The translations under genes were made by a program, and so were the position numbers. DNA of 64,000 bases. Origin: Minisyncoccia bacterium (lineage in GTDB: Bacteria; Patescibacteriota; Minisyncoccia; 2-02-FULL-40-12; IGHO2-01-FULL-4-A). The DNA is taken from NCBI GenBank assembly GCA_050015375.1, contig JBEKBN010000004.1, positions 15,188-79,187 of the forward strand. The letters are read 5' to 3'. The notes below the pieces were generated by a model that made no database searches, had not been told where the DNA came from, and was given only the letters and a program-made list of their open reading frames with translations. The stretch's first letter is position 1, and every line of letters starts with the position of its first letter. Shown piece after piece: positions 1-64,000 of the stretch.

Positions 1-669
1 AATTGATTGGGTTTTATCAAACCATTTTATACCCGAAAAACCCGTTTCAACAAGCCATTGCTCAAACTCTTTGCGTTCAGGTAATGGAGGAACATGCACG
101 CCTTCAAAACAAATTTTGGCTATTTCTTGTTCTTTTGGCGTGAGTGTGTTTTTGTCTTTGGCAAGATAGCCGTCAGCAATTGCCAACCTGCCGTTTGGCT
201 TTAAAATTCTGTAGTTTTCCTTTAAAACTTTAGATTCGTCAGATGCGTGACAAATGCTCTCAATGGCAATGGCGACATTAAAAGTCGCGTCTGGAAAATC
301 CGTTTTGTTAAAATCCATCACGCGAAAATCCGTGAGGTGGCTTACTTTATGAATTTCAGCGGCTTTTTTGGCTTCTTCAACCTGCTTTTCGCTAATTGTT
401 ATACCAACAACCCGGCAGCCGATATTTTTTGCGAGCCAAATAGCCGTAGTACCATAACCGCAACCAAGATCAATAACATAATCGTTTGAAGTCAAACTTG
501 CGATTTCCGCCAACGCCCTATTTTCATTTAAGAGGGCCTCTTTGTGATTATGGACATTTTCATCCCAAATCCCGAAATGCATTGAGATATTTGAAGAAGC
601 TAGATTATATATCTGATAATCCAGCTTGCTGAAATCGTAATAATCAACGATTTCTTTATTGGTCGGCAT
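1..669 (-). CDS. Class I SAM-dependent methyltransferase (C-terminus runs off the window start)
   Basis: The reverse-strand translation begins MPTNKEIVDYYDF... and contains motif I YVIDLGCGYGTTAIWLA, followed by a Rossmann-like beta strand pattern. The ATG sits at 667-669 on the minus strand. The frame stays open to position 1. Confidence 0.6.
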   Translation of the reverse strand, partial: MPTNKEIVDYYDFSKLDYQIYNLASSNISMHFGIWDENVHNHKEALLNENRALAEIASLTSNDYVIDLGCGYGTTAIWLAKNIGCRVVGITISEKQVEEAKKAAEIHKVSHLTDFRVMDFNKTDFPDATFNVAIAIESICHASDESKVLKENYRILKPNGRLAIADGYLAKDKNTLTPKEQEIAKICFEGVHVPPLPERKEFEQWLVETGFSGIKWFDKTQSI

Positions 670-792
670 AACAATAATATAATCCGTTATAAATAAAAAA
701 AGAAGATTACAAATGCGTAACTTTACAAATAGACATCGATGTAATATATTGTTTTCCAGCATCATTCACAATTAATCAACGAGGAAATACCC

Positions 793-1392
793 ATGAAACC
801 CGAAGAAATCAAGCGATTTCTTGAATTGCAAAAGCTTTTCGATAGGATGAAGACCATTCGGCGCAAGTCAATGGTCGCGGGCCGTGAAGAAATGGAAAAC
901 GATGCCGAGCACAGCTGGCACGCGGCGATGTGGTTTATGATATTGGCCGACCGATTCCCGAAAATTGACCGCGCAAAAGTTATCACCATGCTTTTAATTC
1001 ACGACCTTCCCGAACTCTTTTCCCCGGAAGTTGATAGTTATTCAAAGAATGAGGTTCAAAAGGCGCAAGAGTTTTTTGATGGTTCAAAGCTTTTTATGGA
1101 TGATGTTTCCGAGGCGATAGGCAACGAAGATTTTGATCATTACTTTCTTTGGATTGAATTCACTAGCGGATGGTCAGCGGAAGCGAAAATTGCCCGAGCC
1201 ATTGACGCTCTTCAGCCGATGCTTCAGAATATCAATACTGGTGGAAAAATGTGGAAAAAGCTAGGCGTAACTCTTGCCGACATTGATCGTATCAAGCGTC
1301 CGGTGATTTGTGTCAACGAAACCCTCACCGCCATCTATGAAGAATTGTTCAAACAAGCAACGGAAATTCTTGAATCGAAGAAAGGGGAATGA
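793..1392 (+). CDS. HD-domain phosphohydrolase, YfbR-like 5'-deoxynucleotidase family
   Basis: This is a 199-aa ORF. It carries the HD-superfamily metal-binding signatures HSWHAAMW and LIHDLPE. Confidence 0.7.
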   Translation: MKPEEIKRFLELQKLFDRMKTIRRKSMVAGREEMENDAEHSWHAAMWFMILADRFPKIDRAKVITMLLIHDLPELFSPEVDSYSKNEVQKAQEFFDGSKLFMDDVSEAIGNEDFDHYFLWIEFTSGWSAEAKIARAIDALQPMLQNINTGGKMWKKLGVTLADIDRIKRPVICVNETLTAIYEELFKQATEILESKKGE

Positions 1393-1397
1393 CCATA

Positions 1398-1628
1398 ATG
1401 AAGAAAAAAATAGAGGTCGGGGATTATATCAGGACCACACAGATAGCTCCCAATAGCGGAGAAACCGATACCGAAGCCCAGGTCAGAAAAATTGAGGGAA
1501 CTTCGGCCGAAGTGATTTATGGTGGGTATTCCGATAGATCTTGGGTGTCTCTCGATTCATGTAGATTTGTTAGGAAAGGGGTTCTTTCCGGGACTGATTT
1601 GATCGATCCAAATCCATGCAATTTCTAA
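1398..1628 (+). CDS. Small hypothetical protein
   Basis: The ORF starts MKKKIEVGDY... and is preceded by a GGGGA Shine-Dalgarno-like stretch. It overlaps the stop of the upstream HD gene, with an alternative ATG at 1389. There is no recognisable domain. Confidence 0.4.
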   Translation: MKKKIEVGDYIRTTQIAPNSGETDTEAQVRKIEGTSAEVIYGGYSDRSWVSLDSCRFVRKGVLSGTDLIDPNPCNF

Positions 1629-1660
1629 CCCCCCGACCCGTTAACTCGGGTCTTTTATTA
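1629..1660. terminator. Bidirectional hairpin terminator between convergent genes
   Basis: gacccg-ttaact-cgggtc is followed by ttttatt. Genes end on both sides of it. Confidence 0.5.
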
Positions 1661-2953
1661 TTACGATAAGGAAGAAGAGCGTTTCATGTACTCGAGCGCT
1701 ATGCCAAGATTGGCTTGAGTCCATGCTAACGGCACATGGTCGTTCGGAACATACATGCCCTGCAATTCATTTTCGATATAGTAAGCTTCAGGACATTGGC
1801 CGTCCCGCGTGAGTTGAGCCAAGGAACGGTTGAAATAGTTGATCTGCAATTGCCGGTCTGAATCTCGATGCAACGACAAGAAACGCTTTCCATGAATAAC
1901 CGAAATGATAGGATCAAAAATGCACCATTCTGCCTCAACCTTTCCACGCTTCTCTTTTGGAACCAACACATTACGAATTGCTATGTCTTGACTGAAATCC
2001 CTTGTTCGATCTTTTTCTGAAAATTTGTTTTTGTATCCCGGAGCCCAATAAGAATCACCAAGATATCGCTTGATGCCGAATTCGCCTTGTAATGTTTCCA
2101 AAACGTTTCTCAAAATGATGTCTTCTGTATTTCGATCGAGGATCCCCAAAGGATAAATTAAAAATAATTGGGCAGAATCAACTGTGCGACTCGAAGTTTC
2201 TCCGGGCAATGATTGTAATTGTGCTCGACCGAATCCGATCAGTCGGGAAACATCTCCGATGTCAATATCCTGGCCATCATAAGAAAAGGGCTTGAACTTT
2301 ACAACAGCCATATATTTTTCCATTTCTTCGAGGCCCGCGACTACCACACCAATACTAGAATTTCGAATTTCGCGATTCTCTTCCCAGTGGCCACTGTCCG
2401 GGTCTCTCCAATATTCTATGACATTAAAATAGGGCGGAAAGCACGAATATATTTTGCATTCATCAGCTGAGAGCTCGAACCCATATTGATTTGCCAAACG
2501 AAATCTAAGCCAGAGCACATATCCCAAGGCATCATTTTGAGCATTGGCCCAATGCCCGGGTAATTCTTCAAGTTTATTGTCGTTGAATCTGACATGAGGA
2601 CGCATCATCGGGTCTTGAATATTCACCTTACCCCGAATAATATCATCAAAACGACCTCTATATTTTATGAGAAACAAGGTAATGGATTGAATCGTTTTGA
2701 AAGCGACATCGGCTCGACCGGTTTCTATAAAATAATTTGCAACCATCACATTGTCGCGAAACCACACATGTTGATAACCCGAAACAGCGTCATATTTTTG
2801 TCCGGAAGAGGCAGGGAACAAACTATTTAGATTTGGTTTCAGTTCAAAAGTTCCATTCCGGGAGAGAATATTTACAATTGCATCAATTTTCTCGGAAGAA
2901 TATTCATCCTTGGAAACGAGGCCTTTTAATTTGTCGAATTGAAGAGTGAGCAT
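1661..2953 (-). CDS. Glycoside hydrolase family 15 (glucoamylase/glucodextranase-like, six-hairpin glycosidase)
   Basis: This is a 430-aa ORF. The motifs GHWANAQNDALGY, GHWEE and PLAWTQANLGIAL are typical of the GH15 (alpha/alpha)6 barrel. Confidence 0.65.
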   Translation of the reverse strand: MLTLQFDKLKGLVSKDEYSSEKIDAIVNILSRNGTFELKPNLNSLFPASSGQKYDAVSGYQHVWFRDNVMVANYFIETGRADVAFKTIQSITLFLIKYRGRFDDIIRGKVNIQDPMMRPHVRFNDNKLEELPGHWANAQNDALGYVLWLRFRLANQYGFELSADECKIYSCFPPYFNVIEYWRDPDSGHWEENREIRNSSIGVVVAGLEEMEKYMAVVKFKPFSYDGQDIDIGDVSRLIGFGRAQLQSLPGETSSRTVDSAQLFLIYPLGILDRNTEDIILRNVLETLQGEFGIKRYLGDSYWAPGYKNKFSEKDRTRDFSQDIAIRNVLVPKEKRGKVEAEWCIFDPIISVIHGKRFLSLHRDSDRQLQINYFNRSLAQLTRDGQCPEAYYIENELQGMYVPNDHVPLAWTQANLGIALEYMKRSSSLS

Positions 2954-3071
2954 ATCAATATTATGACCTTGAACGGAACAATACTCAAGTTAGCATGGGT
3001 TTTTATATCAAAAAAGAGACGGTGGGCGGGAGTTAATTGAGGAATCATGAAATAACTGGTATGCTGATAAT

Positions 3072-4157
3072 ATGGTTCTCACCGTCGTTGTTTTCATCGT
3101 TGTCTTGAGTGTTTTGATATTTGTCCATGAACTCGGGCATTTTATTACCGCCAAGCGGGCCGGGATGAGAGTGGAAGAGTTCGGTTTTGGTTTCCCGCCC
3201 CGGATTTGGGGCACAAAAAAAGGCGGGACGGACTATTCTATAAATTGGATTCCCTTTGGCGGATTTGTAAAAATATTGGGCGAAGATGGGGAAAAAAGAA
3301 ATGATTCCCGGAGCTTCAGCTCAAAGAGCGCTTGGAAACGAGTGATAGTTTTGGCCGCCGGCGTGGTCATGAATATTATTCTAGCTTTTATTCTTCTCGT
3401 TTTTGTAAACGCAGTCGGTTTGCGGGTTGGTTTTTCGGATAATGATATGCCAAACAACGCGAAAAATATAATGGTTCAAATTGTTGAAGTTGTCGATGGC
3501 AGCCCAGCCCAAAAAGCCGGTTTAAACGTCCTCGACCAGATAAAAGGAATAACCGTCAACGGAACCGAAACGGCTATCACACAAGTCGGCCAAGTTCAGA
3601 GTATCGTTAGTTCAAACGAAGGTAAAAATATCGTGGTTGATATCCAAAGAGGGAATCAGCAAGTCGCCGTTCAGATAACGCCGCGCGAAAATCCGCCGGC
3701 CGGACAAGGCGCCATCGGCATATCATTGGCCATGACCGGAGTCATAAAATATCCGTGGTATCGGGCAATCTATCAAGGTGGGTCGGATACTTGGGAAATT
3801 TTCAATGAAACCGCAATCGGCTATGCGACCATCATCAAAAATGTTTTCACTACTGGCCGGCCGGGAGTTCAACTATCGGGACCGGTGGGGATCGCCGTCA
3901 TTACCGGTCAAGCCGAGCGATTGGGCTTTGCCTATCTTTTGCAATTCATGGCCCTGATTTCAATTAACTTGGCCGTCTTGAATTTCATTCCGTTTCCGGC
4001 GCTGGATGGCGGGCGGGTATTATTTATCATCATCGAAAAACTCAAAGGCAGTCCGATCCCCAAGCGCATTGAAATGACGGTCAATACATTTGGATTTGCC
4101 TTGCTTATTCTTCTGATGATATATGTGACGACGAAAGATATTTTGAGATTTTTCTGA
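3072..4157 (+). CDS. rseP: RIP metalloprotease RseP (site-2 protease) with PDZ domain
   Basis: The N-terminal transmembrane segment carries an HELGH zinc motif. An internal PDZ-like segment and a C-terminal LDGG motif are present. The length is typical of RseP. Confidence 0.85.
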   Translation: MVLTVVVFIVVLSVLIFVHELGHFITAKRAGMRVEEFGFGFPPRIWGTKKGGTDYSINWIPFGGFVKILGEDGEKRNDSRSFSSKSAWKRVIVLAAGVVMNIILAFILLVFVNAVGLRVGFSDNDMPNNAKNIMVQIVEVVDGSPAQKAGLNVLDQIKGITVNGTETAITQVGQVQSIVSSNEGKNIVVDIQRGNQQVAVQITPRENPPAGQGAIGISLAMTGVIKYPWYRAIYQGGSDTWEIFNETAIGYATIIKNVFTTGRPGVQLSGPVGIAVITGQAERLGFAYLLQFMALISINLAVLNFIPFPALDGGRVLFIIIEKLKGSPIPKRIEMTVNTFGFALLILLMIYVTTKDILRFF

Positions 4158-4162
4158 TTTGA

Positions 4163-4195
4163 CTATTAGGTATTGGTCATGTATAATAGGAAGGT
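4163..4195 (+). promoter_or_regulatory. Sigma70-like promoter: TTGACT, 17-nt spacer, TATAAT
   Basis: ttgact attaggtattggtcatg tataat matches the consensus almost perfectly. A GGAGGTG Shine-Dalgarno sequence and an ATG at 4232 follow. Confidence 0.5.
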
Positions 4196-4231
4196 GAGTA
4201 ATTGTTCATTGTTTTCTAGTTGGAGGTGAAT

Positions 4232-4462
4232 ATGACATTCGATGGGGTTGCAAGAATGAGTGCAATTGGCGAATTCATTCCTGCTGAAAATGATGTCGTT
4301 GCCGAAGCGCGGATTGGCACATTGAGTCAGACCGTTCAGGCAAAGGAAGAATCCGATTGTTATATATGTCACACTCTGATTCATCGGTCTGATTGGATGG
4401 TTCGCGTTGGCATACGCGGTCTGAGGCGCCATCTTTCAGGTGAATGTCCTCGGGATTCCTAA
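4232..4462 (+). CDS. Small Cys/His-containing hypothetical protein (76 aa)
   Basis: The sequence MTFDGVARMSAIGEF...CYICHTLIH...SGECP has its own consensus promoter, a strong GGAGGTG SD 5 nt before the ATG, and a perfect downstream terminator. Confidence 0.45.
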   Translation: MTFDGVARMSAIGEFIPAENDVVAEARIGTLSQTVQAKEESDCYICHTLIHRSDWMVRVGIRGLRRHLSGECPRDS

Positions 4463-4477
4463 AAATCGCAGTCAATT

Positions 4478-4516
4478 AATCGAGGCAGCCGGCGCGCTTC
4501 GCGCGCCGGCTTTTTC
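4478..4516 (+). terminator. Rho-independent terminator
   Basis: gccggcgcgc-ttcg-cgcgccggc is followed by tttttctttt. Confidence 0.7.
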
Positions 4517-4545
4517 TTTTCTATAAATATTGCTACAATATCTTC

Positions 4546-5781
4546 ATGAGGTTATCCCAGCTTTTTACCCGAACTCTCCGGGAAAATCCCAAAGATGAAA
4601 CTAGCGCCAACGCCCAGCTTCTTGAGCGCGGCGGGTTTGTTTACAAAAATTCCGCCGGCATCTATTCGTATTTGCCGCTTGGCTGGCGGGTTTTCCAGAA
4701 AATTGCCGGCATTATCCGCGAGGAAATGAACGCTATTGGTGGCATGGAAATGCTGATGCAAGCGATGGTTGAAAAAAAATATCTTGACGCTACTGGCCGT
4801 TGGGATGTGCCGATCGGTTTTGAGGTCAAAGGTAAAAACGAAGACAAGGCCAACTTTACTCTCGGCTGGACTCACGAGGAGGTTTTGACCGAGATCGCTT
4901 CCAAATACGTCAACTCATACAAAGACCTGCCGTTTTACGCCTATCAGATCCAGACCAAATTCCGCAATGAGCCGCGAGCCAAATCGGGAATTTTGCGCGG
5001 CAAGGAATTCACGATGAAAGATTTGTACAGTTTTCATGTTTCGGAAGACGACCTATTCCGCTATTATGAGGAAGTCAAAGGTGCTTATCACAAAATATTC
5101 AATCGCTGTGGTTTGAAGGCGTTTTATACCATTGCCGGCGGCGGCGATTTCACCATCAGCAATACCCATGAATTTCAGGTCTTGTCGCCGGTCGGCGAGG
5201 ACACGATCTTTATCTGCCAAAAATGCGGCTATGCCGAGAACAAAGACATCTCAAAATTAAAAACCGGCGTCGGCTGTCCCAAGTGTGATGGCAAAATTGT
5301 GGAAGAAAAGGCGATCGAAGTCGGCAATATTTTTCCGCTGGGCACCAAATATTCAAAGGCCTTCAATTTGCAATTCGTTGACGAGAAAGGGGAGAAGAAA
5401 TTTGTGGTCATGGGTTCCTATGGCATCGGTATCGGCCGAGTGATGGGCGCGGTCGTTGAGGTTCATCATGACGGCGCCGGGATCATCTGGCCGGAGAATG
5501 TCGCCCCGTTCAAGATTCATCTGATCGCCCTCGAGGGCGGAGAGAAAGAAGCCGATAGGATTTATAAACAATTGAGCGAGGAAGGTATTGAAGTGTTGTA
5601 TGATGACCGAACCGAAAAAACTGCCGGTGAGAAATTTGCCGATGCCGATTTGATCGGCTGTCCGATCAGAATTCTTGTCAGCAAGAAAACTCTGGCCAAT
5701 AATTCCTTTGAACTCAAAAAACGCTCTGTTGATAAGTCGGAACTTATTAACTTGTCAAAATTAATGGAAGTGGTAGGCTAA
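4546..5781 (+). CDS. proS: Prolyl-tRNA synthetase, minimal bacterial type without the INS editing domain
   Basis: Class II motif 2 FRNEPRAKSGILRGKEFTMKDLYSFH and motif 3 GSYGIGIGRVMGAVVE are present, with an anticodon-binding C-terminus. It is only 411 aa. The Cys4 cluster CQKCGY...CPKCDG sits where the insertion domain normally is. The gene is preceded by TTGCTACAAT-N6-ATG. Confidence 0.9.
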   Translation: MRLSQLFTRTLRENPKDETSANAQLLERGGFVYKNSAGIYSYLPLGWRVFQKIAGIIREEMNAIGGMEMLMQAMVEKKYLDATGRWDVPIGFEVKGKNEDKANFTLGWTHEEVLTEIASKYVNSYKDLPFYAYQIQTKFRNEPRAKSGILRGKEFTMKDLYSFHVSEDDLFRYYEEVKGAYHKIFNRCGLKAFYTIAGGGDFTISNTHEFQVLSPVGEDTIFICQKCGYAENKDISKLKTGVGCPKCDGKIVEEKAIEVGNIFPLGTKYSKAFNLQFVDEKGEKKFVVMGSYGIGIGRVMGAVVEVHHDGAGIIWPENVAPFKIHLIALEGGEKEADRIYKQLSEEGIEVLYDDRTEKTAGEKFADADLIGCPIRILVSKKTLANNSFELKKRSVDKSELINLSKLMEVVG

Positions 5782-5918
5782 GTGATGTAGCACCTCCTTG
5801 TTTGGGTGTTGGAAAAGGGATTCCGGCGCCAGCTCCCGCAAGATGCTTGGCGAACCTTCCCGGAATCCCTCGCTCTTTTATCAGTTCGTTCATAGGACCC
5901 CCCCTCCTTTCATACCGC

Positions 5919-5953
5919 TCTCCGCCTACTCCGGAGAGCTCTTTTTATCTTGA
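5919..5953 (+). terminator. Rho-independent terminator for proS
   Basis: gctctccg-cctact-cggagagc is followed by tcttttt. Confidence 0.55.
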
Positions 5954-6023
5954 CATTATGAAGCCAACAGAGTTATTATCCCCGTAGTTCACGAACAACT
6001 AAATGAAGCAAAAGGAGGCAGAA

Positions 6024-6410
6024 ATGCCGAACGGGTACGATTATTCAAAGGAATACGGGCCGCATGATTATTCAGTGAGCCGTGATTGCAAATTTGGATG
6101 TGGATGTTTTGTGGCGTCTTCGAGCTCTCATGGACCGCTTGGATTAGATCCAATAGGCGGTGAATGCCCAGGCAACCCGAAAGATGGCATAAAAACCGGC
6201 TATGATTACGAAGTCGTAGCGGAGAGAAGAATTAGGAAGCTGGGATCAGATCTTTATAAAGCCGAAATGGAATTATCCAAGCTCCGGCACATCAAAACAA
6301 CTCCGAAAGCCAAACTCTTGGAAAGAGCCGAAACAGCCGAGGCGGATTTGAATCGATTTCATGATCTGATCGGCAAAGCAAAAGAATTCATGAATCAATT
6401 TCCCGAATAG
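6024..6410 (+). CDS. Hypothetical Cys-rich small protein
   Basis: The promoter is TTGACA-18-TATTAT at about 5951-5985, followed by an AAGGAGG SD and the start MPNGYDYSKEYGPHDY... An upstream in-frame ATG at 6003 lies inside the SD. The protein contains the motif CKFGCGC...GGECPGNP. Confidence 0.5.
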   Translation: MPNGYDYSKEYGPHDYSVSRDCKFGCGCFVASSSSHGPLGLDPIGGECPGNPKDGIKTGYDYEVVAERRIRKLGSDLYKAEMELSKLRHIKTTPKAKLLERAETAEADLNRFHDLIGKAKEFMNQFPE

Positions 6411-6426
6411 TTTCTTGATTGATACA

Positions 6427-6457
6427 AGCCAAAGCGAAAGCATTGGCTTTTTTGTTT
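6427..6457 (+). terminator. Rho-independent terminator
   Basis: agccaa-agcgaaagca-ttggct is followed by ttttttg. Confidence 0.6.
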
Positions 6458-6465
6458 CGAGAAAT

Positions 6466-6690
6466 CAGGGCACGCCAACCCCCCTCTAAGAAATCCGCGA
6501 TAAGCATTCTGGTAACAAATCGGGAGCGACCGAGCTGTAATCAGCAAGGGTAGCGCGGAGCGAATAGCGGGATACCCGACTCGGAAGGGTTAATACCCGC
6601 CCGCATGGTCGGGAGGGATTCCCGCGCACATGAGCGACCACGATTTGTCAGAATGCGTTCAGGATTTCGTGAGGAGGGGTTGGCGATATT
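6466..6690 (+). ncRNA. Candidate rod-like structured RNA (6S-like architecture), GC-rich, upstream of mreB
   Basis: The closing helix pairs 6473-6486 cgccaacccccctc with 6671-6685 gaggaggggttggcg. A second helix pairs 6507-6522 with 6641-6653. An internal bubble is flanked by direct gagcgacc repeats, followed by the helix gcgcgg/ccgcgc and the apical hairpin gggt-taat-accc. The element is markedly GC-rich compared with its surroundings. Strand and identity are uncertain. Confidence 0.3.
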
Positions 6691-6732
6691 AATCTTTGAT
6701 TGTGAATTGATATTCTGCTATCCTGAATAGTC

Positions 6733-7782
6733 ATGTTCGGCAAACTCTTCAATTTTTGGTTCAAGGACATCGGCATTGATCTTGGCACGGCCAATACTTT
6801 GGTTTATGTCCGCGGCAAAGGCATCATCATCAACGAACCCTCCATCGTCGCCGTCAATCAAAAAACCGGCCAGATCCTCGCCATTGGTCAAGAAGCCAGA
6901 AAAATGATCGGCCGGACACCCGGCTACATCACCGTTACCCGGCCGCTTGTCGCCGGCGTGGTTTCGGATTTCGAAGTCACCGAGCAAATGATAAAATATT
7001 TCATTGACCGTGCCCACGAGAAATCATTTTCATTTTTTCCAAGACCCAGGGTCGTGGTCGGCATACCAGCCGGAGTTACCGAAGTCGAAAAACGAGCCGT
7101 GGAAGATGCGACCTACAACGCCGGCGCCAGAGAGGTCTATCTTATCGAAGAACCAATGGCGGCGGCTTTGGGCGCTCGGCTACCGATCCAGGAAGCGGCG
7201 GCAAATCTCATTGCCGATATCGGCGGCGGCACGACCGATGTAGCCGTGATTTCCATGGGCGGCGTGGTGGCTTCGCGATCATTGCGGGTTGCCGGCGACA
7301 AAATGACCGAAGATATCAGCCAATATATAAGGGAAGAGCACAATATGCTCATTGGCGATTCAACCGCTGAAAATATCAAATTAACCGTCGGTTCGGCCTA
7401 TCCGCTCGAAGAAGAATTATTCATGCAAGTTCGGGGCCGAGATATGGTCACAGGTTTGCCCAAAGAAATTACCGTCGGTTCGGAAGAAATAAGAAAGGCG
7501 ATGCACCGCTCTATCCGAGCGATAATGATAGCTATCCGAAGCACCATCGAAGAAACGCCGCCCGAACTCATTGCCGATCTTTTGAACCGGAGCATTTTCA
7601 TAACTGGCGGCGGAAGTTTGCTCCGAGGCATGGATGAACTCATCAGCCACGAGACGAAATTACCGGTCAAGATCGTTGACGACCCGCTGACTTCGGTTGT
7701 TCGGGGTTGCGGCCTGGTTCTTGAGCACATTGACACCCTGAAGTCGGTTTTGGTCTGGACTCCGAAGGAAGCGTACATCTGA
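6733..7782 (+). CDS. mreB: Rod shape-determining protein MreB (actin-like ATPase)
   Basis: DIGIDLGTANT, phosphate-1 and phosphate-2 motifs, and the DIGGGTTD adenosine motif are present. The length is 349 aa. Confidence 0.9.
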   Translation: MFGKLFNFWFKDIGIDLGTANTLVYVRGKGIIINEPSIVAVNQKTGQILAIGQEARKMIGRTPGYITVTRPLVAGVVSDFEVTEQMIKYFIDRAHEKSFSFFPRPRVVVGIPAGVTEVEKRAVEDATYNAGAREVYLIEEPMAAALGARLPIQEAAANLIADIGGGTTDVAVISMGGVVASRSLRVAGDKMTEDISQYIREEHNMLIGDSTAENIKLTVGSAYPLEEELFMQVRGRDMVTGLPKEITVGSEEIRKAMHRSIRAIMIAIRSTIEETPPELIADLLNRSIFITGGGSLLRGMDELISHETKLPVKIVDDPLTSVVRGCGLVLEHIDTLKSVLVWTPKEAYI

Positions 7783-7834
7783 ATAAAATTTTCAATTTTT
7801 AATTTTCAATTTTCAAACTGGGGGCGGGAAATAT

Positions 7835-8632
7835 ATGGGGAGAAATAATTTTAAAAAATATTCCATCATTGTTTTTGTTATAGCGGTTGTTTATTTGGGC
7901 AATCGTTTTTTGTTTAAGAATTATTTGCAAGATCTTGTTTACACCATTGCCCGCGGACCGGGAACATTTTTTTCCCAAAAATTCGAAAAAGTATCTCAAT
8001 ACGGCAAAGCCCTGTTCGGGCGCTCGGCGATCATCAGCGAAGATGAAGAATTAAAAAAAGAAAATCTGGCATTATCGGGCCAACTGTCAACTCTTGGATC
8101 GGTGGAACGGGAAAATGACGCTCTGCGGAGCCAACTCGGCGTATCGGCCAGAAAAAACCAGCAATTCGTTTTGGCGAATATTTTCAGCGTTGATCGGAGC
8201 GGATTGTCCTCGACCATCATGATAGACAAAGGCGCCCGGGACGGCATTAAAAGATCAATGGCCGTCATCGCCGGAGGAAATGTTTTAGCCGGAATCGTCG
8301 GTGAGGTTTTTGACGATCACTCCAAAGTGATCCTTTTGGATGACCCGCGTTCATCGGTCAGCGTTCGGATCGGCGGCCAGGGGGTTATCGGCAATGCCAG
8401 AGGTATCGCATCCCAAAACGGCAAAGTCGTCCTCGATCTCGTTACCGATACCGATCAGGTTCGGGAGGGAGATCTGGTCGTGACCAGCGGTTTGGACAAT
8501 GTTTCCGAGTCGCTTCTTGTGGGCAGGGTTGATAAGGTCGAGCTCAAAGGCGGCAATCTGTTCAAAAATGTCGAGGCAAACATGTTGTTCGACCTGTCGT
8601 TGGGTTCAGATCTTTTTGTCATCTTGAATTAA
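7835..8632 (+). CDS. mreC: Rod shape-determining protein MreC
   Basis: An N-terminal TM segment and a coiled coil (LKKENLALSGQL...ENDALRSQL) precede a C-terminal beta-rich domain. The gene lies directly downstream of mreB. Confidence 0.7.
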   Translation: MGRNNFKKYSIIVFVIAVVYLGNRFLFKNYLQDLVYTIARGPGTFFSQKFEKVSQYGKALFGRSAIISEDEELKKENLALSGQLSTLGSVERENDALRSQLGVSARKNQQFVLANIFSVDRSGLSSTIMIDKGARDGIKRSMAVIAGGNVLAGIVGEVFDDHSKVILLDDPRSSVSVRIGGQGVIGNARGIASQNGKVVLDLVTDTDQVREGDLVVTSGLDNVSESLLVGRVDKVELKGGNLFKNVEANMLFDLSLGSDLFVILN

Positions 8633-8633
8633 A

Positions 8634-9098
8634 ATGCGGCTTTGGCGATTCATCATAATTGTCGGGATAATCTTTATTCTGGAACGGACGCTTCCGTTTT
8701 TTTGGTCCGGTTCGATTTTTATATTTCCGGTTTTTGCCATCCTTTATCTTGTCTCAAGCAAAAAATTCAGCCATGATATCCCAAGGATATTTTTTGCTTC
8801 GTTGTTGTTCGATGTTTTTTCGGGATTTTCTTTCGGGATATATACTTTAGCGATCTTGGCAACCGGTTTGTTGATCTATATCGGCAAGAAAAGATTTGTT
8901 TTGGGAGAACGCTCGGTCATTTTTGGGTTTATTTTCACTCTTTTATTCGTCATCATATTTTTCGGAATGTTTTCATTTGAATTGCCGTTGAAATATATTT
9001 TGTCGCGTCTGCCGGCGGCGATCATCGAAAGCTCGATTATCTACGCGATTTTATATATCATTATGAAAAGGGTCAGGCCCGCTAACTCGAAAAAATGA
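8634..9098 (+). CDS. mreD: Rod shape-determining protein MreD (polytopic membrane protein)
   Basis: This is a 154-aa multi-TM hydrophobic protein in the canonical position between mreC and PBP2. Confidence 0.55.
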   Translation: MRLWRFIIIVGIIFILERTLPFFWSGSIFIFPVFAILYLVSSKKFSHDIPRIFFASLLFDVFSGFSFGIYTLAILATGLLIYIGKKRFVLGERSVIFGFIFTLLFVIIFFGMFSFELPLKYILSRLPAAIIESSIIYAILYIIMKRVRPANSKK

Positions 9099-10993
9099 TA
9101 CCCGACAAATACAGAATAAAAAGGATCGAAAATGACGAACTCAAACCGGAAGAAACGCTGGCCGATTCTTTGAGCGACCTCTCACCGATCGAAACGCCCA
9201 TCAGCCGGAATATTTTCGGTTTGGTCTATATTTTGATCGTTCTGGGTTGTTCTTTTTTGATCTTCAAGGCCTTTCAATTGCAGATCATTAGAGGCGGTAA
9301 TTTTGTGGCCGCCATCGAAAAAAATACTTCTTCGGAGTATTCCGCGCCGGCTTTGCGGGGGATCATTTACGACGCCGATTCAAAACCGCTGGTGGAAAAT
9401 ATTCCGATCTTCGACTTGGTGGTGGTGAATGCGGAATTGCCGAAAGTTCAGGCGAACCTGGACAAAACCATATCCGACCTGAGTCCGGTGATAAGTGTTT
9501 TCAAAGACGACCTCGATAAAATATTGGACGAGAACAAAGAATCGGCTTTTTTCTTTTTGAAAAAAGGTCTTTCGAAAGAAGAAATGGCCAAAGTTAACCT
9601 GTTGGGTTTAAAAGGTATTTATGTCATCGCCGATTCGGAACGGCAGTATCTTGGCGGTAATTCGTTTTCCGACCTTTTAGGTTACACATCCAGAGTCAGT
9701 CAGGACAACATGGATCAGGACAATTATTATCTTCCGACCGATAAGATCGGCAAATTGGGCCTTGAACAATATTATGAGGATGATCTTCGGGGAGAACACC
9801 GAAATATAACATTGAACAGCACGGCCAGCGGAACCGCCAGTGATAATTCCGACCTTCAAACCCAGCCCGGCGATAATTTGTATCTGAACATTGACAGCGC
9901 CATGCAGAAACAACTTTATCAAACAATTCTAAATGTTATTGCCCCAGCCGGCTTGTCGCGGGCGGCGGCAATCGTTCAGGATCCGAAAACCGGCGCCGTG
10001 CTGGCCTTGGTCAGTTTACCCTCCTTCGATTCGAATATTTTTGAAAATCCGTCGGAAGGCGAGAACGGCTCGAAGATCACGGATATTTTGGGAGACAAAA
10101 ACCAACCGTTGTTCGACAGGGTGGTCAGCGGTCGTTACAGTTCGGGTTCGACCATCAAGCCATTATTGGCCATGGCCGGTCTCAAGGAAGGCGTGGTCAC
10201 GCCGGAAACGAAGGTTGACGCTGAAGGCAGTATTTCGGTCAGGAGTAAATACGATCCGAGCGTGGTCTATACATTCAAGGACTGGAAAGTTCACGGCATT
10301 GTCGATCTGCGACAGGCCATCGCCAATTCGGTGGATGTCTATTTTTACTCTTTGGGCGGCGGTTACGGCAATATCAGCGGTTTGGGCGACGAAAAAATTA
10401 TCAGCTATTTTCGCCAGATGCTCATGGACAAACAAATGGGGATAGACCTGCCGGGCGAAAATACCGGATTTGTGCCGGACGAGGCCTGGAAACTTAAGAC
10501 CACGGGCACCCCCTGGTATATCGGAGATACTTACAATATCTCTATCGGCCAAGGAGGCATGGGCGTGACGCCGTTGTGGTTGAATACCTATGTCGGCTCG
10601 ATCGCCAATGGCGGGACAATGATGAAACCGTTCGTGGTTAAAGAAATAAAAGACAACAATGGTAAAGTCATCCAGGAAAACCAGCCCCAGGTTCTGGAAC
10701 AAATTCCTTTCGACCCAAAAACCATCCAAGTCGTGAAAGAGGGGATGCGGCTGGCGGTTACCGACGGCACGGCACGACTGCTGAACGATCTACCCCAGCC
10801 GGTGGCGGCAAAGACCGGCACGGCCCAGATCACCGGCACCGGTTACAATTCTTTGTTTATCACCTACGGCCCCTATGATAATCCCCAGATTTCGATGACA
10901 ATTTTGGTTGAGAATGTTTTGAACGAGGGCTATGCCATAAGAATTGCCCATGATTTTTATCAGTGGTATTTCGCGAATTTGTCCAAGAACTAG
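9095..10993 (+). CDS. mrdA: Penicillin-binding protein 2 (peptidoglycan D,D-transpeptidase MrdA)
   Basis: The SxxK motif (SGSTIKP), an SVD motif and a KTGTA motif are present, with an N-terminal TM and a PBP dimerisation domain. It is operonic with mreBCD. Confidence 0.85.
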   Translation: MIPDKYRIKRIENDELKPEETLADSLSDLSPIETPISRNIFGLVYILIVLGCSFLIFKAFQLQIIRGGNFVAAIEKNTSSEYSAPALRGIIYDADSKPLVENIPIFDLVVVNAELPKVQANLDKTISDLSPVISVFKDDLDKILDENKESAFFFLKKGLSKEEMAKVNLLGLKGIYVIADSERQYLGGNSFSDLLGYTSRVSQDNMDQDNYYLPTDKIGKLGLEQYYEDDLRGEHRNITLNSTASGTASDNSDLQTQPGDNLYLNIDSAMQKQLYQTILNVIAPAGLSRAAAIVQDPKTGAVLALVSLPSFDSNIFENPSEGENGSKITDILGDKNQPLFDRVVSGRYSSGSTIKPLLAMAGLKEGVVTPETKVDAEGSISVRSKYDPSVVYTFKDWKVHGIVDLRQAIANSVDVYFYSLGGGYGNISGLGDEKIISYFRQMLMDKQMGIDLPGENTGFVPDEAWKLKTTGTPWYIGDTYNISIGQGGMGVTPLWLNTYVGSIANGGTMMKPFVVKEIKDNNGKVIQENQPQVLEQIPFDPKTIQVVKEGMRLAVTDGTARLLNDLPQPVAAKTGTAQITGTGYNSLFITYGPYDNPQISMTILVENVLNEGYAIRIAHDFYQWYFANLSKN

Positions 10994-11029
10994 CACGAAG
11001 TGCGCAGTGATTGGGTAACAAATTGAGCG

Positions 11030-11176
11030 TCCCTCACTTTCTGTGGAAATCACACATATTCTTTGAGATAACACTTATTTTTCTTCAAAGCGTAATTCTC
11101 ACAGAAAGTGAGGGATAAGCAACTGTTTCCAATCGAGCTTCATGATTACACTCGCTCTCTTGGACATTTGCTTATC
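11030..11176. repeat. Two interlocked inverted-repeat pairs in the mrdA-greA intergenic region
   Basis: IR1 pairs ccctcactttctgtg (11030-11044) with cacagaaagtgaggg (11099-11113). IR2 pairs ggataagcaa (11112-11121) with ttgcttatcc (11167-11176). Confidence 0.7.
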
Positions 11177-11242
11177 CACAGTTTGTTGAAACAAATTTTG
11201 CGGTTGTGATATAATCTTTACTTATTATTTAACTAATCTACC

Positions 11243-11698
11243 ATGGCACAGTATTTCAGCCCCGAGGGTTTGGAAAAATTGAAAAAAGAATTGGAAGACA
11301 GAAAAGGCGAGATTCGTAACGAAATAACCCGGAAAATTTTGACAGCCAAGGAACTAGGTGACTTATCGGAAAACGCCGAATACGCCGAGGCCAAAGAATC
11401 GCAGAGTTTTAATGAAGGCAGGATATCAGAGCTGGAGGAAACCATCAAAGAAGCTGTTGTTATCGGAGCCAACGGCCGGCATGACGCGGTCATAGTCGGC
11501 TCGACGGTAAAATTAAAATCTCCTCATGGAGATCATAAATTCACCATTGTCGGACCGGCGGAGTCCGATCCGGCGAGGGGTTTCATCTCGAACGAATCGC
11601 CGCTAGGTAGCGCCTTCATTGGGCATAAAAAAGGGGAAGAAGTTGAAGTCAAAACCCCGAGCGGGATTGTGAAATACAAGATCGTGGAAATATCATAG
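11243..11698 (+). CDS. greA: Transcription elongation factor GreA
   Basis: An N-terminal coiled coil with the acidic tip LGDLSENAEY is followed by a C-terminal FKBP-like domain. The promoter TTGAAA-18-TGnTATAAT lies upstream at about 11188-11220. Confidence 0.9.
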   Translation: MAQYFSPEGLEKLKKELEDRKGEIRNEITRKILTAKELGDLSENAEYAEAKESQSFNEGRISELEETIKEAVVIGANGRHDAVIVGSTVKLKSPHGDHKFTIVGPAESDPARGFISNESPLGSAFIGHKKGEEVEVKTPSGIVKYKIVEIS

Positions 11699-11700
11699 CC

Positions 11701-11907
11701 GCGAGTCCGGAAATCCCGGACCAGGCTCACCGGATTGCTTTCCGGGGACTTAGGAAATCTCAGCGAGATTTCCGTCATCCGGTTGTCGGTTGCCGTCGCT
11801 GATTGACGGCTTTTTGATTTCACAAAAAGCCGTCAATCAGACCCTGCCGACGGCACCGACAACGGCCCCTGAAAGCAATCCGGTTCGCAGGGATTTCCGA
11901 ACTCGCT
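11701..11907. repeat. Near-perfect palindrome of about 207 nt, arms about 95 nt, centred on a bidirectional terminator hairpin
   Basis: The centre is gattgacggcttttt-gatttcac-aaaaagccgtcaatc (11801-11838). Outer arms pair 11783-11798 with 11848-11862, 11729-11748 with 11866-11885, and 11707-11717 with 11891-11900. Confidence 0.7.
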
Positions 11908-12090
11908 CCAGTTCTTCGCGGACATTTTGAGAGGCAATCACCTCGCCTAATCGCCGGAATATTATTGAAGTTCGGAAATGACCAGCTTCGATATTTTTGG
12001 TCTGCGGCTCAAATGGTGGAAATGAGCCGCAGGAATTAAAAAGCCCACCGATATTCTGGTGGGCGCGGAATAGAAGGCGGGATATGTAAT

Positions 12091-12378
12091 CTAGTTGCTG
12101 GGAGGCGTAATAATTTGATTCCCGGTCTCAGAAATGAGCTTTTCGACCGTTGGGAGTATATCGTCCCACTCAAATGCTCTAGCGCGCTCAATACAAAACT
12201 TGTAGCGATCTACATAGATGTCCTGAACGCCAGGCACATTCAGGATTTGCTTCAGAAGTTGTTTCGTCATTTCCGCGACATCGGAACTCTTGGCACTCAT
12301 TGTGCCATCCGGTGAAAAAAGAACATTGGTGTGAAGGAACATCTTAAACGAGCCAAACGGATCTCTAATGATTTTCAT
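12091..12378 (-). CDS. Nfu/NifU N-terminal-domain-like small protein (Fe-S scaffold related)
   Basis: MKIIRDPFGSFKMF...LLKQILNVPGVQDIYVDRYKFCIERA resembles the Nfu_N domain pattern. An AGGAAAGGGA SD precedes the start. A terminator hairpin cccacc-agaatatc-ggtggg plus a U-tract lies downstream on the minus strand. The ORF track extends the frame to 12408. Confidence 0.45.
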   Translation of the reverse strand: MKIIRDPFGSFKMFLHTNVLFSPDGTMSAKSSDVAEMTKQLLKQILNVPGVQDIYVDRYKFCIERARAFEWDDILPTVEKLISETGNQIITPPSN

Positions 12379-12500
12379 ACTTTCCCTTTCCTTGTCTGCA
12401 GCGCTCACCCCTATTGGTAGCCTGCATATATAATGATAGCATAATGAGATTTGCTTGTCAAGTAGATGTGTTTTTGTCGGAATTTTGATATGATTTTACT

Positions 12501-12530
12501 AGTGGCTAGTCGTTAGTGGCTAGTCGCTTC
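12501..12530. repeat. Short tandem duplication tagtggctagtcg x2 immediately upstream of lysS
   Basis: The sequence reads actagtggctagtcg ttagtggctagtcg. A related gtggctagt motif also appears at 26484-26492, upstream of another gene. Confidence 0.5.
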
Positions 12531-12534
12531 ATTT

Positions 12535-13995
12535 ATGCCACTTGAGGATATAAGACAATCAAGAATCGATAAACTTTCCAAGCTTCGCAAAGCTGGAATA
12601 GATCCCTATCCTGCCCGGGTTTTTCGGACCCACGAAATTGCCGAAGTTCTGGCGGATTTTGACGGCTTCGCGAAATCTGGGAAGAATTTGGTTTTGGTCG
12701 GCCGGGTGATGGCCATGCGCGAACATGGCGGGTCTGCATTTTTGGATTTTGTAGATGGCACAGGAAAATTACAGGCGCTTTTCAAAAAAAACGATCTCGG
12801 CGAAAAAGATTACAAACTATTTCTCGAAACCGTAGACATCGGTGATTTCATTGAAATTACCGGTACGGCTTTCAGAACTAAAAAGAACGAACCGACCATC
12901 GAAGCCAAAAAATATCGGATACTGACAAAGACGCTTTTGCCATTGCCGGAGAAATTTCACGGTCTTCAGGATGTCGAGGAAAGATTCCGCAAGAGATATC
13001 TGGATTTGCTCTTGAATCCGGAACTTCGCGAGAAATTCAAAACCCGGACCTCGATAATTAGTGAACTTCGGCGATTTCTTGACAGGAATGGTTTCATGGA
13101 AGTCGAGACGCTGACTTTGCAGACATTAGCCGGAGGCGCCAACGCCCGGCCATTCAAAACCAAAATCAACGCCTTGGACATGGACGTCTATCTTCGCATC
13201 GCGCCAGAATTGTTTTTAAAGCGGCTTTTGGTTGCCGGTTTTGAGAAGGTCTACGAATTTTGCAAAAATTTCCGAAACGAAGGCATGGACAAGGACCACA
13301 ATCCTGAATTTTCAGAACTGGAATTCTATATTGCCTACAAAGATTACGAATGGCTGATGAAATTCACCGAAGAAATGCTCGAAACAATGGTGGCGAATAT
13401 TTTCGGCAATACCAAAATTAAATACAAAGACGAGGAAATTGATTTTGCCGGACCATACAAGCGGATTTCGTTCAATGAACTTTTGAAAAAATATGCCGAC
13501 ATTGATTACGATGAAGCCAGCGAAGAAGAATTGGCCAAAAAAGCCGAAGAACTGAAAATCACCATTGAGCGGGCGATGACAAAAGGAAATATCGCCGACG
13601 AAATTTACAAAAAAGTCGTTCGGTCAAATATTATTCAGCCGACGTTCATGATAAATCATCCGCTGGAACTGTCGCCTTTGTCAAAAAAAATTCCCGATGA
13701 CCCGGAGCACGTTGCCAGGTTTCAATTAATCGTCGGCGGAACGGAGATCGTCAACGCATTTTCGGAACTGAACGATCCACTTGACCAGCGCGAGCGGTTT
13801 GAAGCCCAGCAAAAATCTGCCAAAAAAGGAAACGAAGAAGCCCATCCTTTTGACGAGGATTTCGTGGAAGCGTTAGAATATGGTATGCCGCCGGCCGCCG
13901 GTTGGGGACTGGGCATCGACCGCCTGGTGGCGATTTTGACGAATTCGCACTCGATAAGAGAAATTATATTATTTCCATTGATGAAACCAAAATAG
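12535..13995 (+). CDS. lysS: Lysyl-tRNA synthetase (class II)
   Basis: An N-terminal OB-fold anticodon-binding domain is followed by class II motifs FRNEGMD and GGTEIVNAFSELNDP and a C-terminal GLGIDRLV. Confidence 0.9.
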   Translation: MPLEDIRQSRIDKLSKLRKAGIDPYPARVFRTHEIAEVLADFDGFAKSGKNLVLVGRVMAMREHGGSAFLDFVDGTGKLQALFKKNDLGEKDYKLFLETVDIGDFIEITGTAFRTKKNEPTIEAKKYRILTKTLLPLPEKFHGLQDVEERFRKRYLDLLLNPELREKFKTRTSIISELRRFLDRNGFMEVETLTLQTLAGGANARPFKTKINALDMDVYLRIAPELFLKRLLVAGFEKVYEFCKNFRNEGMDKDHNPEFSELEFYIAYKDYEWLMKFTEEMLETMVANIFGNTKIKYKDEEIDFAGPYKRISFNELLKKYADIDYDEASEEELAKKAEELKITIERAMTKGNIADEIYKKVVRSNIIQPTFMINHPLELSPLSKKIPDDPEHVARFQLIVGGTEIVNAFSELNDPLDQRERFEAQQKSAKKGNEEAHPFDEDFVEALEYGMPPAAGWGLGIDRLVAILTNSHSIREIILFPLMKPK

Positions 13996-14044
13996 CTCTC
14001 GGATATTGCCTCTCGGGACATCGATTTCCCCAGCGAGAGAATCG

Positions 14045-14095
14045 CCGTTCCGGATTTCGGGCTCACAGAAATGAGCGCCCTCGAGACAACATCCC
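14045..14095 (+). repeat. Dispersed intergenic repeat, about 50 bp (copy 1), immediately upstream of serS
   Basis: ttccggatttcgggctcacagaaatgagcgccctcgagacaac recurs in inverted orientation at 42268-42322 with about two mismatches. It contains the hairpin gctca-cagaaa-tgagc. Confidence 0.65.
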
Positions 14096-14112
14096 CTCGC
14101 TATTTCTTAATC

Positions 14113-15408
14113 ATGTTAGACATTAAATTTATCCGACAAAATCTAGAGCAAGTGAAAAAAGCCGCCAGAGACAAGGGGATCAATGTTGATGTTGATCAGC
14201 TTTTGGATGTGGATGAAAAACGGCGGCAATTAATCGCTAAAAGCGAATCGGTCAAAGCCGAGCAGAAAAAAACAGAAGACCGCGAAAAAGCCAGAAACCT
14301 GAAATTTGAATTCAAAAAGCTGGAGGACGAATTGGCGGAAATCGAAATTGAATTCAAAAAATTGATGGTCCAAATTCCAACCGTGCCGTCGCCGGACACG
14401 CCGATCGGAAAAGGCCCCGACGACAATGTTGAAATTTATCATTGGGGAGAAATTCCGAAGTTTTCCAGCAAAGACGGATTTGAACCCAAAAACCACATTG
14501 AACTAGCCGAATCACTGGATCTTATTGATTTTGACAGAGGAACCAAGGTCGGCGGCTTCAGGGGTTATTATTTAAAAAACGAGGGCGCAATGTTGGCCAT
14601 GGCTTTAATGATGTTCGCGATGGAGAAAATGATCTCCAAAGGATACAAATTAATAATTCCGCCGACACTGGTCAAGGGATTTGCTCTTTTTGGCAGTGGA
14701 TATTTCAAAGGGCTTGAATATGATCCCGAAGTTGATGAGATCTATGAAGTGGCTACCCGCGACAAAGAAAGTTCCGGAGAAAAAAGCAAGGAACGGAAAT
14801 TCTTGATCGGCACGGCCGAACCGGCGCTTCTGGCGTATTATGCCGACGAAATCATCAAGGAAGAGGACTTGCCGATAAAACTTGTCGGCTTCAGCCAGTG
14901 CTATCGGAGCGAGATCGGCAGTTATGGCAAAGATACGAAAGGTTTGTATCGGGTCCATGAATTCATGAAAGTTGAACAGGTTATCATCTCTAAGGCCGAT
15001 ATTGCAGAAAGCGACAAGCTCCAGCAAGAAATGGTGGAAATCGTCCGTGAGATGCATCAGGAACTTGGTTTGCCGTTCAGGCAAATTCAAATGTGTGCTG
15101 GAGAAATGAGTGCCGGTAAATACAAGGCCTTTGACACCGAGGCCTGGTTGCCTGCGTCAAACCGCTGGGCCGAGACCGGCTCAGCCAGCAATTTTCTTGA
15201 CTGGCAAGCCCGTCGGCTAAATGTCCGCTACGCCGACAAACACGGCGAAAAAAAATTTGCTTATCTTTTGAACAACACCGCTTTGCCGACGCCACGACCG
15301 CTCATGGCTATTTTGGAAAATTTCCAGACCAAAGAGGGAACGGTGAAAATCCCGAAGGTTTTACAAAAATACATGCTCGGGAAAAAAGAGATTCACCCTG
15401 TTAAATAA
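14113..15408 (+). CDS. serS: Seryl-tRNA synthetase
   Basis: An N-terminal coiled-coil arm (MLDIKFIRQNLE...) and a class II core are present. An upstream in-frame ATG at 14071 would add 14 aa that do not look like SerRS. Confidence 0.9.
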   Translation: MLDIKFIRQNLEQVKKAARDKGINVDVDQLLDVDEKRRQLIAKSESVKAEQKKTEDREKARNLKFEFKKLEDELAEIEIEFKKLMVQIPTVPSPDTPIGKGPDDNVEIYHWGEIPKFSSKDGFEPKNHIELAESLDLIDFDRGTKVGGFRGYYLKNEGAMLAMALMMFAMEKMISKGYKLIIPPTLVKGFALFGSGYFKGLEYDPEVDEIYEVATRDKESSGEKSKERKFLIGTAEPALLAYYADEIIKEEDLPIKLVGFSQCYRSEIGSYGKDTKGLYRVHEFMKVEQVIISKADIAESDKLQQEMVEIVREMHQELGLPFRQIQMCAGEMSAGKYKAFDTEAWLPASNRWAETGSASNFLDWQARRLNVRYADKHGEKKFAYLLNNTALPTPRPLMAILENFQTKEGTVKIPKVLQKYMLGKKEIHPVK

Positions 15409-15420
15409 CTTTAAATTCTG

Positions 15421-15678
15421 ATGGTATATTTTGTGTACGTTCTTCAATCTATTCGTGATAAAAAGTTTTATACGGGATATACAAAGAATTTAAAGTTAAG
15501 ATTTGAGCAACACCAAAAAGGATTGGTCAACTCAACAAAAAATAGGAGACCATTAAAATTGATATATTTTGAAGGGTGTCTAAATCAACAGGATGCTACC
15601 CACAGGGAAAAGTATTTAAAAACATATTTAGGTAAATTTTTTTTGAGAAATAGGCTCAAATCTTATTTAACAGGGTAA
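15421..15678 (+). CDS. GIY-YIG nuclease family small protein
   Basis: VYFVYVLQS...KFYTGYTKNLKLRFEQH is a GIY-YIG motif. The gene is markedly AT-rich and wedged between the serS stop and the ftsQ-like ATG. Its TAA stop directly abuts the next ATG. Confidence 0.7.
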   Translation: MVYFVYVLQSIRDKKFYTGYTKNLKLRFEQHQKGLVNSTKNRRPLKLIYFEGCLNQQDATHREKYLKTYLGKFFLRNRLKSYLTG

Positions 15679-16542
15679 ATGGCCGTCGATTACAATCAAC
15701 ATCTTAAAACCCTCCGGCGGAAACAATTCAAGAAAACCTCGCGCAAATTCTATCTGATCTCGGGAGGGTTTTTTTTGATTTTAGCCGGCCTGGTCTATGT
15801 TTTGTTCTTCGCGAAATTGTTTGATATCCGAGCGGTCAAGGTCAGCGCTACGGAAAATATTTCCGCCGACGAGATCCAAAAACTGGCCGAGGCCTGGCTG
15901 AATGGAAGGTATTTCGGTATCGAGCGTCGCAGGAATTATCTATTTTTCCAACCTCAAAAAATATCAGCCATCTTGACCGGCAATATTTTTGCGGTCAGCT
16001 CGGTGTCGGTCACAAGAACGAATCACGACCTTGAAATTAATGTCAGCGAGAGAAAACCGATCGGCGTCTGGTGTCTGACAAAGCAAAACCAGTGTTTCTT
16101 TTTCGACGATGATGGTATCGCGTTTCGGGAGACCAACCCGAGCGAGGGTTTCATTTATTTGAATGTCGCCGATGATCGCGACCGGACTGTTGATTTGGGA
16201 CAGCAAGTTGAATCAAAAGAATGGCTCGACCGGATAATTTCGGTCAAAGACCTTTTGAATCGAAACCAATTTGAGGCGGCGCAATTTGTTTTACCCGAAA
16301 AAACTTTTGACGAGTTTGATGTTGAAACGATTCCCCAAACCATTCCTCAAACGAACAATATCGCCAGCGGTCAAAATCCGGTGATTCCGAAAAGTTTCAA
16401 TATCATGTTAAGCACGACAACCGATTACGAACGCCAACTCACCGACTTCATTGACGTTTATAATAAAAAAATGACTCCCGATGAGAGGAGTAATTTGCAA
16501 TACGCGGATCTGCGAGTCGCCGACAGGATTTATTACAAATAA
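15679..16542 (+). CDS. ftsQ: Cell division protein FtsQ/DivIB-like (POTRA domain)
   Basis: A short cytoplasmic N-terminus is followed by a single TM, a POTRA-like segment and a beta domain. Confidence 0.5.
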   Translation: MAVDYNQHLKTLRRKQFKKTSRKFYLISGGFFLILAGLVYVLFFAKLFDIRAVKVSATENISADEIQKLAEAWLNGRYFGIERRRNYLFFQPQKISAILTGNIFAVSSVSVTRTNHDLEINVSERKPIGVWCLTKQNQCFFFDDDGIAFRETNPSEGFIYLNVADDRDRTVDLGQQVESKEWLDRIISVKDLLNRNQFEAAQFVLPEKTFDEFDVETIPQTIPQTNNIASGQNPVIPKSFNIMLSTTTDYERQLTDFIDVYNKKMTPDERSNLQYADLRVADRIYYK

Positions 16543-16552
16543 AAAAATTGAA

Positions 16553-16589
16553 GGGGTGACCATGGTGGTCACCCCTTTTTGCCCGTTAG
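16553..16589 (+). terminator. Rho-independent terminator
   Basis: aaggggtgacc-atg-gtggtcacccctt is followed by ttt. The stem is a perfect 12 bp. Confidence 0.75.
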
Positions 16590-16599
16590 GTTCCTTGAG

Positions 16600-17420
16600 G
16601 TTCCTTGGGCACCTTCATGAAAGGACAGATTTTCGGGAGAGAAACGGATAATGATCCGTTTCTCTCCCCGCGGTGGCTCGGCGTATTTAACACCGGGGGC
16701 ACCGAGCCCGAGTCGCAATTCCAAAACATTAAATACGTATGGCCCCGAGTCTTGGAACAGCGAGTCGGCGGTGATGCGGGACACTCGGGTGATTGTGATA
16801 GCGATCCTTTCTTTGAGGCGGCGCAATCACGATTTCAGCTTCTTGGTTCCCGTTACTGGGAATAATTTTTGCCACACCCGCAATCGCCTGCACGCGTGCT
16901 ACGCAGGGGATACGGTACTTTTGGCCGAAACCTGGTCCGCACTGAGAGTGTGCGAACAAGAATGTTTCGCCAAGTTTGAATACATAGATATCGGGCTCGG
17001 AATATCCAAACCCTATCTTACAAGGAAAGCACTTACCCGAACTCGTCTCGTTCATCGTGAGCTCCTAGCAACGTCCTGCGTAAAAGCAATGCGCCGTCGA
17101 GAGAGAGGTGAACGAGTCAGGGGGAGTGATTCACAGGTTACCTCCCATCAATAATTTCCGACAAGTCTCTAGACCCAAAGTGAATCCAATTTGAGATTGA
17201 AGCTTTGGCAGTAACCGTGGCCAAAATCCAGCCACATTTGTCTGCGCTTTTTTGGCTCTCCTTTTCTCAAAATTGGAGCCACCTCTGGATCGTTGAGGCG
17301 CGATCCTGTTTTTTTGTTTCGCGTGCCCTTTGCTTTCGCAGGTCGAAGACCGCTAATCACTCCAGACACTGATTTGTAAAGATCGCCGGTAACTTCCCGG
17401 TTTAAATCAATGCTACCTCA
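16600..17420. other. GC-rich non-coding region of about 820 bp, packed with hairpins, candidate structured RNA(s) or a decayed element
   Basis: No protein-like ORF is present. The only ORFs are Arg-rich with no domain. It contains the perfect hairpin gggagagaaacggat-aatg-atccgtttctctccc (16636-16670), a direct repeat ggttccttg x2, and many further stems. GC content is clearly above the neighbouring genes. Confidence 0.3.
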
Positions 17421-17451
17421 TTTCCAGATGAAATACAAGTGAGGTTGTTGA

Positions 17452-26521: not shown

Positions 26522-27604
26522 GTGACTTCTAACGGGATGAGTAACGGAGAAAAAATATATTCGGAGGTGATCAAACCCCATTTCAGCAAACGCCGTTTGA
26601 TTTTTTATTTGATAACGGCGGCGGCGCTGATACTCGTTTTTCTAAAATTCTCGGAATTGAAACTAGTCGGCCGGATCTTCTTGACGGCGAACTTGTTCTG
26701 GTTGGGCGGCATCATTATTACCCAGATCCTCAGCTACTATTCTCTGGCGCTGAATTACCGCGATGTTTTGATGATAAAAGACCTGAAGATAAAAGCCATC
26801 AGTTTGTATCCGGTAACTTTTATTGTTCAATTCTTGAATCAAGCTATTCCTTCGGCGACGATCTCCGGCCAGATATTTTTCATCCAATATCTGAAAAAAT
26901 ACGGTTTGTCGGTCATTGAAGGCATCGGCCGAGCGATACTCGAGATCCTGACCCTGATAATCGCTTTTGGCGTTTTATTTTTCATGGCGACAATTCTTTT
27001 GGCGTTTGATGGCCAATTGGCAAGCAATTGGGTCGTGGCTTATATCATGTATATTTTCCTGTTCATAAGCGTGGCGTTGATTTTGGCATTTTTCGCTTTT
27101 CAAAAAACAAAACAAGGCAGAATATCAAAGTGGCTCATTAATTTGTTCCACCGCTTTTTTGACAAGTACGACATAAAAAATAGGACCGATTATGTTTCCC
27201 TTATACTCGACCAAATGCGCCAGAATTTGAATCTGAAGGAGCTAACAAAGAAAAAGGGCTTGCTTTTCAAAGCGGCTTTCTGGCAAGGATTGATCTTGAT
27301 CCTCAATATTCTAACTCTGTTCTTCATTTCTTACGCCATCGGTTCGAAAATTTCTTTTTTGGTGGCGTTCATCGTTTTTACTTTAATAAAATTCATTTCC
27401 CTTATCGCGTTCGTTCCCGGCGCGCTGGGCATATTCGAAGGCGGGATGACTTTGCTTTTGATCTCGTTTGGCGTTGGTGCCGGTCCGGCTTTGACCATGA
27501 CTCTTCTTTTCCGTGCTTTTACCTTCTGGATTCCCATGCCCATCGGCTGGCTCTTGTATCGCTACTTCCTTCATCGCCAGGAATTAGAGAGTCCGGAACC
27601 ATAG
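26522..27604 (+). CDS. Flippase-like/UPF0104 (lysyl-PG synthase TM-region family) membrane protein
   Basis: This is a 360-aa polytopic protein with the architecture and sequence pattern of LPG_synthase_TM-type proteins. A second in-frame ATG lies at 26537. Confidence 0.55.
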   Translation: MTSNGMSNGEKIYSEVIKPHFSKRRLIFYLITAAALILVFLKFSELKLVGRIFLTANLFWLGGIIITQILSYYSLALNYRDVLMIKDLKIKAISLYPVTFIVQFLNQAIPSATISGQIFFIQYLKKYGLSVIEGIGRAILEILTLIIAFGVLFFMATILLAFDGQLASNWVVAYIMYIFLFISVALILAFFAFQKTKQGRISKWLINLFHRFFDKYDIKNRTDYVSLILDQMRQNLNLKELTKKKGLLFKAAFWQGLILILNILTLFFISYAIGSKISFLVAFIVFTLIKFISLIAFVPGALGIFEGGMTLLLISFGVGAGPALTMTLLFRAFTFWIPMPIGWLLYRYFLHRQELESPEP

Positions 27605-27714
27605 AGTTTATTAAATATTCAATTTTGAAATTATAGTTTATTAAAATATCAATTAATAAATAAAATTGGATTGTCAGGCGAAGTTGGGCGATATAGAGTC
27701 GCACGATTTCGGTG

Positions 27715-28056
27715 ATGATGATCAGTTTTGGAAATATGATGAATTATTGGGGTGGGCCGGGATATGTGGGTAGTGCCGGAGTGATCGGTTTTGTGGTAAG
27801 TATTTTGGTCACAATACTCGTGCTCTGTATAATCTTTGCGATAGTCCGGCGGGTTTTATGGGGTTGCGGTCGTTGTCATCAATGTCGGAAGATGTGGAGA
27901 CATGGAATGCACGGCATGCATGAACATGGCATGCACACGATGAACGGCGGACCTGGCTTGGGCGGTTCGGCGCTCGATATTCTCGACCAGCGCTACGCCA
28001 AAGGCGAAATAGACAAGAATGAATACGAATCAAAGAAAAAGGATCTGATGAGCTAA
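27715..28056 (+). CDS. SHOCT-domain small membrane protein with His/Met-rich segment
   Basis: One TM is followed by CGRCHQC and HGMHGMHEHGMHTM. The C-terminal SALDILDQRYAKGEIDKNEYESKKKDL is SHOCT-like. The terminator aaacccgcc-gaaa-ggcgggttt plus T lies at 28059-28085. Confidence 0.55.
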   Translation: MMISFGNMMNYWGGPGYVGSAGVIGFVVSILVTILVLCIIFAIVRRVLWGCGRCHQCRKMWRHGMHGMHEHGMHTMNGGPGLGGSALDILDQRYAKGEIDKNEYESKKKDLMS

Positions 28057-28160
28057 ATCCAAACCCGCCGAAAGGCGGGTTTTGAGTTGGGAGTTTATAA
28101 GTCAGTTGAACATATCGGACAAGGATGCTACGATAGAAATGCATATATACTACCATTAAC

Positions 28161-28910
28161 ATGATAAAAAAGGAGGAGGAAAAATTGGAAGCAATAAGAT
28201 TGAGAAAGCTGGGTTTATCTTATTCAGAGATATTGACAAAAGTACCAGTTGCAAAGTCGTCCCTAGGGTTATGGCTTAAATCGGTTGGTCTTTCAAAGAA
28301 AATAAAATATAATCTAACAGAAAAGAAAAGACTTGCAGGATTAAGAGGAGCCCAAAAAAGACACGAACAAAGAATTTCTTTAACAAAAAAGATACTTTAT
28401 AATGCTGAAAACGAAATCAAATATATTTCTAAGAGAGAGCTATGGCTTATCGGCGTATGCTTATATTGGGCCGAAGGTTCTAAGGAGAAAGAAAGACATC
28501 CAGGATCAAATGTTCAATTTTCAAATTCCGATCCAAAAATGATTCTTCTCTTTCTTAAATGGCTCGACGAAACGTGCAAAATCCCGCAAAACATGATATA
28601 TTTTGATATATACATTCACGAAAGCCATAGGAAAAGAGTTGATTTAGTCAAAGAATTCTGGCGCAATTGTACCGGCTACCCAAAAGAACAATTTGATCAC
28701 GTATATTACAAGAAGAATAAAATAAGGACAAAAAGAATAAATATTGGTGATTCTTATTATGGGGTTGTTAAGGTAAGAGTCAGGAGAAGTTCGGCTTTTC
28801 TTAGACGTATTGCTGGATGGATAGAAGGTGTTTGCGATGTAACTTTGCCGGGTGGTGTATTTGGTAACACGCCTGCCTTTGAAGCAGGAGACACTAGGTT
28901 CGAACCCTAG
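28161..28910 (+). CDS. AT-rich HTH-domain hypothetical protein whose 3' end reads into tRNA-Gln
   Basis: The N-terminal HTH-like segment LEAIRLRKLGLSYSEILTKV is followed by a basic region and a WLIGVCLYWAEGSKEK segment of uncertain LAGLIDADG-like character. The last 21 codons lie inside the tRNA (28846 onward). An alternative TTG start at 28186 follows an AGGAGGAGG SD. Confidence 0.4.
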   Translation: MIKKEEEKLEAIRLRKLGLSYSEILTKVPVAKSSLGLWLKSVGLSKKIKYNLTEKKRLAGLRGAQKRHEQRISLTKKILYNAENEIKYISKRELWLIGVCLYWAEGSKEKERHPGSNVQFSNSDPKMILLFLKWLDETCKIPQNMIYFDIYIHESHRKRVDLVKEFWRNCTGYPKEQFDHVYYKKNKIRTKRINIGDSYYGVVKVRVRRSSAFLRRIAGWIEGVCDVTLPGGVFGNTPAFEAGDTRFEP

Positions 28911-28921
28911 CCCGGCAGCCA
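28846..28921 (+). tRNA. tRNA-Gln (anticodon UUG), CCA encoded
   Basis: The cloverleaf was read directly. Acceptor arm tgccggg pairs with cccggca. The D-arm is gtgt-atttggta-acac. The anticodon arm is cctgc-cTTTGaa-gcagg. The variable loop is agaca. The T-arm is ctagg-ttcgaac-cctag. The discriminator is G, followed by CCA. The U1:A72 pair and G73 are Gln identity elements. Confidence 0.85.
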
Positions 28922-28929
28922 ATTAGTTT

Positions 28930-29325
28930 ATGAAAAACTCTACAGGCAAACTTTCATTTATTCTAAGACCATCAACTATCACTCATGGTGGGGTTGGAGT
29001 TTTTGCATTGCATGATATCGCAAAAGATACATACATGGAATTATTTTTGAAAGATTTTCAAGAAGAATTACTTGACGAGAAAAATGTGCCGAAGGAACTG
29101 CGGGGTTACTGTTTGCATCATGAAAGCGGGAAACTCCTATGTCCGAAACTTTTTAATCGGATGGATATAGGGAATTATCTAAATCATTCAGAAAATCCGA
29201 ATTTAAGATATGAGAAAGGAAAAGGTTATTTTGCTTTGCGTGATATAAAGGCCGGAGAAGAACTATTTGCAAATTATAGACAGCTTGGCGAGCCGGAGGA
29301 TAAAAGAAGAGATTATTATAAATAA
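28930..29325 (+). CDS. SET-domain protein (putative protein-lysine methyltransferase)
   Basis: GGVGVFALHDIAKDT, NHSENPN (compare NHSCxPN) and GEELFANY (compare GEELTFDY) are present. The 131-aa gene is AT-rich and begins 9 nt after the tRNA-Gln 3' end. Confidence 0.75.
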   Translation: MKNSTGKLSFILRPSTITHGGVGVFALHDIAKDTYMELFLKDFQEELLDEKNVPKELRGYCLHHESGKLLCPKLFNRMDIGNYLNHSENPNLRYEKGKGYFALRDIKAGEELFANYRQLGEPEDKRRDYYK

Positions 29326-29471
29326 TTTGTGGATAAAATAATTCCGACTTCCCGCCATAGGTGGGCAGGCAGTGCCAAGCGGTTGGCTTCATTGACTTGT
29401 TTCCAATAATATGCTAATCTGTATTTAGGTGTTTTACATCAAGCATACTAGACCAGAGAGGAGTAAGGGCA

Positions 29472-29927
29472 ATGAACAAAAGCAAAAAGAATGATGACTA
29501 TCCGCGAGCAGTGGTTCGTGAGATTGATGGCCAATTGGTATTGGATGATCCCGATGCCGTGGCGGTCATACATGCGGTAGGAAAGCACAACTGTCGCAAT
29601 ACACTGGGCTTGAATGCGGATCGCGTCCAACACTTTAAACAGCGACTGACAGATCGCGGTATGACGGCAAATCAAGCGGTAATCGTGATATTGAATGTTG
29701 ACGATGTTCACGGTGGCCCACTTGCCGATATGCTGATGCCTGGACACAACTGGCAGGAAATCCGCGATAAAGGTGAAGTTCCTTTTGCACGGGGACTTGC
29801 TATGCGTGATGGCATTCAAGAAGTACTTGGCACCTTTGACGAGAAAGCCGCCAAGAAATTGCTGGGTATGACCGGTGTGGCCGTCGTGGTTGTTGATCAC
29901 GGCGTTGCCGAAGTATTTGCAGCATAG
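29472..29927 (+). CDS. Hypothetical protein, conspicuously GC-rich relative to neighbours
   Basis: The promoter is TTGACT-17-TAATCT at about 29394-29424, with a GAGAGGAG SD. The 151-aa protein has no recognised domain. Its composition contrasts with the AT-rich genes on both sides. Confidence 0.5.
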   Translation: MNKSKKNDDYPRAVVREIDGQLVLDDPDAVAVIHAVGKHNCRNTLGLNADRVQHFKQRLTDRGMTANQAVIVILNVDDVHGGPLADMLMPGHNWQEIRDKGEVPFARGLAMRDGIQEVLGTFDEKAAKKLLGMTGVAVVVVDHGVAEVFAA

Positions 29928-30042
29928 TTGAAAGAACCCCGCGGTTATCACAACAGGCGCACGATCTACGGATACGGCGCCTTTTAATATACCAAAAATT
30001 GTTATAGACTAACTCTAATATCGTACCAAGCGGACAGCAACA

Positions 30043-30321
30043 ATGTATTTCGTCTATCTTTTAAAGTGCGGTGACGGGTCAATATATATCGGCATTACAA
30101 CCAGTGTTGAGCGGAGATTTCAGGAACATAAGTCCGGCAAAGGCGGGGCATACACCAGAGCAAAGAAAGCCGTTAAGATCTTATATTCTGAAAAATTCAG
30201 AACCAGAAGTAAAGCGTCAAAGCGGGAGGCGGAAATCAAAAATTGGCCGAGACGAGAAAAATTAGATTTAATCAAACATGGCAGATTTCAAACAACTACA
30301 AAAAATAATTTACAAAAATAA
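30043..30321 (+). CDS. GIY-YIG nuclease family protein (YhbQ/UPF0213-like)
   Basis: MYFVYLLKCGDGSIYIGITTSVERRFQEHKSGKG is a canonical GIY-YIG motif. Its 3' end overlaps the next gene by 44 nt. Confidence 0.75.
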   Translation: MYFVYLLKCGDGSIYIGITTSVERRFQEHKSGKGGAYTRAKKAVKILYSEKFRTRSKASKREAEIKNWPRREKLDLIKHGRFQTTTKNNLQK

Positions 30322-30580
30322 AGTCAAACACGGGTTTAATGTTACCGACGTTGATAGAGAATTCAATTTTATCTACGCCGAATTGGCCGAGGCGTTTCAC
30401 GCTTTCAGGAAAAAGTCACCGGAACTCGGGGAAGAAATAGCTGATGTCGTCATTTATCTTTTGGGTTTGGCAGAAATCCTCAAAATTGATTTAGGAAAAG
30501 AAATCGTGAAAAAGATGGATAAAAACAAAAAACGAGTTTACGAAAAAATTAATGGCGTGACGACGAGGGTTAAAGGTTAG
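30278..30580 (+). CDS. MazG-like nucleotide pyrophosphohydrolase domain protein
   Basis: EFNFIYAELAEAFHAFRK...LGEEIADVVIYLLGLAEI matches the all-alpha NTP-PPase (MazG/HisE-like) metal-binding EExxE/D pattern. Confidence 0.65.
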   Translation: MADFKQLQKIIYKNKVKHGFNVTDVDREFNFIYAELAEAFHAFRKKSPELGEEIADVVIYLLGLAEILKIDLGKEIVKKMDKNKKRVYEKINGVTTRVKG

Positions 30581-30602
30581 TTTTCAAATTATATTTCATG
30601 AA

Positions 30603-31115
30603 ATGGCCGGAGATGCTTACAAAATTTATAAAACTATGAACCAAGACACTTTTGAAAAAGTTTTAAAGATATCGGAGGAATATTTCAGTTCGAATACCGA
30701 TCCGAACCAGATGCCTATAAATAAAGATTCGGAGCAAAAACTTCTGTCAATTCATACGGATACGATAATTTATAAATTGGACGAAAAAGAGGAGCCAATA
30801 GCATGGGCAGTGGTAGTTCCGACAAGCACAGAGACCATGACTTCTTTTCTCGAAAAGAAGATCACCGAAAGAGAACTTCTGGACATTGCCGCAAAAGAGA
30901 AAAAATTCGATGCCTTGTATCTTTGCGCCGTTTTTGTTTTGCCCGAACATCGAAGAAAGGGATACGCAAAAGAATTATTATTGAACGCCATTGAAAAGAT
31001 TCCAAACAGTGACAAAGCGACTTTATATGCATGGATATATTCCGATGAAGGGAAAAAACTCGTTGAGGCGCTTACTAAAGAAACTGGCAGAAAAATTTTG
31101 ATAAAAAAGGGTTAG
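30603..31115 (+). CDS. GNAT-family N-acetyltransferase
   Basis: The acetyl-CoA binding motif LYLCAVFVLPEHRRKGYAKELL fits the Q/RxxGxG/A pattern. The length is 170 aa. Confidence 0.7.
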   Translation: MAGDAYKIYKTMNQDTFEKVLKISEEYFSSNTDPNQMPINKDSEQKLLSIHTDTIIYKLDEKEEPIAWAVVVPTSTETMTSFLEKKITERELLDIAAKEKKFDALYLCAVFVLPEHRRKGYAKELLLNAIEKIPNSDKATLYAWIYSDEGKKLVEALTKETGRKILIKKG

Positions 31116-31194
31116 AACCTCCCGTATTTGACATATACCACCATGTTGTGATATTATTATAGGTAGCAGTTATCTTAACAATTGGAGGTGAAAT

Positions 31195-31806
31195 TTGAGC
31201 GCGGAAACGATTGGTATGATATCAGGATTTCTGGTTGTTGTAAGTTGCATCCCGTATAGTATTAGAGTGCATCAGCGGAAAATCACACCCAATCTTGTTA
31301 CCTGGTCTCTCTGGACTCTTTTGGGATTCACACTCCTAATCACATATAAGAGTTCAGGTGCCGAAGCAAACATTTGGCCAGCCATATTCGGGTTCACAAA
31401 TCCGCTGATTATTACCATCCTTGCTTTTTGGAGGAATGGAATGAGGAAGAGATTAGATCGAGTGGAAATATTTTCACTCGTCTTTTGTTTGCTGGCGATC
31501 GGACTCTGGCTCGATGTCAGGCAAAAAAAAGAATTGGCTCAATTTTCGCTCTATCTGGCAATCATCGCCGATAGCTGTGCCGGGATTCCGACTCTTGAAC
31601 TTGCCTTGAAAACGCCCGAAAAAGACCGTCCGTTCGCCTGGACTTTGTTTGCGATTGGTTATGGTTTAGTTGTTTTCGCAATTACTGATCGGACATTTGC
31701 CAACTACTTTCTTCCGTCGTATATGTGTTCAAGCGGATTATTTGTTGCTTTTCTTTTTGCTCGATACAGATGGAGACAAAAATTACCGTGGATTGAATGG
31801 ATCTGA
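31195..31806 (+). CDS. Hypothetical polytopic membrane protein
   Basis: The promoter is TTGACA-18-TATTAT at 31126-31155, followed by a GGAGGTG SD and a TTG start. The 203-aa protein has 6 or more predicted TM segments. Confidence 0.5.
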   Translation: MSAETIGMISGFLVVVSCIPYSIRVHQRKITPNLVTWSLWTLLGFTLLITYKSSGAEANIWPAIFGFTNPLIITILAFWRNGMRKRLDRVEIFSLVFCLLAIGLWLDVRQKKELAQFSLYLAIIADSCAGIPTLELALKTPEKDRPFAWTLFAIGYGLVVFAITDRTFANYFLPSYMCSSGLFVAFLFARYRWRQKLPWIEWI

Positions 31807-31989
31807 CCCCGTCCGGATAAAGCCCTAAAAAGCTTTCATCCATCGGGGTTTTCTTTTGTTGACAAAATGCGGGCAATGGTGGTATATTTGATACATGCTA
31901 GTCGCATCTCATTTAGGTTTCGATTGCGTCATTTCTCTCATCGAAGGGTCATGTCTCCAGTGGAAACTTAGGAGACGAATAGTAATTAT

Positions 31990-33183
31990 ATGCAAAGAAG
32001 TTTCGGCCGAGCCTCGATGATTCGGGGCAAACGGCCAAGTCCGGGCAGAAGCCGTCCGCCGTTTCGAGGAGGCGGAAATCGCGGTTTTATTGACCCAAAA
32101 AAATTCATAAATAAAGCTGTCATCAACGAGCAGGTTGAAGATTTTATTCCCGAACATTCGTTCGCCGATTTTGATATTGACCCGAGATTGAAGAAAAATA
32201 TTTCCGACAAGGGTTACGCCACGCCGACGCCGATCCAAGACAAAGCCATCATCCCGGTTCTCAAAGACGCGGATGTTGTCGGTATTGCCAATACCGGCAC
32301 CGGTAAAACGGCCGTTTTTCTTGTTCCGCTTATAAACAAAGTTTTGCTCGACCAAAACCAGAAAATACTGATAATCGCGCCAACCCGCGAGCTGGGCATT
32401 CAGATCGACGAAGAGTTCCGTTGGTTCGCGAAAAATTTGCGGGTATTTTCAGCTTGTTGCGTCGGCGGAGCGAATATCAACCGCCAGATCGCCGACCTTT
32501 CGCGCAAACACAATTTTGTTATTGGCACTCCGGGTAGAATAAAAGACCTGATGGGTCGGGGATTGATAGACCTTTCGAAATTCAAAACATTGGTTCTCGA
32601 TGAGGCTGACCGGCTTTTGGATATGGGTTTTATCAATGACACCAGATACATGGCGCGCCTTTTGCCGAAACCGCACCAGACGCTTTTCTTTTCAGCAACA
32701 TTTTCTTGGGAGGTTCAGGCGTTGATCGCCGAATTTTTAAACAATCCGGTGATGATATCGGTAAAAAAACAGGATACCGCTAAAAATGTCGACCAGGATG
32801 TCATTAAACTCGAGAATGGCGATTTGAAAGTGGATGTTTTGAGTAGATTATTGAAGCATCCGGATTTCAACAAAGTATTGATTTTCGGCAGAACTAAACA
32901 TGGCGTGGAAAAACTTTCCAAAATTCTTTCAGCTCGGGGTTTCAGAGTGGAATCCATCCACGGCAACAAAAGCCATGGCCAAAGACAGCGGGCTCTCGGA
33001 CTTTTCAAGGAAAGCCGGGTTCAGGTACTGGTGGCGACCGATCTCGCGGCCCGAGGTTTGGATATTGATAATGTCAGCCATGTCATAAATTTCGACACGC
33101 CCAACACATACGAGGATTACATTCATCGCATCGGCAGAACCGGAAGAGCCGACAAAAAAGGCAAGGCCCTGACTTTTGTTTGA
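31990..33183 (+). CDS. DEAD-box ATP-dependent RNA helicase
   Basis: The Q-motif, Walker A TGTGKT, PTRELGIQ, DEAD, SAT and HRIGRTGRA are all present, with an Arg/Gly-rich N-terminal tail. The promoter is TTGACA-18-TATATT at about 31858-31888. The 5' UTR is about 100 nt and carries an AGGAGA SD. Confidence 0.9.
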   Translation: MQRSFGRASMIRGKRPSPGRSRPPFRGGGNRGFIDPKKFINKAVINEQVEDFIPEHSFADFDIDPRLKKNISDKGYATPTPIQDKAIIPVLKDADVVGIANTGTGKTAVFLVPLINKVLLDQNQKILIIAPTRELGIQIDEEFRWFAKNLRVFSACCVGGANINRQIADLSRKHNFVIGTPGRIKDLMGRGLIDLSKFKTLVLDEADRLLDMGFINDTRYMARLLPKPHQTLFFSATFSWEVQALIAEFLNNPVMISVKKQDTAKNVDQDVIKLENGDLKVDVLSRLLKHPDFNKVLIFGRTKHGVEKLSKILSARGFRVESIHGNKSHGQRQRALGLFKESRVQVLVATDLAARGLDIDNVSHVINFDTPNTYEDYIHRIGRTGRADKKGKALTFV

Positions 33184-33208
33184 GATGCAGATGGTGTATA
33201 ATCGAGCT

Positions 33209-33373
33209 ATGAGCAAAGGTTCATCCGGAGCCCTTTACGGACTGGGGTTTCTCGGGGCGGCGATCTATTATATCCGGCACGCCGATACATTTTGGGTAGG
33301 CGTACTGGGGATAATCAAGGCCATCATTTGGCCGGCCGTGCTCGTCTATAAGTTGTTCGCGTTTTTCAAATAA
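33209..33373 (+). CDS. Small membrane protein (55 aa)
   Basis: TGTATAAT-N6-ATG precedes MSKGSSGALYGLGFLGAAIYYI..., which has two predicted TM helices. The ORF track extends the frame to 33176. Confidence 0.45.
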   Translation: MSKGSSGALYGLGFLGAAIYYIRHADTFWVGVLGIIKAIIWPAVLVYKLFAFFK

Positions 33374-33380
33374 TTCCGCG

Positions 33381-33785
33381 ATGGAAACCCCGTCCGGCAA
33401 AACTAGAAAATTCATTAAATACGCTCTGATAATTTTGGCGGCGGTTCTTGTCGTCCTTTGCGCGGCGCTGATATTGCAATTCGTAAATTTGCAGAGATCG
33501 CCATTTTTGCGTTTTCACGGAATCCGGCCGCCTGATATTTTACGAAATCGCCAGCCACTGACCGTCAATGATGTTAATATGATCCAGCCCTGGATGACCT
33601 TTGATTATCTGAATCACATCTTTAACTTACCGCCGGATTATCTTAAAACCAAACTGGCTGTTTCCGATACGCGGTATCCGCGGCTTTCGCTCACCCATTT
33701 TATCCAAAACAATCATCTCGACTCGAACTCGGTCATGACTGAAGTTAAACGGGCGATAAGCGATTTCTTAAACGGCAAAAAATAG
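33381..33785 (+). CDS. Hypothetical membrane-anchored protein
   Basis: An N-terminal TM is followed by a soluble domain. No motif is recognised. Confidence 0.4.
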   Translation: METPSGKTRKFIKYALIILAAVLVVLCAALILQFVNLQRSPFLRFHGIRPPDILRNRQPLTVNDVNMIQPWMTFDYLNHIFNLPPDYLKTKLAVSDTRYPRLSLTHFIQNNHLDSNSVMTEVKRAISDFLNGKK

Positions 33786-33791
33786 AAGCCC

Positions 33792-34388
33792 ATGAGTTTA
33801 ATATTCAATTTTCTTCTTTCCTATCTTCTTCTTTATAAATACCTGACCCTGTTTGTAGTCGCCGTCGCCGCCGGCATTATTGTGCCCCTGCCTTTGAGCG
33901 CTCTGACTTTGGCTGTCGGCGCGTTTTCTAGCCAGGGATATTTCAGTTTTATTTTGTCTTTGATCGCGGTTGCCGGAGGCAATATTGTCGGCGACGCTTT
34001 TGATTATTATTTGGCAAAAAAATATGGCGAACTCGTCGTCCACAAATTCAAGATCGATCAATCCCGTTTTTTTATCCAGCTGGAAAAGTACACTCGCCAA
34101 AAAGCCGGCTGGACGATATTCATCACCCGATTCGCCGGTTCATTGGACCCGGTGGTGAATTTTTTGAGCGGTTTGGCCGGCGTGCCGTTCTTGAAATTCC
34201 TTTTTTTCGACTCTTTGGGCAATACCCTTGAAATATTTATTGTTCTTTACGCCGGCTATCTGGCGGGAAATTATTGGCAAAATATTTCCGGAGCCATTGA
34301 CATCATCGGCGGAATTATCATCGTTGCCATCATCATGTATTTTTTGTTCAAGATCTATGGCCGATATTCGCGGAAAAATCCGGCTTAG
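33792..34388 (+). CDS. DedA/VTT-domain family membrane protein
   Basis: GNIVGDAFDYYLAKKYG and FITRFAGSLDPVVNFLSGLAGVPFLKF are DedA (SNARE-associated) signatures. Confidence 0.7.
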   Translation: MSLIFNFLLSYLLLYKYLTLFVVAVAAGIIVPLPLSALTLAVGAFSSQGYFSFILSLIAVAGGNIVGDAFDYYLAKKYGELVVHKFKIDQSRFFIQLEKYTRQKAGWTIFITRFAGSLDPVVNFLSGLAGVPFLKFLFFDSLGNTLEIFIVLYAGYLAGNYWQNISGAIDIIGGIIIVAIIMYFLFKIYGRYSRKNPA

Positions 34389-34451
34389 CCCGTTTCAGGA
34401 ATTCTTAATGCTGGTATTGTATAGTGACGAATTATGGTTTAATATAAGCAT

Positions 34452-35948
34452 ATGAAACGAACATTTTTATCATTATTCGTAATAATTACAGTCGTTGCGG
34501 GTTTTTGGGGCGGAATATTTGCGGCCAACGCCATGGTTCCGACCTTATCGCTTTCGGCATCGGGCAATGGGGACATGGTCTCGGTGACGATCTACGGCGA
34601 CGCTTACGCTAACGCGATTTTGTATTATCAAAAAGCGGGTTACGGGATGCAATCCCAATATCTTGGCACGACGAATGCCAATGGCTATTTTTCGACCACG
34701 GTTAGCACATCCGGAGACGGCATTTCTACCGGCAGTTATGTTTATGTCGTTGTCAACAATCAGCAATCATCCCAGACATTATGGCCGTATAATTACAACA
34801 ACGGCTACAATAATTACGGTTCCCAACTTTCTTTGAGTCAAACCAGCATCTCTCTCAATGCAGGCGCCAGCGCCAATGTTACCGTCTACGGTTCCGGCAG
34901 TTATTATATCTCCTCCAACACCAATTCTAACATCGCCTCGGCCAATATTAGCGGCAACAACGTCTCAATTTACGGGATAGCTTACGGCAGCGACACCATT
35001 TCAATTTGCCAGTCAGGCGGCCAATGCGCCTCGCTTTATGTTACTGTCAATTACAACGGAACGAATTACAACAATTACGGTTATAACTACAACTACAGCA
35101 ACAATTATAGTTATAACTCGCCGACTCTCAGTCAGTCAAATATCACTGTGACCACCGGCCAGCCGACCTACATCACCATCAGCGGCGGCACCCAGCCCTA
35201 CACAATGTATCCCAGTTCGCCAAATATTTTCAATTCGGTCATCGGCGGCAACACGCTCACTATTTCGGGTTTGAATAACGGATCAGGCACACTCAGCGTT
35301 TGCTCGTCGGGCGGCAGCAGTTCCGGTTGCGCGACCTTGTATGTCACAGTTGGCTACCAGAATTATAATTACGGCTACAACACCAACTATAATTCTTGCT
35401 ATAGCGCCTACTGCAACCAACTTTCTTTGAGCCAGACCAGCATCTCTCTCAATGTCGGTTCCACTACCAATATCTCGGTCAATGGCGGTTCCGGCAGTTA
35501 TTATATCTCCTCCAATACCAATTCTAACATCGCCTCGGCCAATATTAGCGGCAACAACGTCTCAATTTATGGCGTTGCTTACGGCAGCGACACCATTTCA
35601 ATTTGCCAGTCAGGCGGCCAATGCGCCTCGCTTTATGTCACCGTCAATTACAACGGAACGAATTACAATAATTACGGCTATCAAACAGCGATAACATTCA
35701 GCCAAAATAATCCGACATTATCCATCGGTCAGAACACGTCGGTTTCTATTTTTGGCGGAACCGGCAGCGGTTATTATGTTGCCTATAACTCTAATTCAAG
35801 TGGGATCCAAGCAAATATCTCGGGCAATATTTTGAACATCACCGGCGAGACCAATAGCATTGACGCCATCACAGTATGCTCGGTTTCGACCAATTGTTCG
35901 GCGCTGACGGTCAACGTCGGCTACTACAATACACCTATTGTCTATTAA
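34452..35948 (+). CDS. Secreted/cell-surface protein with four bacterial Ig-like (Big_2-like) modules and Asn/Tyr-rich linkers
   Basis: A signal/TM N-terminus is followed by repeated modules of the form SISLN...VTVYGSGS...ISGNNVSIYG.AYGSDTISICQSGGQCASLYVTV, each with one Cys pair. The linkers read NYNNYGYNYNYSNNYSYN. Confidence 0.65.
   Translation: MKRTFLSLFVIITVVAGFWGGIFAANAMVPTLSLSASGNGDMVSVTIYGDAYANAILYYQKAGYGMQSQYLGTTNANGYFSTTVSTSGDGISTGSYVYVVVNNQQSSQTLWPYNYNNGYNNYGSQLSLSQTSISLNAGASANVTVYGSGSYYISSNTNSNIASANISGNNVSIYGIAYGSDTISICQSGGQCASLYVTVNYNGTNYNNYGYNYNYSNNYSYNSPTLSQSNITVTTGQPTYITISGGTQPYTMYPSSPNIFNSVIGGNTLTISGLNNGSGTLSVCSSGGSSSGCATLYVTVGYQNYNYGYNTNYNSCYSAYCNQLSLSQTSISLNVGSTTNISVNGGSGSYYISSNTNSNIASANISGNNVSIYGVAYGSDTISICQSGGQCASLYVTVNYNGTNYNNYGYQTAITFSQNNPTLSIGQNTSVSIFGGTGSGYYVAYNSNSSGIQANISGNILNITGETNSIDAITVCSVSTNCSALTVNVGYYNTPIVY
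34824..35683 (+). repeat. Two about 260-bp near-identical direct repeats inside the surface-protein gene (34824-35086 and 35421-35683)
   Basis: The DNA is almost identical over about 260 nt, for example caactttctttgagtcaaaccagcatctctctcaatg versus caactttctttgagccagaccagcatctctctcaatg. The repeats encode two Big_2-like modules. Confidence 0.8.
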
Positions 35949-36129
35949 AATTCATTGATCCGTGGGCAAGTTCATTACTGTCGGTTTGATCCTAGGGACA
36001 ACTTTGGGCGGGCTGATACCTTCGCTTTGGGGCGCGGACTATTTTTCTGTTTCGGGAATTATTTTTTCAACGCTCGGCGGCGCCGCCGGCATCTGGGTCG
36101 GTTACAAGTTAGCGCAATGAGAGAAAAAG

Positions 36130-37173
36130 TTATTTTTTAGATTTTCCAAGTTTCTTATTGAGTAAATCCATAATTTCTCTTTCGATCAATTTTACCCGGT
36201 TGATCTCGTAAGGATAACCGGTGAGTTCCATGAAGCCACGACCGGTGGCCTTTTTATTTTCAAAAATACCCTCAATTGCCAGCGGCCCTTCCCAATAATT
36301 TATGAATCCGTAAAGCATCTCTTGAGCCCGGATCATTGGCTTCAAATTCAGTTCGGCGTTAAATTTCGGAATTTTAATTGTCCAGGAAAGGGGATATCTG
36401 GTGAGGGTCTTGGGGCTGGTCCAATAATCATCGGCGTTGATGAATTCAACTCGATCGGTGCTTAAAGTCCGATTGTCGGGAAAAATAGCGCTAGCCAAAT
36501 GGGTTGACATGTCGCCCTCGACGCATCGCACGCAAATGAGATCGGCGTGGTTTTCAAGTTGGATGGAGAACCAGTCCCAATTGATCTTTTGATGTTTCGG
36601 ATCAGACCACTGATGATCAAACCAGGATTTTCCGGTAACTTTTTTAACTTTACCGTCAATAAAAATTTCGCCTTCGGTTTCCAGGTCGGTCAGCGAATAA
36701 TAATATGTCGTCTCGTCATTCACGATCAGAAAACCGGTTCCACCTTCAAGAAGCGGCTTCTTTTTGGATTTCAAATAAAGATCGAGATTTTCATTTTTGA
36801 TGTGATAATAATAAGGCCCAACCTCAGTTATCTCGGAAACCATTTTACTGAAAGGCGACGCAAAGCGGACATCCAAACGGCCGTCACGGAAACTGTCGTC
36901 GGTCACAAAACAGATCGGTTTGATGGCCGGATAACATTTTTGTTCTTTGATATCAGATAAAATATGATGGGAAAAATAGTTATTCTTTTTAGGAATGAAA
37001 ATTGAAGAAGGAAATTTCGATTTGCTTGGATTGACCCTGAACAAACAATTCATGAATGCGTACTCATTACCTGAAGCGTCAAAAAGATGGCCGTTAAAGT
37101 ACCACCATTCGAGGCCGGTGTTGTGGATCGTTTCGTCTTCGGGAAATTTTATCGGTTTAAAAATTTCGGTCAT
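36130..37173 (-). CDS. AttH/CrtC-like (hydroxyneurosporene synthase family, lipocalin-like) protein
   Basis: The N-terminal ...HNTGLEWWYFNGHL... hallmark is present, and the length is consistent with the family. The stop overlaps the rarA start. Confidence 0.55.
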   Translation of the reverse strand: MTEIFKPIKFPEDETIHNTGLEWWYFNGHLFDASGNEYAFMNCLFRVNPSKSKFPSSIFIPKKNNYFSHHILSDIKEQKCYPAIKPICFVTDDSFRDGRLDVRFASPFSKMVSEITEVGPYYYHIKNENLDLYLKSKKKPLLEGGTGFLIVNDETTYYYSLTDLETEGEIFIDGKVKKVTGKSWFDHQWSDPKHQKINWDWFSIQLENHADLICVRCVEGDMSTHLASAIFPDNRTLSTDRVEFINADDYWTSPKTLTRYPLSWTIKIPKFNAELNLKPMIRAQEMLYGFINYWEGPLAIEGIFENKKATGRGFMELTGYPYEINRVKLIEREIMDLLNKKLGKSKK

Positions 37174-38300
37174 TTCAAATATTTCTTTCCTTTTAATTTT
37201 TCCGGCAAAAGATCATCTTTGGTGTAGCGCTCGTAATTTTTGCCGTAACCGAGTTCTTTCATCAATTTTGTCGGAGCGTTTCGAATTTTCAACGGCACCG
37301 GTAGATTACCATATTTTTTGACGTCGGTCACCGCTTCCATGTAAGCATTGTAGGAACTCCGGTCTTTGTTGGCTTTGGCGAGATAAACCGTTCCACTGGC
37401 AAGGTTGATCTGGGCTTCGGGCAAACCGATGGTTTCCACCGCCCGGAAAACATCGTTTGCAACAACCAAAGCCGTCGGCTGGGCGTTGCCGATATCTTCG
37501 CTTGCAAATATCACCATCCGGCGGGCGATGAATTTCGGGTCTTCGCCGGCGTCAATCATCCGCGCCAGATAATAAAGCGCGGCATCGGGCTGGCTGGCCC
37601 GCAAACTTTTGATGAAAGCGCTGATGACGTTGTAATGTTCTTCGCCTTTTTTGTCGTATCTCAAAAATTTTGACTGCAAAGCATCGGTCAGTGTCTTGAC
37701 CGAAATTTTTCCGTAAAGTTTCTGGGCCGATTCCAGGGTTGAAATAGCTTGGCGGGCGTCGCCGTTGGCCATGCCGACCAGCCAGTCGAGGGATTTATCG
37801 TCGATTTTCAATTCGGTCCGGCGGATTATCTCTTTCATTTCGTCGGCTGAATAATCTTCCAGAACAAAAACCCGGCAGCGCGACAAAAGCGGAGAGATGA
37901 CCTCGAAACTAGGATTTTCGGTCGTGGCGCCGATGAGGGTTATCTCGCCGGTTTCAACAAAAGGCAAAAGATAATCCTGCTGGGCTTTGTTGAAACGATG
38001 GATCTCGTCGAGAAATAAAATTTTCGGTTCGAGTGTTCGTCGGCCGACAATTTTCCGGATATCATCCTTGCCGGCGGACACCGCCGAGAGCTCAAAAAGT
38101 TCACCGCCCAGAGAGCGGGAATATATTTTGGCCAAAGTGGTTTTGCCCGAACCCGGCGGTCCCCAGAGAACGAAAGAAAACCGGTGTTTTTTCTCGATCG
38201 CCAAACGCAATGGTTTTGCCGGTCCGACCAGATGTTTCTGGCCGATGAATTCGTCGAGAGTTCTGGGCCTGATTTTTGAAGCCAATGGTTCATTGCTCAT
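37170..38300 (-). CDS. rarA: Replication-associated recombination protein A (RarA/MgsA AAA+ ATPase)
   Basis: [12 protein letters not shown], Walker [22 protein letters not shown], the sensor SRC and a MgsA C-terminal domain are present. The start is leaderless-type: TAGAAT-N6-ATG on the minus strand. Confidence 0.9.
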
Positions 38301-38447
38301 GGCGTAATTCTAGTAAAGTTCAGACAAATAATCCAATATGGCCAACTTAAACTTATTGCTATATTAGGATTTATTTATTTCTATTTCTGTGCTAGAATCG
38401 CTTCGGATCACAATATCCATTTAAAGTTCTTTTTAGAAGGAGAAGCT

Positions 38448-38681
38448 ATGGTCGTTGTAGTTCAAAGGATGAAAAAAGAGCGGGAAACAGGAAAATTAAA
38501 ACCCGAAATATTTGTCGCACTTATTGATGAGAAATTATCCGTTGACGATTCTAGCGCAGAAGCCATCAAGCAGGCCATGGAGGCCGACAAAATTCGGACA
38601 GATTGTGCTTTTGTCACGGATAGCTATATCACAAATTTGGACGAACCGTTCATTTCCAAAGATGAATCCAAAGACGAATAA
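38448..38681 (+). CDS. Small acidic hypothetical protein (77 aa)
   Basis: A strong AAGGAG SD lies 5 nt before the ATG. A promoter with TGcTAGAAT lies at about 38380-38392. The terminator hairpin accggcc-gaaccat-ggctggt plus T6 lies at 38691-38722. Confidence 0.45.
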   Translation: MVVVVQRMKKERETGKLKPEIFVALIDEKLSVDDSSAEAIKQAMEADKIRTDCAFVTDSYITNLDEPFISKDESKDE

Positions 38682-38794
38682 AATCATTTCACCGGCCGAA
38701 CCATGGCTGGTTTTTTGTTAAAACCGATCTGGAAATATCCCACATAAGTTCTTAATCTTCGTATTTTATAATCGTTTGGTTACATGAAAAATCC

Positions 38795-39250
38795 ATGACA
38801 AAATTAGCAGTAGGCGATAGCGCCCCCAATTTTGTTCTATCTGACCAAAACGGCCAGACACACTCGCTCAGCGATTACCGCGGCAAGTGGTTTTTGATTT
38901 ATTTTTATCCCAAAGACGACACGGCCGGCTGTACCAAAGAGGCCTGCTCTTTCAGAGACAATCTGCTGAAATTCCAAAAGATCAGGATCACAGTGATCGG
39001 TATCAGTACGAACTCGGCTAAAAGCCATTCTAAATTCGCCACAAAATACGCCCTGCCGTTCACCCTGCTTGCCGACGACAAAAAAGAAGCCGTCAAGGCC
39101 TATGGCGTTCTTGCCTCCAAAACTGCCTCTCGAACCTCTTTTCTGATAGACGCCGATGGCCGGATCGTCAGGATCTATGAAAACGTTCAGCCCCAAAAGC
39201 ACGCTGACCAGGTTTTGGACGACATCAAGGCAATGACCAACGATCTGTGA
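38795..39250 (+). CDS. bcp: Peroxiredoxin Bcp (thioredoxin-dependent thiol peroxidase)
   Basis: The peroxidatic Cys sits in the YPKDDTAGCTKEACSFRD motif. The 151-aa length is typical of the Bcp/PrxQ family. Confidence 0.9.
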   Translation: MTKLAVGDSAPNFVLSDQNGQTHSLSDYRGKWFLIYFYPKDDTAGCTKEACSFRDNLLKFQKIRITVIGISTNSAKSHSKFATKYALPFTLLADDKKEAVKAYGVLASKTASRTSFLIDADGRIVRIYENVQPQKHADQVLDDIKAMTNDL

Positions 39251-39888
39251 ACCGGCAAATTATTATTATAACCGCTTTTTTGATGATCTTAATCGCCGGC
39301 GTTTTTTTGTTCCGGCAAAAAAATAATTCGAATTTGGTGAACGACCAAACGATCTCACCGGTTCAATCGTCATCCACCGCATCATCGGCGGTTTTTGCTT
39401 TGCCGATTTCCGCCGCCACTAGCCGGATAACCAAAAAGCCCTTTGGAATTTATGTCACGCCCCAGAACTCGCCGGTCAGTCCGGAAAGGTTTACCGGTTA
39501 TCACACTGGCGTTGATTTTGAAACCACGCCGGCCGAAGCGAATATTGATGTTCCTATTTTTGCCATTTGCGACGGAAAATTATCATTGAAAGAATCTGCC
39601 AGTGGTTATGGCGGAGTTGCCGTTGAAAGCTGTATGCTCGACGGCTCACCAATAACGGTAATCTATGGCCATATAAAAATTACCAGCGTAACTGCTTCCG
39701 TCGGCGACGATTTAAGAAAAGGCGAACAGATCGCGGTTCTTGGAAAGGGCTACAGTTCCGAAACCGACGGCGAAAGAAAACACTTGCATCTTGGCATCCA
39801 CAAAGGAACCGGCGTCAATATTCTTGGTTATGTCCAAAACAAGTCCCAGTTGGCGAATTGGCTGAATTTCGCCGATTATTTGAAATGA
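39247..39888 (+). CDS. M23-family metallopeptidase (LytM-like)
   Basis: The Zn ligand motifs HTGVDF (HxxxD) and HLHLGIH (HxH) are present, with an N-terminal TM. Confidence 0.8.
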   Translation: MNRQIIIITAFLMILIAGVFLFRQKNNSNLVNDQTISPVQSSSTASSAVFALPISAATSRITKKPFGIYVTPQNSPVSPERFTGYHTGVDFETTPAEANIDVPIFAICDGKLSLKESASGYGGVAVESCMLDGSPITVIYGHIKITSVTASVGDDLRKGEQIAVLGKGYSSETDGERKHLHLGIHKGTGVNILGYVQNKSQLANWLNFADYLK

Positions 39889-39985
39889 CCGGGTCGGCAT
39901 TTGTTTTTTAACCGGCGGTGTGATTTAATTAAATGGATGCTTTGATCAATCAATAATAACGATCAAGGTCGGTTTTTTAATCAAC

Positions 39986-40675
39986 ATGGAAAACGAAAAA
40001 AAGTTTGAGGAAGAGAAGAACGTGGGAATGACCGATATCGTGGAAAATGCCGGCGAGCCGGTAAAAGCAAAGTCGAAATTGAATTTCCTGAAAAAATTCA
40101 ACCGGAAGCTGACCTATATTATTATAGCCATTATCGTGATCCTGGCAGTCGGTTATCATTATAAGAGTATTTTTGTAGCGGCGTCGGTCAACGGCAGTTT
40201 GATCAGCCGGTTGAGCGTCGTCAGCGAGCTGGAAAAGGAATCGGGCAAGCAAGCGCTTGACTATGTCATTACCCAGAAATTGGTCAGTGATGCCATCAAA
40301 AAAAGCGGGGTCAGCGTGAGCCCCGCCGAATTAAACGCCAAGATCGACACCATCACCCAACAAGTTGAAAGCCAGGGAACCACTCTGGCGGCGACCCTAG
40401 AGTCCCAAGGCATGACCCAAAAAGATTTTACCGATCGGGTTACTACCCAGATCCAACTTGAAAAAATATTGGCCGACAAGATCACCGTCTCTGATGCCGA
40501 AGTGACCCAATACATGAAGGACAATAAAATTACCATTCCGAAAGGGACCGATCCCGCCGCACCAACGGCCCAGATCAAAGGCAGTATTCAGCAAACAAAA
40601 TTCAATTCAGCAGTAAATGATTGGGTGGCCGCTCTGAAAGCGAAAGCAATCATAAAATACTTCGTGAATTATTGA
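39986..40675 (+). CDS. SurA N-terminal-domain-like periplasmic chaperone (membrane-anchored)
   Basis: The TM anchor is followed by the pattern VASVNGSLISRLSV...LDYVITQKLVSDAIKK, typical of the SurA_N/PpiD N-terminal chaperone module. No PPIase domain is present. Confidence 0.5.
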   Translation: MENEKKFEEEKNVGMTDIVENAGEPVKAKSKLNFLKKFNRKLTYIIIAIIVILAVGYHYKSIFVAASVNGSLISRLSVVSELEKESGKQALDYVITQKLVSDAIKKSGVSVSPAELNAKIDTITQQVESQGTTLAATLESQGMTQKDFTDRVTTQIQLEKILADKITVSDAEVTQYMKDNKITIPKGTDPAAPTAQIKGSIQQTKFNSAVNDWVAALKAKAIIKYFVNY

Positions 40676-40685
40676 TTTTCCGCTC

Positions 40686-41429
40686 ATGGAGACCGAGCAA
40701 AATCAAGAAAATTTAAGCCGAAAAGAAAGGATCGAATTGCGGCGGCAGGAAAAACGGTCCGGCGAGAACGCCGGCGGGGGAAAAACCGGCCGGCGTGTTT
40801 TGATCTGGCTGGTTGTTTTAATATTAGTCGGCGGAGGAATTTATGGCGCAGTCAAATTGGCTCAAAAACCGAATCCACAAAATAACACCACTGGGGCATT
40901 GAGGGTGCCGGTTGGTGCTTCCGATTGGGTGGAAGGCAATAAAAACTCCAAGACAGTTCTCGTCGAATACAGCGATTACGAATGTCCGGCTTGCGGCCTT
41001 TTTTATCCGTACGTGAAAGCGATCGTCGGCGCTAATCAGGACAAGATCGAATTTGTTGCCCGGAATTTTCCATTGGCCCAGCATACGGACGCGGAAATCG
41101 CCGCCCAAGCCGCCGAAGCCGCCGGAAAACAAGGCAAGTTTTGGGAGATGCACGACAAATTGTTCGAAACCCAAGCCGACTGGTCTGAAAAATCGAACGC
41201 CCGTGATATCATCATCGGTTACGCCCAAGAGCTTGGCTTGAATGTCGCCCAATTCAAAAATGATATTGATTCCCAGGATATTAAAACTAAGATCGCCAAT
41301 GATTATCAAGGCGGAATTAATTCTGGCATCGATGCCACGCCGACATTTTTCCTGAACGGCCAAAAAATGAATCCAACCAGTTTCGATGATTTCACCAATA
41401 TTATCCAACAAGCCATCAATGGACAATGA
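40686..41429 (+). CDS. DsbA-family thiol:disulfide oxidoreductase (membrane-anchored)
   Basis: The CPAC active site sits in a thioredoxin fold (VLVEYSDYECPACGLFYP). An N-terminal TM is present. Confidence 0.8.
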   Translation: METEQNQENLSRKERIELRRQEKRSGENAGGGKTGRRVLIWLVVLILVGGGIYGAVKLAQKPNPQNNTTGALRVPVGASDWVEGNKNSKTVLVEYSDYECPACGLFYPYVKAIVGANQDKIEFVARNFPLAQHTDAEIAAQAAEAAGKQGKFWEMHDKLFETQADWSEKSNARDIIIGYAQELGLNVAQFKNDIDSQDIKTKIANDYQGGINSGIDATPTFFLNGQKMNPTSFDDFTNIIQQAINGQ

Positions 41430-41457
41430 TGAATCCAGCGCCGGGCGAGGCCCGACG

Positions 41458-41898
41458 ATGCCGTCGGGCCTCGCCCAGCTAACCTCCCTCTTTTTTTCAA
41501 TCTTTAGTTTTGTCGGCCTTTTAGATTCCGTATATCTGACCGCCAAACATTTCACCGGCGCGCCAGTGCCCTGCACGCTTTTTGGCAATTGCGACAAAGT
41601 TCTCACGAGTTCCTATTCTGTCATTTTCGGCGTTCCGGTCCCGCTTTGGGGAATTATTTATTATTTTATATTTCTCGTTGCGACTGTCGCGTATTACGAC
41701 TCGGGAAAAACGATATTTTTGAAATACCTTTCGTATTTATCCGTTATCGGCCTAGCCGCCTCAGCTTATTTTGTTTCTGTCCAGTTGTTTTTAATTAAAT
41801 CAATTTGCGAATATTGCCTCCTCTCCGCCGTCACTTCCACCTTGCTTTTTATCTCTGGAATGGTATATTTATCCAAGCACAAAAAACCAGCTGTTTAA
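41458..41898 (+). CDS. Vitamin K epoxide reductase (VKOR) family protein
   Basis: Loop cysteines PCTLFGNCDK and the CEYC (CxxC) active site lie within a 4-5 TM core. It is paired with DsbA as in DsbB-lacking bacteria. An alternative in-frame start at 41386 would overlap dsbA by 44 nt. Confidence 0.7.
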   Translation: MPSGLAQLTSLFFSIFSFVGLLDSVYLTAKHFTGAPVPCTLFGNCDKVLTSSYSVIFGVPVPLWGIIYYFIFLVATVAYYDSGKTIFLKYLSYLSVIGLAASAYFVSVQLFLIKSICEYCLLSAVTSTLLFISGMVYLSKHKKPAV

Positions 41899-41911
41899 CA
41901 AGGAGAATTCG

Positions 41912-42226
41912 ATGAAAAAAGAGATCGAAGTTAGAAATTTTTCCGACATGGCAAATGTTCTGCATAATTTGGTGGGCGTGAATGAACTTTATCTGATAGA
42001 AATGCACATGTTAAAAAAGGGATGTATCGAAAATTGCATTTCATGTTTGAAAAAATGGAGTAATTTAATTTATTCTGGCATGAAACTCGAAATAACTGTA
42101 AATGGCAAAAAACGGTTACTTCCCAAAGAACCGTTCATAACCGTTATCAGTATTCCGCCTGATTTGCATTTTGAATTGCAATCGGAAGAGAACGGGAAAT
42201 ATTACGTTCTAACGCATTATATTTAG
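41912..42226 (+). CDS. Hypothetical protein (104 aa)
   Basis: A CAAGGAGAA SD precedes it. The terminator accgc-gcaatat-gcggt plus T8 lies at 42228-42258. No domain is recognised. Confidence 0.4.
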   Translation: MKKEIEVRNFSDMANVLHNLVGVNELYLIEMHMLKKGCIENCISCLKKWSNLIYSGMKLEITVNGKKRLLPKEPFITVISIPPDLHFELQSEENGKYYVLTHYI

Positions 42227-42267
42227 CAAACCGCGCAATATGCGGTTTTTTTTGATTAATTTATTTG

Positions 42268-42322
42268 AGCGTACCGGCCGTTGTCTCGAGGGCGCTCATT
42301 TCTGTGAGCCCGATATCCGGAA
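42268..42322 (-). repeat. Dispersed intergenic repeat, about 50 bp (copy 2, inverted relative to copy 1)
   Basis: gttgtctcgagggcgctcatttctgtgagcccgatatccggaa is the reverse complement of 14048-14090. Confidence 0.65.
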
Positions 42323-42578
42323 TGGTGAGGATGAGGGCGTGATTGCATGGTCTGGGAACATCGGAAAGTTGTATAATGTTCTTCCTGACAACTTTCTGAT
42401 GTTCCCAGAATCCACAGAAATGAGCGAGTCAAAAAACTCGCTGGGTTTTTTGACGTCCCGAGAGGCAATGGGCGACACAGCAAATGTTTAAATATTTCAA
42501 GATTTAATAAATTGAGTGGCTCGCGCACTTGTGAATAACCCCATCGCTATTCACCAAGCGTATGCTATAATATACTTT

Positions 42579-44090
42579 ATGAGTTTTCTGTCTCTTGAAA
42601 CCGATTCAAAACCATTGAAGATCCTTTTTGTCGCCTCTGAAGCCGGTCCCTACGCCCAAGTCGGCGGTCTTGGCGAGGTCATGCGTTCATTGCCGACGGC
42701 TCTTCGCGAACTTGGCTACGATGCTCGGGTTTTTATTCCCAAATATGCTCTCATTGATACCGTCAAATACCCGCTGGAAATGGAATTGGCCAATCTCAAA
42801 ATGAGCGATTCCGAAAAAGATCCTTACGGGCTTATGGTTTGCAACGTTTTGAGCGCAAAAGATAAAGACGGCAATATCGTCGCTTATTTTCTTGAGAACA
42901 TGGAATATTACGAAAAGCGGGCGAACATCTATGGTTACAACGACGACACCACCCGCTGGCTATTATTGGCCAAGGGGTCGCTGGAATTCATCCGCCACTC
43001 GGATTGGAAACCGGATGTCATCGTTTGCTGCGATTGGCAAAGCGGGCTTGTCGCCGACCTCCAGCACAAAAATTACAAAGACGATCCTATTTTGTCGAAG
43101 ATCGCCTCGGTTTTTTCCATTCACAATCTCAAACATCAGGGCGCCTTCGATCCGCGCTCTGTCTCCGAAATTGACTACGATTCCGGCCAAGGCGAAATAC
43201 CGGATTTTTTTGACCCCAATATTTGGAAATTGAACGGCACCCGCCGAGGCATCCTTTACGCCGATGTCATCAACACGGTTTCGCCTACCTACGCCAAAGA
43301 AATATTATTGCCTGACAACGGCGAAACACTGGACAATGTTTTGAAAGAACGAAGCAATCGCCTTTTCGGAATTTTGAACGGCATTGATTACGATTATTTC
43401 GATCCTGAAACCGATAAACAGCTTGCCGCCAATTACTCTGCCGAAAATTTCAAAAAAAGGATAAGCAACAAAACCGCTCTTCAAAAAAGAGTCGGCTTGC
43501 CAGAGGACAAAGAGAAGTTCATAATTTCATTCGTTGGCCGGCTGGATAATCAAAAAGGTCTTGATCTGCTTCGGGAAATTTCCGATTCTTTGTTCGAGAA
43601 TTTGGATTTTCAGATGGTCATTACCGGTAATGGCGACAATGACCTGAAATATTATTTTCAGGACCTACAAAAAAAATATCCGACCAAGATCGGCTTGCAT
43701 CTCATTCACGATACTGAATTGAGAAAACTCATTTATGCCGGTTCTGATGTGGTGATGGTGCCGTCATTATTTGAACCTTGCGGTCTGGTTCAAATGGAAG
43801 CGATGCGTTATGGTTGTATTCCTGTAGTTCGTAAAGTAGGAGGGCTTGCCGACACGGTTATCGATTACAACCCCGACAAAGACGTCGGTACCGGTTTTGT
43901 TTTTGAAAAATACGACCGCTTCGCATTTCTCATCAGTATCGTCAGATCTTATGAGGCCTTTCGAAACAAAAAAGAATGGAACGGCATCATTAAACGGGCG
44001 ATGAGCGCCGATTTTTCCTGGCGCAATTCCGCCAAAGAATATCTCGAATTATTCCAAAACGCCATCAAATTCCACAGTGAACAGTCATGA
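42579..44090 (+). CDS. glgA: Glycogen synthase GlgA (GT5)
   Basis: KILFVASEAGPYAQVGGLGEV is the glycogen synthase N-terminal KxGG motif region. C-terminal GT-B motifs are present. The start is TGCTATAAT-N7-ATG. The ORF track extends the frame to a GTG at 42516. Confidence 0.85.
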   Translation: MSFLSLETDSKPLKILFVASEAGPYAQVGGLGEVMRSLPTALRELGYDARVFIPKYALIDTVKYPLEMELANLKMSDSEKDPYGLMVCNVLSAKDKDGNIVAYFLENMEYYEKRANIYGYNDDTTRWLLLAKGSLEFIRHSDWKPDVIVCCDWQSGLVADLQHKNYKDDPILSKIASVFSIHNLKHQGAFDPRSVSEIDYDSGQGEIPDFFDPNIWKLNGTRRGILYADVINTVSPTYAKEILLPDNGETLDNVLKERSNRLFGILNGIDYDYFDPETDKQLAANYSAENFKKRISNKTALQKRVGLPEDKEKFIISFVGRLDNQKGLDLLREISDSLFENLDFQMVITGNGDNDLKYYFQDLQKKYPTKIGLHLIHDTELRKLIYAGSDVVMVPSLFEPCGLVQMEAMRYGCIPVVRKVGGLADTVIDYNPDKDVGTGFVFEKYDRFAFLISIVRSYEAFRNKKEWNGIIKRAMSADFSWRNSAKEYLELFQNAIKFHSEQS

Positions 44091-45580
44091 TCTGGTCTAA
44101 TTTTCTTCATATCTATCAGCCGGCCGAACAACAGCCGGATATTTTGGAAGCGGTCGCGGTCCAATCCTATCGGCCGATATTAGGAGGCGTTCTCAAAGAC
44201 AAATCCATTCGTCTGACTTTTAATATCACCGGTTCGCTTCTTGAACTTTTTGATAAATACGGCTATCGCGACCTCTTAGATATATTAAGAGCGTTGAGCG
44301 TCGAAGGCCGGGTGGAATTCACCGGCTCGGCGAAATATCACGCCCTGCTTCCTTTTTTGAAAGAAGAAGAGATCGTCCGGCAGATCAACATCAACAACGA
44401 AGCCGGGAAATTTTATCTGGGCAATACTTTCAATCCCAAAGGTTTTTTTCCGCCGGAAATGGCATACAAGGAAGGTTTGGCGCCGATAATCGAAAGTTTA
44501 GGTTTTGAGTGGATGATCTTGGACGAGATCGCTTTTTGCGGCGAACCCGGAAAAGTCGACTTCACCAAAAAATACAAGATCAAGGATTCCAACTTGAATG
44601 TTTTTTTCCGTGATAGGCGTTTGAGCAATTTGATAATGAGCGCTATTGTCCGTTCGGGCGATTCACTGGCCGAAGTGATCAAAGACGATATTAATTCGGG
44701 CCGTTATGTGGTGACGGCCATGGACGGCGAGACCTTTGGCCATCACCGGCCGGGCTTGGACAAAGCGTTCTTTGAATTTTTCAAAGTCAAGGGAGTTGAC
44801 TGGTTAACGATCTCCGAATTGAGTGAAAAATTGACTGGCGCGGTTGAAATCGAACCGGTGACTTCGACCTGGGCCTCCAGCTCCGAAGACATAAAAAAAG
44901 GCATCCAGTTTTTGTCGTGGGACGACCCTGAAAACGAAATTCACCGCTGGCAATGGGAGCTCGTCAATCTGGCATTGAGGATCGTGGACAGCACCGACAA
45001 AAGAAGCGGAAATTATCCGGTTCTCCGGGCGAAGATGGATCGGGCTTTGGCCAGCGACCATTTCTGGTGGGCATCGGCCAAACCATGGTGGAGCTTGGAA
45101 ATGATCGAAAGCGGCGCTTATTGCAATTTGGACATCGTCCGATCGGCGGAAAATACTTCAGTCGATGATCTGGAGAAAGCCAGGACCCTTTATGAAAAAA
45201 TTGTTTCTACCGCTTTCCAGTGGAAAAGAAGCGGGAAGATCTACGAGATGATGAATGAACGAAAAAATATTTTGCGGATCCCGTTCAAAGAACGGACCTT
45301 TGAAAAGGGCGGGAAAGAGAGGGGGGTTTACGAAGCATTTCTGGCGATGTTCAAAGATCTTGAGAAAGAAGCCGCCCAAAACGGCGAGTATGAAAAAGCC
45401 ATTCTTTGGCGGGATGCAGTTTACAAATTGGAGAATAAGTCGGATATTTATGACACTATTCACGCCATTGAACTTCTCCGGCTCCACATTCCCCACGATG
45501 TCGTGGAAAAAACCCTGGATAAATATACGGCGAAATATGATGAGATCCGAGGTGGTCAACCCGAGCAAAGGGGTGCCTGA
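44087..45580 (+). CDS. Glycoside hydrolase family 57 protein (GH57-type branching enzyme or amylase/glucanotransferase)
   Basis: HIYQP (the HQP motif), DGETFGHH (the DGE nucleophile region) and downstream GH57 helices are present. Its ATG overlaps the glgA stop (ATGA). Confidence 0.75.
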   Translation: MIWSNFLHIYQPAEQQPDILEAVAVQSYRPILGGVLKDKSIRLTFNITGSLLELFDKYGYRDLLDILRALSVEGRVEFTGSAKYHALLPFLKEEEIVRQININNEAGKFYLGNTFNPKGFFPPEMAYKEGLAPIIESLGFEWMILDEIAFCGEPGKVDFTKKYKIKDSNLNVFFRDRRLSNLIMSAIVRSGDSLAEVIKDDINSGRYVVTAMDGETFGHHRPGLDKAFFEFFKVKGVDWLTISELSEKLTGAVEIEPVTSTWASSSEDIKKGIQFLSWDDPENEIHRWQWELVNLALRIVDSTDKRSGNYPVLRAKMDRALASDHFWWASAKPWWSLEMIESGAYCNLDIVRSAENTSVDDLEKARTLYEKIVSTAFQWKRSGKIYEMMNERKNILRIPFKERTFEKGGKERGVYEAFLAMFKDLEKEAAQNGEYEKAILWRDAVYKLENKSDIYDTIHAIELLRLHIPHDVVEKTLDKYTAKYDEIRGGQPEQRGA

Positions 45581-45605
45581 CACTTTTATTATTTTGTAGT
45601 ATAGT

Positions 45606-46568
45606 ATGAATATGGAAAACAATTTGAACCAAAAAAGTTCGGCCCGAGATATTTTTCTGCATCTTTTGCACACGGTCATGCTCATCGTCAGCGTCATCGG
45701 CTTGCTGACGCTCCTCTTTGGTTATTTTGACGTTTTATTTCCGGATCAATTGAACTTTTATCTCTCTGATTATCTCGACCAGATCCGTTTGGCGACTTCA
45801 GTACTGGTTATCGTTTTTCCGGTTTACATTCTTATCTCATGGATTTTAGGGCGTGATTACAAAAAAGACCCGGCAAAAAGAGGCATCCGCGCCCGGCGGG
45901 TCTTTGGTTATATTACACTTTTCGCAGCAGCCATAACGGTCATCGTCGACCTGGTAACACTGATCTACAGATTTTATAGCGGTGATTATTCAGTCCAGTT
46001 TTTAATGAAAATATTGTCGGTGCTCATTGTGGCTGCGGTTGTATTCGGCTATTATCTCTGGGATATTCGCCGGGAATATGTTCAGTCGAAAAAACCGAAG
46101 CTTTATGCGTGGATCAGCTCGGCCATAATACTGACCGTAGTCATTGGTGGATTTTTTGTCGTCGGTTCGCCGGCAACCCAGCGCGACCGGAGGTTTGATG
46201 AGACCCGTATCAACGATCTTCAAACAATTCAGAACCAAGTCATCAGTTATTGGCAAAGTAAAAATAAATTGCCAGCAACACTTGACGATTTGAAAAATAG
46301 CATTAGCGGATTTGTGGCGCCGACCGATCCGCAAACTGGCGCTAGCTATGAATATATCATTTCAGGACCATTGGTGTTTCAGCTTTGCGCTGATTTCAAA
46401 ACGGATAGCAAATATGATAGCAAAAATCCGCCCGTGGCCGTGCCGATGAGCTATCCTTATAATGGCAACTGGGATCATGGCATTGGCAGGATTTGCTTTT
46501 CACGGACTATTGACCCGCAACTTTATAAAAATTCTACAAACGGCGCTCCTAAATTAATTACGCCATAA
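45606..46568 (+). CDS. Hypothetical membrane protein (DUF5671-like N-terminal 4-TM region plus extracytoplasmic domain)
   Basis: This is a 320-aa protein with an N-terminal multi-TM block followed by a soluble domain. Confidence 0.45.
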   Translation: MNMENNLNQKSSARDIFLHLLHTVMLIVSVIGLLTLLFGYFDVLFPDQLNFYLSDYLDQIRLATSVLVIVFPVYILISWILGRDYKKDPAKRGIRARRVFGYITLFAAAITVIVDLVTLIYRFYSGDYSVQFLMKILSVLIVAAVVFGYYLWDIRREYVQSKKPKLYAWISSAIILTVVIGGFFVVGSPATQRDRRFDETRINDLQTIQNQVISYWQSKNKLPATLDDLKNSISGFVAPTDPQTGASYEYIISGPLVFQLCADFKTDSKYDSKNPPVAVPMSYPYNGNWDHGIGRICFSRTIDPQLYKNSTNGAPKLITP

Positions 46569-46570
46569 TA

Positions 46571-47269
46571 ATGTCCAAACTCGTTTTTGATATTGAAACT
46601 ATCGGCGAAGATTTTGATTCCCTCGATGAAACCACTCAAGAAGTTTTAACGCGCTGGCTTAAAAAAGAATCTTCAAGCGAAGAAGAATACAAGGTTGAAT
46701 TGCAGGAAATAAAAGAAGGTCTTGGTTTTTCGCCCTACACCGGTTGTATCGTGGCTATCGGAGTTTTGGATGTTGAGAAAAATGTCGGCTGTGTTTATTT
46801 CCAAGATGGAAGCAAGAAATTAAAAGAAACCGAGGAAGAAGGAATTAAATTCAAGCCGATGCCGGAAAAAGAAATGCTGGCGAAATTTTGGGAAGGCGCC
46901 CAAAAATACCAACAATTCATTACCTACAATGGCCGGGCGTTTGATGTCCCGTTCATGATGGTCCGCTCGGCGGTTCATGGCGTCAGGCCGACGGTCAATC
47001 TGATGGGTTATCGCTACGACAAATTCACCAACCACATTGACCTGATGGATCAATTGACCTTTCAAGGCGCGGTCAGGAAAAAACCGAATTTGCATCTGGC
47101 TTCGCGGGCGTTTGGCATCAAAAGCCCGAAGGAAGGCGGGATTACTGGCGAAGATGTCGGACGGTTGTTTAAAGAAGGAAAATATTTTGACATCGCCAAA
47201 TACAATGTCGGCGATCTGCGGGCCACGCGCGAGCTCTATCTCATTTGGGAAAATTATTTCCGGATTTAA
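46571..47269 (+). CDS. RNase H-like 3'-5' exonuclease (DnaQ/PolB-exo-like)
   Basis: The ExoI motif VFDIETIG (DxE) is present, with downstream FDVPF and Y-x3-D-like motifs. Confidence 0.6.
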   Translation: MSKLVFDIETIGEDFDSLDETTQEVLTRWLKKESSSEEEYKVELQEIKEGLGFSPYTGCIVAIGVLDVEKNVGCVYFQDGSKKLKETEEEGIKFKPMPEKEMLAKFWEGAQKYQQFITYNGRAFDVPFMMVRSAVHGVRPTVNLMGYRYDKFTNHIDLMDQLTFQGAVRKKPNLHLASRAFGIKSPKEGGITGEDVGRLFKEGKYFDIAKYNVGDLRATRELYLIWENYFRI

Positions 47270-47278
47270 CGTTTAGCG

Positions 47279-47477
47279 CCAGCCCTTGCCTCTTCTCGCT
47301 TAGTGCTCGGCTTCGCCTCGGAACTCATTTCGGCTGGGTTTGTTACCTTGGGTTCTAAGTGACCCTCACCGTCGCGGGCTATTCAGCGACGGGTATTGAC
47401 CTAGAACCCAAGACAAATCCGCCTCAATTTCGTCCCTCGGCTCGCCTGCGCGGCCACTCGAAGAGGCAAGGGCTGGC
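47279..47477. repeat. GC-rich rod-like structured intergenic element (about 200 nt), candidate ncRNA or MITE/REP-like repeat
   Basis: The perfect 18-bp closing helix pairs gccagcccttgcctcttc (47279-47296) with gaagaggcaagggctggc (47460-47477). An internal long helix pairs ggtttgttaccttgggttctag with ctagaacccaagacaaatcc. The apical hairpin is ccgtcgc-gggctattcag-gcgacgg. Confidence 0.35.
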
Positions 47478-47659
47478 TCGGACTATTATTGAAGGTCTAC
47501 AATCTTAAGGGTGCTCAGAGAGACCGGGACTCGCAGGGATTTTGCGGAAAATCAAACCTTTCAAAGATGGTATTTAAATGTAAACGCCCCCGAGACAACA
47601 CCCGCCACATTAAATCCGATTGACGCAATGGAGAAAGTGAATAAATTTCTAAGGGATAA

Positions 47660-47917
47660 ATGACGAGGAAATTTTCTGAAAAAGTACTGAGCATCGTAGA
47701 AAATATCCCCCGCGGGAAAGTTTTGACGTATAAACAAGTCGCTCGTCTTACCGGTAATCCGAAGGCATATCAGGCGGTCGGAAATATTTTGAACAAAAAT
47801 TACGATAAAAAAATCCCGTGTCATCGGGTTGTCAGATCTGATGGAAAAGTCGGGGGATATAATCGCGGAGCAAAACTGAAATCCGCGCTTCTGAAAAAAG
47901 AGAAAGGGGACCACTGA
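47660..47917 (+). CDS. MGMT-family DNA-binding domain protein (methylated-DNA-protein-cysteine methyltransferase C-terminal domain only)
   Basis: The PCHRVV active-site motif is present with its Cys. A helix-turn-helix precedes it. There is an AAGGGA SD. The 85-aa protein has no N-terminal domain. Confidence 0.7.
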   Translation: MTRKFSEKVLSIVENIPRGKVLTYKQVARLTGNPKAYQAVGNILNKNYDKKIPCHRVVRSDGKVGGYNRGAKLKSALLKKEKGDH

Positions 47918-47942
47918 ATGGTCCCCGTAGGAAAACGACGTA

Positions 47943-48266
47943 TTAAGTATGATACCTCATCCATCGATACTTTGAATCGTCCAAATCGAGAGGAGGTACC
48001 CCTCCCGATTTGGCCGGTTTATGACTCACGGATGCGAGTGCTTGATCCGGTCCGACCGCATGCACGGGAGATTTCTGAACCTCTGGTTCTGTCATCGAAA
48101 TGCAATGAATGCGGCGAAGTTCAAGAAATAATTCCTGTCTGTCTTCAGGCGACATTTCGTGATTTTGAAGAATGTTCCTGATAGCCAGAGAAGGTTCTTT
48201 GCCTTCTTGTATTTCGTTACTAACTTCCGTACAAATCCTAAGGTCCAACTGGCCCGAAATTGGCAT
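47943..48266 (-). CDS. Hypothetical protein (107 aa)
   Basis: A GGAGGAG SD lies 4 nt before the minus-strand ATG. It is convergent with the MGMT gene across the hairpin gggacc-actgaat-ggtccc. Confidence 0.5.
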   Translation of the reverse strand: MPISGQLDLRICTEVSNEIQEGKEPSLAIRNILQNHEMSPEDRQELFLELRRIHCISMTEPEVQKSPVHAVGPDQALASVSHKPAKSGGVPPLDLDDSKYRWMRYHT

Positions 48267-48332
48267 AACTCCTCCAAGGCAATGAAAAGAACTGCTATTT
48301 GACGATAAAAGTATTATACCACGGGGCAGATA

Positions 48333-49682
48333 TTAATGCAAGCCCCGCGATTTGAGTTGTAAAAGACCATATAAAACAATGGTTTTAATGATACTGCCGA
48401 CAAAAAAACCGAGGGCGAGACCTCGAACACCCATGGTTCGGGAAAAGTAATAACCGAAAACGACAGCCAGCGCCAAACCGGCCAAACTGACAAGAACCGG
48501 CGTCAAACTATCCTTCAAAGCGTAAAAACCTCGGGCAATGGATTGGACGATACATTCGGTCGGGATAGAAGCCGCGAAAATTCCCAGAGTCGCTCCGGTC
48601 AAACCGACCGCAGTGATATTGAAAGCGCCGCCGCCTAGAAATATGGAAATCAAAAAATTACGGAGCAAATAAATAACCACCGCTGCCGGAATAGCAATGG
48701 TCAAGTTGGTCAATAAAGCGAAATTCATTTCCTTTCTGAATTCACCCTGATTTTCTACCGCTGAAAGCCGGGCCAATATCGGGAACGAAGTCAACGCCAC
48801 AGTAGCGCCGATGACATTGATGGGCATACTCTCAAAATTATGAGCGAAACCAAGAATCGCGATAGAACCGGCTCCGATAGTCGAAGCGATTATTGTGAAA
48901 CCAAGAAATGTGAATTGCTCGACCGGCTGGCCGATGACTTTTGGCAGCATCAACCGGAAAAAATTCCGGTAATCGCGAGATATTTTTATTTTCGGATGAT
49001 ATCGGAAAGGATAACTAAGTCCGATAATACGCGAGACCAAATGTAACAATGCGCCGAACAATGTCCCGATAGCAGCGCCGTAAATGCCGTAATACGGAAC
49101 CAAAAAAATTATTCCGAGAATCGTGCCCAGATTGAAAAGCGCCGCCGAAATACCATACCAAAAAAATCTCTCATGGGTGACGTTGATATTGCCAAGAGTA
49201 TTGCTGATGGAAAAGATTATCGGCGAGAGAAGAAGGAGGCGCATCAGGTTGATAAAAGTATGCCTGGCTTGATCGCCGAATCCGGGCACGACCAATCGGC
49301 TAAGAAATGGCGCGAATATGAAAACCAAAATATCGCTGACCAAAACGATCAGAAGCGAGCCGTTCAAAACTGAATTGATGAATTCTTTGGCTTCGTCGTG
49401 TTTTTTGCCGGTGGTTAGGTCGGAAAATATCGGCACAAAAGCGGCCGTTAAAGCGCCGGCGACAAAAATATTCAGGATCAGATCGGGAACGGTGAAAGCG
49501 GCATTATAGGCGTCGAGAACGCTGGAAGCGCCGAAAGTGGTTGAAAACAAATGGTCTCTCAATAAACCGAACGCGTAACTCAAAGCCGTTGTAACTGACA
49601 AAATTGCCGACCCAAAAAAGAAAGTTTTTTTTGTCAGGAATCTGTCGAATATTCGGCGGAACATATACTTTGAGAATAGCAT
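48333..49682 (-). CDS. murJ: Lipid II flippase MurJ (MviN)
   Basis: This is a 449-aa polytopic MOP-superfamily protein with MurJ-typical N-terminal conserved Arg/Asp residues and overall pattern. Confidence 0.8.
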   Translation of the reverse strand: MLFSKYMFRRIFDRFLTKKTFFFGSAILSVTTALSYAFGLLRDHLFSTTFGASSVLDAYNAAFTVPDLILNIFVAGALTAAFVPIFSDLTTGKKHDEAKEFINSVLNGSLLIVLVSDILVFIFAPFLSRLVVPGFGDQARHTFINLMRLLLLSPIIFSISNTLGNINVTHERFFWYGISAALFNLGTILGIIFLVPYYGIYGAAIGTLFGALLHLVSRIIGLSYPFRYHPKIKISRDYRNFFRLMLPKVIGQPVEQFTFLGFTIIASTIGAGSIAILGFAHNFESMPINVIGATVALTSFPILARLSAVENQGEFRKEMNFALLTNLTIAIPAAVVIYLLRNFLISIFLGGGAFNITAVGLTGATLGIFAASIPTECIVQSIARGFYALKDSLTPVLVSLAGLALAVVFGYYFSRTMGVRGLALGFFVGSIIKTIVLYGLLQLKSRGLH

Positions 49683-49733
49683 AAATTGTGGATTTATGGC
49701 TAGGATAATTTTTTCGTCTGTGATATAGTTAAA

Positions 49734-51050
49734 ATGAAAGTGAAAGTAAAATCAGGTAAAAATATTTTTATAGTCGCGGTGTTCTCGATAGCGCTGGTTT
49801 TTGCGCCGTTTTTTAGTACCCGAGCTACGAATCAGGACCAGATCGATGCGCTGAATCAGCAGATCCAACAGATACAGACCCAGATCGACGCTTATCAACA
49901 ACAGATCGACACCAACAGTGGTAAAGCGAAAACATTGTCAGCCGATATCAGCCAATTGAATACCCGGATTAGCCAGCTTCAATTGGAAATAAAAAGTTTG
50001 GGCCTTTCTATTGATCAGACCGCGGCCGAGATCGCGGCGACGTTATCGCAAATTGATATTGCCAACAAACAATTGAGCATCCAAAAAGCCGCCTTGGCCA
50101 GTTACATTCAGATCTTGAACCAGGACGATCGTGAAAATCTGGCCACTATACTTTTGAAAAACGACTCATTATCCGGATTTTTCGACAGCTTGAAAGGCGT
50201 TCAGGACATTCAGAACAAAGCTGGCGCGTCCATTGTGACCATCAAGGGTCTGGAAAATGATCTGGAAAGCAACGAGGCCGACCTTGAGGGCAAAAAAAGT
50301 GATCTGGAAGACATGCGATCCATTCAAGTGGCCCAAAACAAAAGTTTGAGTTCGGATAAATCATACGAAGACCAGCTTTTAAAAACGACCAAAGGCGAAG
50401 AAGCCAGATATCAGAAATTGGTCACGGATTCACAAACCCAGATCAACGCTATCAAACAACAGATCTATTATTTACAACAAAACGGCGTTACCGCCGAAGA
50501 AGCCATCCAATATGGCGAGGAAGCGGCTAACCGCGTCGGCATCCGGCCGGCGTTCTTGATCGGAATTCTTGAAGTCGAGTCGGGTCTGGGTAAGAATGTC
50601 GGCACCGGGAATTGGGAAGACGACATGTACAATTGTTTCAAAAAACTCGGCAAAGTCAGCCAAGCCGAAGCCCAAAAAGACGCCCTTCTGCAAATAGTCG
50701 CCCAGCTCGGCTTGAACATAGACACGGTCAAAGTTTCGGCTGAACCGAATTACGGTTGCGGCGGCGCGTTGGGACCTGCTCAATTTTTGCCGACGACCTG
50801 GCTGGGTTATGAGGACCAGGTTGCTCAGATCAGCGGCCACAATCCACCTAACCCCTGGAACATAGAGGATGCGTTCATCGCGGCGGCGGCGAAACTGTTC
50901 AATGGTGGCGCCGCCACCAGAACCACTGCCGCCGAAACCGCCGCCGCCAAAACATATTTCAGCGGCAAATCGAACTGTGCCACCGCTGCCTGCAATTCAT
51001 ACGCTCGAGCCGTACTTAACAAAGCCGCGGCTATCGAGCCCAACCTTTAA
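49734..51050 (+). CDS. Secreted coiled-coil protein with C-terminal lytic-transglycosylase (SLT/lysozyme-like) domain
   Basis: A signal/TM is followed by about 230 aa of Gln-rich coiled coil. The C-terminal ...LIGILEVESGLG... segment holds the catalytic Glu, and GPAQFLPTTW is an SLT motif. Confidence 0.6.
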   Translation: MKVKVKSGKNIFIVAVFSIALVFAPFFSTRATNQDQIDALNQQIQQIQTQIDAYQQQIDTNSGKAKTLSADISQLNTRISQLQLEIKSLGLSIDQTAAEIAATLSQIDIANKQLSIQKAALASYIQILNQDDRENLATILLKNDSLSGFFDSLKGVQDIQNKAGASIVTIKGLENDLESNEADLEGKKSDLEDMRSIQVAQNKSLSSDKSYEDQLLKTTKGEEARYQKLVTDSQTQINAIKQQIYYLQQNGVTAEEAIQYGEEAANRVGIRPAFLIGILEVESGLGKNVGTGNWEDDMYNCFKKLGKVSQAEAQKDALLQIVAQLGLNIDTVKVSAEPNYGCGGALGPAQFLPTTWLGYEDQVAQISGHNPPNPWNIEDAFIAAAAKLFNGGAATRTTAAETAAAKTYFSGKSNCATAACNSYARAVLNKAAAIEPNL

Positions 51051-51053
51051 TAC

Positions 51054-52328
51054 TTGAAAAAAAATTCGCTCAAAAATCCATTGGTTAATTTTATTTTTGT
51101 CTTGGCGGCCGGATTGCTGGTTGTCGTTGTTGGTTTTGTCCTAGCCGACAAAGCGACAAAGAGCGTGACGATAAAAATTTCGGTGTCGCCATCAACCACG
51201 GCCGCGACTCCGAAAGCAAGCCAAAGCGCCACGCCCAAACCGGTGATAAGCGTTTCTGAAAAGATCCAGGAAGGATTGGCTATGCTGAAAAAATCGGCTC
51301 CTCTGGGGTATGTATTGCAAAAAAGTTCTTCAAGCGCTTTGGTCAAAAAACAAATCGCTCTAGCTGTATTGAACATGAATACCGGCGGTGTTTTTGAAAA
51401 AAGGATTTGGGTGAACGAGGCCGACATCAAAAATTACAGCGTCAGCGGAAGTATCACGGTCACACCCGATCTAGCCGACGAATATTTGGACATCCAACCC
51501 AAGGAGTGGAACAGCTTCAACAGTTATTTTGAAATAATCGGTCATCCGGAAATGATGATCGTTGCCAATAAATATTTGTTGTTGAGCTCCAGCTTGCAAA
51601 GTTTGCCGGAAAGAACGGGCAAAACATTCACGGATATTGTCTATGTTCCCTTTTCACCGGCGCTGGAAAACAACGAAATAATTTCAGCTGGCAAGAATTA
51701 TTTGAATAAAATAGTTGACGAGGCCTTTCAAAAGTTAAGCGCTAAAAATATTGAAGCCCTGTCGAGTCCTGGAGGTTTCGTGACTTCGGTGGTGAATGAG
51801 AAATTTTTGAAAAATGTTCTATTGATCGAGCATATTGACCCGGATTCATATTCGGTAGCGGGCGATAACGGCAAGGCGCTGGCCGAAAAAACCCTGACCA
51901 TCATCGGCACAAATCAGACCCACGCCTATCGTTATACTGGCTCGCCGGCCGGCGCCAACGGCTTGGCCCAATTCATCAAATCTACCTATGATAAGATATC
52001 GTCCAATTATCCGACCGCCGGACTCAACGGCGATTATTATCTTGGCATGGCCGATCATGTCAACGCCGTTGAAGCGATGATATTGTTCTTTGATTATTAC
52101 AAGTCCGACATCCAGAAAAAAATAAATATCCCGCTTATCATCAGCGACGAAATGCTGGTGGCATCATATAACGGTGGCACGACGCCGGTCATCAAATCCA
52201 TAAACAAATACGGCGCAAATTGGCTAAGCGCCCAGGTGAATTTGCCCGATGATCAGAGAATTCTCCAACCTGAAACTATCAATTACCTCCAAAAATATAG
52301 ATCCATGACGGCGCTGAAAATATTTTAA
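51054..52328 (+). CDS. Hypothetical secreted protein, possible transglycosylase-like C-terminal region
   Basis: An N-terminal TM and a Thr/Pro/Ser linker are present. GLAQFIKSTYD resembles the SLT-domain GLMQ(I/V)MPxT motif. Confidence 0.45.
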   Translation: MKKNSLKNPLVNFIFVLAAGLLVVVVGFVLADKATKSVTIKISVSPSTTAATPKASQSATPKPVISVSEKIQEGLAMLKKSAPLGYVLQKSSSSALVKKQIALAVLNMNTGGVFEKRIWVNEADIKNYSVSGSITVTPDLADEYLDIQPKEWNSFNSYFEIIGHPEMMIVANKYLLLSSSLQSLPERTGKTFTDIVYVPFSPALENNEIISAGKNYLNKIVDEAFQKLSAKNIEALSSPGGFVTSVVNEKFLKNVLLIEHIDPDSYSVAGDNGKALAEKTLTIIGTNQTHAYRYTGSPAGANGLAQFIKSTYDKISSNYPTAGLNGDYYLGMADHVNAVEAMILFFDYYKSDIQKKINIPLIISDEMLVASYNGGTTPVIKSINKYGANWLSAQVNLPDDQRILQPETINYLQKYRSMTALKIF

Positions 52329-52351
52329 CCGGCACGCGAACGCGGGACTGA

Positions 52352-53014
52352 TCATTTGAGAGCGACCCGCAATATCAAGGCGAAAGCAATGATGAAACCG
52401 ATAATGGCAAAAGAGAGGTAAATGATCGGCCATAATCTGATGCGGGTTTTGGAAACGAGAGTGAAACGATGTTCGAAATCGTCGATGAAAGTATCGACTT
52501 TTTTGTCCAAACGCTCGGACGGAGTAACAACCGCGTTTTTGTCCGATCTTTGATCGGCAAATAATCTGATGAGATCATAGCGGCTGACGATGCCGACCAA
52601 TCTTTTGTCTTTGTCAATGACCGGGATCGGATTGACGCGGTGGTGATGGGCGAAAAGATCGGCCACTTCTTGGATCCAGGCGTCTTCCTCGACGGACAAA
52701 GGATCGGTGTTCATGATGTCGCTGACTTTCAGTGTCAATAAATTGCGAAGGTCGTCCTTGATCAAACTTTTATCTTTTTTGTAAAACCCGATATTACCCA
52801 AGATATTTATCAGTGTCGGCAAATGAACCGCGTTGCCTTGAGAGATAAGATCATATTCGGTAACGATGCCGATCAAGACGTTTTCTTTATTGACGACCGG
52901 CAGGCCGTTGAAGTTATGATCGGACAAAACCTTGGCGGCATAAACAACCGCGTCCTCTGGTTCGACGACTACAAGATTTTTGGTCATTATATCTTTGACC
53001 TTGAGATTTTCCAT
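52352..53014 (-). CDS. CBS-domain pair protein with C-terminal membrane segment
   Basis: Two tandem CBS motifs (VKDIMTKNLVVV...; VSDIMNTDPLSV...) are followed by one TM. Confidence 0.75.
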   Translation of the reverse strand: MENLKVKDIMTKNLVVVEPEDAVVYAAKVLSDHNFNGLPVVNKENVLIGIVTEYDLISQGNAVHLPTLINILGNIGFYKKDKSLIKDDLRNLLTLKVSDIMNTDPLSVEEDAWIQEVADLFAHHHRVNPIPVIDKDKRLVGIVSRYDLIRLFADQRSDKNAVVTPSERLDKKVDTFIDDFEHRFTLVSKTRIRLWPIIYLSFAIIGFIIAFALILRVALK

Positions 53015-53096
53015 CTATTACTATTTTACTTTGTATTTGTTAGTTCAACAAACAAATTGTCAACAACCGGGAAATTTTGTAGAATGTGAAATCAAG

Positions 53097-54182
53097 ATGA
53101 CCAGATCAAACATAAAAAAAACAGTCTATGTTGCTATGTCCGGAGGAGTTGACTCGTCTGTGGCAGTGGCAATTTTAAAAAAACAGAACTACAATGTAGT
53201 CGGCGTTTTCTTTAAGCCCTGGTCGCCGTCGGCGGATGTTAGTTATTGCAATTGGAAAGAGGACAGGGAGATGGCGATGCGGGTGGCATCGGTCTTGGGC
53301 ATAAAATTCAAAACCTGGGATTTCTCGAAAGAATATGGCGAAAAGGTTGTGAAATACATGATCGAATCCTACCGTGTCGGTTCAACCCCAAATCCCGACG
53401 TCATGTGTAACAAAGAAATAAAATTCGGCCTGTTTTTGAAAAAAGCGCTTTCTGAAGGGGCCGATATGATTGCTACCGGGCATTATGTACGAAAGGCAGA
53501 AATTAAAAAGCCATCAGCTATAAGCTATCGGCTATTAGCTGGTTTAGACGAAAACAAGGACCAGTCATATTTTCTCTGGGCGCTGACCCAGGAGCGATTG
53601 AAATATTGTCTATTTCCGGTGGGGGATTTAACGAAACCGGAAGTCAGAAAACTTGCAAAGAAGTTCGGTTTGCCGAATTACGACAAAAAAGACAGTCAGG
53701 GAGTTTGTTTTGTCGGTCAGCTTGATGTAAAAGAATTTTTGAAAAAATATATCAAACCGAAAACGGGGGATGTTATTTTACTTGAAACCGGAAAAGTTAT
53801 AGGCAAACACGATGGCGTCTATTATTACACCATCGGCCAAAGGCACGGACTTGATATCAAAACCGGCGGCGGCCCGTATTTTGTGGCGAAAAAGGATATT
53901 AAGAAAAATATTATTTTCGTAACCTGCGATCTGAAAAGCCAGGAATTGGCGAAAAAATATGCCGAGGTTACAAACACGAATTGGTTGAGAAATGATTTAA
54001 AAATTCCGCTTAATTGCCAAGTCAAAATCCGCTATCGAAATGTGTCCAATCCGGCAAAAATAAAAAAAGTCGGCAACAGATATTCAATTGAATTCAAAAA
54101 ACCGGTCAAGGCCATCACCCCCGGCCAGTCGGCAGTTTTCTACAAAGCCGCCGAACTCCTCGGCGGCGGGGTCATTTTATAG
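53097..54182 (+). CDS. mnmA: tRNA 2-thiouridine(34) synthase MnmA
   Basis: The PP-loop VAMSGGVDSSV is present, with catalytic Cys and a C-terminal beta barrel. The promoter is TTGTCA-17-TAGAAT at 53058-53086. The ORF track starts it earlier, at 52980. Confidence 0.9.
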   Translation: MTRSNIKKTVYVAMSGGVDSSVAVAILKKQNYNVVGVFFKPWSPSADVSYCNWKEDREMAMRVASVLGIKFKTWDFSKEYGEKVVKYMIESYRVGSTPNPDVMCNKEIKFGLFLKKALSEGADMIATGHYVRKAEIKKPSAISYRLLAGLDENKDQSYFLWALTQERLKYCLFPVGDLTKPEVRKLAKKFGLPNYDKKDSQGVCFVGQLDVKEFLKKYIKPKTGDVILLETGKVIGKHDGVYYYTIGQRHGLDIKTGGGPYFVAKKDIKKNIIFVTCDLKSQELAKKYAEVTNTNWLRNDLKIPLNCQVKIRYRNVSNPAKIKKVGNRYSIEFKKPVKAITPGQSAVFYKAAELLGGGVIL

Positions 54183-54440
54183 CTCGCCCCTCGCTTCCAA
54201 CCAGGCTCACCCTTGCCTGTTTTCCGGGACGCTCCGACTCTATGCGGCCGGCGGCCGCCTCATTGTCCCTTCACATGTTACGGGACAATCATTGAAGTCT
54301 CCGCTCATCGTCTCGCCTCGCTCGTTGTGGCATAATTTCCCACCCGCTTCGCTCTGCGGAAATTACGCCACAACCCCTTGCCCGCTCGGCTTCGATGGTG
54401 CCCTCAAAACAGGCAGGGGTTCGCAGAAAGCGAGGGGCTC
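54183..54440. repeat. GC-rich structured intergenic element (about 258 nt) directly after mnmA
   Basis: The closing helix pairs gcccctcgcttc (54186-54197) with gaagcgaggggc (54427-54438), continuing with cccttgcctgtttt paired to aaaacaggcagggg. The internal hairpins are gtccc-ttcacatgttac-gggac and gttgtggcataatttcc...ggaaattacgccacaac. It shares the short motifs cccttgcct and gctcggcttcg with element 47279-47477, and accaggctcacc with 11716-11727. Confidence 0.35.
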
Positions 54441-54449
54441 AAAAAAAGA

Positions 54450-54482
54450 AAAACCCCGCTTAAAATAACGGGGTTAAAATAG
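54450..54482 (-). terminator. Rho-independent terminator (strong on minus strand)
   Basis: On the minus strand: aaccccgttattttaagcggggttttt ctttttttg. Confidence 0.65.
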
Positions 54483-54503
54483 AAACGGATGGGTTGGTAT
54501 CAT

Positions 54504-54977
54504 TTACCTTTTACCCAGACTCGGTAACCCGGCATTTATTAATCCAGGAATAGATTCACTCGAGAAATCATTGAACAAAATCGCATGGAATCTTTCTGGA
54601 TCATTTTTCACCAGTTCCAATACTTGTTTAAAACCAGACTCATATATTTCCATAAGCTTACTGCCACTCTTGATTTGTCGTCTCATTTCCCAAAGTGGCA
54701 GGAGAATTTCAGCAGGATTTTCATCTTTTGAACATCTTGAACCCACAAATCTATCTATCTCGATTTCCCTTGTGGGATCGACGACCAGCCACCACTCTGT
54801 GAGCCCGCCTCGAGGACCCCTCTCAAGAAAACAGGCAATTCTGAACTGGCGATACTGGAAAAAAAACCATATCGAACCCAATCCCTTCTTTGAAGGAAGT
54901 ACTCGTTCTTTGGGTGAATTTTGCCAATATCTATTTAGTTTTTCAAGGAGCGTAAACACTCTATGGACGTCGGGCAT
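54504..54977 (-). CDS. Hypothetical protein (157 aa)
   Basis: A canonical TTGACA-17-TATATA promoter and an AGGAGG SD lie on the minus strand at 54985-55025. No motif is recognised. Confidence 0.5.
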   Translation of the reverse strand: MPDVHRVFTLLEKLNRYWQNSPKERVLPSKKGLGSIWFFFQYRQFRIACFLERGPRGGLTEWWLVVDPTREIEIDRFVGSRCSKDENPAEILLPLWEMRRQIKSGSKLMEIYESGFKQVLELVKNDPERFHAILFNDFSSESIPGLINAGLPSLGKR

Positions 54978-55059
54978 AATATCCCTCCTGCGTATACTAT
55001 ATATAATATGATAGTATATGTCAATTTTTGCTAACCCAGGAGTGATTAAGCGTCCCCTC

Positions 55060-55260
55060 GGCTTTTTCGAGAGTACCGTCGAATCCGCAGTGAAAAATCT
55101 TTGTAATCAAAGTTTTTCACGTCCGAGCAAGGTGTCCCTCCGCAGGCCTGCGGAGGGACGAGGACGGATTCGACGATAAGCGAGAGATATCATATATAGA
55201 GCCGAACATGTGAGGCGAGATGAAGCGCCCGCTGGGCGCGTAGAGTCGAAGCGTCTCGAG
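55060..55260. repeat. GC-rich multi-hairpin intergenic element
   Basis: cgtcgaatccg (55077-55087) pairs with cggattcgacg (55164-55174). There is a perfect 24-bp palindrome tccctccgcaggcctgcggaggga (55135-55158). Further hairpins are gtgaaaaatctttg-taat-caaagtttttcac (55090-55120) and gcgcccgctgggcgcg (55224-55239). Confidence 0.4.
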
Positions 55261-55369
55261 AAAAGATCAAGAGCGAGCGTTCTTCATGAAGTGTTCATTC
55301 CCCATTGTTTTTCTTGTAATATCATCATTTTAACTTTGCAATTTTGAAAAAAATTGCTACAATACATTC

Positions 55370-56044
55370 ATGAGAATTTTAGTTGTTGAGGACGAGGAAA
55401 AGCTGGCCAATTCTTTAAAAACCGGCCTTGAAAAAGAAGGTTTCGCCGTAGACGTGCTTTACGACGGTGAGTCGGCCCAGCGACGCATTGAGATGAATTA
55501 TATGGATTACGACCTGATTGTCTTGGACTTGATGTTGCCCAAGAAAGACGGTTTTGAAGTTTGCCGAAATGTCCGAAGCGTGGATATCGTGACGCCGATT
55601 CTGGTTTTGACAGCGAGAGACGCCGTTGACGACAAGGTTCACGCCCTTGATAGCGGCGCTGACGATTACATTGTCAAGCCGTTCTCTTTTCAGGAACTTT
55701 TAGCGCGGATAAGGGCTCTTCTGCGGAGGCCGGAACAAATATTGCCGCTGGAACTCCAGATCAAAGACCTGCAATTGAATTCCAGCACCCGGAAAGTTTA
55801 CCGCCGAGAAAAAGAAATTCCGTTGACCTTGAAAGAATACGGCCTTCTTGAATATCTGATGCGTCATCCGAATCAAGTCATGACCCGAGAACAAATCTTG
55901 GATCACCTGTGGGATTTCGCGTTTGATTCGTTCAGCAACGTGGTTGATGTCCACATAAAAAATCTGCGAAAGAAAATTGACGGCGAAAGCCATGACAAAC
56001 TACTTGAGACAATTCGAGGGGTGGGTTACCGGATTAAAGGATGA
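55370..56044 (+). CDS. OmpR/PhoB-family response regulator
   Basis: The receiver domain has the DD...D...K residues (LVVEDEE...VLDLMLP...). A winged-helix C-terminus is present. The start is TTGCTACAAT-N6-ATG. Confidence 0.9.
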   Translation: MRILVVEDEEKLANSLKTGLEKEGFAVDVLYDGESAQRRIEMNYMDYDLIVLDLMLPKKDGFEVCRNVRSVDIVTPILVLTARDAVDDKVHALDSGADDYIVKPFSFQELLARIRALLRRPEQILPLELQIKDLQLNSSTRKVYRREKEIPLTLKEYGLLEYLMRHPNQVMTREQILDHLWDFAFDSFSNVVDVHIKNLRKKIDGESHDKLLETIRGVGYRIKG

Positions 56045-57077
56045 CCCGTTCTTCCGAGCTCGGATAAGATTAACTTTCGAAAAATTCGCCATTGTCTTGG
56101 TTCTGTTTTTGATCGCCGGTTTTATCATTGACAAGGCCTATGACTACCGTTTGCGCCTGCATTTAACCGGCCAATTGCCGAACAAAGCCGTGGAGACCCA
56201 GATCATCAGTGAAACCGGCGATGATCTTCAGGGCGATGCCATTGTTATGCTTTCTATTTTAGGCGGCGCCGTTGTCGTCGTCGGATATTTTTTGGCCGGG
56301 GCAACTTTACGACCGATAAAACAAATCGTCCAAGCCCAAAAAAGATTCATAGCCGACGCTTCCCATGAATTACGGACCCCCCTTTCAATAATGAAAACCA
56401 ACGCCGAAGTCGTTTTAATGGATGGCGAGAAAATGTCCGCCAACGAGGCCGCTGTTGTCCTGAAAAGCAACATTGAAGAAATCGACCGGATGTCCAAGTT
56501 GATCGAGAATCTTCTCCGCCTTTCCTACTACGACAACACGGCTCCCGAAATTCCGTTCACCCGGGTCGATCTCGCCGAGGTCGTTCAATCAATTGTTGCC
56601 AAAGCCAAAACGCTTGCCTACCAGAAATCCATCCGTCTAAATATTTCCGAGATCGCCCGCGCTCCAGTCCTGGGTAATCCCATCGCCCTGGAACAGTTGG
56701 CGATGAATCTCATCAAGAATGCCATTCTGTACACGCCTGAAGGCGGAACCGTGGCCGTGACTGTGATTCGAAGCAGCAACGGCGTGGTTGGATTCAGGGT
56801 TCGCGACACGGGTATCGGCATTCACCCGGACGAGATCCAAAATATTTTCAAGCCGTTCTATAAAAGCGACACTACAAAACTTTTGTACGCCGGAGGTTCA
56901 GGTCTGGGTTTGGCCATCGTGAAAAAGATCGTTGATCGCCATCAGGCGTCTATTCGAGTTGAAAGTGATATCGGTAAAGGGACGTCGGTCACGGTAACCT
57001 TCCCAAATCCGGATAAATTGGTCATTAAAGGGCCGATCGTCCAACCGGTCAGATCGTCCAGTGTCGTTGAGTCGTGA
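55992..57077 (+). CDS. Sensor histidine kinase (HisKA plus HATPase_c)
   Basis: Two TMs are followed by the H-box SHELRTPL and the N, G1 and G2 boxes (GGSGLGLAIVKK). It overlaps the regulator gene 3' end. An alternative start lies at 55977. Confidence 0.85.
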   Translation: MTNYLRQFEGWVTGLKDDPFFRARIRLTFEKFAIVLVLFLIAGFIIDKAYDYRLRLHLTGQLPNKAVETQIISETGDDLQGDAIVMLSILGGAVVVVGYFLAGATLRPIKQIVQAQKRFIADASHELRTPLSIMKTNAEVVLMDGEKMSANEAAVVLKSNIEEIDRMSKLIENLLRLSYYDNTAPEIPFTRVDLAEVVQSIVAKAKTLAYQKSIRLNISEIARAPVLGNPIALEQLAMNLIKNAILYTPEGGTVAVTVIRSSNGVVGFRVRDTGIGIHPDEIQNIFKPFYKSDTTKLLYAGGSGLGLAIVKKIVDRHQASIRVESDIGKGTSVTVTFPNPDKLVIKGPIVQPVRSSSVVES

Positions 57078-57113
57078 TTATTTGATAAATTATCTTGATT
57101 TTTTCGTCATCAA

Positions 57114-58235
57114 ATGGCCAAATCTGCTAAATTCAAAAACGATGTTATTGGTTTCTGTTATAAAAAGATCCTGAGACCGATCTTTTTTAGAATGGATCCG
57201 GAACGGGTTCATGACCAAATGGTCGCTTTTGGAGTATTTCTCGGAAAATACCCATTTACCAGAAAATTAACTTCCGGTTTTTTTGGATACTCGGATCCAA
57301 CATTGAAGCAAAATATTCTGGGGATCAATTTCGAAAATCCTGTCGGGCTCGCGGCCGGCTTTGATAAGAACGGCGTATTAAGCGACATTTTGCCTTCAGT
57401 CGGTTTTGGTTTTACCGAGATAGGTTCGATCACCGGAGAGAAATGCGACGGCAATTCCAAGCCACGTCTTTGGCGATTGCAAAAATCTCGGGGGCTACTT
57501 GTCAATTATGGTTTGAAAAATGACGGTTGTGAAACTCTCTCAAAACGGCTTGAAGATAAAATATTCAAGATCCCCGTCGGCGTCAGCATCGCCAAGACCA
57601 ATAGCTCCGAAACGGTTGAAATAAAAAACGGCATTGCCGATTATGTTAAGGCGTATCGTGAAATGTCGGGTATCGGCAGTTTTCATGTTATAAATATCAG
57701 TTGCCCGAACGCTTTTGGCGGGGAACCATTCACCGAACCGGCTAGATTGAAAATGCTTTTGGCCGAACTGGAAAAAGTTCGGGTGGCGGCTCCTGTTTTA
57801 TTGAAACTTTCTCCCGATCTGGATCATCAGCAAATTGATGCCATTCTTGAAATCGCGGTCCATGGCGGTATAAACGGGATAATTTGTTCGAATCTGACCA
57901 AGACCCAAAATAATCACAAAATAATTGACCCGAGCATTCCCGACCGTGGCGGATTCAGCGGAAAGATCGTTGAAGAGAAAAGCAACGAACAAATCAAATA
58001 TGTTTATAAAAAAACAGCCGGCCAGATGCTCATCATCGGTTGCGGCGGAATTTTTTCGGCTGAAGACGCTTACAAAAAAATTCGTCTTGGCGCATCGCTT
58101 GTTCAACTCATCACCGGCATGATCTATGAAGGTCCGCAACTCATCGGTGAGATCAATTTTGGCTTGTCTCGACTTCTTAAACGAGACGGCTTCAGCAATA
58201 TTGCTGAAGCCGTCGGAATTGATAATAGGATGTGA
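57114..58235 (+). CDS. pyrD: Dihydroorotate dehydrogenase (quinone), class 2
   Basis: The N-terminal membrane-association extension, GLAAGFDKNG, NxGxKNDG and the catalytic Ser region are present, with a C-terminal FMN-binding GGI. Confidence 0.9.
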   Translation: MAKSAKFKNDVIGFCYKKILRPIFFRMDPERVHDQMVAFGVFLGKYPFTRKLTSGFFGYSDPTLKQNILGINFENPVGLAAGFDKNGVLSDILPSVGFGFTEIGSITGEKCDGNSKPRLWRLQKSRGLLVNYGLKNDGCETLSKRLEDKIFKIPVGVSIAKTNSSETVEIKNGIADYVKAYREMSGIGSFHVINISCPNAFGGEPFTEPARLKMLLAELEKVRVAAPVLLKLSPDLDHQQIDAILEIAVHGGINGIICSNLTKTQNNHKIIDPSIPDRGGFSGKIVEEKSNEQIKYVYKKTAGQMLIIGCGGIFSAEDAYKKIRLGASLVQLITGMIYEGPQLIGEINFGLSRLLKRDGFSNIAEAVGIDNRM

Positions 58236-58238
58236 CTC

Positions 58239-58658
58239 CTACTTAGTCGGACTCGGACTAGGCGAAGGGATGTTCGGCCTGATTTGGATCGTTTGAGCGG
58301 TTACGCTTCCGTCAGTGTTTGTCGTACCGATAACCGAGACCTCGTTGCCTATTTTGACATCGCCAATCGCTCCGGATGCCTGTTTGGATACGCCGGTTGA
58401 TGACGATAATATAACTACTTTTGAACTGCCGTCGCGCATTTGGACGGTCATACTTTGATTATCTATAGAAAGCACCTGACCCATTATTGCCCCAGCTCCA
58501 GCGGCTTGACCGGTCCTGGCATTTACTCCAGCTCCGTTTCTAAATTGCCCAAAACTTACCGCTGACGGTTTCTTCGACGCTTGATATTTCATCCCGCCAT
58601 AGAACGAACCTCCTGCCACAACTATCAACACAACTATCCATATAATTATCTTCTTCAT
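58239..58658 (-). CDS. Hypothetical secreted/membrane-anchored beta-rich protein (paralog of 62423-62929)
   Basis: The start MKKIIIWIVVLIVVAGG follows a GGAGA SD. The C-terminus has an SPSPSPT tail. The central pattern I.xD..S.TV...D...KVV..S..T...KQ....IGD.KIG..V.VIG is shared with the ORF at 62423-62929. Confidence 0.5.
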   Translation of the reverse strand: MKKIIIWIVVLIVVAGGSFYGGMKYQASKKPSAVSFGQFRNGAGVNARTGQAAGAGAIMGQVLSIDNQSMTVQMRDGSSKVVILSSSTGVSKQASGAIGDVKIGNEVSVIGTTNTDGSVTAQTIQIRPNIPSPSPSPTK

Positions 58659-58688
58659 ATTTTTTAATTCTCCATTTTCAATTCTCAA

Positions 58689-58776
58689 TTTTCAGTGAAT
58701 TTTCAATGTTTTAATTTTTAAACATTGAGTCATTGGAAATTGATTGGAAATTGGAAATTAGTAATTGGAAATTATT
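58689..58776. repeat. A/T-rich short tandem repeats in inverted arrangement (ttttcaat x4 ... attggaaatt x4)
   Basis: ccattttcaattctcaattttcagtgaattttcaatg is followed by attggaaattgattggaaattggaaattagtaattggaaatt. The same aattttcaat motif repeats at 7786-7815, upstream of mreC. Confidence 0.6.
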
Positions 58777-59997
58777 TTACTCGTATCTTAACGCTTCGAT
58801 AGGATTCAAACTTGCCGCCCGTCGGGCCGGATAATATCCAAATATTATTCCTATGGCCGCTGAAACACCAAAAGCCAATAAAATTGATGACGGAGAAACG
58901 CTCGTTTTAATGCCCGCGAATTTCGTGATGGCAAGCGAAGCGACAAACCCGAATACTACGCCAATAATTCCGCCGATCAGAGTTAACATCACGGCTTCTG
59001 CTAAAAATTGCAGGTTAATGTCGCGTTTTTTTGCACCGATGGCTTTCCGTAAACCAATTTCCCTGATTCTCTCGGTAACGGTCGTCAGCATCATGTTCAT
59101 AATTCCAATTCCGCCGACAAGAAGCGAAATACCGGCAATTGACGCTAGTAGCATGGTGAATGTGCCAGTTACCGACGAAGCAGCGGCGGCAATATCGGCT
59201 TGGTTCTGAACTTGGAAATCGGCCGCGGTTGGGTCAGAAATGTTGTGCCTTTGCATCAAAAGGTCTGTGACTTGCTGCTGGATGGCACTCATTGATTTCG
59301 TGTCCGGCGCCTCGATACTGATCGAGGTCACATTGGTATTGCCGGCCAGTAAATGTTGAGCGGTAGAGATGGGAATGATTATCATGTCGTCCAAATTATT
59401 GAAACCGCTTGTACCGCGAGAAACCGTTACGCCGATAACTTTGAAAACAAGACCATTTATCCTGATCTCCTGGCCGACAGCTTCACCTCCCGTGCCAAAA
59501 AGATCATCGCGAGTAGTCGGTCCCAAAACGGCGACCCGAGCCATGCTTGTCACATTGTCATCAGAAATGAACGAACCTTCGTCGATAGAAATATTCCGGG
59601 CCGAGGCGTAACTCGGTACGGTCCCGGTGATCGTTGTGTTGGTGTTCATTCCCGGCGCCACAACCTGATAACGCCGAGAATTTTCCGGCGCCACGGCGAC
59701 AGCATTTGTCACTTGGGCCGCAATGGCATCGGCATCCGCCTGGGTCAAACTGGTGGCGCTTCCCCGGCCGGCATTTACCGGTCCGGCAGTTCTTGAAAAA
59801 CCAGGCGAAACCAAAATCAAGTTCGAGCCCAATGACGCGATGCTTGATTGGATCGAATTTTGGGCGCCTTGACCGACGGAAACCATGGCGATCACCGAAC
59901 CGATGCCGATGACAATGCCCAAAACGGTCAGGAATGATCTGGCCTTGTTAACTAAAAGGGCAAGATATGTTTCTTCAAAAATATCAGATACTATCAT
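58777..59997 (-). CDS. ABC transporter permease, FtsX/MacB-like
   Basis: An N-terminal TM is followed by a large periplasmic domain and a C-terminal FtsX 3-TM bundle. The length is 406 aa. Confidence 0.85.
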   Translation of the reverse strand: MIVSDIFEETYLALLVNKARSFLTVLGIVIGIGSVIAMVSVGQGAQNSIQSSIASLGSNLILVSPGFSRTAGPVNAGRGSATSLTQADADAIAAQVTNAVAVAPENSRRYQVVAPGMNTNTTITGTVPSYASARNISIDEGSFISDDNVTSMARVAVLGPTTRDDLFGTGGEAVGQEIRINGLVFKVIGVTVSRGTSGFNNLDDMIIIPISTAQHLLAGNTNVTSISIEAPDTKSMSAIQQQVTDLLMQRHNISDPTAADFQVQNQADIAAAASSVTGTFTMLLASIAGISLLVGGIGIMNMMLTTVTERIREIGLRKAIGAKKRDINLQFLAEAVMLTLIGGIIGVVFGFVASLAITKFAGIKTSVSPSSILLAFGVSAAIGIIFGYYPARRAASLNPIEALRYE

Positions 59998-60700
59998 AAT
60001 GATTTTTTAATTTTTTCTGATTGATATTCTTTTTGTCTTCAACGATCTCGCCGTCAATTAGATGTATGATCCTTCGGGCATGTTCAGCGACATAAAGTTC
60101 ATGAGTGATGATGACAATGGTCTTTCCCTCGTCGTTCAAATGCTGGAAAGTCGCCAAAACGACATCGCCGGTTTTTGAATCCAAATTTCCGGTCGGCTCA
60201 TCGGCAAGGATCAGTGACGGATCGTTGACCAACGCTCGGGCAATCGCGATCCTCTGCATCTGGCCGCCGGAGATCTGGTTGGATAAATGGTAGAATCTTT
60301 CCTCATCATAACCGGCGCTTAGCAACGCTTTTTTTGCTCGGTCTACTCTTTCGGATTTAGGCACACCTTCATAGACCAAGGGCAGACAAACATTCCTGAT
60401 AGCCGTGGCTCGCGGTAAAAGATTGAAGGCCTGAAAAACAAAACCGATCTTTTCCCTTCGGATGTCGGCCAGCTCGTCTTCGGACATTTTTGAAACGTCT
60501 TTGTCGTCGAGAATATATTCCCCTTCCGTCGGAATATCCAAAGCGCCGATGATGTGCATAAGAGTGGATTTGCCAGAACCCGACGGTCCCATAATGGCTA
60601 CGAACTCGCCGTCCGTGATATTGAATGAGATATTTTTGAGAGCCAGGGTTTCGACATTGGCGCCTTTATAAATTTTGCTTATACCTTTAAGTTCGATCAT
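59984..60700 (-). CDS. ABC transporter ATP-binding protein (MacB/LolD-like)
   Basis: Walker A GPSGSGKST, the Q-loop, the LSGGQMQR signature, Walker B ILADEPTGNLD and the H-loop are present. Confidence 0.9.
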   Translation of the reverse strand: MIELKGISKIYKGANVETLALKNISFNITDGEFVAIMGPSGSGKSTLMHIIGALDIPTEGEYILDDKDVSKMSEDELADIRREKIGFVFQAFNLLPRATAIRNVCLPLVYEGVPKSERVDRAKKALLSAGYDEERFYHLSNQISGGQMQRIAIARALVNDPSLILADEPTGNLDSKTGDVVLATFQHLNDEGKTIVIITHELYVAEHARRIIHLIDGEIVEDKKNINQKKLKNHYDSI

Positions 60701-60705
60701 TTTGG

Positions 60706-62421
60706 TTACAAACCGAACACCCTGACTCCGCCGCCACCACCTCTTGCGCCGGCGGCCGCACCGGTTCCGGTGGTGGTTCCGGTCGAGGTTGTCGTGGTCG
60801 AGGATATAGTTCGGGAGACAACGCTGTCGCCTTCATTCAAACCGCTGGTGATCTCGGATTGGGTGTCGTTGGTGGCGCCGACGGTGACTGGAACATTGAT
60901 TGGCGTTGACGATGAGGTGGATGTGCCGGACGTCGCTGAAGTCACCGCGTTCGGCAGGGTTTCGACATATTTTTGAGTGCCTTGGGTTTTAACAGCCGAA
61001 CTTGGCAATATCAAGACATCGCTGGCGACATTAGTGATTATAGATGCTGTCACGCTCATGCCGGGTTTGATGCGATCATCCTGGGTTAGCTGAGCGATCT
61101 TAATGTTATATGAGGCAACCCCTTGAGAAACTGTTCCAATGGCGTCAACTTCGGAGACCTGACCGGCAATGCTTAAGTCAGGCAAGGCATCATAGGTCAG
61201 AGTTGCTTTTTGACCTATCACAATTTTTGTCGCATCAAGTTCGTTTAAAGTAATGGAGGCCAGATGCTGGTTGGTTATCATTGTGACAATAGCCGTACTG
61301 CCGGAGACGACGTCTCCATTATTTACACTCACTTTCGCGACAACTCCGTCAAACGGTGCGCGAATATAACAGTCAGCCAAATTCGTTTGAGCATCTGTCA
61401 GGGCGGCTTCTTTTTGCGAAACTGTATTTTCTTGATCGCTCAGATCAACCGGATCACCCAGGGTTCCGCTCGCTATGGCTTCTTCTTGCGAATTAATTGA
61501 ATCGATCGATCCGGATAAGCCCGAGATCCGGCTGTTCAAGGTGGCTGTGTAAGCTGCTAAATTATTTTGGTAAGTAGTGATCTGAGATGGAACGGCTGAT
61601 GAGCTTGAATTATATTTTTGGTTCAAATATGAGATAAGATAATTTAGCATATTCTGTTCACTTTTGACTGCCTGGGCGACCAGACGAGTTGTAAGCAGGG
61701 TGTCGTCCATCATCGGTTTCAAGGTATCCGGGGTCGTCTCAAGAGGTCTCATTTGGCGAAATTTTTCCAAAGAAACATCATAGGCGTTTTTCGCCGTATT
61801 ATAATCACTCACCGCGACACTGGACAAACTATTAAACGCTCTCAAACTATCGGCATCGGAAAAATAGTTATCATATTGGCATAAATTAGGCGAACAACTT
61901 CCCTTCAAAACATCGTCATATAGCACGCCGTTGGCTCCTGTGACAATACTTACAAGGTCTGAGTAAGCTCCGGCCATTTGATTGAAACCGTCATTATAGT
62001 CGTTCTTCAACGTTTCGCTTCGACTTTGTTGAGTGGTTCCCTGATCAATTTTAAATTTTTCAAGTGATATTTTAGCGCTATCCAGAGCCAATTGAGCGTC
62101 TCTGACGGCTTTTGCCGCATCGGTTGAATCAAGCTGCGCGATCAGAGCCCCCGCGTTAATTTGCTGGCCCTCTTTCACGACTATATTCGAAATATCGCCA
62201 GAAATCTTCGGCTTTACATCCACTTGGCTTGAAGCCAAAACCTGGCCGCTGCCGGAAACGGTCGAGATGAGCGTGCCTTTCTGAACCGTTGTTAAAACAT
62301 AGCTAGTCGTTGAACCACTGGTGAATGAACGATAGCTGAAATAAATAATGATAATTAAAACAATAGCGGCAATTCCGGACAATATTTTATGGGCACGCAT
62401 TTTTGCAATGATATTTGACAT
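60706..62421 (-). CDS. Efflux periplasmic adaptor (HlyD/MacA-like membrane fusion protein) with Thr/Gly-rich C-terminal tail
   Basis: The TM anchor is followed by a biotinyl/lipoyl-like domain, a long coiled-coil hairpin, a beta-barrel and a MP domain. The low-complexity tail reads TTTTSTGTTTGTGAAAGARGGGGG. Confidence 0.75.
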   Translation of the reverse strand: MSNIIAKMRAHKILSGIAAIVLIIIIYFSYRSFTSGSTTSYVLTTVQKGTLISTVSGSGQVLASSQVDVKPKISGDISNIVVKEGQQINAGALIAQLDSTDAAKAVRDAQLALDSAKISLEKFKIDQGTTQQSRSETLKNDYNDGFNQMAGAYSDLVSIVTGANGVLYDDVLKGSCSPNLCQYDNYFSDADSLRAFNSLSSVAVSDYNTAKNAYDVSLEKFRQMRPLETTPDTLKPMMDDTLLTTRLVAQAVKSEQNMLNYLISYLNQKYNSSSSAVPSQITTYQNNLAAYTATLNSRISGLSGSIDSINSQEEAIASGTLGDPVDLSDQENTVSQKEAALTDAQTNLADCYIRAPFDGVVAKVSVNNGDVVSGSTAIVTMITNQHLASITLNELDATKIVIGQKATLTYDALPDLSIAGQVSEVDAIGTVSQGVASYNIKIAQLTQDDRIKPGMSVTASIITNVASDVLILPSSAVKTQGTQKYVETLPNAVTSATSGTSTSSSTPINVPVTVGATNDTQSEITSGLNEGDSVVSRTISSTTTTSTGTTTGTGAAAGARGGGGGVRVFGL

Positions 62422-62422
62422 G

Positions 62423-62929
62423 TTAATTTTGTATCGGCGGCTGACCGGGCAAAACGCGGATGAATTTTGCCGTAATTCTCCCCTGATTATCCGGCGAACC
62501 GATTATTACCACTTGATCATCTATTTTCAAATCGGTGATCTTTATTGAATTGTTTTGTTTTTCAATGCTGGTGTCATCTGATACTAAAACAACCTTTTCT
62601 TTATTGTCCGCGCCCTTAACGGTCGCGGAATCGTCGTCTAATGAAATTATAGTGCCGAAAATCCCATGGCCTCCCATCATGCCGGGATCGCGGAATAATC
62701 CCTGGCTCCCGCTGGCCATGGGTCCGCCGCCGCCAAAAACCCCCAGAACTCCTCTTTGGGGTCCGCCGAAATTTCTGTCATAATTTTCGGCCCAGGAATA
62801 TGAAAACTGAGCTTTGCGATAACCGATATAAACGCCGGCGGCAAAAACCGACAATAACGCCGCCGCTAACACAACGGCTATGGCGATTTTAACGGCCAAC
62901 TTTGATTGAAAAAATTTATTTAACTCCAT
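62423..62929 (-). CDS. Hypothetical membrane-anchored beta-rich protein (paralog of 58239-58658)
   Basis: It has a shared pattern with the ORF at 58239-58658 and a Gly-rich segment GGPQRGVLGVFGGGGPMASG. Confidence 0.45.
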   Translation of the reverse strand: MELNKFFQSKLAVKIAIAVVLAAALLSVFAAGVYIGYRKAQFSYSWAENYDRNFGGPQRGVLGVFGGGGPMASGSQGLFRDPGMMGGHGIFGTIISLDDDSATVKGADNKEKVVLVSDDTSIEKQNNSIKITDLKIDDQVVIIGSPDNQGRITAKFIRVLPGQPPIQN

Positions 62930-63326
62930 GATGCAATTTTTTTACGGAATGGGACAAAAAAACTCGGTTGTCGATGAAACTGAAAAACATTCTCAAAGCC
63001 AAAAGCGCAAGCGATAGCGAAACCAAAATTATAACTATCGAAAAAACCGGAATTGACTCCAGAATGGACGCCGCGAAATCTTTACCGTACAAGATAACGA
63101 TCCGGGGATCACTGAATATCAATTGGAAAAAATGCCAAAAATCCGATTTGGCGATCTCCCGCCCCATGGTGATGAATGCAAACCCAAAAAAGCCGACTAT
63201 GACAACGGCGATGATCGAAGATGAGACAATGTTTTTCCTGACGATCTCGAGTTTTTTCTCAAGTCCGATACGTTCAAAGATCTCCTTGAAAAGGCGGGTT
63301 TTCTGGTTTTTATTTAGTATTGCCAC
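62916..63326 (-). CDS. Small membrane protein, possible anti-sigma factor
   Basis: It has a cytoplasmic N-terminus and two TMs, and sits immediately downstream of the ECF sigma gene, overlapping its neighbour. No zf-HC2 motif is seen, so the call rests on position only. Confidence 0.35.
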   Translation of the reverse strand: MAILNKNQKTRLFKEIFERIGLEKKLEIVRKNIVSSSIIAVVIVGFFGFAFITMGREIAKSDFWHFFQLIFSDPRIVILYGKDFAASILESIPVFSIVIILVSLSLALLALRMFFSFIDNRVFLSHSVKKLHHGVK

Positions 63327-63372
63327 CAGTCATAAATACGCTTAAAACAAGGGTTTTGGTGCAGGCGAAAAT

Positions 63373-63930
63373 TTATTCGAAATCGTCTCCCAGAGCTTTT
63401 TTCAGGATGATCACGCCCCGGCGGTAACGGCTCTTGACCGTATTGAGCGGTTCCTTCAAATGATCGGCGATTCCACGGAACGAAAGCGCATCGTGGTGGC
63501 GAAGCTTGACAACCTTCCGATAATGGGTCGGCAGGTCGTTGATGGCATATTCAAGTTCTTTGCTGGATTGTTTCAATTCCAGCATTTTCAGAAACGACGG
63601 CGCTTCATCGGCGACATCGAATATTTCGTCCTCACTTTCCAATGCTGAAAATGGCAAGGCGTGATTTTTCCGCAACCAATCAAAAGCCGTGTTTTTGGCA
63701 ATTGTGAACAACCAAGATTTGAATTTTTTGGAAATATCAAATCTTTTCAGGTTTTTCCAGGCCTTGACAAACGACTCCTGAGTGACATCGGAAGCCACAT
63801 CAACATTGCCGACATAGCGCCGCGAAAAATTAAAAATCGGCGTAAGATACCGTTGGAAAAGCGTTTCCAAAGCTGTTTCGTCGCCTTTCAAATATTGGCT
63901 AACCAATTGTTCGTCCGTGATCTTTAGCAT
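63373..63930 (-). CDS. ECF-type RNA polymerase sigma factor (sigma-70 family, regions 2 and 4)
   Basis: Region 2.1-2.2 is LFQRYLTPIFNFSRRYVG, region 2.3-2.4 is ESFVKAWKNLKRF, and region 4 HTH is ALSFRGIADHLKEPLNTVKSRYRRG. The start is leaderless-type: TGGTATACT-N6-ATG on the minus strand. Confidence 0.85.
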   Translation of the reverse strand: MLKITDEQLVSQYLKGDETALETLFQRYLTPIFNFSRRYVGNVDVASDVTQESFVKAWKNLKRFDISKKFKSWLFTIAKNTAFDWLRKNHALPFSALESEDEIFDVADEAPSFLKMLELKQSSKELEYAINDLPTHYRKVVKLRHHDALSFRGIADHLKEPLNTVKSRYRRGVIILKKALGDDFE

Positions 63931-64000
63931 GTGTAGAGTATACCATAAAACCTTTAAATATTTAACAATTGTCAGATTTAGATTGTATTAAGTTTAGAAA

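Follow-up and report, generated by a model that had tools for sequence, protein, structure and literature searches.

What does a promoter-like box that almost touches a start codon signify? The question is raised by a 64,000-nt stretch of DNA from a Minisyncoccia bacterium (here, the window), in which the original prediction had singled out at least eight genes with an extended -10 element 6-8 nt before the ATG and no Shine-Dalgarno (SD) sequence, had read their mRNAs as leaderless and had suspected a distinct class of promoters and perhaps a regulon. We consider it likely that these boxes are ordinary housekeeping promoters placed 6-8 nt before the ATG, which would give rise to leaderless mRNAs as a lineage-wide habit and not as a regulon.

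Start-adjacent -10 boxes in the window

All eight quoted pairs of motif and ATG are found in the sequence, together with about ten others like them. No GGAG, GAGG or AGGA lies 4-12 nt upstream at any of the 18 sites, those of the eight named genes included. The sites are as follows.

4531..4548, + strand: proS (ProRS, 411 aa); TGcTACAAT, N6, ATG 4546; TTGCTACAAT at 4530-4539
55355..55372, + strand: OmpR-type response regulator (224 aa); TGcTACAAT, N6, ATG 55370; TTGCTACAAT at 55354-55363
20919..20937, + strand: Bestrophin-like membrane protein (252 aa); TGtTATAAT, N7, ATG 20935; TGTTATAAT at 20919-20927
21794..21810, + strand: hypothetical protein (142 aa); TATAAT, N8, ATG 21808; TGTATAAT at 21792-21799
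33197..33211, + strand: small membrane protein (54 aa); TATAAT, N6, ATG 33209; TGTATAAT at 33195-33202
38298..38312, - strand: RarA/MgsA AAA+ ATPase (376 aa); TAGAAT, N6, ATG 38300
42563..42581, + strand: GlgA glycogen/starch synthase (503 aa); TGcTATAAT, N7, ATG 42579; TGCTATAAT at 42563-42571
63928..63945, - strand: ECF-type sigma factor (185 aa); TGgTATACT, N6, ATG 63930; TGGTATACT at 63945-63937
20853..20870, - strand: PMT_2 glycosyltransferase (517 aa); TGtTAAAAT, N6, ATG 20855 (the ORF's second ATG)
3057..3074, + strand: additional, RseP-like M50 peptidase (361 aa); TGgTATGCT, N6, ATG 3072, -35 TTGAGG
6716..6735, + strand: additional, MreB (349 aa); TGcTATCCT, N8, ATG 6733, -35 TTGATT
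49662..49681, - strand: additional, MurJ (443 aa); TGcTATTCT, N8, ATG 49664 (the ORF's second ATG)
53012..53028, - strand: additional, CBS-domain protein (220 aa); TAAAAT, N8, ATG 53014
45600..45614, + strand: additional, DUF5671 membrane protein (318 aa); TATAGT, N6, ATG 45612 (the ORF's second ATG)
667..681, - strand: additional, SAM methyltransferase (223 aa from ATG 669); TATATT, N6, ATG
34440..34454, + strand: additional, weaker, 498-aa repeat protein; TAATAT, N6, ATG 34452
2951..2965, - strand: additional, weaker, GH15-like protein (430 aa); CATAAT, N6, ATG 2953
30590..30605, + strand: additional, weaker, GNAT acetyltransferase (170 aa); TATATT, N7, ATG 30603

The 10-mer TTGCTACAAT before the response regulator is identical to that before proS, as had been stated, but starts at 55354 and not at 55353. 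The label of extended -10 holds for the sites with a canonical TGn (that is, TG at -15/-14, one base upstream of the hexamer; 9 of the 18) but not at 21808 and 33209, where the TG abuts the hexamer and the TGTATAAT boxes are a perfect TATAAT, not a canonical TGnTATAAT. Further -35 elements stand before the boxes of the response regulator (TTGCAA, 16-nt spacer), the 21808 gene (TTGGCG, 18-nt spacer), the DUF5671 gene (CTGACA, 17-nt spacer) and the GH15-like gene (TTGAGT, 17-nt spacer). The proS box lies directly 3' of a terminator hairpin (4487-4511) and its T-run, the 21808 gene is downstream of a terminator (21726-21751), and glgA has a terminator-like hairpin (42423-42442) ~120 nt upstream. 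The PMT_2 gene is divergent from the gene at 20935, with a 79-nt spacer between them, and its orthologues carry TGgTATAAT (locus L012) and TGaTATACT (L023), both at 7 nt; the 33209 promoter is situated inside the final codons of the preceding gene.

The architecture appears to cover about 18 window genes, that is, about 15-16 of ~38 transcription-unit-first genes and three that lie 22-31 nt behind another gene; leaderless-type starts would account for ~40% of the transcription units in the window. Those three (30603, 33209 and 45612) could be read through as operon-internal genes instead, and the sites with offsets of at least 8 nt (6733, 21808, 49664 and 53014) may produce leaders of 1-3 nt and not strictly leaderless mRNAs. 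Some of the additional weak boxes (CATAAT, TAATAT and TATATT) in AT-rich spacers may have arisen by chance, and individual weak sites (2953, 30603, 34452 and 669) could be such chance matches.

The placement of the boxes was assessed by a motif-blind test on 61 coding ORFs, each taken from its first ATG, in which a strong -10 was defined as TAnnnT with a TG extension or a match of at least 5/6 to TATAAT. A strong -10 was found at offsets 6-8 for 10 of the 61 first ATGs of the window, against 21 matches over the remaining 38 offsets of 0-40 (~0.55 per offset), which is a ~6-fold enrichment relative to the offsets on either side within these upstream regions. Motif frequency relative to the AT-rich background had been set beforehand as the refuting test; when the 45-nt regions upstream of these ATGs were dinucleotide-shuffled, the mean was 1.45, and 0 of 2,000 shuffles reached the observed 10. 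A search for TGNTANNNT followed by N6, N7 or N8 and ATG yielded 6 + 2 + 5 = 13 matches in the window versus 4.95 expected, nine of the 13 being on real gene starts. SD-like motifs precede 13% of window genes and a -10 at 5-9 nt precedes 18%, versus 49% and 1%, respectively, in an E. coli control run through the same pipeline.

Promoter features in related Parcubacteria

For comparison, 80 related loci (1.28 Mb, 1,181 ORFs) were analysed, with crude gene calls (ORFs of 100 aa or more, started at their first ATG) that make all fractions approximate. Among operon-first genes (n = 526), a strong -10 occurred at offsets 6, 7 and 8 in 37, 26 and 17 cases versus a baseline of 6.25 per offset, a first-ATG peak of 80 observed versus 18.8 expected (Poisson p = 9e-26), and TGnTAnnnT was counted 16, 18 and 9 times at these offsets versus ~1.8. 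Operon-internal genes (n = 486) gave 10, 11 and 8, near baseline, a small bump that may reflect misclassification. Boxes at offsets 6-8 carried a TG extension in 35.5% of cases versus 11% at offsets 13-40 (a 3-fold enrichment), and a -35 TTG at a 16-18-nt spacer in 35.5% versus 16%. GTG starts in the 80 loci showed a marginal excess (8 observed versus 5.7 expected) and TTG starts no peak (5 versus 9.8).

The enrichment of TG and of the -35 TTG, the operon-first bias and the restriction to ATG indicate that the boxes act as sigma-70-type promoters, and box-adjacent starts appear to be a habit across Parcubacteria-type CPR bacteria. The position at which RNA polymerase usually initiates is ~7 nt beyond the -10 hexamer. 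A housekeeping (sigma-70/sigma-A type) promoter, in many cases with a TG-extended -10 and a weak -35, whose hexamer stops 6-8 nt short of the ATG in a transcription unit's first gene would thus place +1 at the A of the ATG or no more than 1-2 nt away; the mRNA would have neither a 5' UTR nor an SD, and translation would therefore start by direct binding of the ribosome to the 5'-terminal AUG. Leaderless status, as deduced from promoter geometry alone, is well supported in silico: the position of the peak, the first-gene preference, the TG and -35 features, the ATG specificity and the terminators all speak for the predicted leaderless mRNAs.

An alternative is that the motif operates on the mRNA, as a non-SD ribosome-binding site or A/U-rich enhancer on leadered transcripts ('group B'-like, as in Bacteroidota). 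SD use in the lineage is indeed very low (SD-like motifs upstream of 30 of 486 internal genes in the 80 loci) and upstream regions are A/T-rich and G-poor, so some non-SD mechanism must exist. However, such an element should precede operon-internal genes too, and the peak is almost wholly confined to first genes; group B is defined by the same motif before first and internal genes, but internal genes are without the peak and have only a diffuse A/T-rich, G-poor composition upstream. Moreover, TG at -15/-14 and TTG at a 16-18-nt spacer are characteristic of promoters and would serve no purpose in an mRNA, and there is no room for a separate promoter at proS and 21808 because terminators lie directly upstream. 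We regard an mRNA-level element as improbable and retain the reading of the boxes as leaderless promoters.

Start codons and the shared 10-mer

The spacing between box and ATG could also be an annotation artefact, with start codons mis-called and the true starts upstream or downstream. Several ORFs do contain alternative upstream starts (20905, 21802, 33185 and 42516), and pipelines disagree: the 33209 protein has 54 aa in the NCBI annotation versus 62 aa in other pipelines, and GlgA 503 aa versus 524 aa. The longer ORF starts of the Bestrophin-like gene (20905 and 20926) fall within or upstream of its box, and the longer forms of the SAM methyltransferase begin upstream of theirs. Against this reading, ProRS is conserved right from its first residue (M[RK]xSQLFTKT starts exactly at the ATG in 80 of 80 orthologues), the MreB N-terminus is likewise conserved among orthologues, Pfam domains lie no more than a few residues from the starts proposed here (for example, Response_reg at residue 3 of the response regulator) and the motif-blind test on first ATGs remains highly significant. 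The NCBI GeneMarkS-2-based annotation agrees with the re-annotation anticipated by the original prediction, choosing the motif-adjacent ATG in all four ambiguous cases tested (20935, in the 252-aa form; 21808, in the 142-aa form; 33209; and 42579). Mis-called starts are thus very unlikely to account for the geometry that we ascribe to leaderless promoters. Orthologues of proS carry TAnnnT at 6-9 nt in roughly half of the 80, often with TG, and an obvious SD was never seen upstream of these box-carrying genes; close orthologues of MreB retain a box at 6-11 nt.

The suspected regulon, that is, a dedicated or alternative-sigma class in which a TTGCTACAAT-type box marks genes co-regulated by a specific factor, draws on the identical 10-mer upstream of proS and the response regulator, whose regions match at ~22 of 27 positions, including TTCATGAG. 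Yet the chance that a pair of extended -10 sites, drawn from unrelated genomes, shares an identical 10-mer is 0.0078, and 0.28 identical pairs are expected among nine extended -10 sites, so the shared 10-mer loses its force as the sign of a special class. A 22-mer scan of metagenomes returned only a single unrelated high-GC contig, and proS orthologues keep the position of the box but not its sequence (L001, at 71% identity, has TGTAAAAT, for instance). The consensus of the sites is only TG-n-TAnAAT with a weak TTG -35 and no additional conserved positions, which is the housekeeping sigma-70 consensus, and the ~18 genes are functionally unrelated. Leadered or SD-led genes, moreover, use the same type of promoter, placed 12-40 nt upstream (4232, 6024, 11243, 31195 and 54977), as the following comparators illustrate.

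4159..4234, + strand: leadered, 76-aa orphan; TTGACT-17-TATAAT, ~38-nt leader, GGAGG-N5-ATG 4232
5950..6026, + strand: leadered, 128-aa orphan; TTGACA-18-TATTAT, ~38-nt leader, AGGAGG-N5-ATG 6024
54975..55024, - strand: SD-led, 157-aa orphan; TTGACA-17-TATAGT, short leader, AGGAGG-N6-ATG 54977
11186..11245, + strand: greA; TTGAAA-18-(TG)TATAAT 27 nt before ATG 11243, ~20-nt leader, without SD

We give very little credence to a regulon, and this part of the original prediction is disfavoured relative to ordinary promoters. Its remark that other genes use strong GGAGG sequences is correct for some but overstated: SD-led genes do coexist with box-adjacent ones, but they number ~8-9 (793, 4232, 6024, 29472, 31195, 38448, 41912, 54977 and possibly 58658) of ~66 genes in an SD-poor window, and the majority of the other genes have neither an SD nor a -10 signal. 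Finally, although the intergenic DNA has a high AT content (ahead of starts, TAnnnT turns up at ~3% per offset) and a promoter scan yields many consensus matches, the view that the whole class consists of -10 look-alikes without functional positioning is scarcely tenable and is refuted by the positional enrichment over flanks and shuffles of the same regions, the sharp peak repeated in 80 other genomes, the TG and -35 features that accompany the boxes at offsets 6-8 and the absence of the pattern from E. coli.

Relation to known leaderless systems

According to Tsurumaki et al. (2022, PMC9297842), whose study does not treat leaderless mRNAs, the anti-SD motif CCTCCT is detected in fewer than half (48%) of Parcubacteria; the low SD use in the window and the 80 loci fits the SD-poor members of that group. 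The present organism probably retains its anti-SD, because a few strong AGGAGG-N5/6-ATG starts remain in the window. Operon-internal genes are without SD and often overlap the preceding stop codon (ATGA) or start 1-5 nt past it. It is quite possible, if not quite probable, that the Parcubacteria/Minisyncoccia clade follows an almost SD-independent regime, in which many transcription units are served by leaderless mRNAs that begin at ATG only, SD-less internal genes are translated through re-initiation or unstructured A/U-rich sequence, and the SD survives only on a few, mostly small, lineage-specific genes. If true, this regime would be the functional counterpart of the 16S anti-SD loss that has been reported and of the reduced ribosomes of CPR bacteria.

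The arrangement seems to be the one known from 'TA-led' genes (Zheng et al. 2011, PMC3160421) and from GeneMarkS-2 'group C' (Lomsadze et al. 2018, PMC6028130), here in Parcubacteria. In these systems, a Pribnow-type TAnnnT lies 6-8 nt before operon-first starts without SD and alongside RBS-led genes, and lower-GC genomes have a TAtaaT box with a TG peak in place of the -35 (PMC3160421, PMC6028130); the pattern is also defined in PMC4007540 and PMC12340547. The window and the 80 loci share the box position, the first-gene bias, the lack of SD and the TAtaaT/TG features. They differ in lineage, as the surveys focus on Actinobacteria and Deinococcus-Thermus and our literature search found no report of the pattern in Parcubacteria/Patescibacteria, and in that the remaining genes rarely use SD, whereas typical group C uses it for leadered and internal genes.

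Leaderless transcriptomes have been mapped in Deinococcus deserti (PMC4007540), D. radiodurans (for its -10 motif; PMC12340547) and Mycobacterium tuberculosis (PMC3898074). The -10 is likewise ORF-adjacent in these organisms, and, as here, TANNNT and GGAG motifs co-occur within 20 nt upstream of ORFs, but their leaderless starts are proven by dRNA-seq or reporter, whereas ours are predicted from sequence. The box here is nearer to a full TATAAT and often TG-extended, in contrast to the bare TAnnnT of high-GC genomes, and the -10 peak is at ATG only, whereas leaderless starts in D. deserti are at AUG or GUG (PMC4007540). Similar to the extended -10 (TGn) promoters of low-GC Gram-positives, many of the boxes have TG one base upstream of the hexamer and a weak -35; unlike that class, the canonical TGn is present in only about half of the window sites, and the TG is shifted by one base at 21808 and 33209. 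The arrangement itself is well known and is not a special regulon; it is seen here in a lineage for which our search found no report of it.

Motif–start pairs in the window

All eight pairs of a -10 element and an ATG listed in the original prediction are present in the sequence (the response regulator lies one base away from its reported position), and none carries a Shine–Dalgarno (SD)-like tetramer 4–12 nt upstream (0/8), as had been claimed. Their description as extended -10 elements needs qualification, as 21808 and 33209 have a perfect TATAAT with the TG abutting the hexamer in TGTATAAT, not the canonical TGnTATAAT. With second ATGs and short-gap genes included, 18 sites are listed in total.

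Sites with a -10 element shortly before the proposed start (single coordinates are proposed starts; N6, N7 and N8 give the nucleotides between the 3' edge of the hexamer and the start codon)
4530–4548, proS, TTGCTACAAT-N6-ATG
55354–55372, response regulator, TTGCTACAAT-N6-ATG
20935, bestrophin-like protein, TGTTATAAT-N7-ATG
21808, gene at 21808, TGTATAAT-N8-ATG
33209, gene at 33209, TGTATAAT-N6-ATG
38300, minus strand, RarA/MgsA (identity confirmed by Pfam), TAGAAT-N6-ATG
42579, GlgA, TGCTATAAT-N7-ATG
63930, minus strand, sigma-70 r2/r4 protein, TGGTATACT-N6-ATG
669, methyltransferase, additional site
2953, GH15-like protein, additional site
3072, RseP, additional site
6733, MreB, additional site
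20855, PMT_2 glycosyltransferase, additional site
30603, GNAT, additional site
34452, 498-aa repeat protein, additional site
45612, DUF5671, additional site
49664, MurJ, additional site
53014, CBS protein, additional site

Approximately 15–16 of the 18 sites precede genes that come first in a transcription unit, about 40% of the roughly 38 such genes in the window; the remaining three lie only 22–31 nt behind an upstream gene, and the weaker boxes may be due to chance. The proS box directly follows an 11-bp GC-rich terminator hairpin (4487–4511) and its T-run, which ends about 25 nt before the ATG; the 21808 promoter (TTGGCG-18-TATAAT) sits between a terminator (21726–21751) and the ATG; hairpins precede glgA (42228–42248 and 42423–42442); and divergent pairs with leaderless candidates are separated by 69–123 nt (669/793, 2953/3072, 20855/20935, 49664/49734 and 53014/53097).

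The proposed starts fit the Pfam boundaries (Response_reg from residue 3, Peptidase_M50 from 8, MreB from 11; for the bestrophin-like match there is a 2-residue offset). The suspicion that some called starts lie too far upstream was borne out, in that the NCBI annotation of this metagenome-assembled genome (MAG) places the starts of the ambiguous genes at the ATGs next to the motif (252, 142, 503 and 54 aa), whereas an exact-sequence look-up found longer 255-, 524- and 62-aa forms from other pipelines in place of the 252-, 503- and 54-aa proteins. Leaderless starts are part of the model in GeneMarkS-2, on which the NCBI pipeline relies. Start codons in the Candidate Phyla Radiation (CPR) should be called with a leaderless-aware model; in this window, calling by longest ORF or by RBS lengthens proteins spuriously at the N-terminus.

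Several neighbouring elements depart from this geometry. Two near-leaderless variants were seen: TGaTATAGT at 49725–49742, which ends 4 nt ahead of ATG 49734 and 10 nt ahead of an in-frame GTG at 49740, either of which may be the start, and TTGTCA-17-TAGAAT ending 11 nt before ATG 53097 (53077–53099), with a predicted leader of about 5 nt. One further extended -10 and ATG match (31880–31897) was rejected as a gene start, because it opens just a 41-codon ORF that overlaps the next gene; the near-consensus TTGACA-18-(TG)TATATT at 31859–31897, with an ATG 6 nt after it, lies about 100 nt in front of the gene at 31990 (397 aa) and is probably the leadered promoter of that gene, whose probable long untranslated leader matches no known RNA family. 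The class II Asp/Lys/Asn-type tRNA synthetase gene (ATG 12535) appears leadered rather than leaderless, with TGaTATGAT near 12486 and then TAGTGGCTAGTCG twice in tandem (12500–12527) just before the ATG; its upstream region (12478–12537) has no SD and no Rfam match. The 498-aa protein (34452–35948) is a recently duplicated repeat protein that has a weak T2SS-T3SS_pil_N match; its gene is internally duplicated at a period of about 597 nt (34823–35084 and 35417–35681), and the two copies share a 196-nt stretch at 95% identity.

Placement of the -10 element in the window and in relatives

Chance matches in A/T-rich sequence are one alternative, and placement argues against them. In a motif-blind test on 61 ORFs picked by codon usage, each taken from its first in-frame ATG, a strong -10 (TAnnnT that carries a TG extension or agrees with TATAAT at 5/6 positions or more) occurred at offsets 6, 7 and 8 in 5, 2 and 3 genes, against 21 at all of the remaining 38 offsets (0–40), an approximately 6-fold enrichment over the same AT-rich regions. 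Dinucleotide-preserving shuffles of the 45-nt upstream regions gave a mean of 1.45, and 0 of 2,000 reached 10. Scanning the window for TGNTANNNT-N6/N7/N8-ATG returned 6/2/5 matches (1.44/1.79/1.72 expected), 9 of these 13 on real gene starts. The motif is thus more frequent than both flanking offsets and shuffles would give.

The comparison was extended to 80 proS-centred loci (1.28 Mb) collected from GTDB species genomes through ProRS alignment, nearly all of them Parcubacteria/Patescibacteria MAGs. The window itself has a G+C content of 45%; its ProRS is 100% identical to a MAG protein annotated as 'Minisyncoccia bacterium', and the next relatives of this ProRS are Paceibacterota, Azambacteria and Parcubacteria at 70–76% identity; these identities place the host as a Parcubacteria-type member of the CPR (Patescibacteria). 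The ProRS N-terminus M[RK]xSQLFTKT starts exactly at the ATG in 80/80 loci (GTG in two), which validates the proS start. Where no gene closely precedes proS, TAnnnT, often with TG, lies 6–9 nt upstream in about half of the loci, and an obvious SD is visible within 20 nt of the proS start in none of the 80.

Genes were also called crudely and blind to the motif, by taking the first ATG of each non-overlapping ORF that reached 100 aa, which yielded 1,181. Those that come first in an operon or stand alone (526) have strong -10 elements at offsets 6/7/8 in 37/26/17 cases, where the baseline is 6.25 per offset (Poisson p = 9e-26), and canonical TGnTAnnnT in 16/18/9 against about 1.8, whereas the 486 operon-internal genes show hardly any peak (10/11/8). 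Boxes at offsets 6–8 more often carry TG at -15/-14 (35.5% versus 11% at offsets 13–40) and TTG at a 16–18-nt spacer (35.5% versus 16%), enrichments that we interpret as properties of promoters, not of mRNAs. The peak also depends on the start codon (ATG 80 versus 18.8 expected, GTG 8 versus 5.7, TTG 5 versus 9.8), as expected if a 5'-terminal AUG is required.

For the other candidates, tblastn against the 80 loci gave informative orthologues for MreB and the PMT_2 glycosyltransferase only, and both keep a box 6–11 nt upstream in closer orthologues; the N-terminus of RseP fell outside the alignment of its matches. A pyrimidine at -1 (16/18 window sites) was set aside as a hallmark of transcription starts, because the contrast in the 80 loci is small (74% versus 61–68%). 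Genes per locus are too few for bimodality or anticorrelation of the per-locus SD and leaderless fractions to be assessed.

Regulon hypothesis and Shine–Dalgarno use

The further suggestion of a defined promoter class, possibly a regulon, does not survive. The genes are functionally unrelated, spanning tRNA charging, cell shape, lipid II flipping, glycogen synthesis, replication-fork rescue, signalling and several unknowns; the motif is a housekeeping one; and the box sequence varies freely among proS orthologues (TGTAAAAT, TGATATTCT, TGCTACTAT and others). Leadered genes use the same promoter type, with -35 boxes even better than those of the leaderless sites (TTGACT-17-TATAAT at SD-led 4232, TTGACA-18-TATTAT at 6024 and at 31195, TTGACA-17-TATAGT at 54977; greA has TG-TATAAT 27 nt before its start), so that the 'class' is one of geometry and not of a distinct motif. 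The 10-mer shared by proS and the response regulator, which had been read as a sign of such a class, is not conserved in orthologous proS promoters, and one identical pair is unremarkable, since 0.28 are expected among nine canonical window sites (a pair of extended -10 sites drawn from 61 in unrelated genomes matches over the whole 10-mer with a probability of 0.0078). For the longer shared 22-mer ATTGCTACAATANNTTCATGAG, JGI metagenome contigs, a collection that leaves out the window's own contig and is therefore uninformative on the rest of this genome, gave one match, on an apparently GC-rich, unrelated contig (Ga0116226_10024299, 4436–4457, minus strand). There the identical 22-mer (ATTGCTACAATAttTTCATGAG) precedes a 160-aa ORF, likewise as TGCTACAAT-N6-ATG, a coincidence that illustrates how widespread the architecture is.

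Strong GGAGG sequences had been ascribed to the other genes, which is true of some 8–9 starts; most other genes show neither signal.

SD-led starts in the window (small genes with a strong SD are given with their extent)
793
4232 (4232–4462)
6024 (6024–6410)
29472 (29472–29927)
31195 (31195–31806)
38448 (38448–38681)
41912 (41912–42226)
54977 (54504–54977, minus strand)
58658, perhaps

On approximate gene calls, and hence as approximate fractions, an SD-like motif precedes 13% of window genes and a strong -10 at 5–9 nt precedes 18%, compared with 49% and 1% in 100 kb of E. coli K-12 run through the same pipeline. Genes with a strong SD (AGGAGG/GGAGG, N5–N8) almost all encode small proteins without a Pfam match, several behind near-consensus TTGACA -35 promoters, and it is lineage-specific or possibly acquired genes that seem to account for most of the SD use. 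A low-GC stretch at about 28000–32000 (40% versus 45–47% elsewhere) may be a genomic island: it begins at tRNA-Gln (28846–28921), the sole RNA gene in the window, and holds GIY-YIG nuclease-like (30043) and MazG-like (30278) genes, both judged by eye, the Pfam-matched GNAT gene at 30603, and orphan genes; several of these small genes are SD-led. The 249-aa ORF overlapping the tRNA (28161–28910) is probably spurious. A 16S rRNA 3' end, sought for its anti-SD, is present neither in the window nor in the 80 loci.

Inside operons, genes of the 80 loci and of the window hardly ever carry an SD. In the loci an SD-like motif precedes 30/486 internal genes, about the flat background rate of the offset profile; the 12 nt before these genes are rich in A/T and poor in G, T occupying -1 in 52%, and junctions are tight (75/505 overlap as ATGA, most others having gaps of 1–5 nt). 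This suggests translation by re-initiation or coupling rather than by SD pairing.

Predicted mechanism and known systems

The aligned sites have in common, in this order, a weak TTGnnn, about 17 nt of spacer that includes TG-n, TA(t/c)AAT, 6–8 A/T-rich nt and ATG, with no further conserved columns; read from its bases, this is a promoter of the housekeeping sigma-70 type. Transcription by RNA polymerase usually begins about 7 nt beyond the -10 hexamer, so an N6 spacer would put +1 on the A of the ATG, N7 and N8 would remain within the normal range, and offsets of at least 8 nt may give leaders of 1–3 nt. The resulting mRNA would lack a 5' UTR, and, by analogy with other bacteria, the ribosome and initiator tRNA would bind the 5' AUG directly. 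The leaderless reading of the original prediction is thus supported by the sharp peak at offsets 6–8, the operon-first bias, the ATG specificity and the promoter features, from which the transcription starts are predicted.

Neither a new mechanism nor a regulon is revealed. Zheng et al. (2011) defined 'TA-led' genes from exactly this signal, with TAtaaT in mid-GC genomes and an added TG peak replacing the -35 in low-GC genomes (PMC3160421), and group C of GeneMarkS-2 (1,028 of 4,769 bacteria, mainly Actinobacteria and Deinococcus-Thermus) has a Pribnow box 6–8 nt from first-gene starts, mixed with RBS-led genes (PMC6028130). The leaderless mechanism has been confirmed in Deinococcus and Mycobacterium by dRNA-seq and reporters (PMC4007540, PMC12340547, PMC3898074). 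Our literature search found no report of leaderless mRNAs in Patescibacteria, the CPR, Saccharibacteria or Parcubacteria. The very low SD use fits the finding of Tsurumaki et al. (2022) that only 48% of Parcubacteria have the anti-SD motif (PMC9297842), and leaderless starts together with it fit the reported anti-SD loss in many of these bacteria. For genetic work on Patescibacteria, which is just emerging, TGnTATAAT-N6-ATG could provide promoter and start modules native to the group. The architecture is therefore the known TA-led or group C one, and what would be new is its occurrence in Patescibacteria, which would add a large, uncultivated and genome-reduced radiation to the bacterial lineages that rely heavily on leaderless mRNAs.

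What the first reader, a model, noticed from the sequence alone, without database searches (positions are those of the whole stretch)
5808..55260. Family of GC-rich, long-hairpin intergenic elements at five or more loci
The genes are AT-rich, but several intergenic stretches are conspicuously GC-rich. Each folds into long, mostly rod-like hairpins closed by 12-18-bp near-perfect terminal helices. The loci are: 5808-5870 (after proS, gggattccgg/ccggaatccc); 6466-6690; 11701-11907, which is a near-perfect 207-nt palindrome; 47279-47477, with an 18-bp perfect closing stem; 54183-54440; and 55060-55260. Some share short GC motifs: cccttgcct and gctcggcttcg occur in both 47279-47477 and 54183-54440, and accaggctcacc occurs at both 11716 and 54202. 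Several have direct repeats rather than complements on the two arms just inside the closing stem, which would form an internal bubble. A compact genome seldom spends this much intergenic space on such structures. They may be (a) a MITE/REP-like repeat family, (b) a set of stable small RNAs, or (c) protein-binding or recombination sites. None is followed by a reverse transcriptase or a transposase.
Basis: seen in the sequence. Interest (0 to 1): 0.7.

Follow-up and report, generated by a model that had tools for sequence, protein, structure and literature searches.

The report
Hairpin-forming interspersed repeats in a CPR bacterium
A tiny-genome "candidate phyla radiation" bacterium carries many copies of a previously undescribed family of 100-260-base GC-rich DNA palindromes that sit mostly just behind genes, are swapped between sister strains, and most likely spread as selfish hairpin-forming DNA.

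Summary
All six listed loci fold far better than shuffled sequence (z -5.6 to -13.2). At least five are related to each other, and I found further members at 42264-42485 and 13996-14105.

The host is a Yanofskybacteria-like Patescibacterium. In one orientation ("F"), members share:
- a variable outer stem;
- GGGAC;
- a side hairpin with covarying stems and an invariant heptaloop, CCAGCGA;
- CTCAT;
- a rod ending in a near-perfect apical hairpin.

A covariance model of the side hairpin finds 22 members in 200 kb of this lineage. It finds only 2 weak hits in 1.45 Mb of other genomes.

Sister strains are 92-97% identical in the flanking genes, yet carry different family members at four sites. One synteny break lies inside an element. 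Copies about 97% identical have unrelated flanks and no target duplication. One copy lies in frame inside mnmA of another CPR genome. Pairing is almost purely Watson-Crick, with no G·U bias on either strand.

Best reading (0.55): REPIN/RPE-like mobile palindromic DNA, often co-transcribed as a 3' UTR. The mobilising enzyme was not found. A dedicated RNA function is not excluded (0.25). Nothing in Rfam matches.

The parts
5817..5869 (+). E1. A small hairpin (GGGATTCCGG ... CCGGAATCCC) followed by CCCTCGCTC, lying after proS. Probable minor member.
   Evidence: Sequence. The stems are conserved in the sister strain but the interior is replaced. The 3' CCCTCGCT tail resembles the 3' end of E8.
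6473..6685 (+). E2. A 213-nt GC-rich branched rod closed by CGCCAACCCC.../...GGGGTTGGCG. It lies between the terminator of a 135-aa orphan ORF and the mreB promoter. Membership is uncertain.
   Evidence: z = -7.8; closing stem. No BLAST relative in any locus. The sister strain has an A-type member at this exact site, L084 7415-7640.
10999..11232 (+). E9. An AT-richer structured region. It is the 5' two-thirds of a roughly 420-nt closed structure that is complete in the sister strain. The 3' arm and an inner element with a 16-bp stem are deleted here. Related, but membership is uncertain.
   Evidence: L084 12139-12325 carries about 187 extra nt, including the complement of GATTGGGTAACAAATTGAGC.
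11701..11906 (+). E3, A-type member in F orientation, starting 2 nt after the greA stop codon. Layout: outer stem; asymmetric internal loop GGACCAGGCTC/TCGCA; stem P1; GGGGAC; side hairpin HpC (GGAAATCT-CAGCG-AGATTTCC); GTCAT; long rod.
   Evidence: z = -13.2 as RNA and -14.5 as DNA. R1 score 39 bits. The core is 44/45 nt identical to L084 7531-7580 at a different locus.
13996..14105 (+). E8, an internally deleted B-type member in F orientation. It starts at the TAG stop codon of the upstream aminoacyl-tRNA synthetase gene and runs into the mis-called start of serS.
   Evidence: R1 score 40.2 bits. It shares TTGCCTCTCGGGAC, CCCAGCGAG and TTCCGGATTTCGGGCTCACAGAAATGAGCGCCCTCGAGACAAC with E7. It is absent from relative L085, where the gap is 16 nt.
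42264..42485 (-). E7, a full B-type member with F on the minus strand, between a 104-aa orphan ORF and glycogen synthase. It is hidden under the spurious ORFs 42240-42491 and 42256-42528.
   Evidence: MFE is -121 kcal/mol on the plus strand. R1 score 49.9 bits. It aligns with eight other B-type copies: 67 consensus pairs, 35 of them with compensatory changes.
47278..47477 (+). E4, D-type member in F orientation, 9 nt after the stop codon of a PolB-like exonuclease gene. It has an 18-bp perfect closing stem and direct repeats CTCGGCT(T)CGCCT on both arms. It lacks the HpC side hairpin.
   Evidence: z = -7.4; closing stem is repeat I9. 95% identical in sister strain L086. A paralogue, 79% identical over 190 nt, lies after the RRF gene in L084 at 1701-1887.
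47520..47545 (+). Remnant 3' end (GACCGGGACTCGCAGGGATTTT) of a C-type member.
   Evidence: 22/22 nt identical to the 3' end of the member at L107 12747-12768.
54186..54438 (+). E5, C-type member in F orientation, starting at the mnmA TAG stop codon. Layout: outer stem GCCCCTCGCTT; internal loop CCAACCAGGCTC/TCGCAGA; stem P1; CCGGGAC; HpC (GCGGCC-GGC-GGCCGC); CTCAT; branched interior.
   Evidence: z = -7.2. R1 score 28.1 bits. 74% identical over its full length to the reverse complement of E6.
55056..55266 (-). E6, C-type member with F on the minus strand. Its outer 3' arm is lost at a synteny breakpoint. With E5 it brackets the 157-aa orphan ORF 54504-54977 in inverted orientation.
   Evidence: z = -5.6. 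R1 score 32.8 bits. Alignment with the sister strain ends at 55265, and the sister copy has the intact outer stem and follows an iPGM gene.

Best explanation
The loci belong to a lineage-specific family of interspersed, GC-rich, imperfectly palindromic DNA elements of 100-260 bp. There are at least four sequence types, which I call A to D. The host is a Yanofskybacteria-like Patescibacterium.

Proposed mechanism: the elements are non-autonomous selfish DNA that propagates and is exchanged as a folded single strand, in the manner of REPINs, IS200/IS605-derived hairpin elements and Rickettsia palindromic elements.

What the sequences show:
- Each element folds into a long rod. Its stems are free to change as long as Watson-Crick pairing is kept.
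- A few unpaired features are fixed in sequence and always lie on the same arm. These are GGGAC; a side hairpin with the heptaloop CCAGCGA; CTCAT; and, in some members, the internal loop AACCWGGSCTC/TCGCR.
- In the nine aligned B-type copies, one 15-bp stem (helix D) is also invariant in sequence.

What I infer:
- The fixed features are the recognition and strand-selection signals for an enzyme acting in trans. That enzyme has not been found.
- New copies land mainly within 0-25 nt of stop codons, in the orientation of the upstream gene. They are therefore co-transcribed as 3' UTR hairpins and may secondarily act as terminators or stabilisers.
- They also act as hotspots for replacement, deletion, rearrangement and the gain of accessory genes.
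For: 1. Multi-copy and lineage-restricted. The window holds 9-10 copies in 64 kb. The covariance model R1 (side hairpin) finds 22 hits of at least 24 bits in 200 kb of this strain, its sister strain and a related population (sample Ga0187878). It finds 2 weak hits in 1.45 Mb of other CPR and Bacillota loci. One further new copy was found 10 kb upstream of the window.

2. Turnover between sister strains. Genes are 92-97% identical at the nucleotide level. Even so, four sites carry different family types in the same place:
- the E2 site carries an A-type member in the sister strain;
- the site 3' of greA carries A-type here and B-type there;
- the E7 site carries B-type here and a hybrid there that re-uses E3's P1 stem;
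- the site 3' of the RRF gene carries B-type here and D-type there.
Sources. At three other sites, E4, E5 and E6 are conserved at 90-95%.

3. Recent duplication. L107 and L114 are about 97% identical across the whole element (CCGTGGCG...CGCCACG). Their flanks are unrelated and there is no target duplication. The E3 core is 44/45 nt identical to a copy at another locus.

4. Decay and rearrangement products.
- Internally deleted copies: E8, and L087 at about 10246-10400.
- A deletion of about 190 nt in E9.
- A synteny break inside the outer arm of E6.
Sources.

5. In-frame insertion. A roughly 140-nt member, carrying the CCAGCGA hairpin and a 16-bp outer stem, lies in frame in a variable loop of mnmA. 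The host is a 33%-GC CPR genome, locus L028.

6. Pairing is DNA-like and symmetric. Among 1x1 mismatches inside helices, 13 are G·T on the F strand, 19 are A·C and 42 are other types. Covariation is almost all double-sided, with very few one-sided G-U intermediates. Both strands fold comparably, and the elements also fold well with DNA parameters.

7. Structure-preserving evolution.
- The HpC stem occurs in at least 8 different sequences around the same loop. 36 cells change on both sides, and 0 of 500 shuffles reach that.
- In the B-type alignment, 35 of 67 pairs show compensatory changes.
This pattern is published for REPINs (PMC3116915, read).

8. Relatives at 58% PBP2 identity lack the elements and the small orphan genes next to them.
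Against: - No mobilising enzyme was found. No Y1/HUH, DDE or tyrosine recombinase appears among the genes annotated in about 110 kb of this lineage.
- The one gene bracketed by inverted copies, ORF157, has no HUH motif, no Pfam or PDB match and no informative fold match.
- No empty-versus-filled site pair with clean junctions was recovered, so insertion itself has not been observed.
- Where sister strains differ, the replacement keeps both position and orientation. This could equally mean that each site needs such an element.
- 15 of 21 members lie co-directionally within about 0-25 nt of a stop codon. A cis-acting RNA would also show this.
- Core sequences are nearly identical between populations whose relatedness I could not establish. 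That points to strong constraint or to recent horizontal transfer.
Confidence: 0.55

Rival explanations
1. A family of functional structured RNAs, acting in cis as 3' UTR modules of the upstream gene. They could work as U-tract-independent terminators, as blocks to 3' exonucleases or processing sites, or as docking sites for an RNA-binding protein that reads the CCAGCGA loop. On this view the many copies exist because many genes need one.
For: - 15 of 21 members are co-directional with the upstream gene and start 0-25 nt after its stop codon.
- greA, mnmA and the exonuclease gene have no canonical terminator other than the element.
- Where sister strains carry different types at a site, orientation and position are preserved.
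- Loops are invariant while stems covary, which is the classic signature of an RNA family.
- Two of the few strain differences give G·U on the F strand.
Against: - Five or six members are antisense to both neighbours or lie in promoter regions: E6, E7, L084 7543, L086 1902, L086 17169 and L123 7112.
- One member is inside a coding sequence.
- G·U is no commoner than A·C or other mismatches, and helices are about 98% Watson-Crick. That is unusual for a selected RNA.
- The strand that folds more stably as RNA is usually the antisense (R) strand.
- A relative at 58% PBP2 identity manages without the elements at the same genes.
- No Rfam family matches.
Confidence: 0.25
2. Structure-specific recombination sites, in the style of integron attC sites, that mediate capture and exchange of small gene cassettes. 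The sequence would be free to vary while the folded single strand, with its asymmetric bulges, is conserved. The small orphan genes beside the elements would be the cargo.
For: - Elements border lineage-specific small genes: E1 and E2 flank ORF135; E5 and E6 flank ORF157 in inverted orientation; E3 lies next to the Nfu-like gene; E4 next to MGMT and ORF87; ORF104 next to E7. These genes are missing in relatives L085 and L087.
- The asymmetric conserved features lie on one arm only, as with the extrahelical bases of attC sites.
- A synteny break lies inside E6.
Against: - There are no arrays, no intI-like or other recombinase, and no R'/R'' GTTRRRY core.
- Only 2 of 5 accessory genes are bracketed on both sides.
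- Most elements sit between housekeeping genes with no cargo.
- Distant homologues of ORF157 are not visibly flanked by elements.
Confidence: 0.1
3. Unrelated, isolated palindromes associated with terminators, whose resemblance to one another is due to chance.
For: E2 has no relative, and E1 is short.
Against: - E5 and E6 are homologous over their full length.
- Shared cores occur at unrelated loci and in other samples.
- R1 finds 22 hits in 200 kb of this lineage against 2 weak hits in 1.45 Mb of control sequence.
- No U-tracts follow the elements, while canonical terminators exist elsewhere in the window.
Confidence: 0.02

Closest known systems
REPINs / REP sequences mobilised by RAYT (TnpA-REP) transposases
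   Same: - Extragenic, GC-rich and multi-copy.
- They fold as single-strand hairpins, with conserved recognition segments and stems that drift by compensatory change (PMC3116915).
- No target-site duplication.
- Persistent within a lineage.
- One small gene here (ORF157) is bracketed by two inverted copies, as RAYT genes are.
   Different: - These elements are 2-3 times longer and branched.
- The conserved parts are internal and asymmetric (GGGAC, the CCAGCGA hairpin, CTCAT), not two symmetric REP ends with a GTAG motif.
- No RAYT or Y1 gene was found.
- The bracketed ORF157 has no HUH motif and no Pfam match.
Rickettsia palindromic elements (RPEs). The comparison rests on my own knowledge of the literature.
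   Same: - Palindromic repeats of 100-150 bp in a reduced genome.
- Found in intergenic DNA and also inserted in frame in protein-coding genes without destroying them. Compare the copy in mnmA of L028.
- No associated transposase.
   Different: - The phylum and the sequences are unrelated.
- Here only one coding insertion was seen; most copies abut stop codons.
- The invariant-loop side hairpin has no described counterpart in RPEs.
Classical MITEs (Correia/NEMIS, ERIC, RUP, BOX)
   Same: - Short, non-autonomous interspersed repeats.
- Co-transcribed with neighbouring genes, with strong hairpin potential.
- Strain-to-strain differences in presence or absence.
   Different: - Termini are not conserved between copies.
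- No target-site duplication.
- No parent insertion sequence is known.
Integron attC sites
   Same: - Function resides in a folded single strand.
- Sequence is variable and structure is conserved.
- Asymmetric unpaired features mark one strand.
   Different: - No R''/L''-L'/R' core sequence.
- Not arranged in cassette arrays.
- No integrase.
- These elements are much longer.
TIGR stem-loop arrays of Tas (Nop-domain) systems in CPR and phages (PMC12045711)
   Same: - Occur in CPR bacteria.
- Variable palindromic stems flank short conserved motifs.
   Different: - TIGR units are short, tandemly arrayed and lie next to a tas gene.
- The elements here are dispersed single copies of 100-260 nt with no Nop-domain gene nearby.

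Membership tests
REPIN/REP-RAYT | Two inverted REP units of 20-40 nt with a conserved 5' GTAG-type motif, forming a hairpin of 70-110 nt | tested here: not met
   The elements are 100-260 nt and branched. The conserved segments are asymmetric and internal. A TAG lies within 3 nt of the 5' foot in 6 of 10 co-directional members, but there is no GTAG.
REPIN/REP-RAYT | A cognate single-copy Y1 (HUH) transposase gene flanked by the repeats | tested here: inconclusive
   The only gene flanked by inverted copies, ORF157, has no Pfam, NCBIfam or PHROG hit and no HxH motif. Its fold has no informative match. The rest of the genome could not be searched.
REPIN/REP-RAYT | Many extragenic copies, with compensatory changes that keep the hairpin | tested here: met
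Classical MITE | Conserved terminal inverted repeats and a target-site duplication | tested here: not met
   L107 and L114 share the whole element, have unrelated flanks and show no duplication. Outer stems differ between copies.
Rickettsia palindromic element-like repeats | Palindromic repeats that also occur in frame inside intact coding genes | tested here: met
   One case: L028 at about 10385-10530, inside mnmA. The reading frame stays open and about 34 extra residues fall in a loop of variable length. Sequence homology to RPEs was not tested.
Integron attC | R''/R' core sites (RYYYAAC / GTTRRRY), cassette arrays and an intI gene | tested here: not met
   None of these is present in the window or in related loci.
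Any Rfam RNA family (including HEARO/omega-RNA, 6S RNA, Y RNA, ribozymes, group I/II introns) | A score at or above the family's gathering threshold | tested here: not met
   Only tRNA-Gln passes the threshold in the whole window. Permissive scans of the element regions give only sub-threshold chance hits.
Retron ncRNA | An adjacent reverse transcriptase gene | tested here: not met
   No RT domain in any neighbouring gene.
TIGR-Tas stem-loop array | Tandem array of short units next to a Nop-domain Tas gene | tested here: not met
   The copies are single and dispersed. No Nop-domain protein appears among the annotated neighbours. Family definition taken from PMC12045711.
Intrinsic terminator | A short GC-rich hairpin followed by a U-tract | tested here: not met
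   No T-run follows E3, E4, E5 or E7. Canonical terminators occur separately, for example at about 6426-6452 and, on the minus strand, at 54445-54480.

The most novel reading that the evidence does not exclude
The family may be the substrate of an undescribed system in Patescibacteria that acts on single-stranded nucleic acid. A trans-acting enzyme would read an invariant heptaloop hairpin (CCAGCGA) and an invariant asymmetric internal loop on one arm of an otherwise free-to-vary rod. It would use them either to move or exchange the elements, giving a new hairpin-guided transposition or recombination chemistry with no HUH, DDE or integrase signature. Alternatively, the host may have recruited the elements as its standard 3'-end module for mRNAs.

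Two observations fit such a dedicated machinery better than simple decay of selfish DNA:
- Replacement keeps position and orientation at three sites, or all four if E2 is in the F orientation, which was not established.
- Core sequences are nearly identical in different populations.
Probability: 0.2. Interest if true: 0.8.

Novelty: new variant of a known kind. Interest (0 to 1): 0.55.

Why it matters
Patescibacteria (CPR) genomes are regarded as streamlined and poor in repeats. In this lineage about 2.7% of a 64-kb stretch is taken up by one family of structured palindromes. If the density is typical, that implies on the order of 100 copies per genome.

The elements mark the places where sister strains differ: element swaps, deletions, a synteny break and orphan-gene islands. 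They are therefore likely drivers, or at least markers, of micro-evolution in these organisms.

They also have practical consequences:
- They break or confuse metagenome assemblies.
- They create spurious ORFs (42240-42528).
- They cause mis-called start codons (serS).

The family offers a clean natural data set for asking how hairpin elements are recognised. It combines invariant loops, freely covarying stems, strand asymmetry and an in-frame coding insertion. It also shows that a selfish hairpin repeat and a structured 3' UTR RNA can look alike from sequence alone.

Tried and rejected
- **Rfam.** I scanned at gathering threshold and at permissive thresholds. Nothing matched except tRNA-Gln.
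- **All-against-all BLAST of the six loci.** This found only the E5/E6 relationship. MAFFT alignment of all the types together was uninformative.
- **Motif searches in viral contigs.** No hits. There was also no match in the phage collection.
- **Shared motifs in 80 mnmA loci from GTDB genomes.** None were found.
- **ORF157 as a RAYT-like transposase.** This was rejected on the following grounds:
  - In the word-indexed homology search its only relative was the sister-strain copy.
  - The exhaustive search found 32 further relatives, a distant family of about 155 aa ending in GGLPSLGKRR.
  - It has no Pfam or PDB match.
  - A homologue's contig showed no flanking elements.
- **Strand assignment from wobble pairs.** The result was not significant, 13 against 19.
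- **A promoter reading of the apical loop.** The R strand carries TATAAT, but there is no -35 box at a workable spacing, so I dropped the idea.
- **A coding reading of the B-type core.** The indels between copies are not multiples of three, so I dropped this too.
- **Other GC-rich gaps.** The gaps at 33184-33380 and 35949-36129 are small membrane-protein ORFs, not elements.
- **TIGR-Tas stem-loop arrays.** I considered these after a literature hit and rejected them.
- **Relatedness of the Ga0187878 population to the window organism.** This could not be established.

Full report
**Checking the observation**

The window is 45% GC. Its only Rfam or tRNA feature is tRNA-Gln at 28846. Folded as RNA against 200 dinucleotide-preserving shuffles, the five long ones give these z-scores:
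- 6466-6690: -7.8
- 11695-11912: -13.2
- 47272-47483: -7.4
- 54180-54445: -7.2
- 55050-55270: -5.6

No shuffle folded as well in any case. With DNA parameters E3 gives -14.5 and E7 gives -7.9. The quoted closing stems come out of the inverted-repeat scan. Gaps that hold elements are 50-56% GC, and most other intergenic gaps are 22-46%. Two further GC-rich gaps, 33184-33380 and 35949-36129, are unannotated small membrane-protein ORFs rather than elements.

**Host organism**

The flanking genes are housekeeping genes: proS, mreBCD, PBP2, greA, aminoacyl-tRNA synthetases, murJ and mnmA. Their closest named relatives are Candidatus Yanofskybacteria / Paceibacteria MAGs, at 50-60% protein identity. 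The same strain occurs in ENA ERZ27250144, Logan SRR7028199 and JGI 3300038424. JGI 3300038424 also holds a sister strain whose genes are 92-97% identical at the nucleotide level (loci L084 and L086).

**The loci form a family, and it is larger than listed**

BLAST among the six loci found one clear relationship. E5 on the plus strand aligns over its full length with the reverse complement of E6, at 74% identity and with compensatory changes. An example is GCGGCC-GGC-GGCCGC against GCGCCC-AGC-GGGCGC.

Reading the folds side by side revealed a common plan. I orient it as "F", meaning the plus strand of E5:
1. a variable outer stem;
2. in some members, an asymmetric internal loop, AACCWGGSCTC on the 5' arm opposite (C)TCGCR on the 3' arm;
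3. a second stem;
4. GGGAC;
5. a side hairpin, "HpC", whose loop is CCAGCGA;
6. CTCAT;
7. a further helix leading to one or more apical hairpins.

E7 lies at 42264-42485 with F on the minus strand, hidden under two spurious ORFs. E8 lies at 13996-14105 and is internally deleted. There is also a 3' remnant at 47520-47545.

**Evidence that the side hairpin is a real, selected structure**

Across 14 HpC instances there are at least eight different stem sequences around the same loop. 36 cells change on both sides, and 0 of 500 shuffles reach that number or the observed covariation score. Sliding the register destroys the signal.

A covariance model of this motif (R1) finds 22 matches of 24-52 bits in 200 kb of the window, the sister strain and related contigs. 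One further new copy lies 10 kb upstream of the window, in the same strain. The same model finds only two weak matches in 1.45 Mb of other CPR and Bacillota loci.

A metagenome scan for a 17-mer from the E7 core returned 39 hits. Seven are true members: six lie on different contigs of one sample (Ga0187878) and one comes from another sample.

**The B-type alignment**

Nine B-type copies align into a 67-pair consensus structure, and 35 of those pairs show compensatory changes.
- One 15-bp helix (CGCTCATTTCTGTGG against its complement) and the adjacent single-stranded segments are invariant in sequence.
- The outer stems, HpC and the apical hairpin of 19-22 bp all drift while remaining paired.

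By sequence I distinguish four types:
- A: E3-like
- B: E7- and E8-like
- C: E5- and E6-like
- D: E4-like, lacking HpC

E1 is a probable small member. E2 is strongly structured but has no relative anywhere. E9 (10999-11232) is the truncated remainder of a larger closed structure that is complete in the sister strain.

**Evolutionary behaviour between sister strains**

At four sites the two strains carry different family members in the same position, although the genes on either side are collinear and nearly identical:
- At the E2 site the sister strain has an A-type element. Its core is 44/45 nt identical to E3, but its outer stem and apex differ.
- The site 3' of greA carries A-type here and B-type in the sister strain.
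- The E7 site carries B-type here. The sister strain has an element that re-uses E3's P1 stem.
- The site 3' of the RRF gene carries B-type here and, in the sister strain, a D-type paralogue of E4 that is 79% identical.

Sources.

Orientation is preserved in the three cases where it can be determined.

Other observations on turnover:
- E4, E5 and E6 are conserved at 90-95%.
- Collinearity with the sister strain ends at 55265, inside the outer arm of E6. The sister copy has the intact stem and follows a different gene.
- Deletion derivatives occur: E8; a copy of about 90 nt in a relative with 79% MurJ identity; and the E9 truncation.
- A relative with 58% PBP2 identity lacks E1, E2, E3 and E8, and also the small orphan genes next to them.
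- Two copies from one sample are about 97% identical over the whole element. Their flanks are unrelated and there is no target-site duplication.
- In a 33%-GC CPR genome (L028), a member of about 140 nt lies in frame inside a variable loop of mnmA. It has the CCAGCGA hairpin and a 16-bp outer stem, adds about 34 residues and introduces no stop codon.

**DNA or RNA?**

The helices are about 98% Watson-Crick. Among 1x1 mismatches flanked by pairs, 13 would be G·U on the F strand, 19 would be G·U on the opposite strand, and 42 are other types. In the alignments, one-sided (G-U type) changes are rare compared with double changes. Both strands fold well. So there is no RNA-type wobble signature, and the palindromic symmetry holds at the DNA level.

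Against this, 15 of 21 members have the F strand co-directional with the upstream gene and begin 0-25 nt after its stop codon. In six of ten such members a TAG lies within 3 nt of the 5' foot, and in three of them that TAG is the stop codon itself. No U-tract follows the elements, and canonical terminators exist separately.

The positional bias fits a cis-acting 3' UTR RNA. It fits equally well a strand-specific single-stranded-DNA element whose surviving insertions are those just outside genes. The window's plus strand is the G-rich strand and most genes lie on it, so the two readings cannot be separated here.

**Search for a partner enzyme**

None was found. Neighbouring genes and about 110 kb of annotated sequence from this lineage contain no transposase, reverse transcriptase, integrase or Nop-domain protein.

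**Conclusion**

The best-supported reading is a new, lineage-specific family of hairpin-forming interspersed repeats. It behaves like REPINs and Rickettsia palindromic elements. The unit that is maintained is a folded single strand with a few invariant, strand-asymmetric recognition features. Copies turn over quickly, promote deletions and rearrangements, sit next to orphan genes, and are usually co-transcribed behind genes.

Steps shown directly:
- family membership;
- covariation;
- restriction to this lineage;
- differences between sister strains;
- near-identical dispersed copies without target duplication;
- one in-frame coding copy;
- absence of wobble bias.

Steps inferred:
- the single-stranded DNA intermediate;
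- recognition of the loops by an enzyme;
- preference for targets next to stop codons;
- any terminator or stabiliser role.

A dedicated RNA function remains a serious rival at 0.25, and an attC-like recombination role a minor one at 0.1.

The literature searches I ran found no description of such repeats in Patescibacteria. The REPIN comparison rests on PMC3116915, and the TIGR comparison on PMC12045711.

Noticed in passing
window 15421-15678 (flanking repeats at 15391-15408 and 15663-15680); also 30043-30321: There are two free-standing small GIY-YIG nuclease ORFs of 85 and 92 aa. The first is bracketed by 18-bp inverted repeats that overlap the serS stop codon and its own stop codon. It is absent from the 58%-identity relative L085, so it looks like a small mobile nuclease cassette.
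   Followed up: partly
window 54504-54977 (minus strand): ORF157 belongs to a sparse, unannotated protein family of about 155 aa with a conserved C-terminal SGGLPSLGKRR motif. Thirty-two further relatives have E-values up to 1e-3 among 1.84 billion representatives, besides the sister-strain copy. The AlphaFold model is confident (pLDDT 86) but has no informative structural neighbour.
   Followed up: yes
window 14071-14113: The mechanical serS ORF starts at an ATG inside element E8 (GAAATGAGCGCCC). The conserved SerRS N-terminus MLDIKFIR begins at 14113, so the true start is probably 14 codons downstream.
   Followed up: partly
window 42240-42528: The two ORFs of 83 and 90 aa on opposite strands are artefacts of element E7. 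Gene callers annotate similar spurious ORFs over the elements in related contigs, for example L084 7337-7591.
   Followed up: yes
window 1-1630, compared with L084 1-2568: Collinearity with the sister strain also breaks upstream of the GH15 gene. The window has a methyltransferase, an HD-domain ORF and small ORFs where the sister strain has a D-type element and a 156-aa ORF after the RRF gene.
   Followed up: partly
window 33184-33380 and 35949-36129: These GC-rich 'intergenic' gaps appear to encode unannotated small hydrophobic proteins. One is the 55-aa peptide MSKGSSGALYGLGFLGAAIYYIRHADTFWVGVLGIIKAIIWPAVLVYKLFAFFK. They are not family members.
   Followed up: partly
window 19262-19299: A perfect 38-bp palindrome (19 + 19 bp with no loop) lies between the two PMT-family glycosyltransferase genes on the minus strand. 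It is AT-rich and unrelated to the family.
   Followed up: no
window 11956-11970 and 47480-47494: The 15-mer GGA(A/C)TATTATTGAAG occurs downstream of both E3 and E4. Similar strings follow members in L114 and L089. It could be the true 3' terminus of the elements or a promoter-like box. About 0.13 matches are expected by chance.
   Followed up: partly
window 22251-24683; L123 about 1000-2150: The window encodes an 810-aa DUF87/TrwB-like (type IV secretion/coupling-type) ATPase. A homologue at 46-49% identity lies in the Ga0187878 population that shares the element family.
   Followed up: no
window 41440-41479: An 18-bp near-perfect GC-rich hairpin (GCCGGGCGAGGCCCGACG ... CGTCGGGCCTCGCCCAGC) is followed 14 nt later by a T-run. 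It is probably a terminator and is not a family member.
   Followed up: no

What the first reader, a model, noticed from the sequence alone, without database searches (positions are those of the whole stretch)
11701..11907. 207-nt near-perfect palindrome downstream of greA
The arms of about 95 nt pair almost without mismatch around a central terminator-like hairpin (gattgacggcttttt / aaaaagccgtcaatc). Most bidirectional terminators are far shorter than this. A palindrome of this size is prone to cruciform extrusion and is typical of MITEs, of integration or recombination sites, or of long hairpin RNAs. A second hairpin terminator, for the convergent minus-strand gene, lies just beyond it at 12038-12068.
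Basis: seen in the sequence. Interest (0 to 1): 0.5.

Follow-up and report, generated by a model that had tools for sequence, protein, structure and literature searches.

The report
Dispersed structured palindromic repeat after greA
The 206-base hairpin-forming sequence just after greA is real, and it is one copy of an undescribed family of conserved, non-coding palindromic repeats scattered between housekeeping genes of a small-genome Patescibacteria bacterium; this copy also carries the terminator of greA.

Summary
The palindrome exists at 11701-11906. It folds far better than shuffles (z about -13) and is identical in two other assemblies, so it is not an artefact. It is not near-perfect. 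The left arm is 116 nt and the right arm 85 nt, with 81 base pairs, a 21-nt side hairpin and three asymmetric loops.

It is not unique to this locus. A metagenome scan and a covariance model found 12 more members, next to unrelated housekeeping genes (EF-G, RuvA, YchF, FtsK and others). One of them is a distant member in the window at 54191-54433. About 640 kb from other Patescibacteria gave no hit. Close relatives have greA directly followed by lysS.

Stems covary: 50 of 60 pairs change on both sides. Loop and junction motifs are conserved. One orthologous copy is more conserved (83%) than its flanking genes (75%). Nine of 13 copies start within 18 nt of the stop codon of a co-oriented gene. 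I found no target-site duplication, no conserved terminal repeat and no transposase.

Best reading: a new MITE/REPIN/ERIC-like interspersed structured repeat. This copy lies in the greA 3' UTR, and its apical hairpin supplies terminator-like hairpins in both directions. Whether the constraint acts on RNA or on single-stranded DNA is unresolved.

The parts
11243..11698 (+). greA (151 aa). Its stop codon lies 2 nt before the palindrome. A sigma-70-like promoter lies at 11186-11215.
   Evidence: Pfam GreA_GreB_N and GreA_GreB. Promoter TTGAAA-18-TATAAT with TG.
11701..11906 (+). Whole imperfect palindrome: a family A element in 'sense' orientation, co-oriented with greA.
   Evidence: Covariance model R1 scores 222 bits over 11710-11897.
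11701..11717 (+). Left half of the closing stem P0. Its outer 10 nt (GCGAGTCCGG) are not shared with the other copies.
   Evidence: It pairs with 11890-11906. blastn similarity to the other copies starts at 11711. The outer stems differ between copies.
11890..11906 (+). Right half of the closing stem P0.
11718..11728 (+). Conserved basal module, left side (GGACCAG-GC-TC). Together with 11885-11889 (TC-GC-A) it forms an asymmetric internal loop.
   Evidence: ACC[AT]GGCTCAC is present in every full family A copy and in the element at 54200.
11729..11747 (+). P1/P2 helix, left strand. It pairs with 11866-11884.
   Evidence: The pairs covary in divergent members (helix 2: 18 of 20 pairs change on both sides).
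11753..11773 (+). Side hairpin P3, present in the left arm only: GGAAATCTC-AGC-GAGATTTCC. The loop motif C(C/T)CAGCGAG is conserved and the stem covaries.
   Evidence: helix 3: 7 of 7 pairs change on both sides. The CCCAGCGAG motif also recurs in other element families.
11779..11798 (+). P4 helix, left strand. It is preceded by the conserved TCAT (11775-11778) and pairs with 11848-11865.
   Evidence: helix 4.
11799..11840 (+). Apical hairpin P5: an 18-bp perfect stem with loop ATTTCA. Other copies carry different stems here, and most have a G-ATTA-C tetraloop.
   Evidence: helix 5: 7 of 7 pairs change on both sides.
11841..11847 (+). Conserved unpaired ACCNTGC motif, present on the right arm only.
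   Evidence: Alignments. Also seen in the divergent members.
11792..11820 (+). Intrinsic-terminator-like site for greA inside the left arm: GCCGTCGCTGATTGACGGC followed by TTTTTGATTT.
   Evidence: When the left arm is folded alone it keeps this hairpin.
11819..11854 (-). Mirror terminator-like site on the minus strand: GCCGTCGGCAGGGTCTGATTGACGGC followed by TTTTTGTGAA. The loop is 12 nt, so the scanner did not list it.
   Evidence: Read directly from the sequence. The scan allows loops of 3-8 nt only.
12034..12064 (-). The Nfu_N-like gene's own intrinsic terminator.
12091..12408 (-). Convergent Nfu_N-like gene. Together with the palindrome it fills an 836-nt insert between greA and lysS that relatives lack.
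   Evidence: Pfam Nfu_N. greA and lysS are adjacent in relatives.
54191..54433 (+). Distant member of the same family (subfamily A'). It starts 8 nt after the stop of the mnmA-like gene.
   Evidence: R1 scores 27.8 bits, E about 1e-4. It shares the basal module and the outer stem GAGCCCCTCGCTT/AAGCGAGGGGCTC with L085 and L107.

Best explanation
The palindrome is one copy of a lineage-restricted family of non-coding, interspersed, structured palindromic repeats, 160-240 nt long. I call it family A. The host is a Minisyncoccia (Patescibacteria) genome. The known kind it belongs to is that of bacterial MITE, REPIN, ERIC and YPAL elements.

Shown:
- It is multi-copy and sits in unrelated chromosomal intergenic regions.
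- It has a conserved three-way-junction hairpin core with covarying stems and conserved loop motifs.
- It is absent from the same site in relatives.
- One orthologous copy has been retained across two genomes whose flanking coding DNA is about 75% identical.
- Most copies sit directly after the stop codon of a co-oriented gene.

Inferred:
- Copies spread in trans by an enzyme I did not find, probably through a folded single-stranded form.
- They then persist under purifying selection on the fold.

At this locus the element begins 2 nt after the greA stop, so it is transcribed as the greA 3' UTR. Its apical hairpin variant carries a hairpin plus U-run in each direction. Transcription from greA should therefore end at about 11811-20, inside the element. 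Read-through from the convergent Nfu_N gene would meet the mirror site. If transcription passes the centre, the whole 206 nt can fold into a hairpin of about -130 kcal/mol. Such a hairpin would block 3' exonucleases or be cut by a double-strand RNase.
For: Other copies in different flanks: L086, L099/L105, L089, L085, L102, L092 and L107.

Model R1 finds 13 distinct members, and two to three per contig of 10-49 kb. It finds none in about 640 kb of greA loci from other Patescibacteria or in the syntenic relative L109.

The flanking genes are housekeeping and no mobile-element protein is nearby.

On 12 copies, 95.2% of cells pair against 73.5% in shuffles. 50 of 60 pairs change on both sides. 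Slid controls reach at most 46%.

In L105/L099 versus L089 the flanking genes are orthologous. The genes are 74.6% identical in nucleotides, the element 83%. A TAG/CTA to TAA/TTA change and a 5-nt indel are mirrored in the two arms.

Nine of 13 copies start 5-18 nt after a co-oriented stop codon.

greA is directly followed by lysS in relatives.

The terminator-like site lies inside the left arm.

There is no conserved ORF, because the apical region is replaced in other copies.
Against: I found no target-site duplication and no conserved terminal inverted repeat.

I found no transposase, RAYT, integrase or RT in the annotated part of the window (positions 1 to about 46,000) and the adjoining 8 kb, or in about 37 kb of three copy-bearing contigs. 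I did not annotate positions 46,000-64,000, apart from four ORFs beside the elements at 47278 and 54191.

No empty/filled pair at close evolutionary distance was available, so mobility is inferred from distribution only.

The element is conserved at least as well as coding DNA and has conserved unpaired motifs. That fits a host function as well as, or better than, a selfish element.

The terminator feature is not family-wide.

The strand of action is unresolved.
Confidence: 0.7

Rival explanations
1. The family is primarily a host-functional, cis-acting structured RNA module of mRNA 3' ends. It would be docked at stop codons to define, protect or process the 3' end, or be bound by a dedicated RNA-binding protein through the conserved loops. 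The repeat-like distribution would then be secondary. This reading partly overlaps the best explanation.
For: Nine of 13 copies are co-oriented with a gene and begin 5-18 nt after its stop codon. This holds even where the downstream gene is convergent.

Unpaired motifs are conserved: the basal loop, GGGACTT, the CCAGCGAG loop, TCAT, the G-ATTA-C tetraloop and ACCNTGC. The stems covary.

The orthologous copy is more conserved than its flanking genes.

In several copies the closing stems use G-U pairs in the sense strand. L107, L089, L102b and L105b are 8-13 kcal/mol better in sense.
Against: G-U pairs are rare in the core: about 10 of 646 cells. G-U and A-C mismatches are equally frequent (15 against 13). 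That is not expected for selection on one RNA strand.

Whole-element folds favour the antisense strand in 9 of 11 copies.

Three copies are antisense to both neighbouring genes.

No Rfam family matches.

I had no expression data.
Confidence: 0.3
2. It is a folded single-stranded DNA recombination site, similar to attC or to the CTX-phage attachment site. It would mark the insertion of a small gene cassette, here the Nfu_N gene plus the palindrome, between greA and lysS.
For: Relative to L109, the window has gained 'small ORF + palindromic element' at two sites: greA-lysS and proS-mreB.

In the window all four ~200-nt elements (11701, 54191, 47278, 6473) lie 63-184 nt beyond the 3' end of a small ORF. 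For two of those ORFs (Nfu_N and the 135-aa ORF at 6003-6410) the relative L109 has no counterpart at the site. I did not check the other two against relatives.

The pairing is almost purely Watson-Crick, as expected for a DNA-level constraint.
Against: The attC R''/R' consensus (RYYYAAC ... GTTRRRY) is absent, by reading the sequence.

The neighbours are core housekeeping genes in both orientations, not a co-oriented cassette array.

No integrase was found.

Most metagenome copies have no convergent small ORF beside them.
Confidence: 0.06
3. It is only an unusually long, locus-specific bidirectional terminator between greA and the convergent Nfu_N gene.
For: Hairpin plus U-run sites exist in both directions at the centre. 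The position is between convergent genes.
Against: The same core occurs at 12 other loci.

Other subfamilies lack any U-run.

Nfu_N has its own terminator.

Relatives manage with an ordinary short terminator.
Confidence: 0.02
4. It is an assembly artefact: a fold-back chimera.
For: One short-read assembly (Logan SRR7028199) breaks on both sides of it.
Against: The sequence is identical in independent ENA and JGI assemblies.

The asymmetries between the arms are conserved in copies from other samples. A fold-back artefact would give perfect arms.
Confidence: 0.01

Closest known systems
YPAL / RU-2 (168-bp Yersinia palindromic sequences)
   Same: It is a non-coding palindromic intergenic repeat of about 170-200 bp and is not A+T-rich. 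It has no TA termini. Its inverted repeats are internal rather than terminal. Its targets lie in or next to regions of dyad symmetry (PMC2229807).
   Different: YPAL makes direct target-site duplications of 3-26 bp, and none is seen here. There is no sequence similarity and the phylum is different. Here the core is a conserved three-way junction with conserved loop motifs.
ERIC / IRU (127-bp enterobacterial repetitive intergenic consensus)
   Same: It is an imperfect palindrome in transcribed intergenic regions and is co-transcribed with the flanking genes. It has orientation-dependent effects on the stability of the upstream mRNA (PMC2229807, citing De Gregorio 2005). Larger variants arise by internal insertions.
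   Different: There is no sequence similarity: blastn against 5,426 E. coli genomes gave no match. ERIC has TA termini, short TIRs and TSDs. Here most copies dock within 18 nt of a stop codon.
REPINs (REP doublets forming hairpins) with RAYT transposases
   Same: It is a hairpin-forming inverted doublet in extragenic space. Compensatory changes across the hairpin are common. REPINs are thought to act as ssDNA or mRNA hairpins and are inherited vertically over long periods (PMC3116915).
   Different: REPINs are shorter (about 70-120 nt) and are built from two REP units of 20-40 nt carrying a GTAG or CGTC tag. They are linked to a single-copy RAYT gene. No such tag is conserved here and I found no RAYT. 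The two arms here are deliberately unequal.
BIMEs (bacterial interspersed mosaic elements)
   Same: It is a mosaic of modules. Outer-stem types, the CCAGCGAG-loop hairpin and the apical hairpins recombine in different combinations among copies and families.
   Different: BIMEs are tandem arrays of REP units with linker motifs. They are not single nested hairpins with a three-way junction.
Correia / NEMIS elements of Neisseria
   Same: It is a small palindromic repeat that is co-transcribed with its neighbours and forms long RNA hairpins. It can carry transcription signals.
   Different: Correia elements have 24-26-bp conserved TIRs and a TA duplication. Neither is present here.

Membership tests
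Classical bacterial MITE | Small (<~600 bp), non-coding, several copies in a genome | tested here: met
   The elements are 160-240 nt. There are 13 distinct members, up to 3 on one 49-kb contig and 2 in the window. No conserved ORF is present.
Classical bacterial MITE | Conserved terminal inverted repeats at the element ends | tested here: not met
   The conserved sequence is internal. The outermost 6-25 bp of the stem differ between copies, although some outer-stem types recur.
Classical bacterial MITE | Direct target-site duplication flanking the element | tested here: not met
   Inspecting 12 nt outside the stem of 7 copies showed no consistent direct repeat.
Classical bacterial MITE | An autonomous IS with matching ends in the same genome | not testable with these tools
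   Only part of the genome was available. I found no transposase in the annotated part of the window (positions 1 to about 46,000) plus 8 kb, or in about 37 kb of copy-bearing contigs. Positions 46,000-64,000 were not annotated, apart from four ORFs.
REPIN / REP-RAYT system | Two inverted REP units (20-40 nt, GTAG- or CGTC-tagged) forming a hairpin | tested here: not met
   No conserved GTAG or CGTC tag is present. The CGTC in P4 (GCCGTCG) changes to GCCGTTG and GCCGCCA in other copies. The arms are 85 and 116 nt.
REPIN / REP-RAYT system | Compensatory changes that keep the hairpin | tested here: met
   50 of 60 pairs change on both sides and 95% of cells pair.
REPIN / REP-RAYT system | A single-copy RAYT (IS200-like Y1 transposase) gene flanked by the repeats | not testable with these tools
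   The whole genome was not available. None was seen among the annotated genes.
ERIC / REP / BIME of Enterobacteria | Sequence similarity to the consensus | tested here: not met
   blastn in 'distant' mode against all complete E. coli genomes gave no match.
Intrinsic (bidirectional) terminator | G+C-rich hairpin followed by a U-run, in both directions | tested here: met
   The + strand site at 11792-11810 plus TTTTTGATTT was listed by the scan. The mirror site on the - strand (11854-11829 plus TTTTTGTG) was read from the sequence. Its loop is 12 nt, beyond the scanner's limit.
Intrinsic (bidirectional) terminator | The terminator feature accounts for the conservation of the element | tested here: not met
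   Copies L085, L092, L102 and L107 replace the apical hairpin with stems that have no U-run, yet they keep the core.
Integron attC site | R''/R' boxes (RYYYAAC ... GTTRRRY), co-oriented promoterless cassettes, an intI nearby | tested here: not met
   The right end reads GGTTCGCAGG and the left end has no RYYYAAC. The neighbours are housekeeping genes in both orientations. No integrase was found.
Any Rfam 15 RNA family | Covariance-model match at or near the gathering score | tested here: not met
   The only matches were weak miRNA-like hairpin hits. The best was mir-723 at 27.9 bits against a gathering score of 63. At gathering thresholds the whole window gave only a tRNA.
IS200/IS605-derived PATE | Direct (not inverted) subterminal hairpins at both ends and a fixed 4-5-nt target 5' of the element | tested here: not met
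   The element is one nested hairpin. The sequences 5' of the copies share no motif other than stop codons.

The most novel reading that the evidence does not exclude
The elements may be a new class of stop-codon-docked, three-way-junction hairpin elements specific to a Patescibacteria lineage. A dedicated protein would recognise them through the conserved loops (basal loop, CCAGCGAG loop, G-ATTA-C tetraloop). They would spread or nest by inserting into the centre or apex of existing hairpins. Their two arms would be kept complementary by arm-to-arm templated copying, which would explain the mirrored indel and the outer stems that include the last codons of the upstream gene. That would be either a new insertion mechanism or a new system organising mRNA 3' ends in organisms with minimal RNA-decay machinery.
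Probability: 0.2. Interest if true: 0.75.

Novelty: new variant of a known kind. Interest (0 to 1): 0.55.

Why it matters
Patescibacteria genomes are about 1 Mb, tightly packed and usually thought to be poor in repeats. Here several families of conserved, structured elements of about 200 nt occupy intergenic regions next to core genes. In one orthologous pair the family studied here is more conserved than its flanking coding DNA.

If the elements act on RNA, they would be a lineage-specific way to end or stabilise mRNAs. If they are mobile DNA, their lack of TIRs and TSDs, their nesting and their co-evolving arms point to a single-strand hairpin mechanism that has not been described for this phylum.

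There are practical consequences too. The elements break short-read assemblies, as the Logan contigs show. They mislead ORF callers: spurious ORFs overlap them, and the serS start is miscalled inside a repeat.

Tried and rejected
- Rfam, at E up to 10 on the locus and at gathering or E 0.5 on the whole window, gave nothing relevant.
- Searching the window for either arm with up to 3 mismatches found only the two arms themselves.
- blastn among the window's intergenic regions found no second close copy.
- A viral-contig scan with a 21-mer from the core gave 0 matches.
- blastn against E. coli genomes, plasmids and phages gave no match.
- I found no TSDs.
- I looked for the hammerhead core and attC boxes by eye and found neither.
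- I tested a possible tertiary pairing between the basal loop (CAGG) and ACCNTGC. Across the copies there is no covariation, so I dropped it.
- The 16 single 19-mer hits of the metagenome scan (L084, L087, L088, L090, L091 and others) are not R1 hits. Their number fits chance.
- Evidence for the strand of function was contradictory. Whole folds favour the antisense strand, closing stems favour the sense strand, and G-U versus A-C counts are equal.
I used nhmmer instead.
- Two look-ups of window proteins failed, probably because my ORF starts differ from the called genes. The closest LysRS relative (84%) had no DNA available.
- Literature searches for Patescibacteria or CPR MITEs and palindromic repeats found nothing relevant.

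Full report
**Observation**

The sequence at 11701-11906 is a long imperfect palindrome that starts 2 nt after the stop codon of greA. It folds into one long hairpin on either strand. As RNA the energies are -129.5 and -137.0 kcal/mol, with z-scores of -12.9 and -12.8. As DNA the energy is -81.9 with z -13.3.

The left arm has 116 nt and the right arm 85 nt, and 81 bp form. From the base the helices are:
- P0: 11701-11717 with 11890-11906.
- An asymmetric loop, GGACCAG on the left opposite A on the right.
- A GC pair step and a 2x2 TC/TC loop.
- P1/P2: 11729-11747 with 11866-11884.
- A three-way junction with a side hairpin at 11753-11773.
- P4: 11779-11798 with 11848-11865.
- A 7-nt right-side bulge, ACCCTGC.
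- The perfect 18-bp apical hairpin, 11799-11840.

The sequence is identical in independent ENA and JGI assemblies. A Logan assembly breaks on both sides of it.

**Context**

The organism is a Patescibacteria bacterium, and NCBI names the MAG a Minisyncoccia bacterium. The gene order mreC-mreD-PBP2-greA-lysS-serS is widely conserved in the group, and greA is normally followed directly by lysS. The syntenic relative L109 (LysRS 72% identical) has 193 nt with an ordinary short terminator there. In the window this gap is 836 nt and holds the palindrome plus the minus-strand Nfu_N-like gene. The palindrome is therefore a lineage-specific gain.

**Other copies**

The window itself has no second close copy. 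A metagenome scan with a 19-mer from the arm found the same core in quite different flanks:
- L086, 98% identical, after EF-G.
- L099 and L105, 98-99%. Both contigs end inside the element. Their overlap of 119 nt is identical, and their flanks are inverted complements of each other, so they are most likely the two sides of one copy.
- L089 (85%), L085 (85%), L102 (80%), L092 (partial) and L107 (72%).

A covariance model built from seven copies (60 pairs) recovered all of these. It also found divergent members at L105:3066-3236, L085:7455-7647, L099:9912-10110 and L102:5384-5579, and in the window at 54191-54433 (27.8 bits, E about 1e-4).

The model found nothing credible in about 640 kb from 81 other Patescibacteria loci. 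The best score there was 14 bits at E 0.76.

The copy-bearing contigs carry only housekeeping genes: UvrB, RuvA, a Mur ligase, RNase J, a class I tRNA synthetase, YchF, aldolase, SSB, RecA and FtsK. They carry no transposase, integrase or reverse transcriptase.

**Anatomy of the family**

Some parts are conserved across copies that are only 70-85% identical:
- the basal module CC(G/A)RACCWGGCTCAC ... GGTTCGCAGG;
- the GGGACTT junction;
- the loop C(C/T)CAGCGAG of the side hairpin;
- TCAT before P4;
- ACCNTGC after the apical hairpin;
- in most copies a G-ATTA-C apical tetraloop on otherwise different stems.

The stems covary. On 12 copies, 95.2% of cells form standard pairs against 73.5% in shuffles and at most 46% when partners are slid. 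50 of 60 pairs show changes on both sides. That alignment was fitted to the model, which favours the structure, but the independent MAFFT/RNAalifold alignment already gave 19 of 60 compensated pairs.

The asymmetries between the arms are themselves conserved. The element is therefore an oriented structure, not a simple palindrome.

The outermost stem differs between copies, but not at random:
- L086 and L102b share one outer-stem type.
- L085, L107 and the window element at 54191 share another (GAGCCCCTCGCTT/AAGCGAGGGGCTC), although their cores differ.
- L105b has the upper part of family A on a different base.

The family is thus a mosaic. Many outer ends carry GCGAG(Y)C ... G(R)CTCGC.

**Position and orientation**

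Of 13 distinct copies, nine begin 5-18 nt after the stop codon of a co-oriented gene, measured from the start of the model hit. The outer stem begins 0-7 nt after the stop codon or includes it. One further copy is co-oriented but lies 228 nt away. Three copies are antisense to both neighbours.

Two of the nine, L105 and L089, are orthologous. That leaves eight of 12 independent loci. The bias also holds where the downstream gene is convergent. Harmlessness of insertion near 3' ends therefore does not fully explain it.

**Evolutionary behaviour**

L105/L099 and L089 sit after orthologous genes whose products end in ...GDWGPWKLVEVS(K/R)K. The two flanking genes are 74.6% identical in nucleotides and 85% and 74% in protein. 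The element is 83% identical.

The outer stem there includes the last codons and the stop codon. The differences between the two genomes are mirrored in the opposite arm: TAG/CTA against TAA/TTA, and a 5-nt AATCC/GGATT indel. So the element has been retained since the two genomes diverged. It evolves no faster than coding DNA, and its arms co-evolve.

This shows constraint. It does not tell selection on pairing apart from templated arm-to-arm correction.

**RNA or DNA, and which strand**

The evidence conflicts:
- Whole-element folds are more stable on the antisense strand in 9 of 11 copies.
- Closing-stem duplexes are more stable in the sense strand in 7 of 11 copies, and by 8-13 kcal/mol in four of them.
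- On the model alignment, G-U and A-C mismatches are about equal (15 against 13), and G-U pairs are rare, about 10 of 646 cells.

I leave this question unresolved. The scarcity of wobble pairs leans towards a DNA-level constraint or a two-strand constraint.

**Function at this locus**

This part is inferred. greA has a strong promoter at 11186-11215, and no terminator lies before the element. The first terminator-like site is GCCGTCGCTGATTGACGGC plus TTTTTGATTT at 11792-11820, inside the left arm. A transcript ending there would fold into four local hairpins.

The right arm carries the mirror site for the minus strand. It backs up the Nfu_N gene's own terminator.

This apical variant is shared by the window copy, L086, L099/L105 and L089. 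Other copies carry apical hairpins without U-runs. Termination is therefore a property of a subfamily, not the reason for the family.

**Comparison with known systems**

In kind the element is closest to bacterial interspersed palindromic repeats. These are YPAL/RU-2, ERIC, Correia and BIMEs (PMC2229807) and REPINs (PMC3116915).

It fails the defining tests for a classical MITE (no TIR, no TSD), for a REPIN (no tagged REP units, no RAYT seen) and for attC (no R boxes). It fails ERIC by sequence and matches no Rfam family. It has no similarity to phage or plasmid records. I found no paper describing such repeats in Patescibacteria.

I class it as a new variant of a known kind.

**Verdict**

The MITE-like interpretation is partly supported: the element is a dispersed repeat, but an atypical one. 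The most likely account is a structured interspersed repeat that is co-transcribed as the greA 3' UTR and carries its terminator. A host RNA function for the family as a whole is a serious and partly overlapping rival. Interest is moderate (0.55).

Noticed in passing
window 6473-6685 (minus orientation); L113:19620-19835 (same genome, about 6.7 kb left of the window start): A second family of ~213-nt palindromic elements (family B). It has long closing stems, a GCTG-ATTA-CAGC or GG-ATTA-CC apical tetraloop and shared blocks (ACGCATTCYGACAAAT..., CTATTCGCTCC). The window copy lies between a 135-aa ORF and mreB. The relative L109 has only 176 nt at that site (proS-mreB). Similarity to family A rests on short motifs only and has no statistical support.
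   Followed up: partly
window 47278-47477; L102:3628-3840: A third ~200-nt hairpin family (family C), starting 9 nt after the stop of a PolB-like exonuclease gene. The two copies are about 75-82% identical and show clear compensatory stem changes (GGGTTC/GAACCC against GAATAT/ATATTC). About 45 nt downstream, at 47520-47545, lies a solitary GGGACTCGCAGGGATTTT motif resembling the right basal module of family A.
   Followed up: partly
window 42281-42466; L113:14794-14958; partial copy at window 14013-14089: A fourth repeat family of about 185 nt (family D). It has conserved ends (GGGCGCTCATTTCTGTGAGCCC ... CACAGAAATGAGCGAGTC-hairpin-GACGTCCCGAG), a variable apical hairpin whose loop holds a perfect TATAAT, and a hairpin with the loop CCCAGCGAG in antisense. 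The lysS-serS spacer is largely a partial copy. The longest serS ORF starts at an ATG inside that repeat (14071), while the conserved SerRS N-terminus (MLDIKF...) begins at about 14113.
   Followed up: partly
window 11030-11115: An 86-nt hairpin (24-nt arms, 88% complementary, 38 nt between them) between the PBP2 gene and the greA promoter. No other copy was found by blastn in the sequences held.
   Followed up: partly
window 11908-12037: The spacer between the palindrome and the Nfu_N terminator holds a third copy of the outer-stem word (AGTTCGGAAAT at 11969-11979). It could pair with 11893-11903 as an alternative to the closing stem. The spacer also holds a 10-bp hairpin at 12002-12032 with a GCTCA...TGAGC core like that of family D.
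   Followed up: no
window 19262-19299: A perfect 38-nt palindrome with no spacer (GCATGTAGATATCCACCAT/ATGGTGGATATCTACATGC) between two minus-strand PMT-family glycosyltransferase genes.
   Followed up: no
L006:4214-4480: In a relative (GreA 73% identical), greA is also followed, 6 nt after its stop, by a branched palindromic structure of about 250 nt. It is closed by CCTCATCACAAAAATTAC/GTAATTTTTGTGATGAGG, and the contig ends soon after. It is not a hit of model R1.
   Followed up: no
window 15421-15678: An 85-aa GIY-YIG-domain ORF lies directly after serS and is followed by ORFs without Pfam matches. It could be a small nuclease or a homing-endonuclease remnant.
   Followed up: no
window 11740 and 11950 (ends of L002 and L111): The Logan assembly of SRR7028199 has contig ends 42 nt into the palindrome and 44 nt beyond it. 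The metagenome contigs L092, L099 and L105 also end inside copies. These elements fragment short-read assemblies.
   Followed up: partly
window 28846-28921: tRNA-Gln (anticodon TTG). It is the only Rfam or ARAGORN RNA gene in the 64 kb. The longest ORF at 28161-28910 overlaps it and is probably spurious.
   Followed up: no

What the first reader, a model, noticed from the sequence alone, without database searches (positions are those of the whole stretch)
28100..31120. tRNA-Gln-flanked mosaic accessory island: SET methyltransferase, GC-rich orphan, and a coupled GIY-YIG / MazG-like / GNAT triad
A tRNA-Gln(UUG) at 28846-28921 is bracketed by genes whose base composition differs sharply from the housekeeping backbone. 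Upstream is an AT-rich HTH protein whose ORF runs 65 nt into the tRNA. Directly downstream is an AT-rich SET-domain protein. Next comes a clearly GC-rich orphan ORF (29472-29927) with its own consensus promoter. Then a GIY-YIG nuclease overlaps a MazG-like NTP pyrophosphohydrolase by 44 nt (translational coupling), followed 22 nt later by a GNAT acetyltransferase. tRNA 3' ends are classic integration sites. MazG-like NTPases, GNAT tRNA-acetylating toxins and GIY-YIG nucleases each occur in phage-defence, toxin-antitoxin and nucleotide-depletion systems, but this particular three-gene combination is not a named system I recognise. It could be a small defence or addiction module carried on an integrated element.
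Basis: partly seen in the sequence, partly recalled or inferred. Interest (0 to 1): 0.75.

Follow-up and report, generated by a model that had tools for sequence, protein, structure and literature searches.

The report
Nuclease gene welded to tRNA-Gln hotspot
The suspected three-gene defence island is a run of unrelated small genes in a fast-changing spot beside a tRNA gene of an ultra-small (CPR) bacterium; the one remarkable part is a homing-endonuclease-like gene that sits hard against that same tRNA in every relative examined.

Summary
The coordinates, overlaps (65, 44 and 22 nt) and domain calls (SET, GIY-YIG, MazG-like, GNAT) are correct. HEG below means homing-endonuclease gene. The window comes from a Patescibacteria (Paceibacteria/Minisyncoccia) MAG.

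The interpretation mostly fails.
- No integrase and no att repeat are present, and no protein hits PADLOC.
- The "orphan" has at least 600 homologs at 72-88% identity, and its GC matches the backbone.
- GIY-YIG/MazG/GNAT is not a conserved module. A co-occurring sister haplotype replaces GNAT and the next gene with four unrelated genes. MazG homologs have unrelated neighbours elsewhere. None of 80 related tRNA-Gln loci carries MazG or GNAT.

What is really there is a gene-turnover hotspot. It starts at the 3' end of a conserved dnaX...tRNA-Gln(UUG) anchor and ends before a DEAD-box helicase gene.

The notable part is the "HTH protein". It is an HTH plus a single LAGLIDADG domain with a conserved catalytic-type Glu. 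In 77 of 77 evaluable metagenome loci it lies immediately 5' of tRNA-Gln(UUG), and in 55 of them its stop codon is inside or beyond the tRNA. It is under purifying selection (dN/dS about 0.1), stays AT-rich whatever the host GC, is patchily present, and sits at recombination breakpoints. I read it as a free-standing homing endonuclease tied to tRNA-Gln.

The parts
25307..26416 (+). dnaX (DNA polymerase III gamma/tau): left backbone anchor
   Evidence: Pfam families on record. The order T4SS-like ATPase, GtrA, DnaX, then tRNA-Gln is conserved in relatives L006, L007, L009, L011, L016, L018 and L099. DnaX lies upstream of the LAGLIDADG gene in 52 of 80 metagenome loci.
27712..28056 (+). Small SHOCT-domain protein with backbone-like GC, followed by a terminator-like hairpin at 28055-28088
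   Evidence: Pfam SHOCT 3e-9. GC 0.481, z +0.8. Inverted repeat I14.
28161..28910 (+). HTH plus single LAGLIDADG-domain gene (homing-endonuclease-like). Its last 65 nt are the 5' part of the tRNA-Gln gene
28440..28490 (+). LAGLIDADG-like motif ELWLIGVCLYWAEGSKEK (residues 93-110), with invariant E105-G106
   Evidence: Invariant columns L96, L101, W103, E105, G106, K108 and E109 in 29-30 aligned homologs.
28846..28921 (+). tRNA-Gln(UUG): conserved anchor and boundary between syntenic and variable DNA
   Evidence: ARAGORN. Rfam RF00005, 66 bits. tRNA-Gln follows dnaX in relatives. Among related loci the upstream 1.5-kb flank is homologous in 500 locus pairs, the downstream flank in 11.
28930..29325 (+). 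Small SET-domain protein, the most AT-rich gene of the window: variable cargo
   Evidence: Pfam SET 9.3e-12. GC3 0.273, z -3.5. A 47%-identical homolog lies 3' of tRNA-Gln in only 1 of 80 loci, L170.
29472..29927 (+). Conserved Patescibacteria protein family of unknown function (not an orphan)
30043..30321 (+). UPF0213-type stand-alone GIY-YIG nuclease domain. It contains the left strain breakpoint at about 30230
   Evidence: Pfam GIY-YIG 2.4e-19. PDB 1zg2 and 1ywl (UPF0213), E about 1e-17. Homologs start within about 350 nt 3' of tRNA-Gln in 6 of 80 loci. Breakpoint.
30230..31906 (.). Strain-variable cassette: the 3' end of GIY-YIG, MazG-like, GNAT and a 203-aa ORF with no Pfam hit, which looks hydrophobic by eye
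   Evidence: Sister haplotype contigs L004, L086 and L087 are identical to the window over 29412-30229 and 86% identical over 30230-30603. They then carry four different genes and rejoin the window at 31907 with 96% identity. The window version is supported by independent assemblies L003 (19472-30541) and L001 (30089-40580), both 100% identical.
30278..30580 (+). MazG-like all-alpha NTP pyrophosphohydrolase (dCTPP1/RS21-C6-like)
   Evidence: PF12643 28.3 bits, PF03819 22.4 bits. PDB pyrophosphatase 4qgp and dCTP pyrophosphatase 1. Homologs of 64-71% identity are widespread, including a Clostridium sp. cluster seen on at least 1000 contigs.
30603..31115 (+). GNAT acetyltransferase of unassigned subfamily: variable cargo
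   Evidence: Pfam Acetyltransf_1 2e-7. No PDB sequence hit. No PADLOC hit. Absent from the sister haplotype and from all 80 related loci.
31195..31806 (+). 203-aa ORF with no Pfam hit, hydrophobic stretches by eye: part of the variable cassette
   Evidence: No Pfam or NCBIfam hit. Absent from the sister haplotype L086.
31990..33183 (+). DEAD-box helicase: right backbone anchor
   Evidence: Pfam DEAD/Helicase_C on record. 96% identical in the sister haplotype from 31907 onward. Also found 3.8-5.2 kb 3' of tRNA-Gln in L010 and L115, with different cargo in between.

Best explanation
HEG below means homing-endonuclease gene. The block is not one integrated island and not a three-gene system. It is the start of a gene-turnover hotspot in a Paceibacteria (CPR) chromosome. 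The hotspot begins exactly at the 3' end of a conserved dnaX...tRNA-Gln(UUG) anchor and ends before a DEAD-box helicase gene.

The hotspot is filled with small stand-alone genes from broadly distributed families:
- a SET-domain protein;
- a conserved protein of unknown function;
- a UPF0213 GIY-YIG nuclease domain;
- a dCTPP1-like MazG pyrophosphatase;
- a GNAT acetyltransferase;
- a 203-aa ORF with no Pfam hit.

These genes are swapped by recombination between co-occurring and diverged lineages, which explains the AT-rich, foreign-looking composition.

The ORF that runs into the tRNA is an HTH plus single-LAGLIDADG protein whose gene is obligately joined to the 5' edge of tRNA-Gln(UUG).

Inferred mechanism:
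- It is a free-standing homing endonuclease gene that uses the conserved tRNA-Gln gene as its landing site and homology arm.
- There is essentially no spacer, so the tRNA is probably co-transcribed with the ORF or from a promoter inside it.
- Breaks made at this site, repaired by gene conversion, move the nuclease gene and co-convert neighbouring DNA. This keeps the 3' flank in flux.
- The 65-nt read-through in this genome is incidental, caused by loss of the ORF's own stop codon.

Shown: the anatomy, the strict linkage, purifying selection, patchy presence, recombination breakpoints and flank asymmetry. Inferred: endonuclease activity, homing, co-transcription, and a causal link between the nuclease and the hotspot.
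For: HEG below means homing-endonuclease gene.

Hotspot, not a module:
- The sister haplotype is identical up to 30229. It then has a divergent MazG (86% identity) and four different genes in place of GNAT and the 203-aa ORF. It rejoins the window at 31907.
- Close relatives L104 and L105 are 91.5% identical over the nuclease gene plus tRNA and 80% identical upstream. They share no homology downstream of the tRNA.
- Across 79 loci the upstream flank is homologous in 500 pairs and the downstream flank in 11, three of which are identical duplicates.
- L010 and L115 carry other cargo (amylase, DoxX, SDR, cupin, methyltransferase) between tRNA-Gln and the DEAD helicase.
- PADLOC gives zero hits.
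- MazG, GNAT and the "orphan" occur in 0 of 80 related loci.
- MazG homologs have unrelated neighbours.
- The five lowest-GC genes of the window lie in this block.

LAGLIDADG gene:
- E105-G106 is invariant in the LAGLIDADG-like motif.
- 77 of 77 evaluable loci have tRNA-Gln(UUG) on the same strand, from 61 nt downstream of the ORF to overlapping it. The stop codon is inside or beyond the tRNA in 55 loci.
- The same geometry occurs in a Wolfebacteria locus, L099.
- The gene is absent from dnaX...tRNA-Gln loci of L006, L009, L010, L011, L016 and L018.
- L008 keeps only a 91-codon C-terminal remnant.
- dN/dS is 0.08-0.22 in nine close pairs.
- Its GC3 stays between 0.19 and 0.46 while host dnaX GC3 ranges from 0.20 to 0.67 (slope 0.28; lower than dnaX in 41 of 43 loci).
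- L132 and L155 are about 100% identical through dnaX and the first roughly 200 nt of the ORF. Identity then drops to 70-78% across the LAGLIDADG half and the tRNA, and is lost beyond it.
- The closest homolog, L194, stops 5 nt before the same tRNA allele. The tRNA-encoded tail is disordered in the model.
Against: - No enzymatic evidence exists.
- No Pfam LAGLIDADG model, and no other Pfam family, matches the protein at E <= 0.01. A profile search of PDB sequences finds no LAGLIDADG protein.
- The protein is as conserved as DnaX (mean pairwise identity 53% against 50%). Its divergence correlates with DnaX divergence (r = 0.68). Together with the low dN/dS this also fits a vertically inherited, domesticated host protein.
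- The tRNA stays intact in nuclease-bearing alleles, so how self-cleavage would be avoided is unexplained. The target site is unknown.
- No nuclease-less allele was seen in the window's own population.
- The 80 loci are the best tblastn hits, so more distant family members could lie elsewhere.
- The available relatives of the window are distant (DnaX at most 63% identity), and only one sister haplotype was found.
- GIY-YIG and MazG do stay adjacent and overlapping in both haplotypes, so a two-gene unit is not excluded.
Confidence: 0.6

Rival explanations
1. One reading: an element integrated at the tRNA-Gln 3' end carries a coupled GIY-YIG/MazG-like/GNAT defence or addiction module.
For: - The variable, AT-rich DNA begins at the tRNA 3' end.
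- GIY-YIG and MazG overlap by 44 nt here and by 38 nt in the sister haplotype.
- MazG-like and GNAT families match phage pyrophosphatase and acetyltransferase PHROGs.
- In relative L007 a large serine recombinase gene abuts this site.
Against: - No integrase and no att repeat.
- Zero PADLOC hits.
- The sister haplotype replaces GNAT.
- MazG homologs have unrelated neighbours.
- MazG and GNAT are absent from all 80 related tRNA-Gln loci.
- No MazG relative was found on IMG/VR contigs.
- No antitoxin-like small ORF is present.
Confidence: 0.05
2. The HTH-LAGLIDADG protein is a domesticated, non-mobile DNA-binding protein (WhiA-like). It would regulate transcription of tRNA-Gln or its own operon, be inherited vertically, and be lost in some lineages.
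For: - The top structural hit is WhiA.
- Purifying selection is strong.
- The protein is as conserved as DnaX, and divergences correlate at r = 0.68.
- All 80 best hits are intact ORFs.
- The position is fixed in a conserved dnaX neighbourhood.
Against: - The acidic residue of the LAGLIDADG motif is invariant. By my own recollection, which was not checked here, WhiA domains lack that catalytic acid.
- GC3 does not follow the host.
- Presence among relatives is patchy, and L008 holds a truncated remnant.
- A recombination breakpoint lies inside the gene, with a diverged 3' half plus tRNA.
- There is one LAGLIDADG domain and the HTH is N-terminal, unlike WhiA.
Confidence: 0.22
3. GIY-YIG plus MazG-like form a functional two-gene operon, for example nucleotide-pool sanitation coupled to a repair nuclease. 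GNAT would be an unrelated neighbour.
For: The pair, with overlapping reading frames, is kept in both haplotypes even though the MazG allele is only 86-87% identical.
Against: - MazG homologs at 70-71% identity lack a GIY-YIG neighbour.
- None of the eight GIY-YIG copies near tRNA-Gln in related loci has a MazG neighbour.
- The haplotype breakpoint falls inside GIY-YIG, so the pairing can be explained by where recombination happened.
Confidence: 0.1
4. The ORF-tRNA overlap is a meaningless accident of ORF calling, and the tRNA neighbourhood is ordinary.
For: The 65-nt extension itself is incidental. The closest homolog stops 5 nt before the tRNA, and the tail is disordered in the model.
Against: Linkage of this gene family to tRNA-Gln(UUG) holds in 77 of 77 loci, with a gap of at most 61 nt. 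This cannot be chance for a gene family with more than 2100 members.
Confidence: 0.03

Closest known systems
Free-standing homing endonuclease SegB in the phage T4 tRNA gene cluster (PMC2330249)
   Same: A stand-alone nuclease gene embedded among tRNA genes. According to the paper's title and abstract it promotes preferred inheritance of its own gene and the flanking tRNA region.
   Different: SegB is a GIY-YIG enzyme in a phage. This one has a LAGLIDADG fold with an N-terminal HTH, lies in a CPR bacterial chromosome, is tied to one specific tRNA, and its reading frame abuts or overlaps the tRNA. Its activity is untested.
LAGLIDADG homing endonucleases in rRNA insertion sequences/introns of CPR bacteria (PMC11270868; cited in PMC13011429)
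   Same: The same phylum and the same nuclease superfamily. Both associate with a highly conserved RNA gene.
   Different: Those enzymes are encoded inside intervening sequences of rRNA genes. This gene is free-standing, with no group I intron detected. It lies outside the mature tRNA at its 5' edge, and no Pfam LAGLIDADG model detects it. The 2026 survey of tRNA introns in Patescibacteria never mentions Gln (0 occurrences).
WhiA (LAGLIDADG-derived transcription factor)
   Different: By my own recollection, not checked here, WhiA has two degenerate LAGLIDADG domains followed by a C-terminal HTH and lacks the catalytic acid. This protein has an N-terminal HTH, one LAGLIDADG domain and an invariant Glu-Gly in the motif.
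tRNA-linked genomic islands inserted by tyrosine or serine integrases
   Same: Variable, compositionally atypical DNA begins at the 3' end of a tRNA gene.
   Different: No integrase, no duplicated tRNA 3' end, no defined right att site. The cargo changes piecemeal, with breakpoints inside genes.
Nuclease genes at boundaries of genetic exchange between phages (PMC10448857)
   Same: Nuclease genes mark the edges of exchanged segments. Here the LAGLIDADG gene lies at the tRNA boundary, and GIY-YIG contains the haplotype breakpoint at 30230.
   Different: That pattern was described for phage genomes. This is a cellular CPR chromosome. Only the title and the start of that paper's abstract were read here.
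GNAT toxin-antitoxin pairs (TacT/AtaT type) and MazG-containing defence systems
   Same: They share only the superfamily-level domains.
   Different: No antitoxin partner, no PADLOC model hit, and no conserved gene pairing.

Membership tests
Integrase-mediated tRNA-linked genomic island | Integrase or recombinase gene at one end of the island | tested here: not met
   Pfam and NCBIfam scans of all eight ORFs between 27.7 and 31.8 kb give no recombinase domain.
Integrase-mediated tRNA-linked genomic island | Direct repeat of the tRNA 3' end (attL/attR) bounding the island | tested here: not met
   The 25-nt tRNA 3' end has no second copy in the 64-kb window at up to 3 mismatches. No relevant repeat in 26.4-32.1 kb.
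Integrase-mediated tRNA-linked genomic island | Atypical composition and absence from related genomes | tested here: met
   The five lowest-GC genes of the window lie here. The content differs in the sister haplotype and in all relatives.
Known anti-phage defence systems (PADLOC-DB 2.0) | Match of component proteins to system HMMs | tested here: not met
   Zero families for all six proteins at E <= 0.01. DefenseFinder is not available here.
GNAT-type toxin-antitoxin (TacT/AtaT/ItaT-like) | GNAT toxin with an adjacent small RHH/DUF1778-type antitoxin, conserved as a pair | tested here: not met
   The neighbours are MazG-like and a 203-aa ORF with no Pfam hit, and no antitoxin domain is present. 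GNAT is absent from the sister haplotype and from 80 related loci.
Conserved three-gene operon (GIY-YIG, MazG, GNAT) | Recurrent co-occurrence of the three genes as neighbours | tested here: not met
   Four MazG homolog contexts were read. Only the 87% relative has GIY-YIG, and none has GNAT. MazG and GNAT are absent from 80 tRNA-Gln loci.
LAGLIDADG homing endonuclease | alpha-beta-beta-alpha-beta-beta-alpha core fold | tested here: met
LAGLIDADG homing endonuclease | LAGLIDADG motif ending in a conserved acidic residue plus Gly at the end of helix 1 | tested here: met
   LYWAEGSKEK, with E105, G106, K108 and E109 invariant in 29-30 homologs.
LAGLIDADG homing endonuclease | Match to curated sequence models (Pfam LAGLIDADG families) | tested here: not met
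   No Pfam family at E <= 0.01. A profile search of PDB sequences finds no LAGLIDADG protein.
LAGLIDADG homing endonuclease | Fixed genomic site in a conserved target gene, with presence/absence polymorphism | tested here: met
   77 of 77 loci lie at the 5' edge of tRNA-Gln(UUG). The gene is absent in L006, L009, L010, L011, L016 and L018, and L008 holds a remnant.
LAGLIDADG homing endonuclease | Site-specific double-strand cleavage of the empty allele, and homing | not testable with these tools
   Needs biochemistry or genetics. Indirect hints are host-independent GC3 and a recombination breakpoint inside the gene.
WhiA-type domesticated LAGLIDADG regulator | Two degenerate LAGLIDADG domains plus a C-terminal HTH, with the catalytic acid lost (feature list from my own knowledge) | tested here: not met
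UPF0213 / stand-alone GIY-YIG domain | GIY-YIG catalytic domain of about 90 aa with no extra domain | tested here: met
   Pfam 69.8 bits. PDB BH0048 and EF2693, E about 1e-17.
MazG-like all-alpha NTP pyrophosphohydrolase | Match above the curated cut-off to PF12643/PF03819 | tested here: met
   28.3 bits against 27, and 22.4 against 22. dCTPP1/RS21-C6 and pyrophosphatase 4qgp in PDB. The margins are narrow, but the 64-71% identical homologs carry the same Pfam calls.

The most novel reading that the evidence does not exclude
A family of free-standing LAGLIDADG homing endonucleases, with more than 2000 members in Patescibacteria, has colonised one precise chromosomal site: the 5' edge of tRNA-Gln(UUG).

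- The gene shares a transcript with the tRNA. The stop codon often lies inside the tRNA, so RNase P processing would leave a non-stop mRNA and throttle nuclease expression.
- Its repeated double-strand breaks seed a chromosomal gene-turnover hotspot 3' of the tRNA.
- A second nuclease family, UPF0213 GIY-YIG, is recurrently recruited to the other side of the same tRNA.

This would be a cellular counterpart of the nuclease-marked exchange boundaries seen in phages.
Probability: 0.25. Interest if true: 0.7.

Novelty: new variant of a known kind. Interest (0 to 1): 0.5.

Why it matters
- **For the original claim:** it removes a false lead. Three adjacent small enzymes with "defence-like" domains next to a tRNA are not a system here. 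AT-rich blocks beside tRNAs in CPR genomes can be integrase-free recombination hotspots.
- **For the new observation:** a large, unannotated LAGLIDADG-type family strictly tied to one tRNA gene offers three things. It is a tractable case of how a selfish nuclease persists under purifying selection in streamlined genomes. It is a possible driver of local genome plasticity in uncultured CPR bacteria. It is also a new pool of compact, probably homodimeric, site-specific DNA-binding or cleaving scaffolds with a predictable natural target.
- **For annotation:** pipelines that trim or discard ORFs overlapping tRNAs will systematically mis-call this family.

Tried and rejected
1. **Circular or excised junction.** Gene calls on contig L002 showed a 114-aa gene after GNAT, which suggested a GNAT-to-SHOCT junction. 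blastn showed that L002 is collinear and 100% identical to window 30103-32225. The 114-aa gene is only a different gene call.
2. **The "orphan" as a non-coding RNA.** It has long ORFs on both strands. Rfam at gathering threshold and at E <= 1 finds only the tRNA. The protein alignment has conserved, indel-free coding columns.
4. **att site.** None found.
5. **Phage origin.** MazG has no relative on IMG/VR contigs. The "orphan" family appears on 10 IMG/VR contigs, eight of them 128-608 kb long. That is uninformative, because these may be huge phages or mis-binned CPR DNA.
6. **A special tRNA allele travelling only with the nuclease gene.** A first alignment suggested this. The 80-locus set shows nuclease-bearing loci with both D-arm types, and the overlap length simply depends on whether TAA falls in frame in the D-loop.
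7. **Sequence-level link to solved LAGLIDADG proteins.** A profile search of PDB sequences found none. Only fold comparison shows the relationship.

Full report
HEG below means homing-endonuclease gene.

**Observation.** ARAGORN finds a single tRNA in the window, tRNA-Gln(UUG) at 28846-28921, and Rfam confirms it at 66 bits. ORF 28161-28910 ends 65 nt inside the tRNA. Pfam confirms SET (28930-29325, 9e-12), GIY-YIG (30043-30321, 2e-19), MazG-like (30278-30580, PF12643 at 28.3 bits against a cut-off of 27) and GNAT (30603-31115, 2e-7). GIY-YIG and MazG overlap by 44 nt, and a 22-nt gap precedes GNAT.

The composition shift is real. Of 61 ORFs in the window, the five with the lowest GC are SET, the HTH ORF, MazG, GNAT and GIY-YIG, at 0.354-0.380 against a mean of 0.452 (sd 0.038).

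Two descriptors fail.
- ORF 29472-29927 is neither an orphan nor GC-rich relative to the backbone. Its GC is 0.50 (z +1.3) and its GC3 z is -0.5. Its high first-codon-position GC reflects an Ala/Val/Asp/Gly-rich protein.
- Its "consensus promoter" is a 9/12 match, in a region where promoter-like sites are no more frequent than in shuffled sequence.

**Source and backbone.** Exact-protein look-ups and homolog names place the window in a Minisyncoccia/Paceibacteria (CPR) MAG. Independent assemblies cover 19472-30541 and 30089-40580 at 100% identity, so the region is not an assembly chimera.

The nearest species-level genomes have DnaX at 52-63% identity. They share the order PMT2, small ORF, T4SS-like ATPase, GtrA, DnaX, (LPG synthase), tRNA-Gln(UUG). 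The tRNA is therefore an ancestral anchor downstream of dnaX, not something that arrived with an element. A DEAD-box helicase orthologous to 31990-33183 lies 3.8-5.2 kb beyond tRNA-Gln in L010 and L115, with entirely different genes in between: amylase, DoxX, SDR, cupin and a methyltransferase.

**Is it an integrated island?**
- No recombinase domain occurs among the eight ORFs.
- The tRNA 3' end is not repeated anywhere in the window, and there are no bounding repeats.
- Yet the DNA 3' of the tRNA is strikingly unstable.
- Contigs from the same JGI samples (L004, L086, L087) are identical to the window from 29412 to 30229.
- They fall to 86% identity from 30230, which lies inside the GIY-YIG 3' end, through MazG.
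- They then carry 2'-5' RNA ligase, NTP_transf_6, UCP014422 and His_Phos_1 genes in place of GNAT and the 203-aa ORF.
- They rejoin the window at 31907 with 96% identity.
- In a set of 79 related loci, the 1.5 kb upstream of the HTH gene is homologous in 500 locus pairs. The 1.5 kb downstream of the tRNA is homologous in only 11 pairs, three of them duplicates.
- L104 and L105 are 91.5% identical over the HTH gene plus tRNA and 80% identical upstream, but they share nothing downstream.

The accessory character is therefore supported. The mechanism looks like piecemeal recombination at a hotspot rather than integrase-mediated insertion.

**Is the triad a system?** No.
- PADLOC has no hit for any of the six proteins.
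- The MazG-like protein belongs to a very widespread family of about 100 aa. Members are 64-71% identical in other CPR lineages and in a Clostridium sp. cluster seen on at least 1000 contigs.
- Its closest solved relatives are a pyrophosphatase and dCTP pyrophosphatase 1/RS21-C6.
- Its homologs sit next to NUDIX, sugar-nucleotide or unrelated genes.
- GIY-YIG is a UPF0213-type stand-alone domain (PDB BH0048 and EF2693, 1e-17).
- GNAT has no close characterised relative and no antitoxin partner, and the sister haplotype lacks it.
- MazG, GNAT and the "orphan" occur in none of 80 related tRNA-Gln loci.
- Only the GIY-YIG/MazG adjacency is kept, in the two haplotypes of this one lineage.

**The "orphan".**
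- It has at least 600 homologs at 72-88% identity across Liptonbacteria, Azambacteria, Uhrbacteria and other Parcubacteria.
- A profile search finds 452 clusters at 50% identity.
- Some members carry an N-terminal extension of about 95 aa.
- Its neighbours vary between loci.
- It is a conserved CPR family of unknown function.

**The HTH ORF is the interesting part.**
- It has more than 2100 homologs, one of which UniRef labels as a homing endonuclease.
- The alignment shows an N-terminal HTH and a motif LYWAEGSKEK, with E105, G106, K108 and E109 invariant.
- The AF2 model (pLDDT 81) has an alpha-beta-beta-alpha-beta-beta-alpha core.
- No Pfam LAGLIDADG model and no PDB sequence profile detects it.

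A metagenome scan returned 80 loci. In all 77 that have enough downstream sequence, tRNA-Gln(UUG) follows on the same strand. The ORF's stop codon falls as follows:

| Stop codon position | Loci |
|---|---|
| Upstream of the tRNA (16 of these within 10 nt; largest gap 61 nt) | 22 |
| Inside the tRNA | 41 |
| Beyond the tRNA | 14 |

Among the 41 loci with the stop inside the tRNA, the overlap is 15-16 nt in 26, which puts the stop at the TAA of the D-loop. It is 21 nt in 10 and 64-65 nt in 3.

The same 65-nt geometry occurs in a Wolfebacteria locus. The 65-nt extension in the window is incidental. The closest homolog (73% aa, L194) has its own stop 5 nt before the same tRNA allele, and the tRNA-encoded tail is disordered in the model.

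**Evolutionary behaviour of that gene.**
- It is functional: dN/dS is 0.08-0.22 in nine close pairs.
- It is about as conserved as DnaX (mean identity 53% against 50%). Pairwise divergences correlate with those of DnaX at r = 0.68, so much of its history is vertical or between relatives.
- It is absent from the dnaX...tRNA-Gln loci of L006, L009, L010, L011, L016 and L018.
- It is reduced to a 91-codon C-terminal remnant in L008.
- Its GC3 stays between 0.19 and 0.46 while host dnaX GC3 ranges from 0.20 to 0.67. The slope is 0.28, and it is lower than dnaX in 41 of 43 loci. It has not ameliorated to its hosts, as expected for a gene that keeps moving.
- L132 and L155 are about 100% identical through the end of dnaX and the first roughly 200 nt of the ORF. 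Identity then drops to 70-78% over the LAGLIDADG half and the tRNA, and is lost after the tRNA. This is a recombination breakpoint inside the gene, with a foreign 3' half, tRNA and flank.

**Mechanism: what is shown and what is inferred.** Shown are the fold, the conserved acidic motif, the strict linkage to tRNA-Gln(UUG), selection, patchiness, the host-independent GC3, the breakpoints and the flank asymmetry.

I infer, at about 0.55-0.6, that this is a free-standing LAGLIDADG homing endonuclease gene whose site is the 5' edge of the tRNA-Gln gene.
- The absence of a spacer implies co-transcription with the tRNA, or a tRNA promoter inside the ORF.
- Breaks and gene conversion at the site would contribute to the turnover of the 3' flank.
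- Where the stop codon lies in the tRNA, RNase P processing would leave a non-stop mRNA. This is speculative.
- UPF0213 GIY-YIG genes are also enriched at this tRNA. Six of the eight hits in the 80 loci start within about 350 nt of its 3' end, and one copy (L105) is frameshifted.
- In the window GIY-YIG lies 1.1 kb from the tRNA, with SET and the conserved family in between, and it contains the haplotype breakpoint.

The main rival (about 0.2) is a domesticated WhiA-like regulator. That reading is favoured by the strong conservation and by WhiA being the top structural hit.

**Comparison with known systems.** The closest analogues are:
- SegB, a free-standing GIY-YIG endonuclease in the T4 tRNA cluster (PMC2330249);
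- LAGLIDADG enzymes in CPR rRNA intervening sequences (PMC11270868);
- the observation that nuclease genes mark exchange boundaries in phages (PMC10448857).

A 2026 survey of tRNA introns in Patescibacteria reports HNH enzymes in tRNA-Asn introns and never mentions Gln (0 occurrences). Two further text searches found no description of this linkage. The library is incomplete, so prior description cannot be excluded.

**Verdict.** The finding as interpreted, a novel three-gene defence or addiction island, is not supported and on its own would rate low. The locus is still worth attention for a different reason. It holds a large, unannotated LAGLIDADG-type family bound to tRNA-Gln(UUG), sitting at the edge of a recombination hotspot. 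I rate it a new variant of a known kind, interest 0.5.

**Limits.**
- There is no biochemistry.
- Relatives of the window are distant.
- The 80 loci are the best hits only, so distant family members may behave differently.
- Causality between the nuclease and the hotspot is inferred.

Noticed in passing
window 34452-35948 (repeat copies 34823-35084 and 35417-35681): A 498-aa ORF with no Pfam family on record contains an internal direct repeat of about 265 nt at 90% identity.
   Followed up: no
L007 12380-14402 (Parcubacteria bacterium Licking1014_17): The LAGLIDADG gene is intact, but no tRNA-Gln follows it. A 470-aa large serine recombinase gene on the opposite strand overlaps its 3' end, and the contig ends soon after. 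This may be a recombinase element inserted into the tRNA-Gln site.
   Followed up: partly
L008 5358-6464 (Yanofskybacteria RIFOXYD1_FULL_42_10): Only a 91-codon C-terminal remnant of the LAGLIDADG gene precedes tRNA-Gln. A DNA methyltransferase gene follows the tRNA.
   Followed up: partly
L011 17110-19253: About 3-5 kb 3' of tRNA-Gln in the closest GTDB relative lie a 500-aa ORF and a 214-aa ORF. By eye the first looks like a LexA-like/DNA-methyltransferase fusion and the second like a restriction enzyme. Neither was scanned against any family library. A small GIY-YIG-like ORF follows.
   Followed up: no
L105, L137, L169, L174, L176, L177 (within about 350 nt 3' of tRNA-Gln): UPF0213-type GIY-YIG genes recur immediately downstream of tRNA-Gln(UUG). 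Six of the eight hits in 565 kb of loci lie there, and the L105 copy is frameshifted. A second nuclease family may be tied to this tRNA.
   Followed up: partly
L184-L193 (IMG/VR contigs): The conserved 151-aa family (window 29472-29927) occurs at 49-60% identity on ten IMG/VR contigs, eight of them 128-608 kb long. These may be huge phages or mis-classified CPR DNA.
   Followed up: no
window 26424-26439 and 26522-26537: A perfect 16-nt inverted repeat brackets the 82-nt spacer between dnaX and the LPG-synthase-like gene.
   Followed up: no
window 22251-24683: An 810-aa T4SS/TrwB-like ATPase (DUF87, T4SS-DNA_transf) lies in conserved synteny with GtrA and dnaX across many Paceibacteria loci. 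It appears to be backbone rather than a mobile-element gene.
   Followed up: no
window 28171-28187: Inside the first codons of the LAGLIDADG ORF, a strong Shine-Dalgarno-like AGGAGGAGG lies 5 nt before an in-frame TTG (codon 9). One public gene call starts there and gives 241 aa. Homologs conserve the longer N-terminus, so the ATG at 28161 is preferred.
   Followed up: partly
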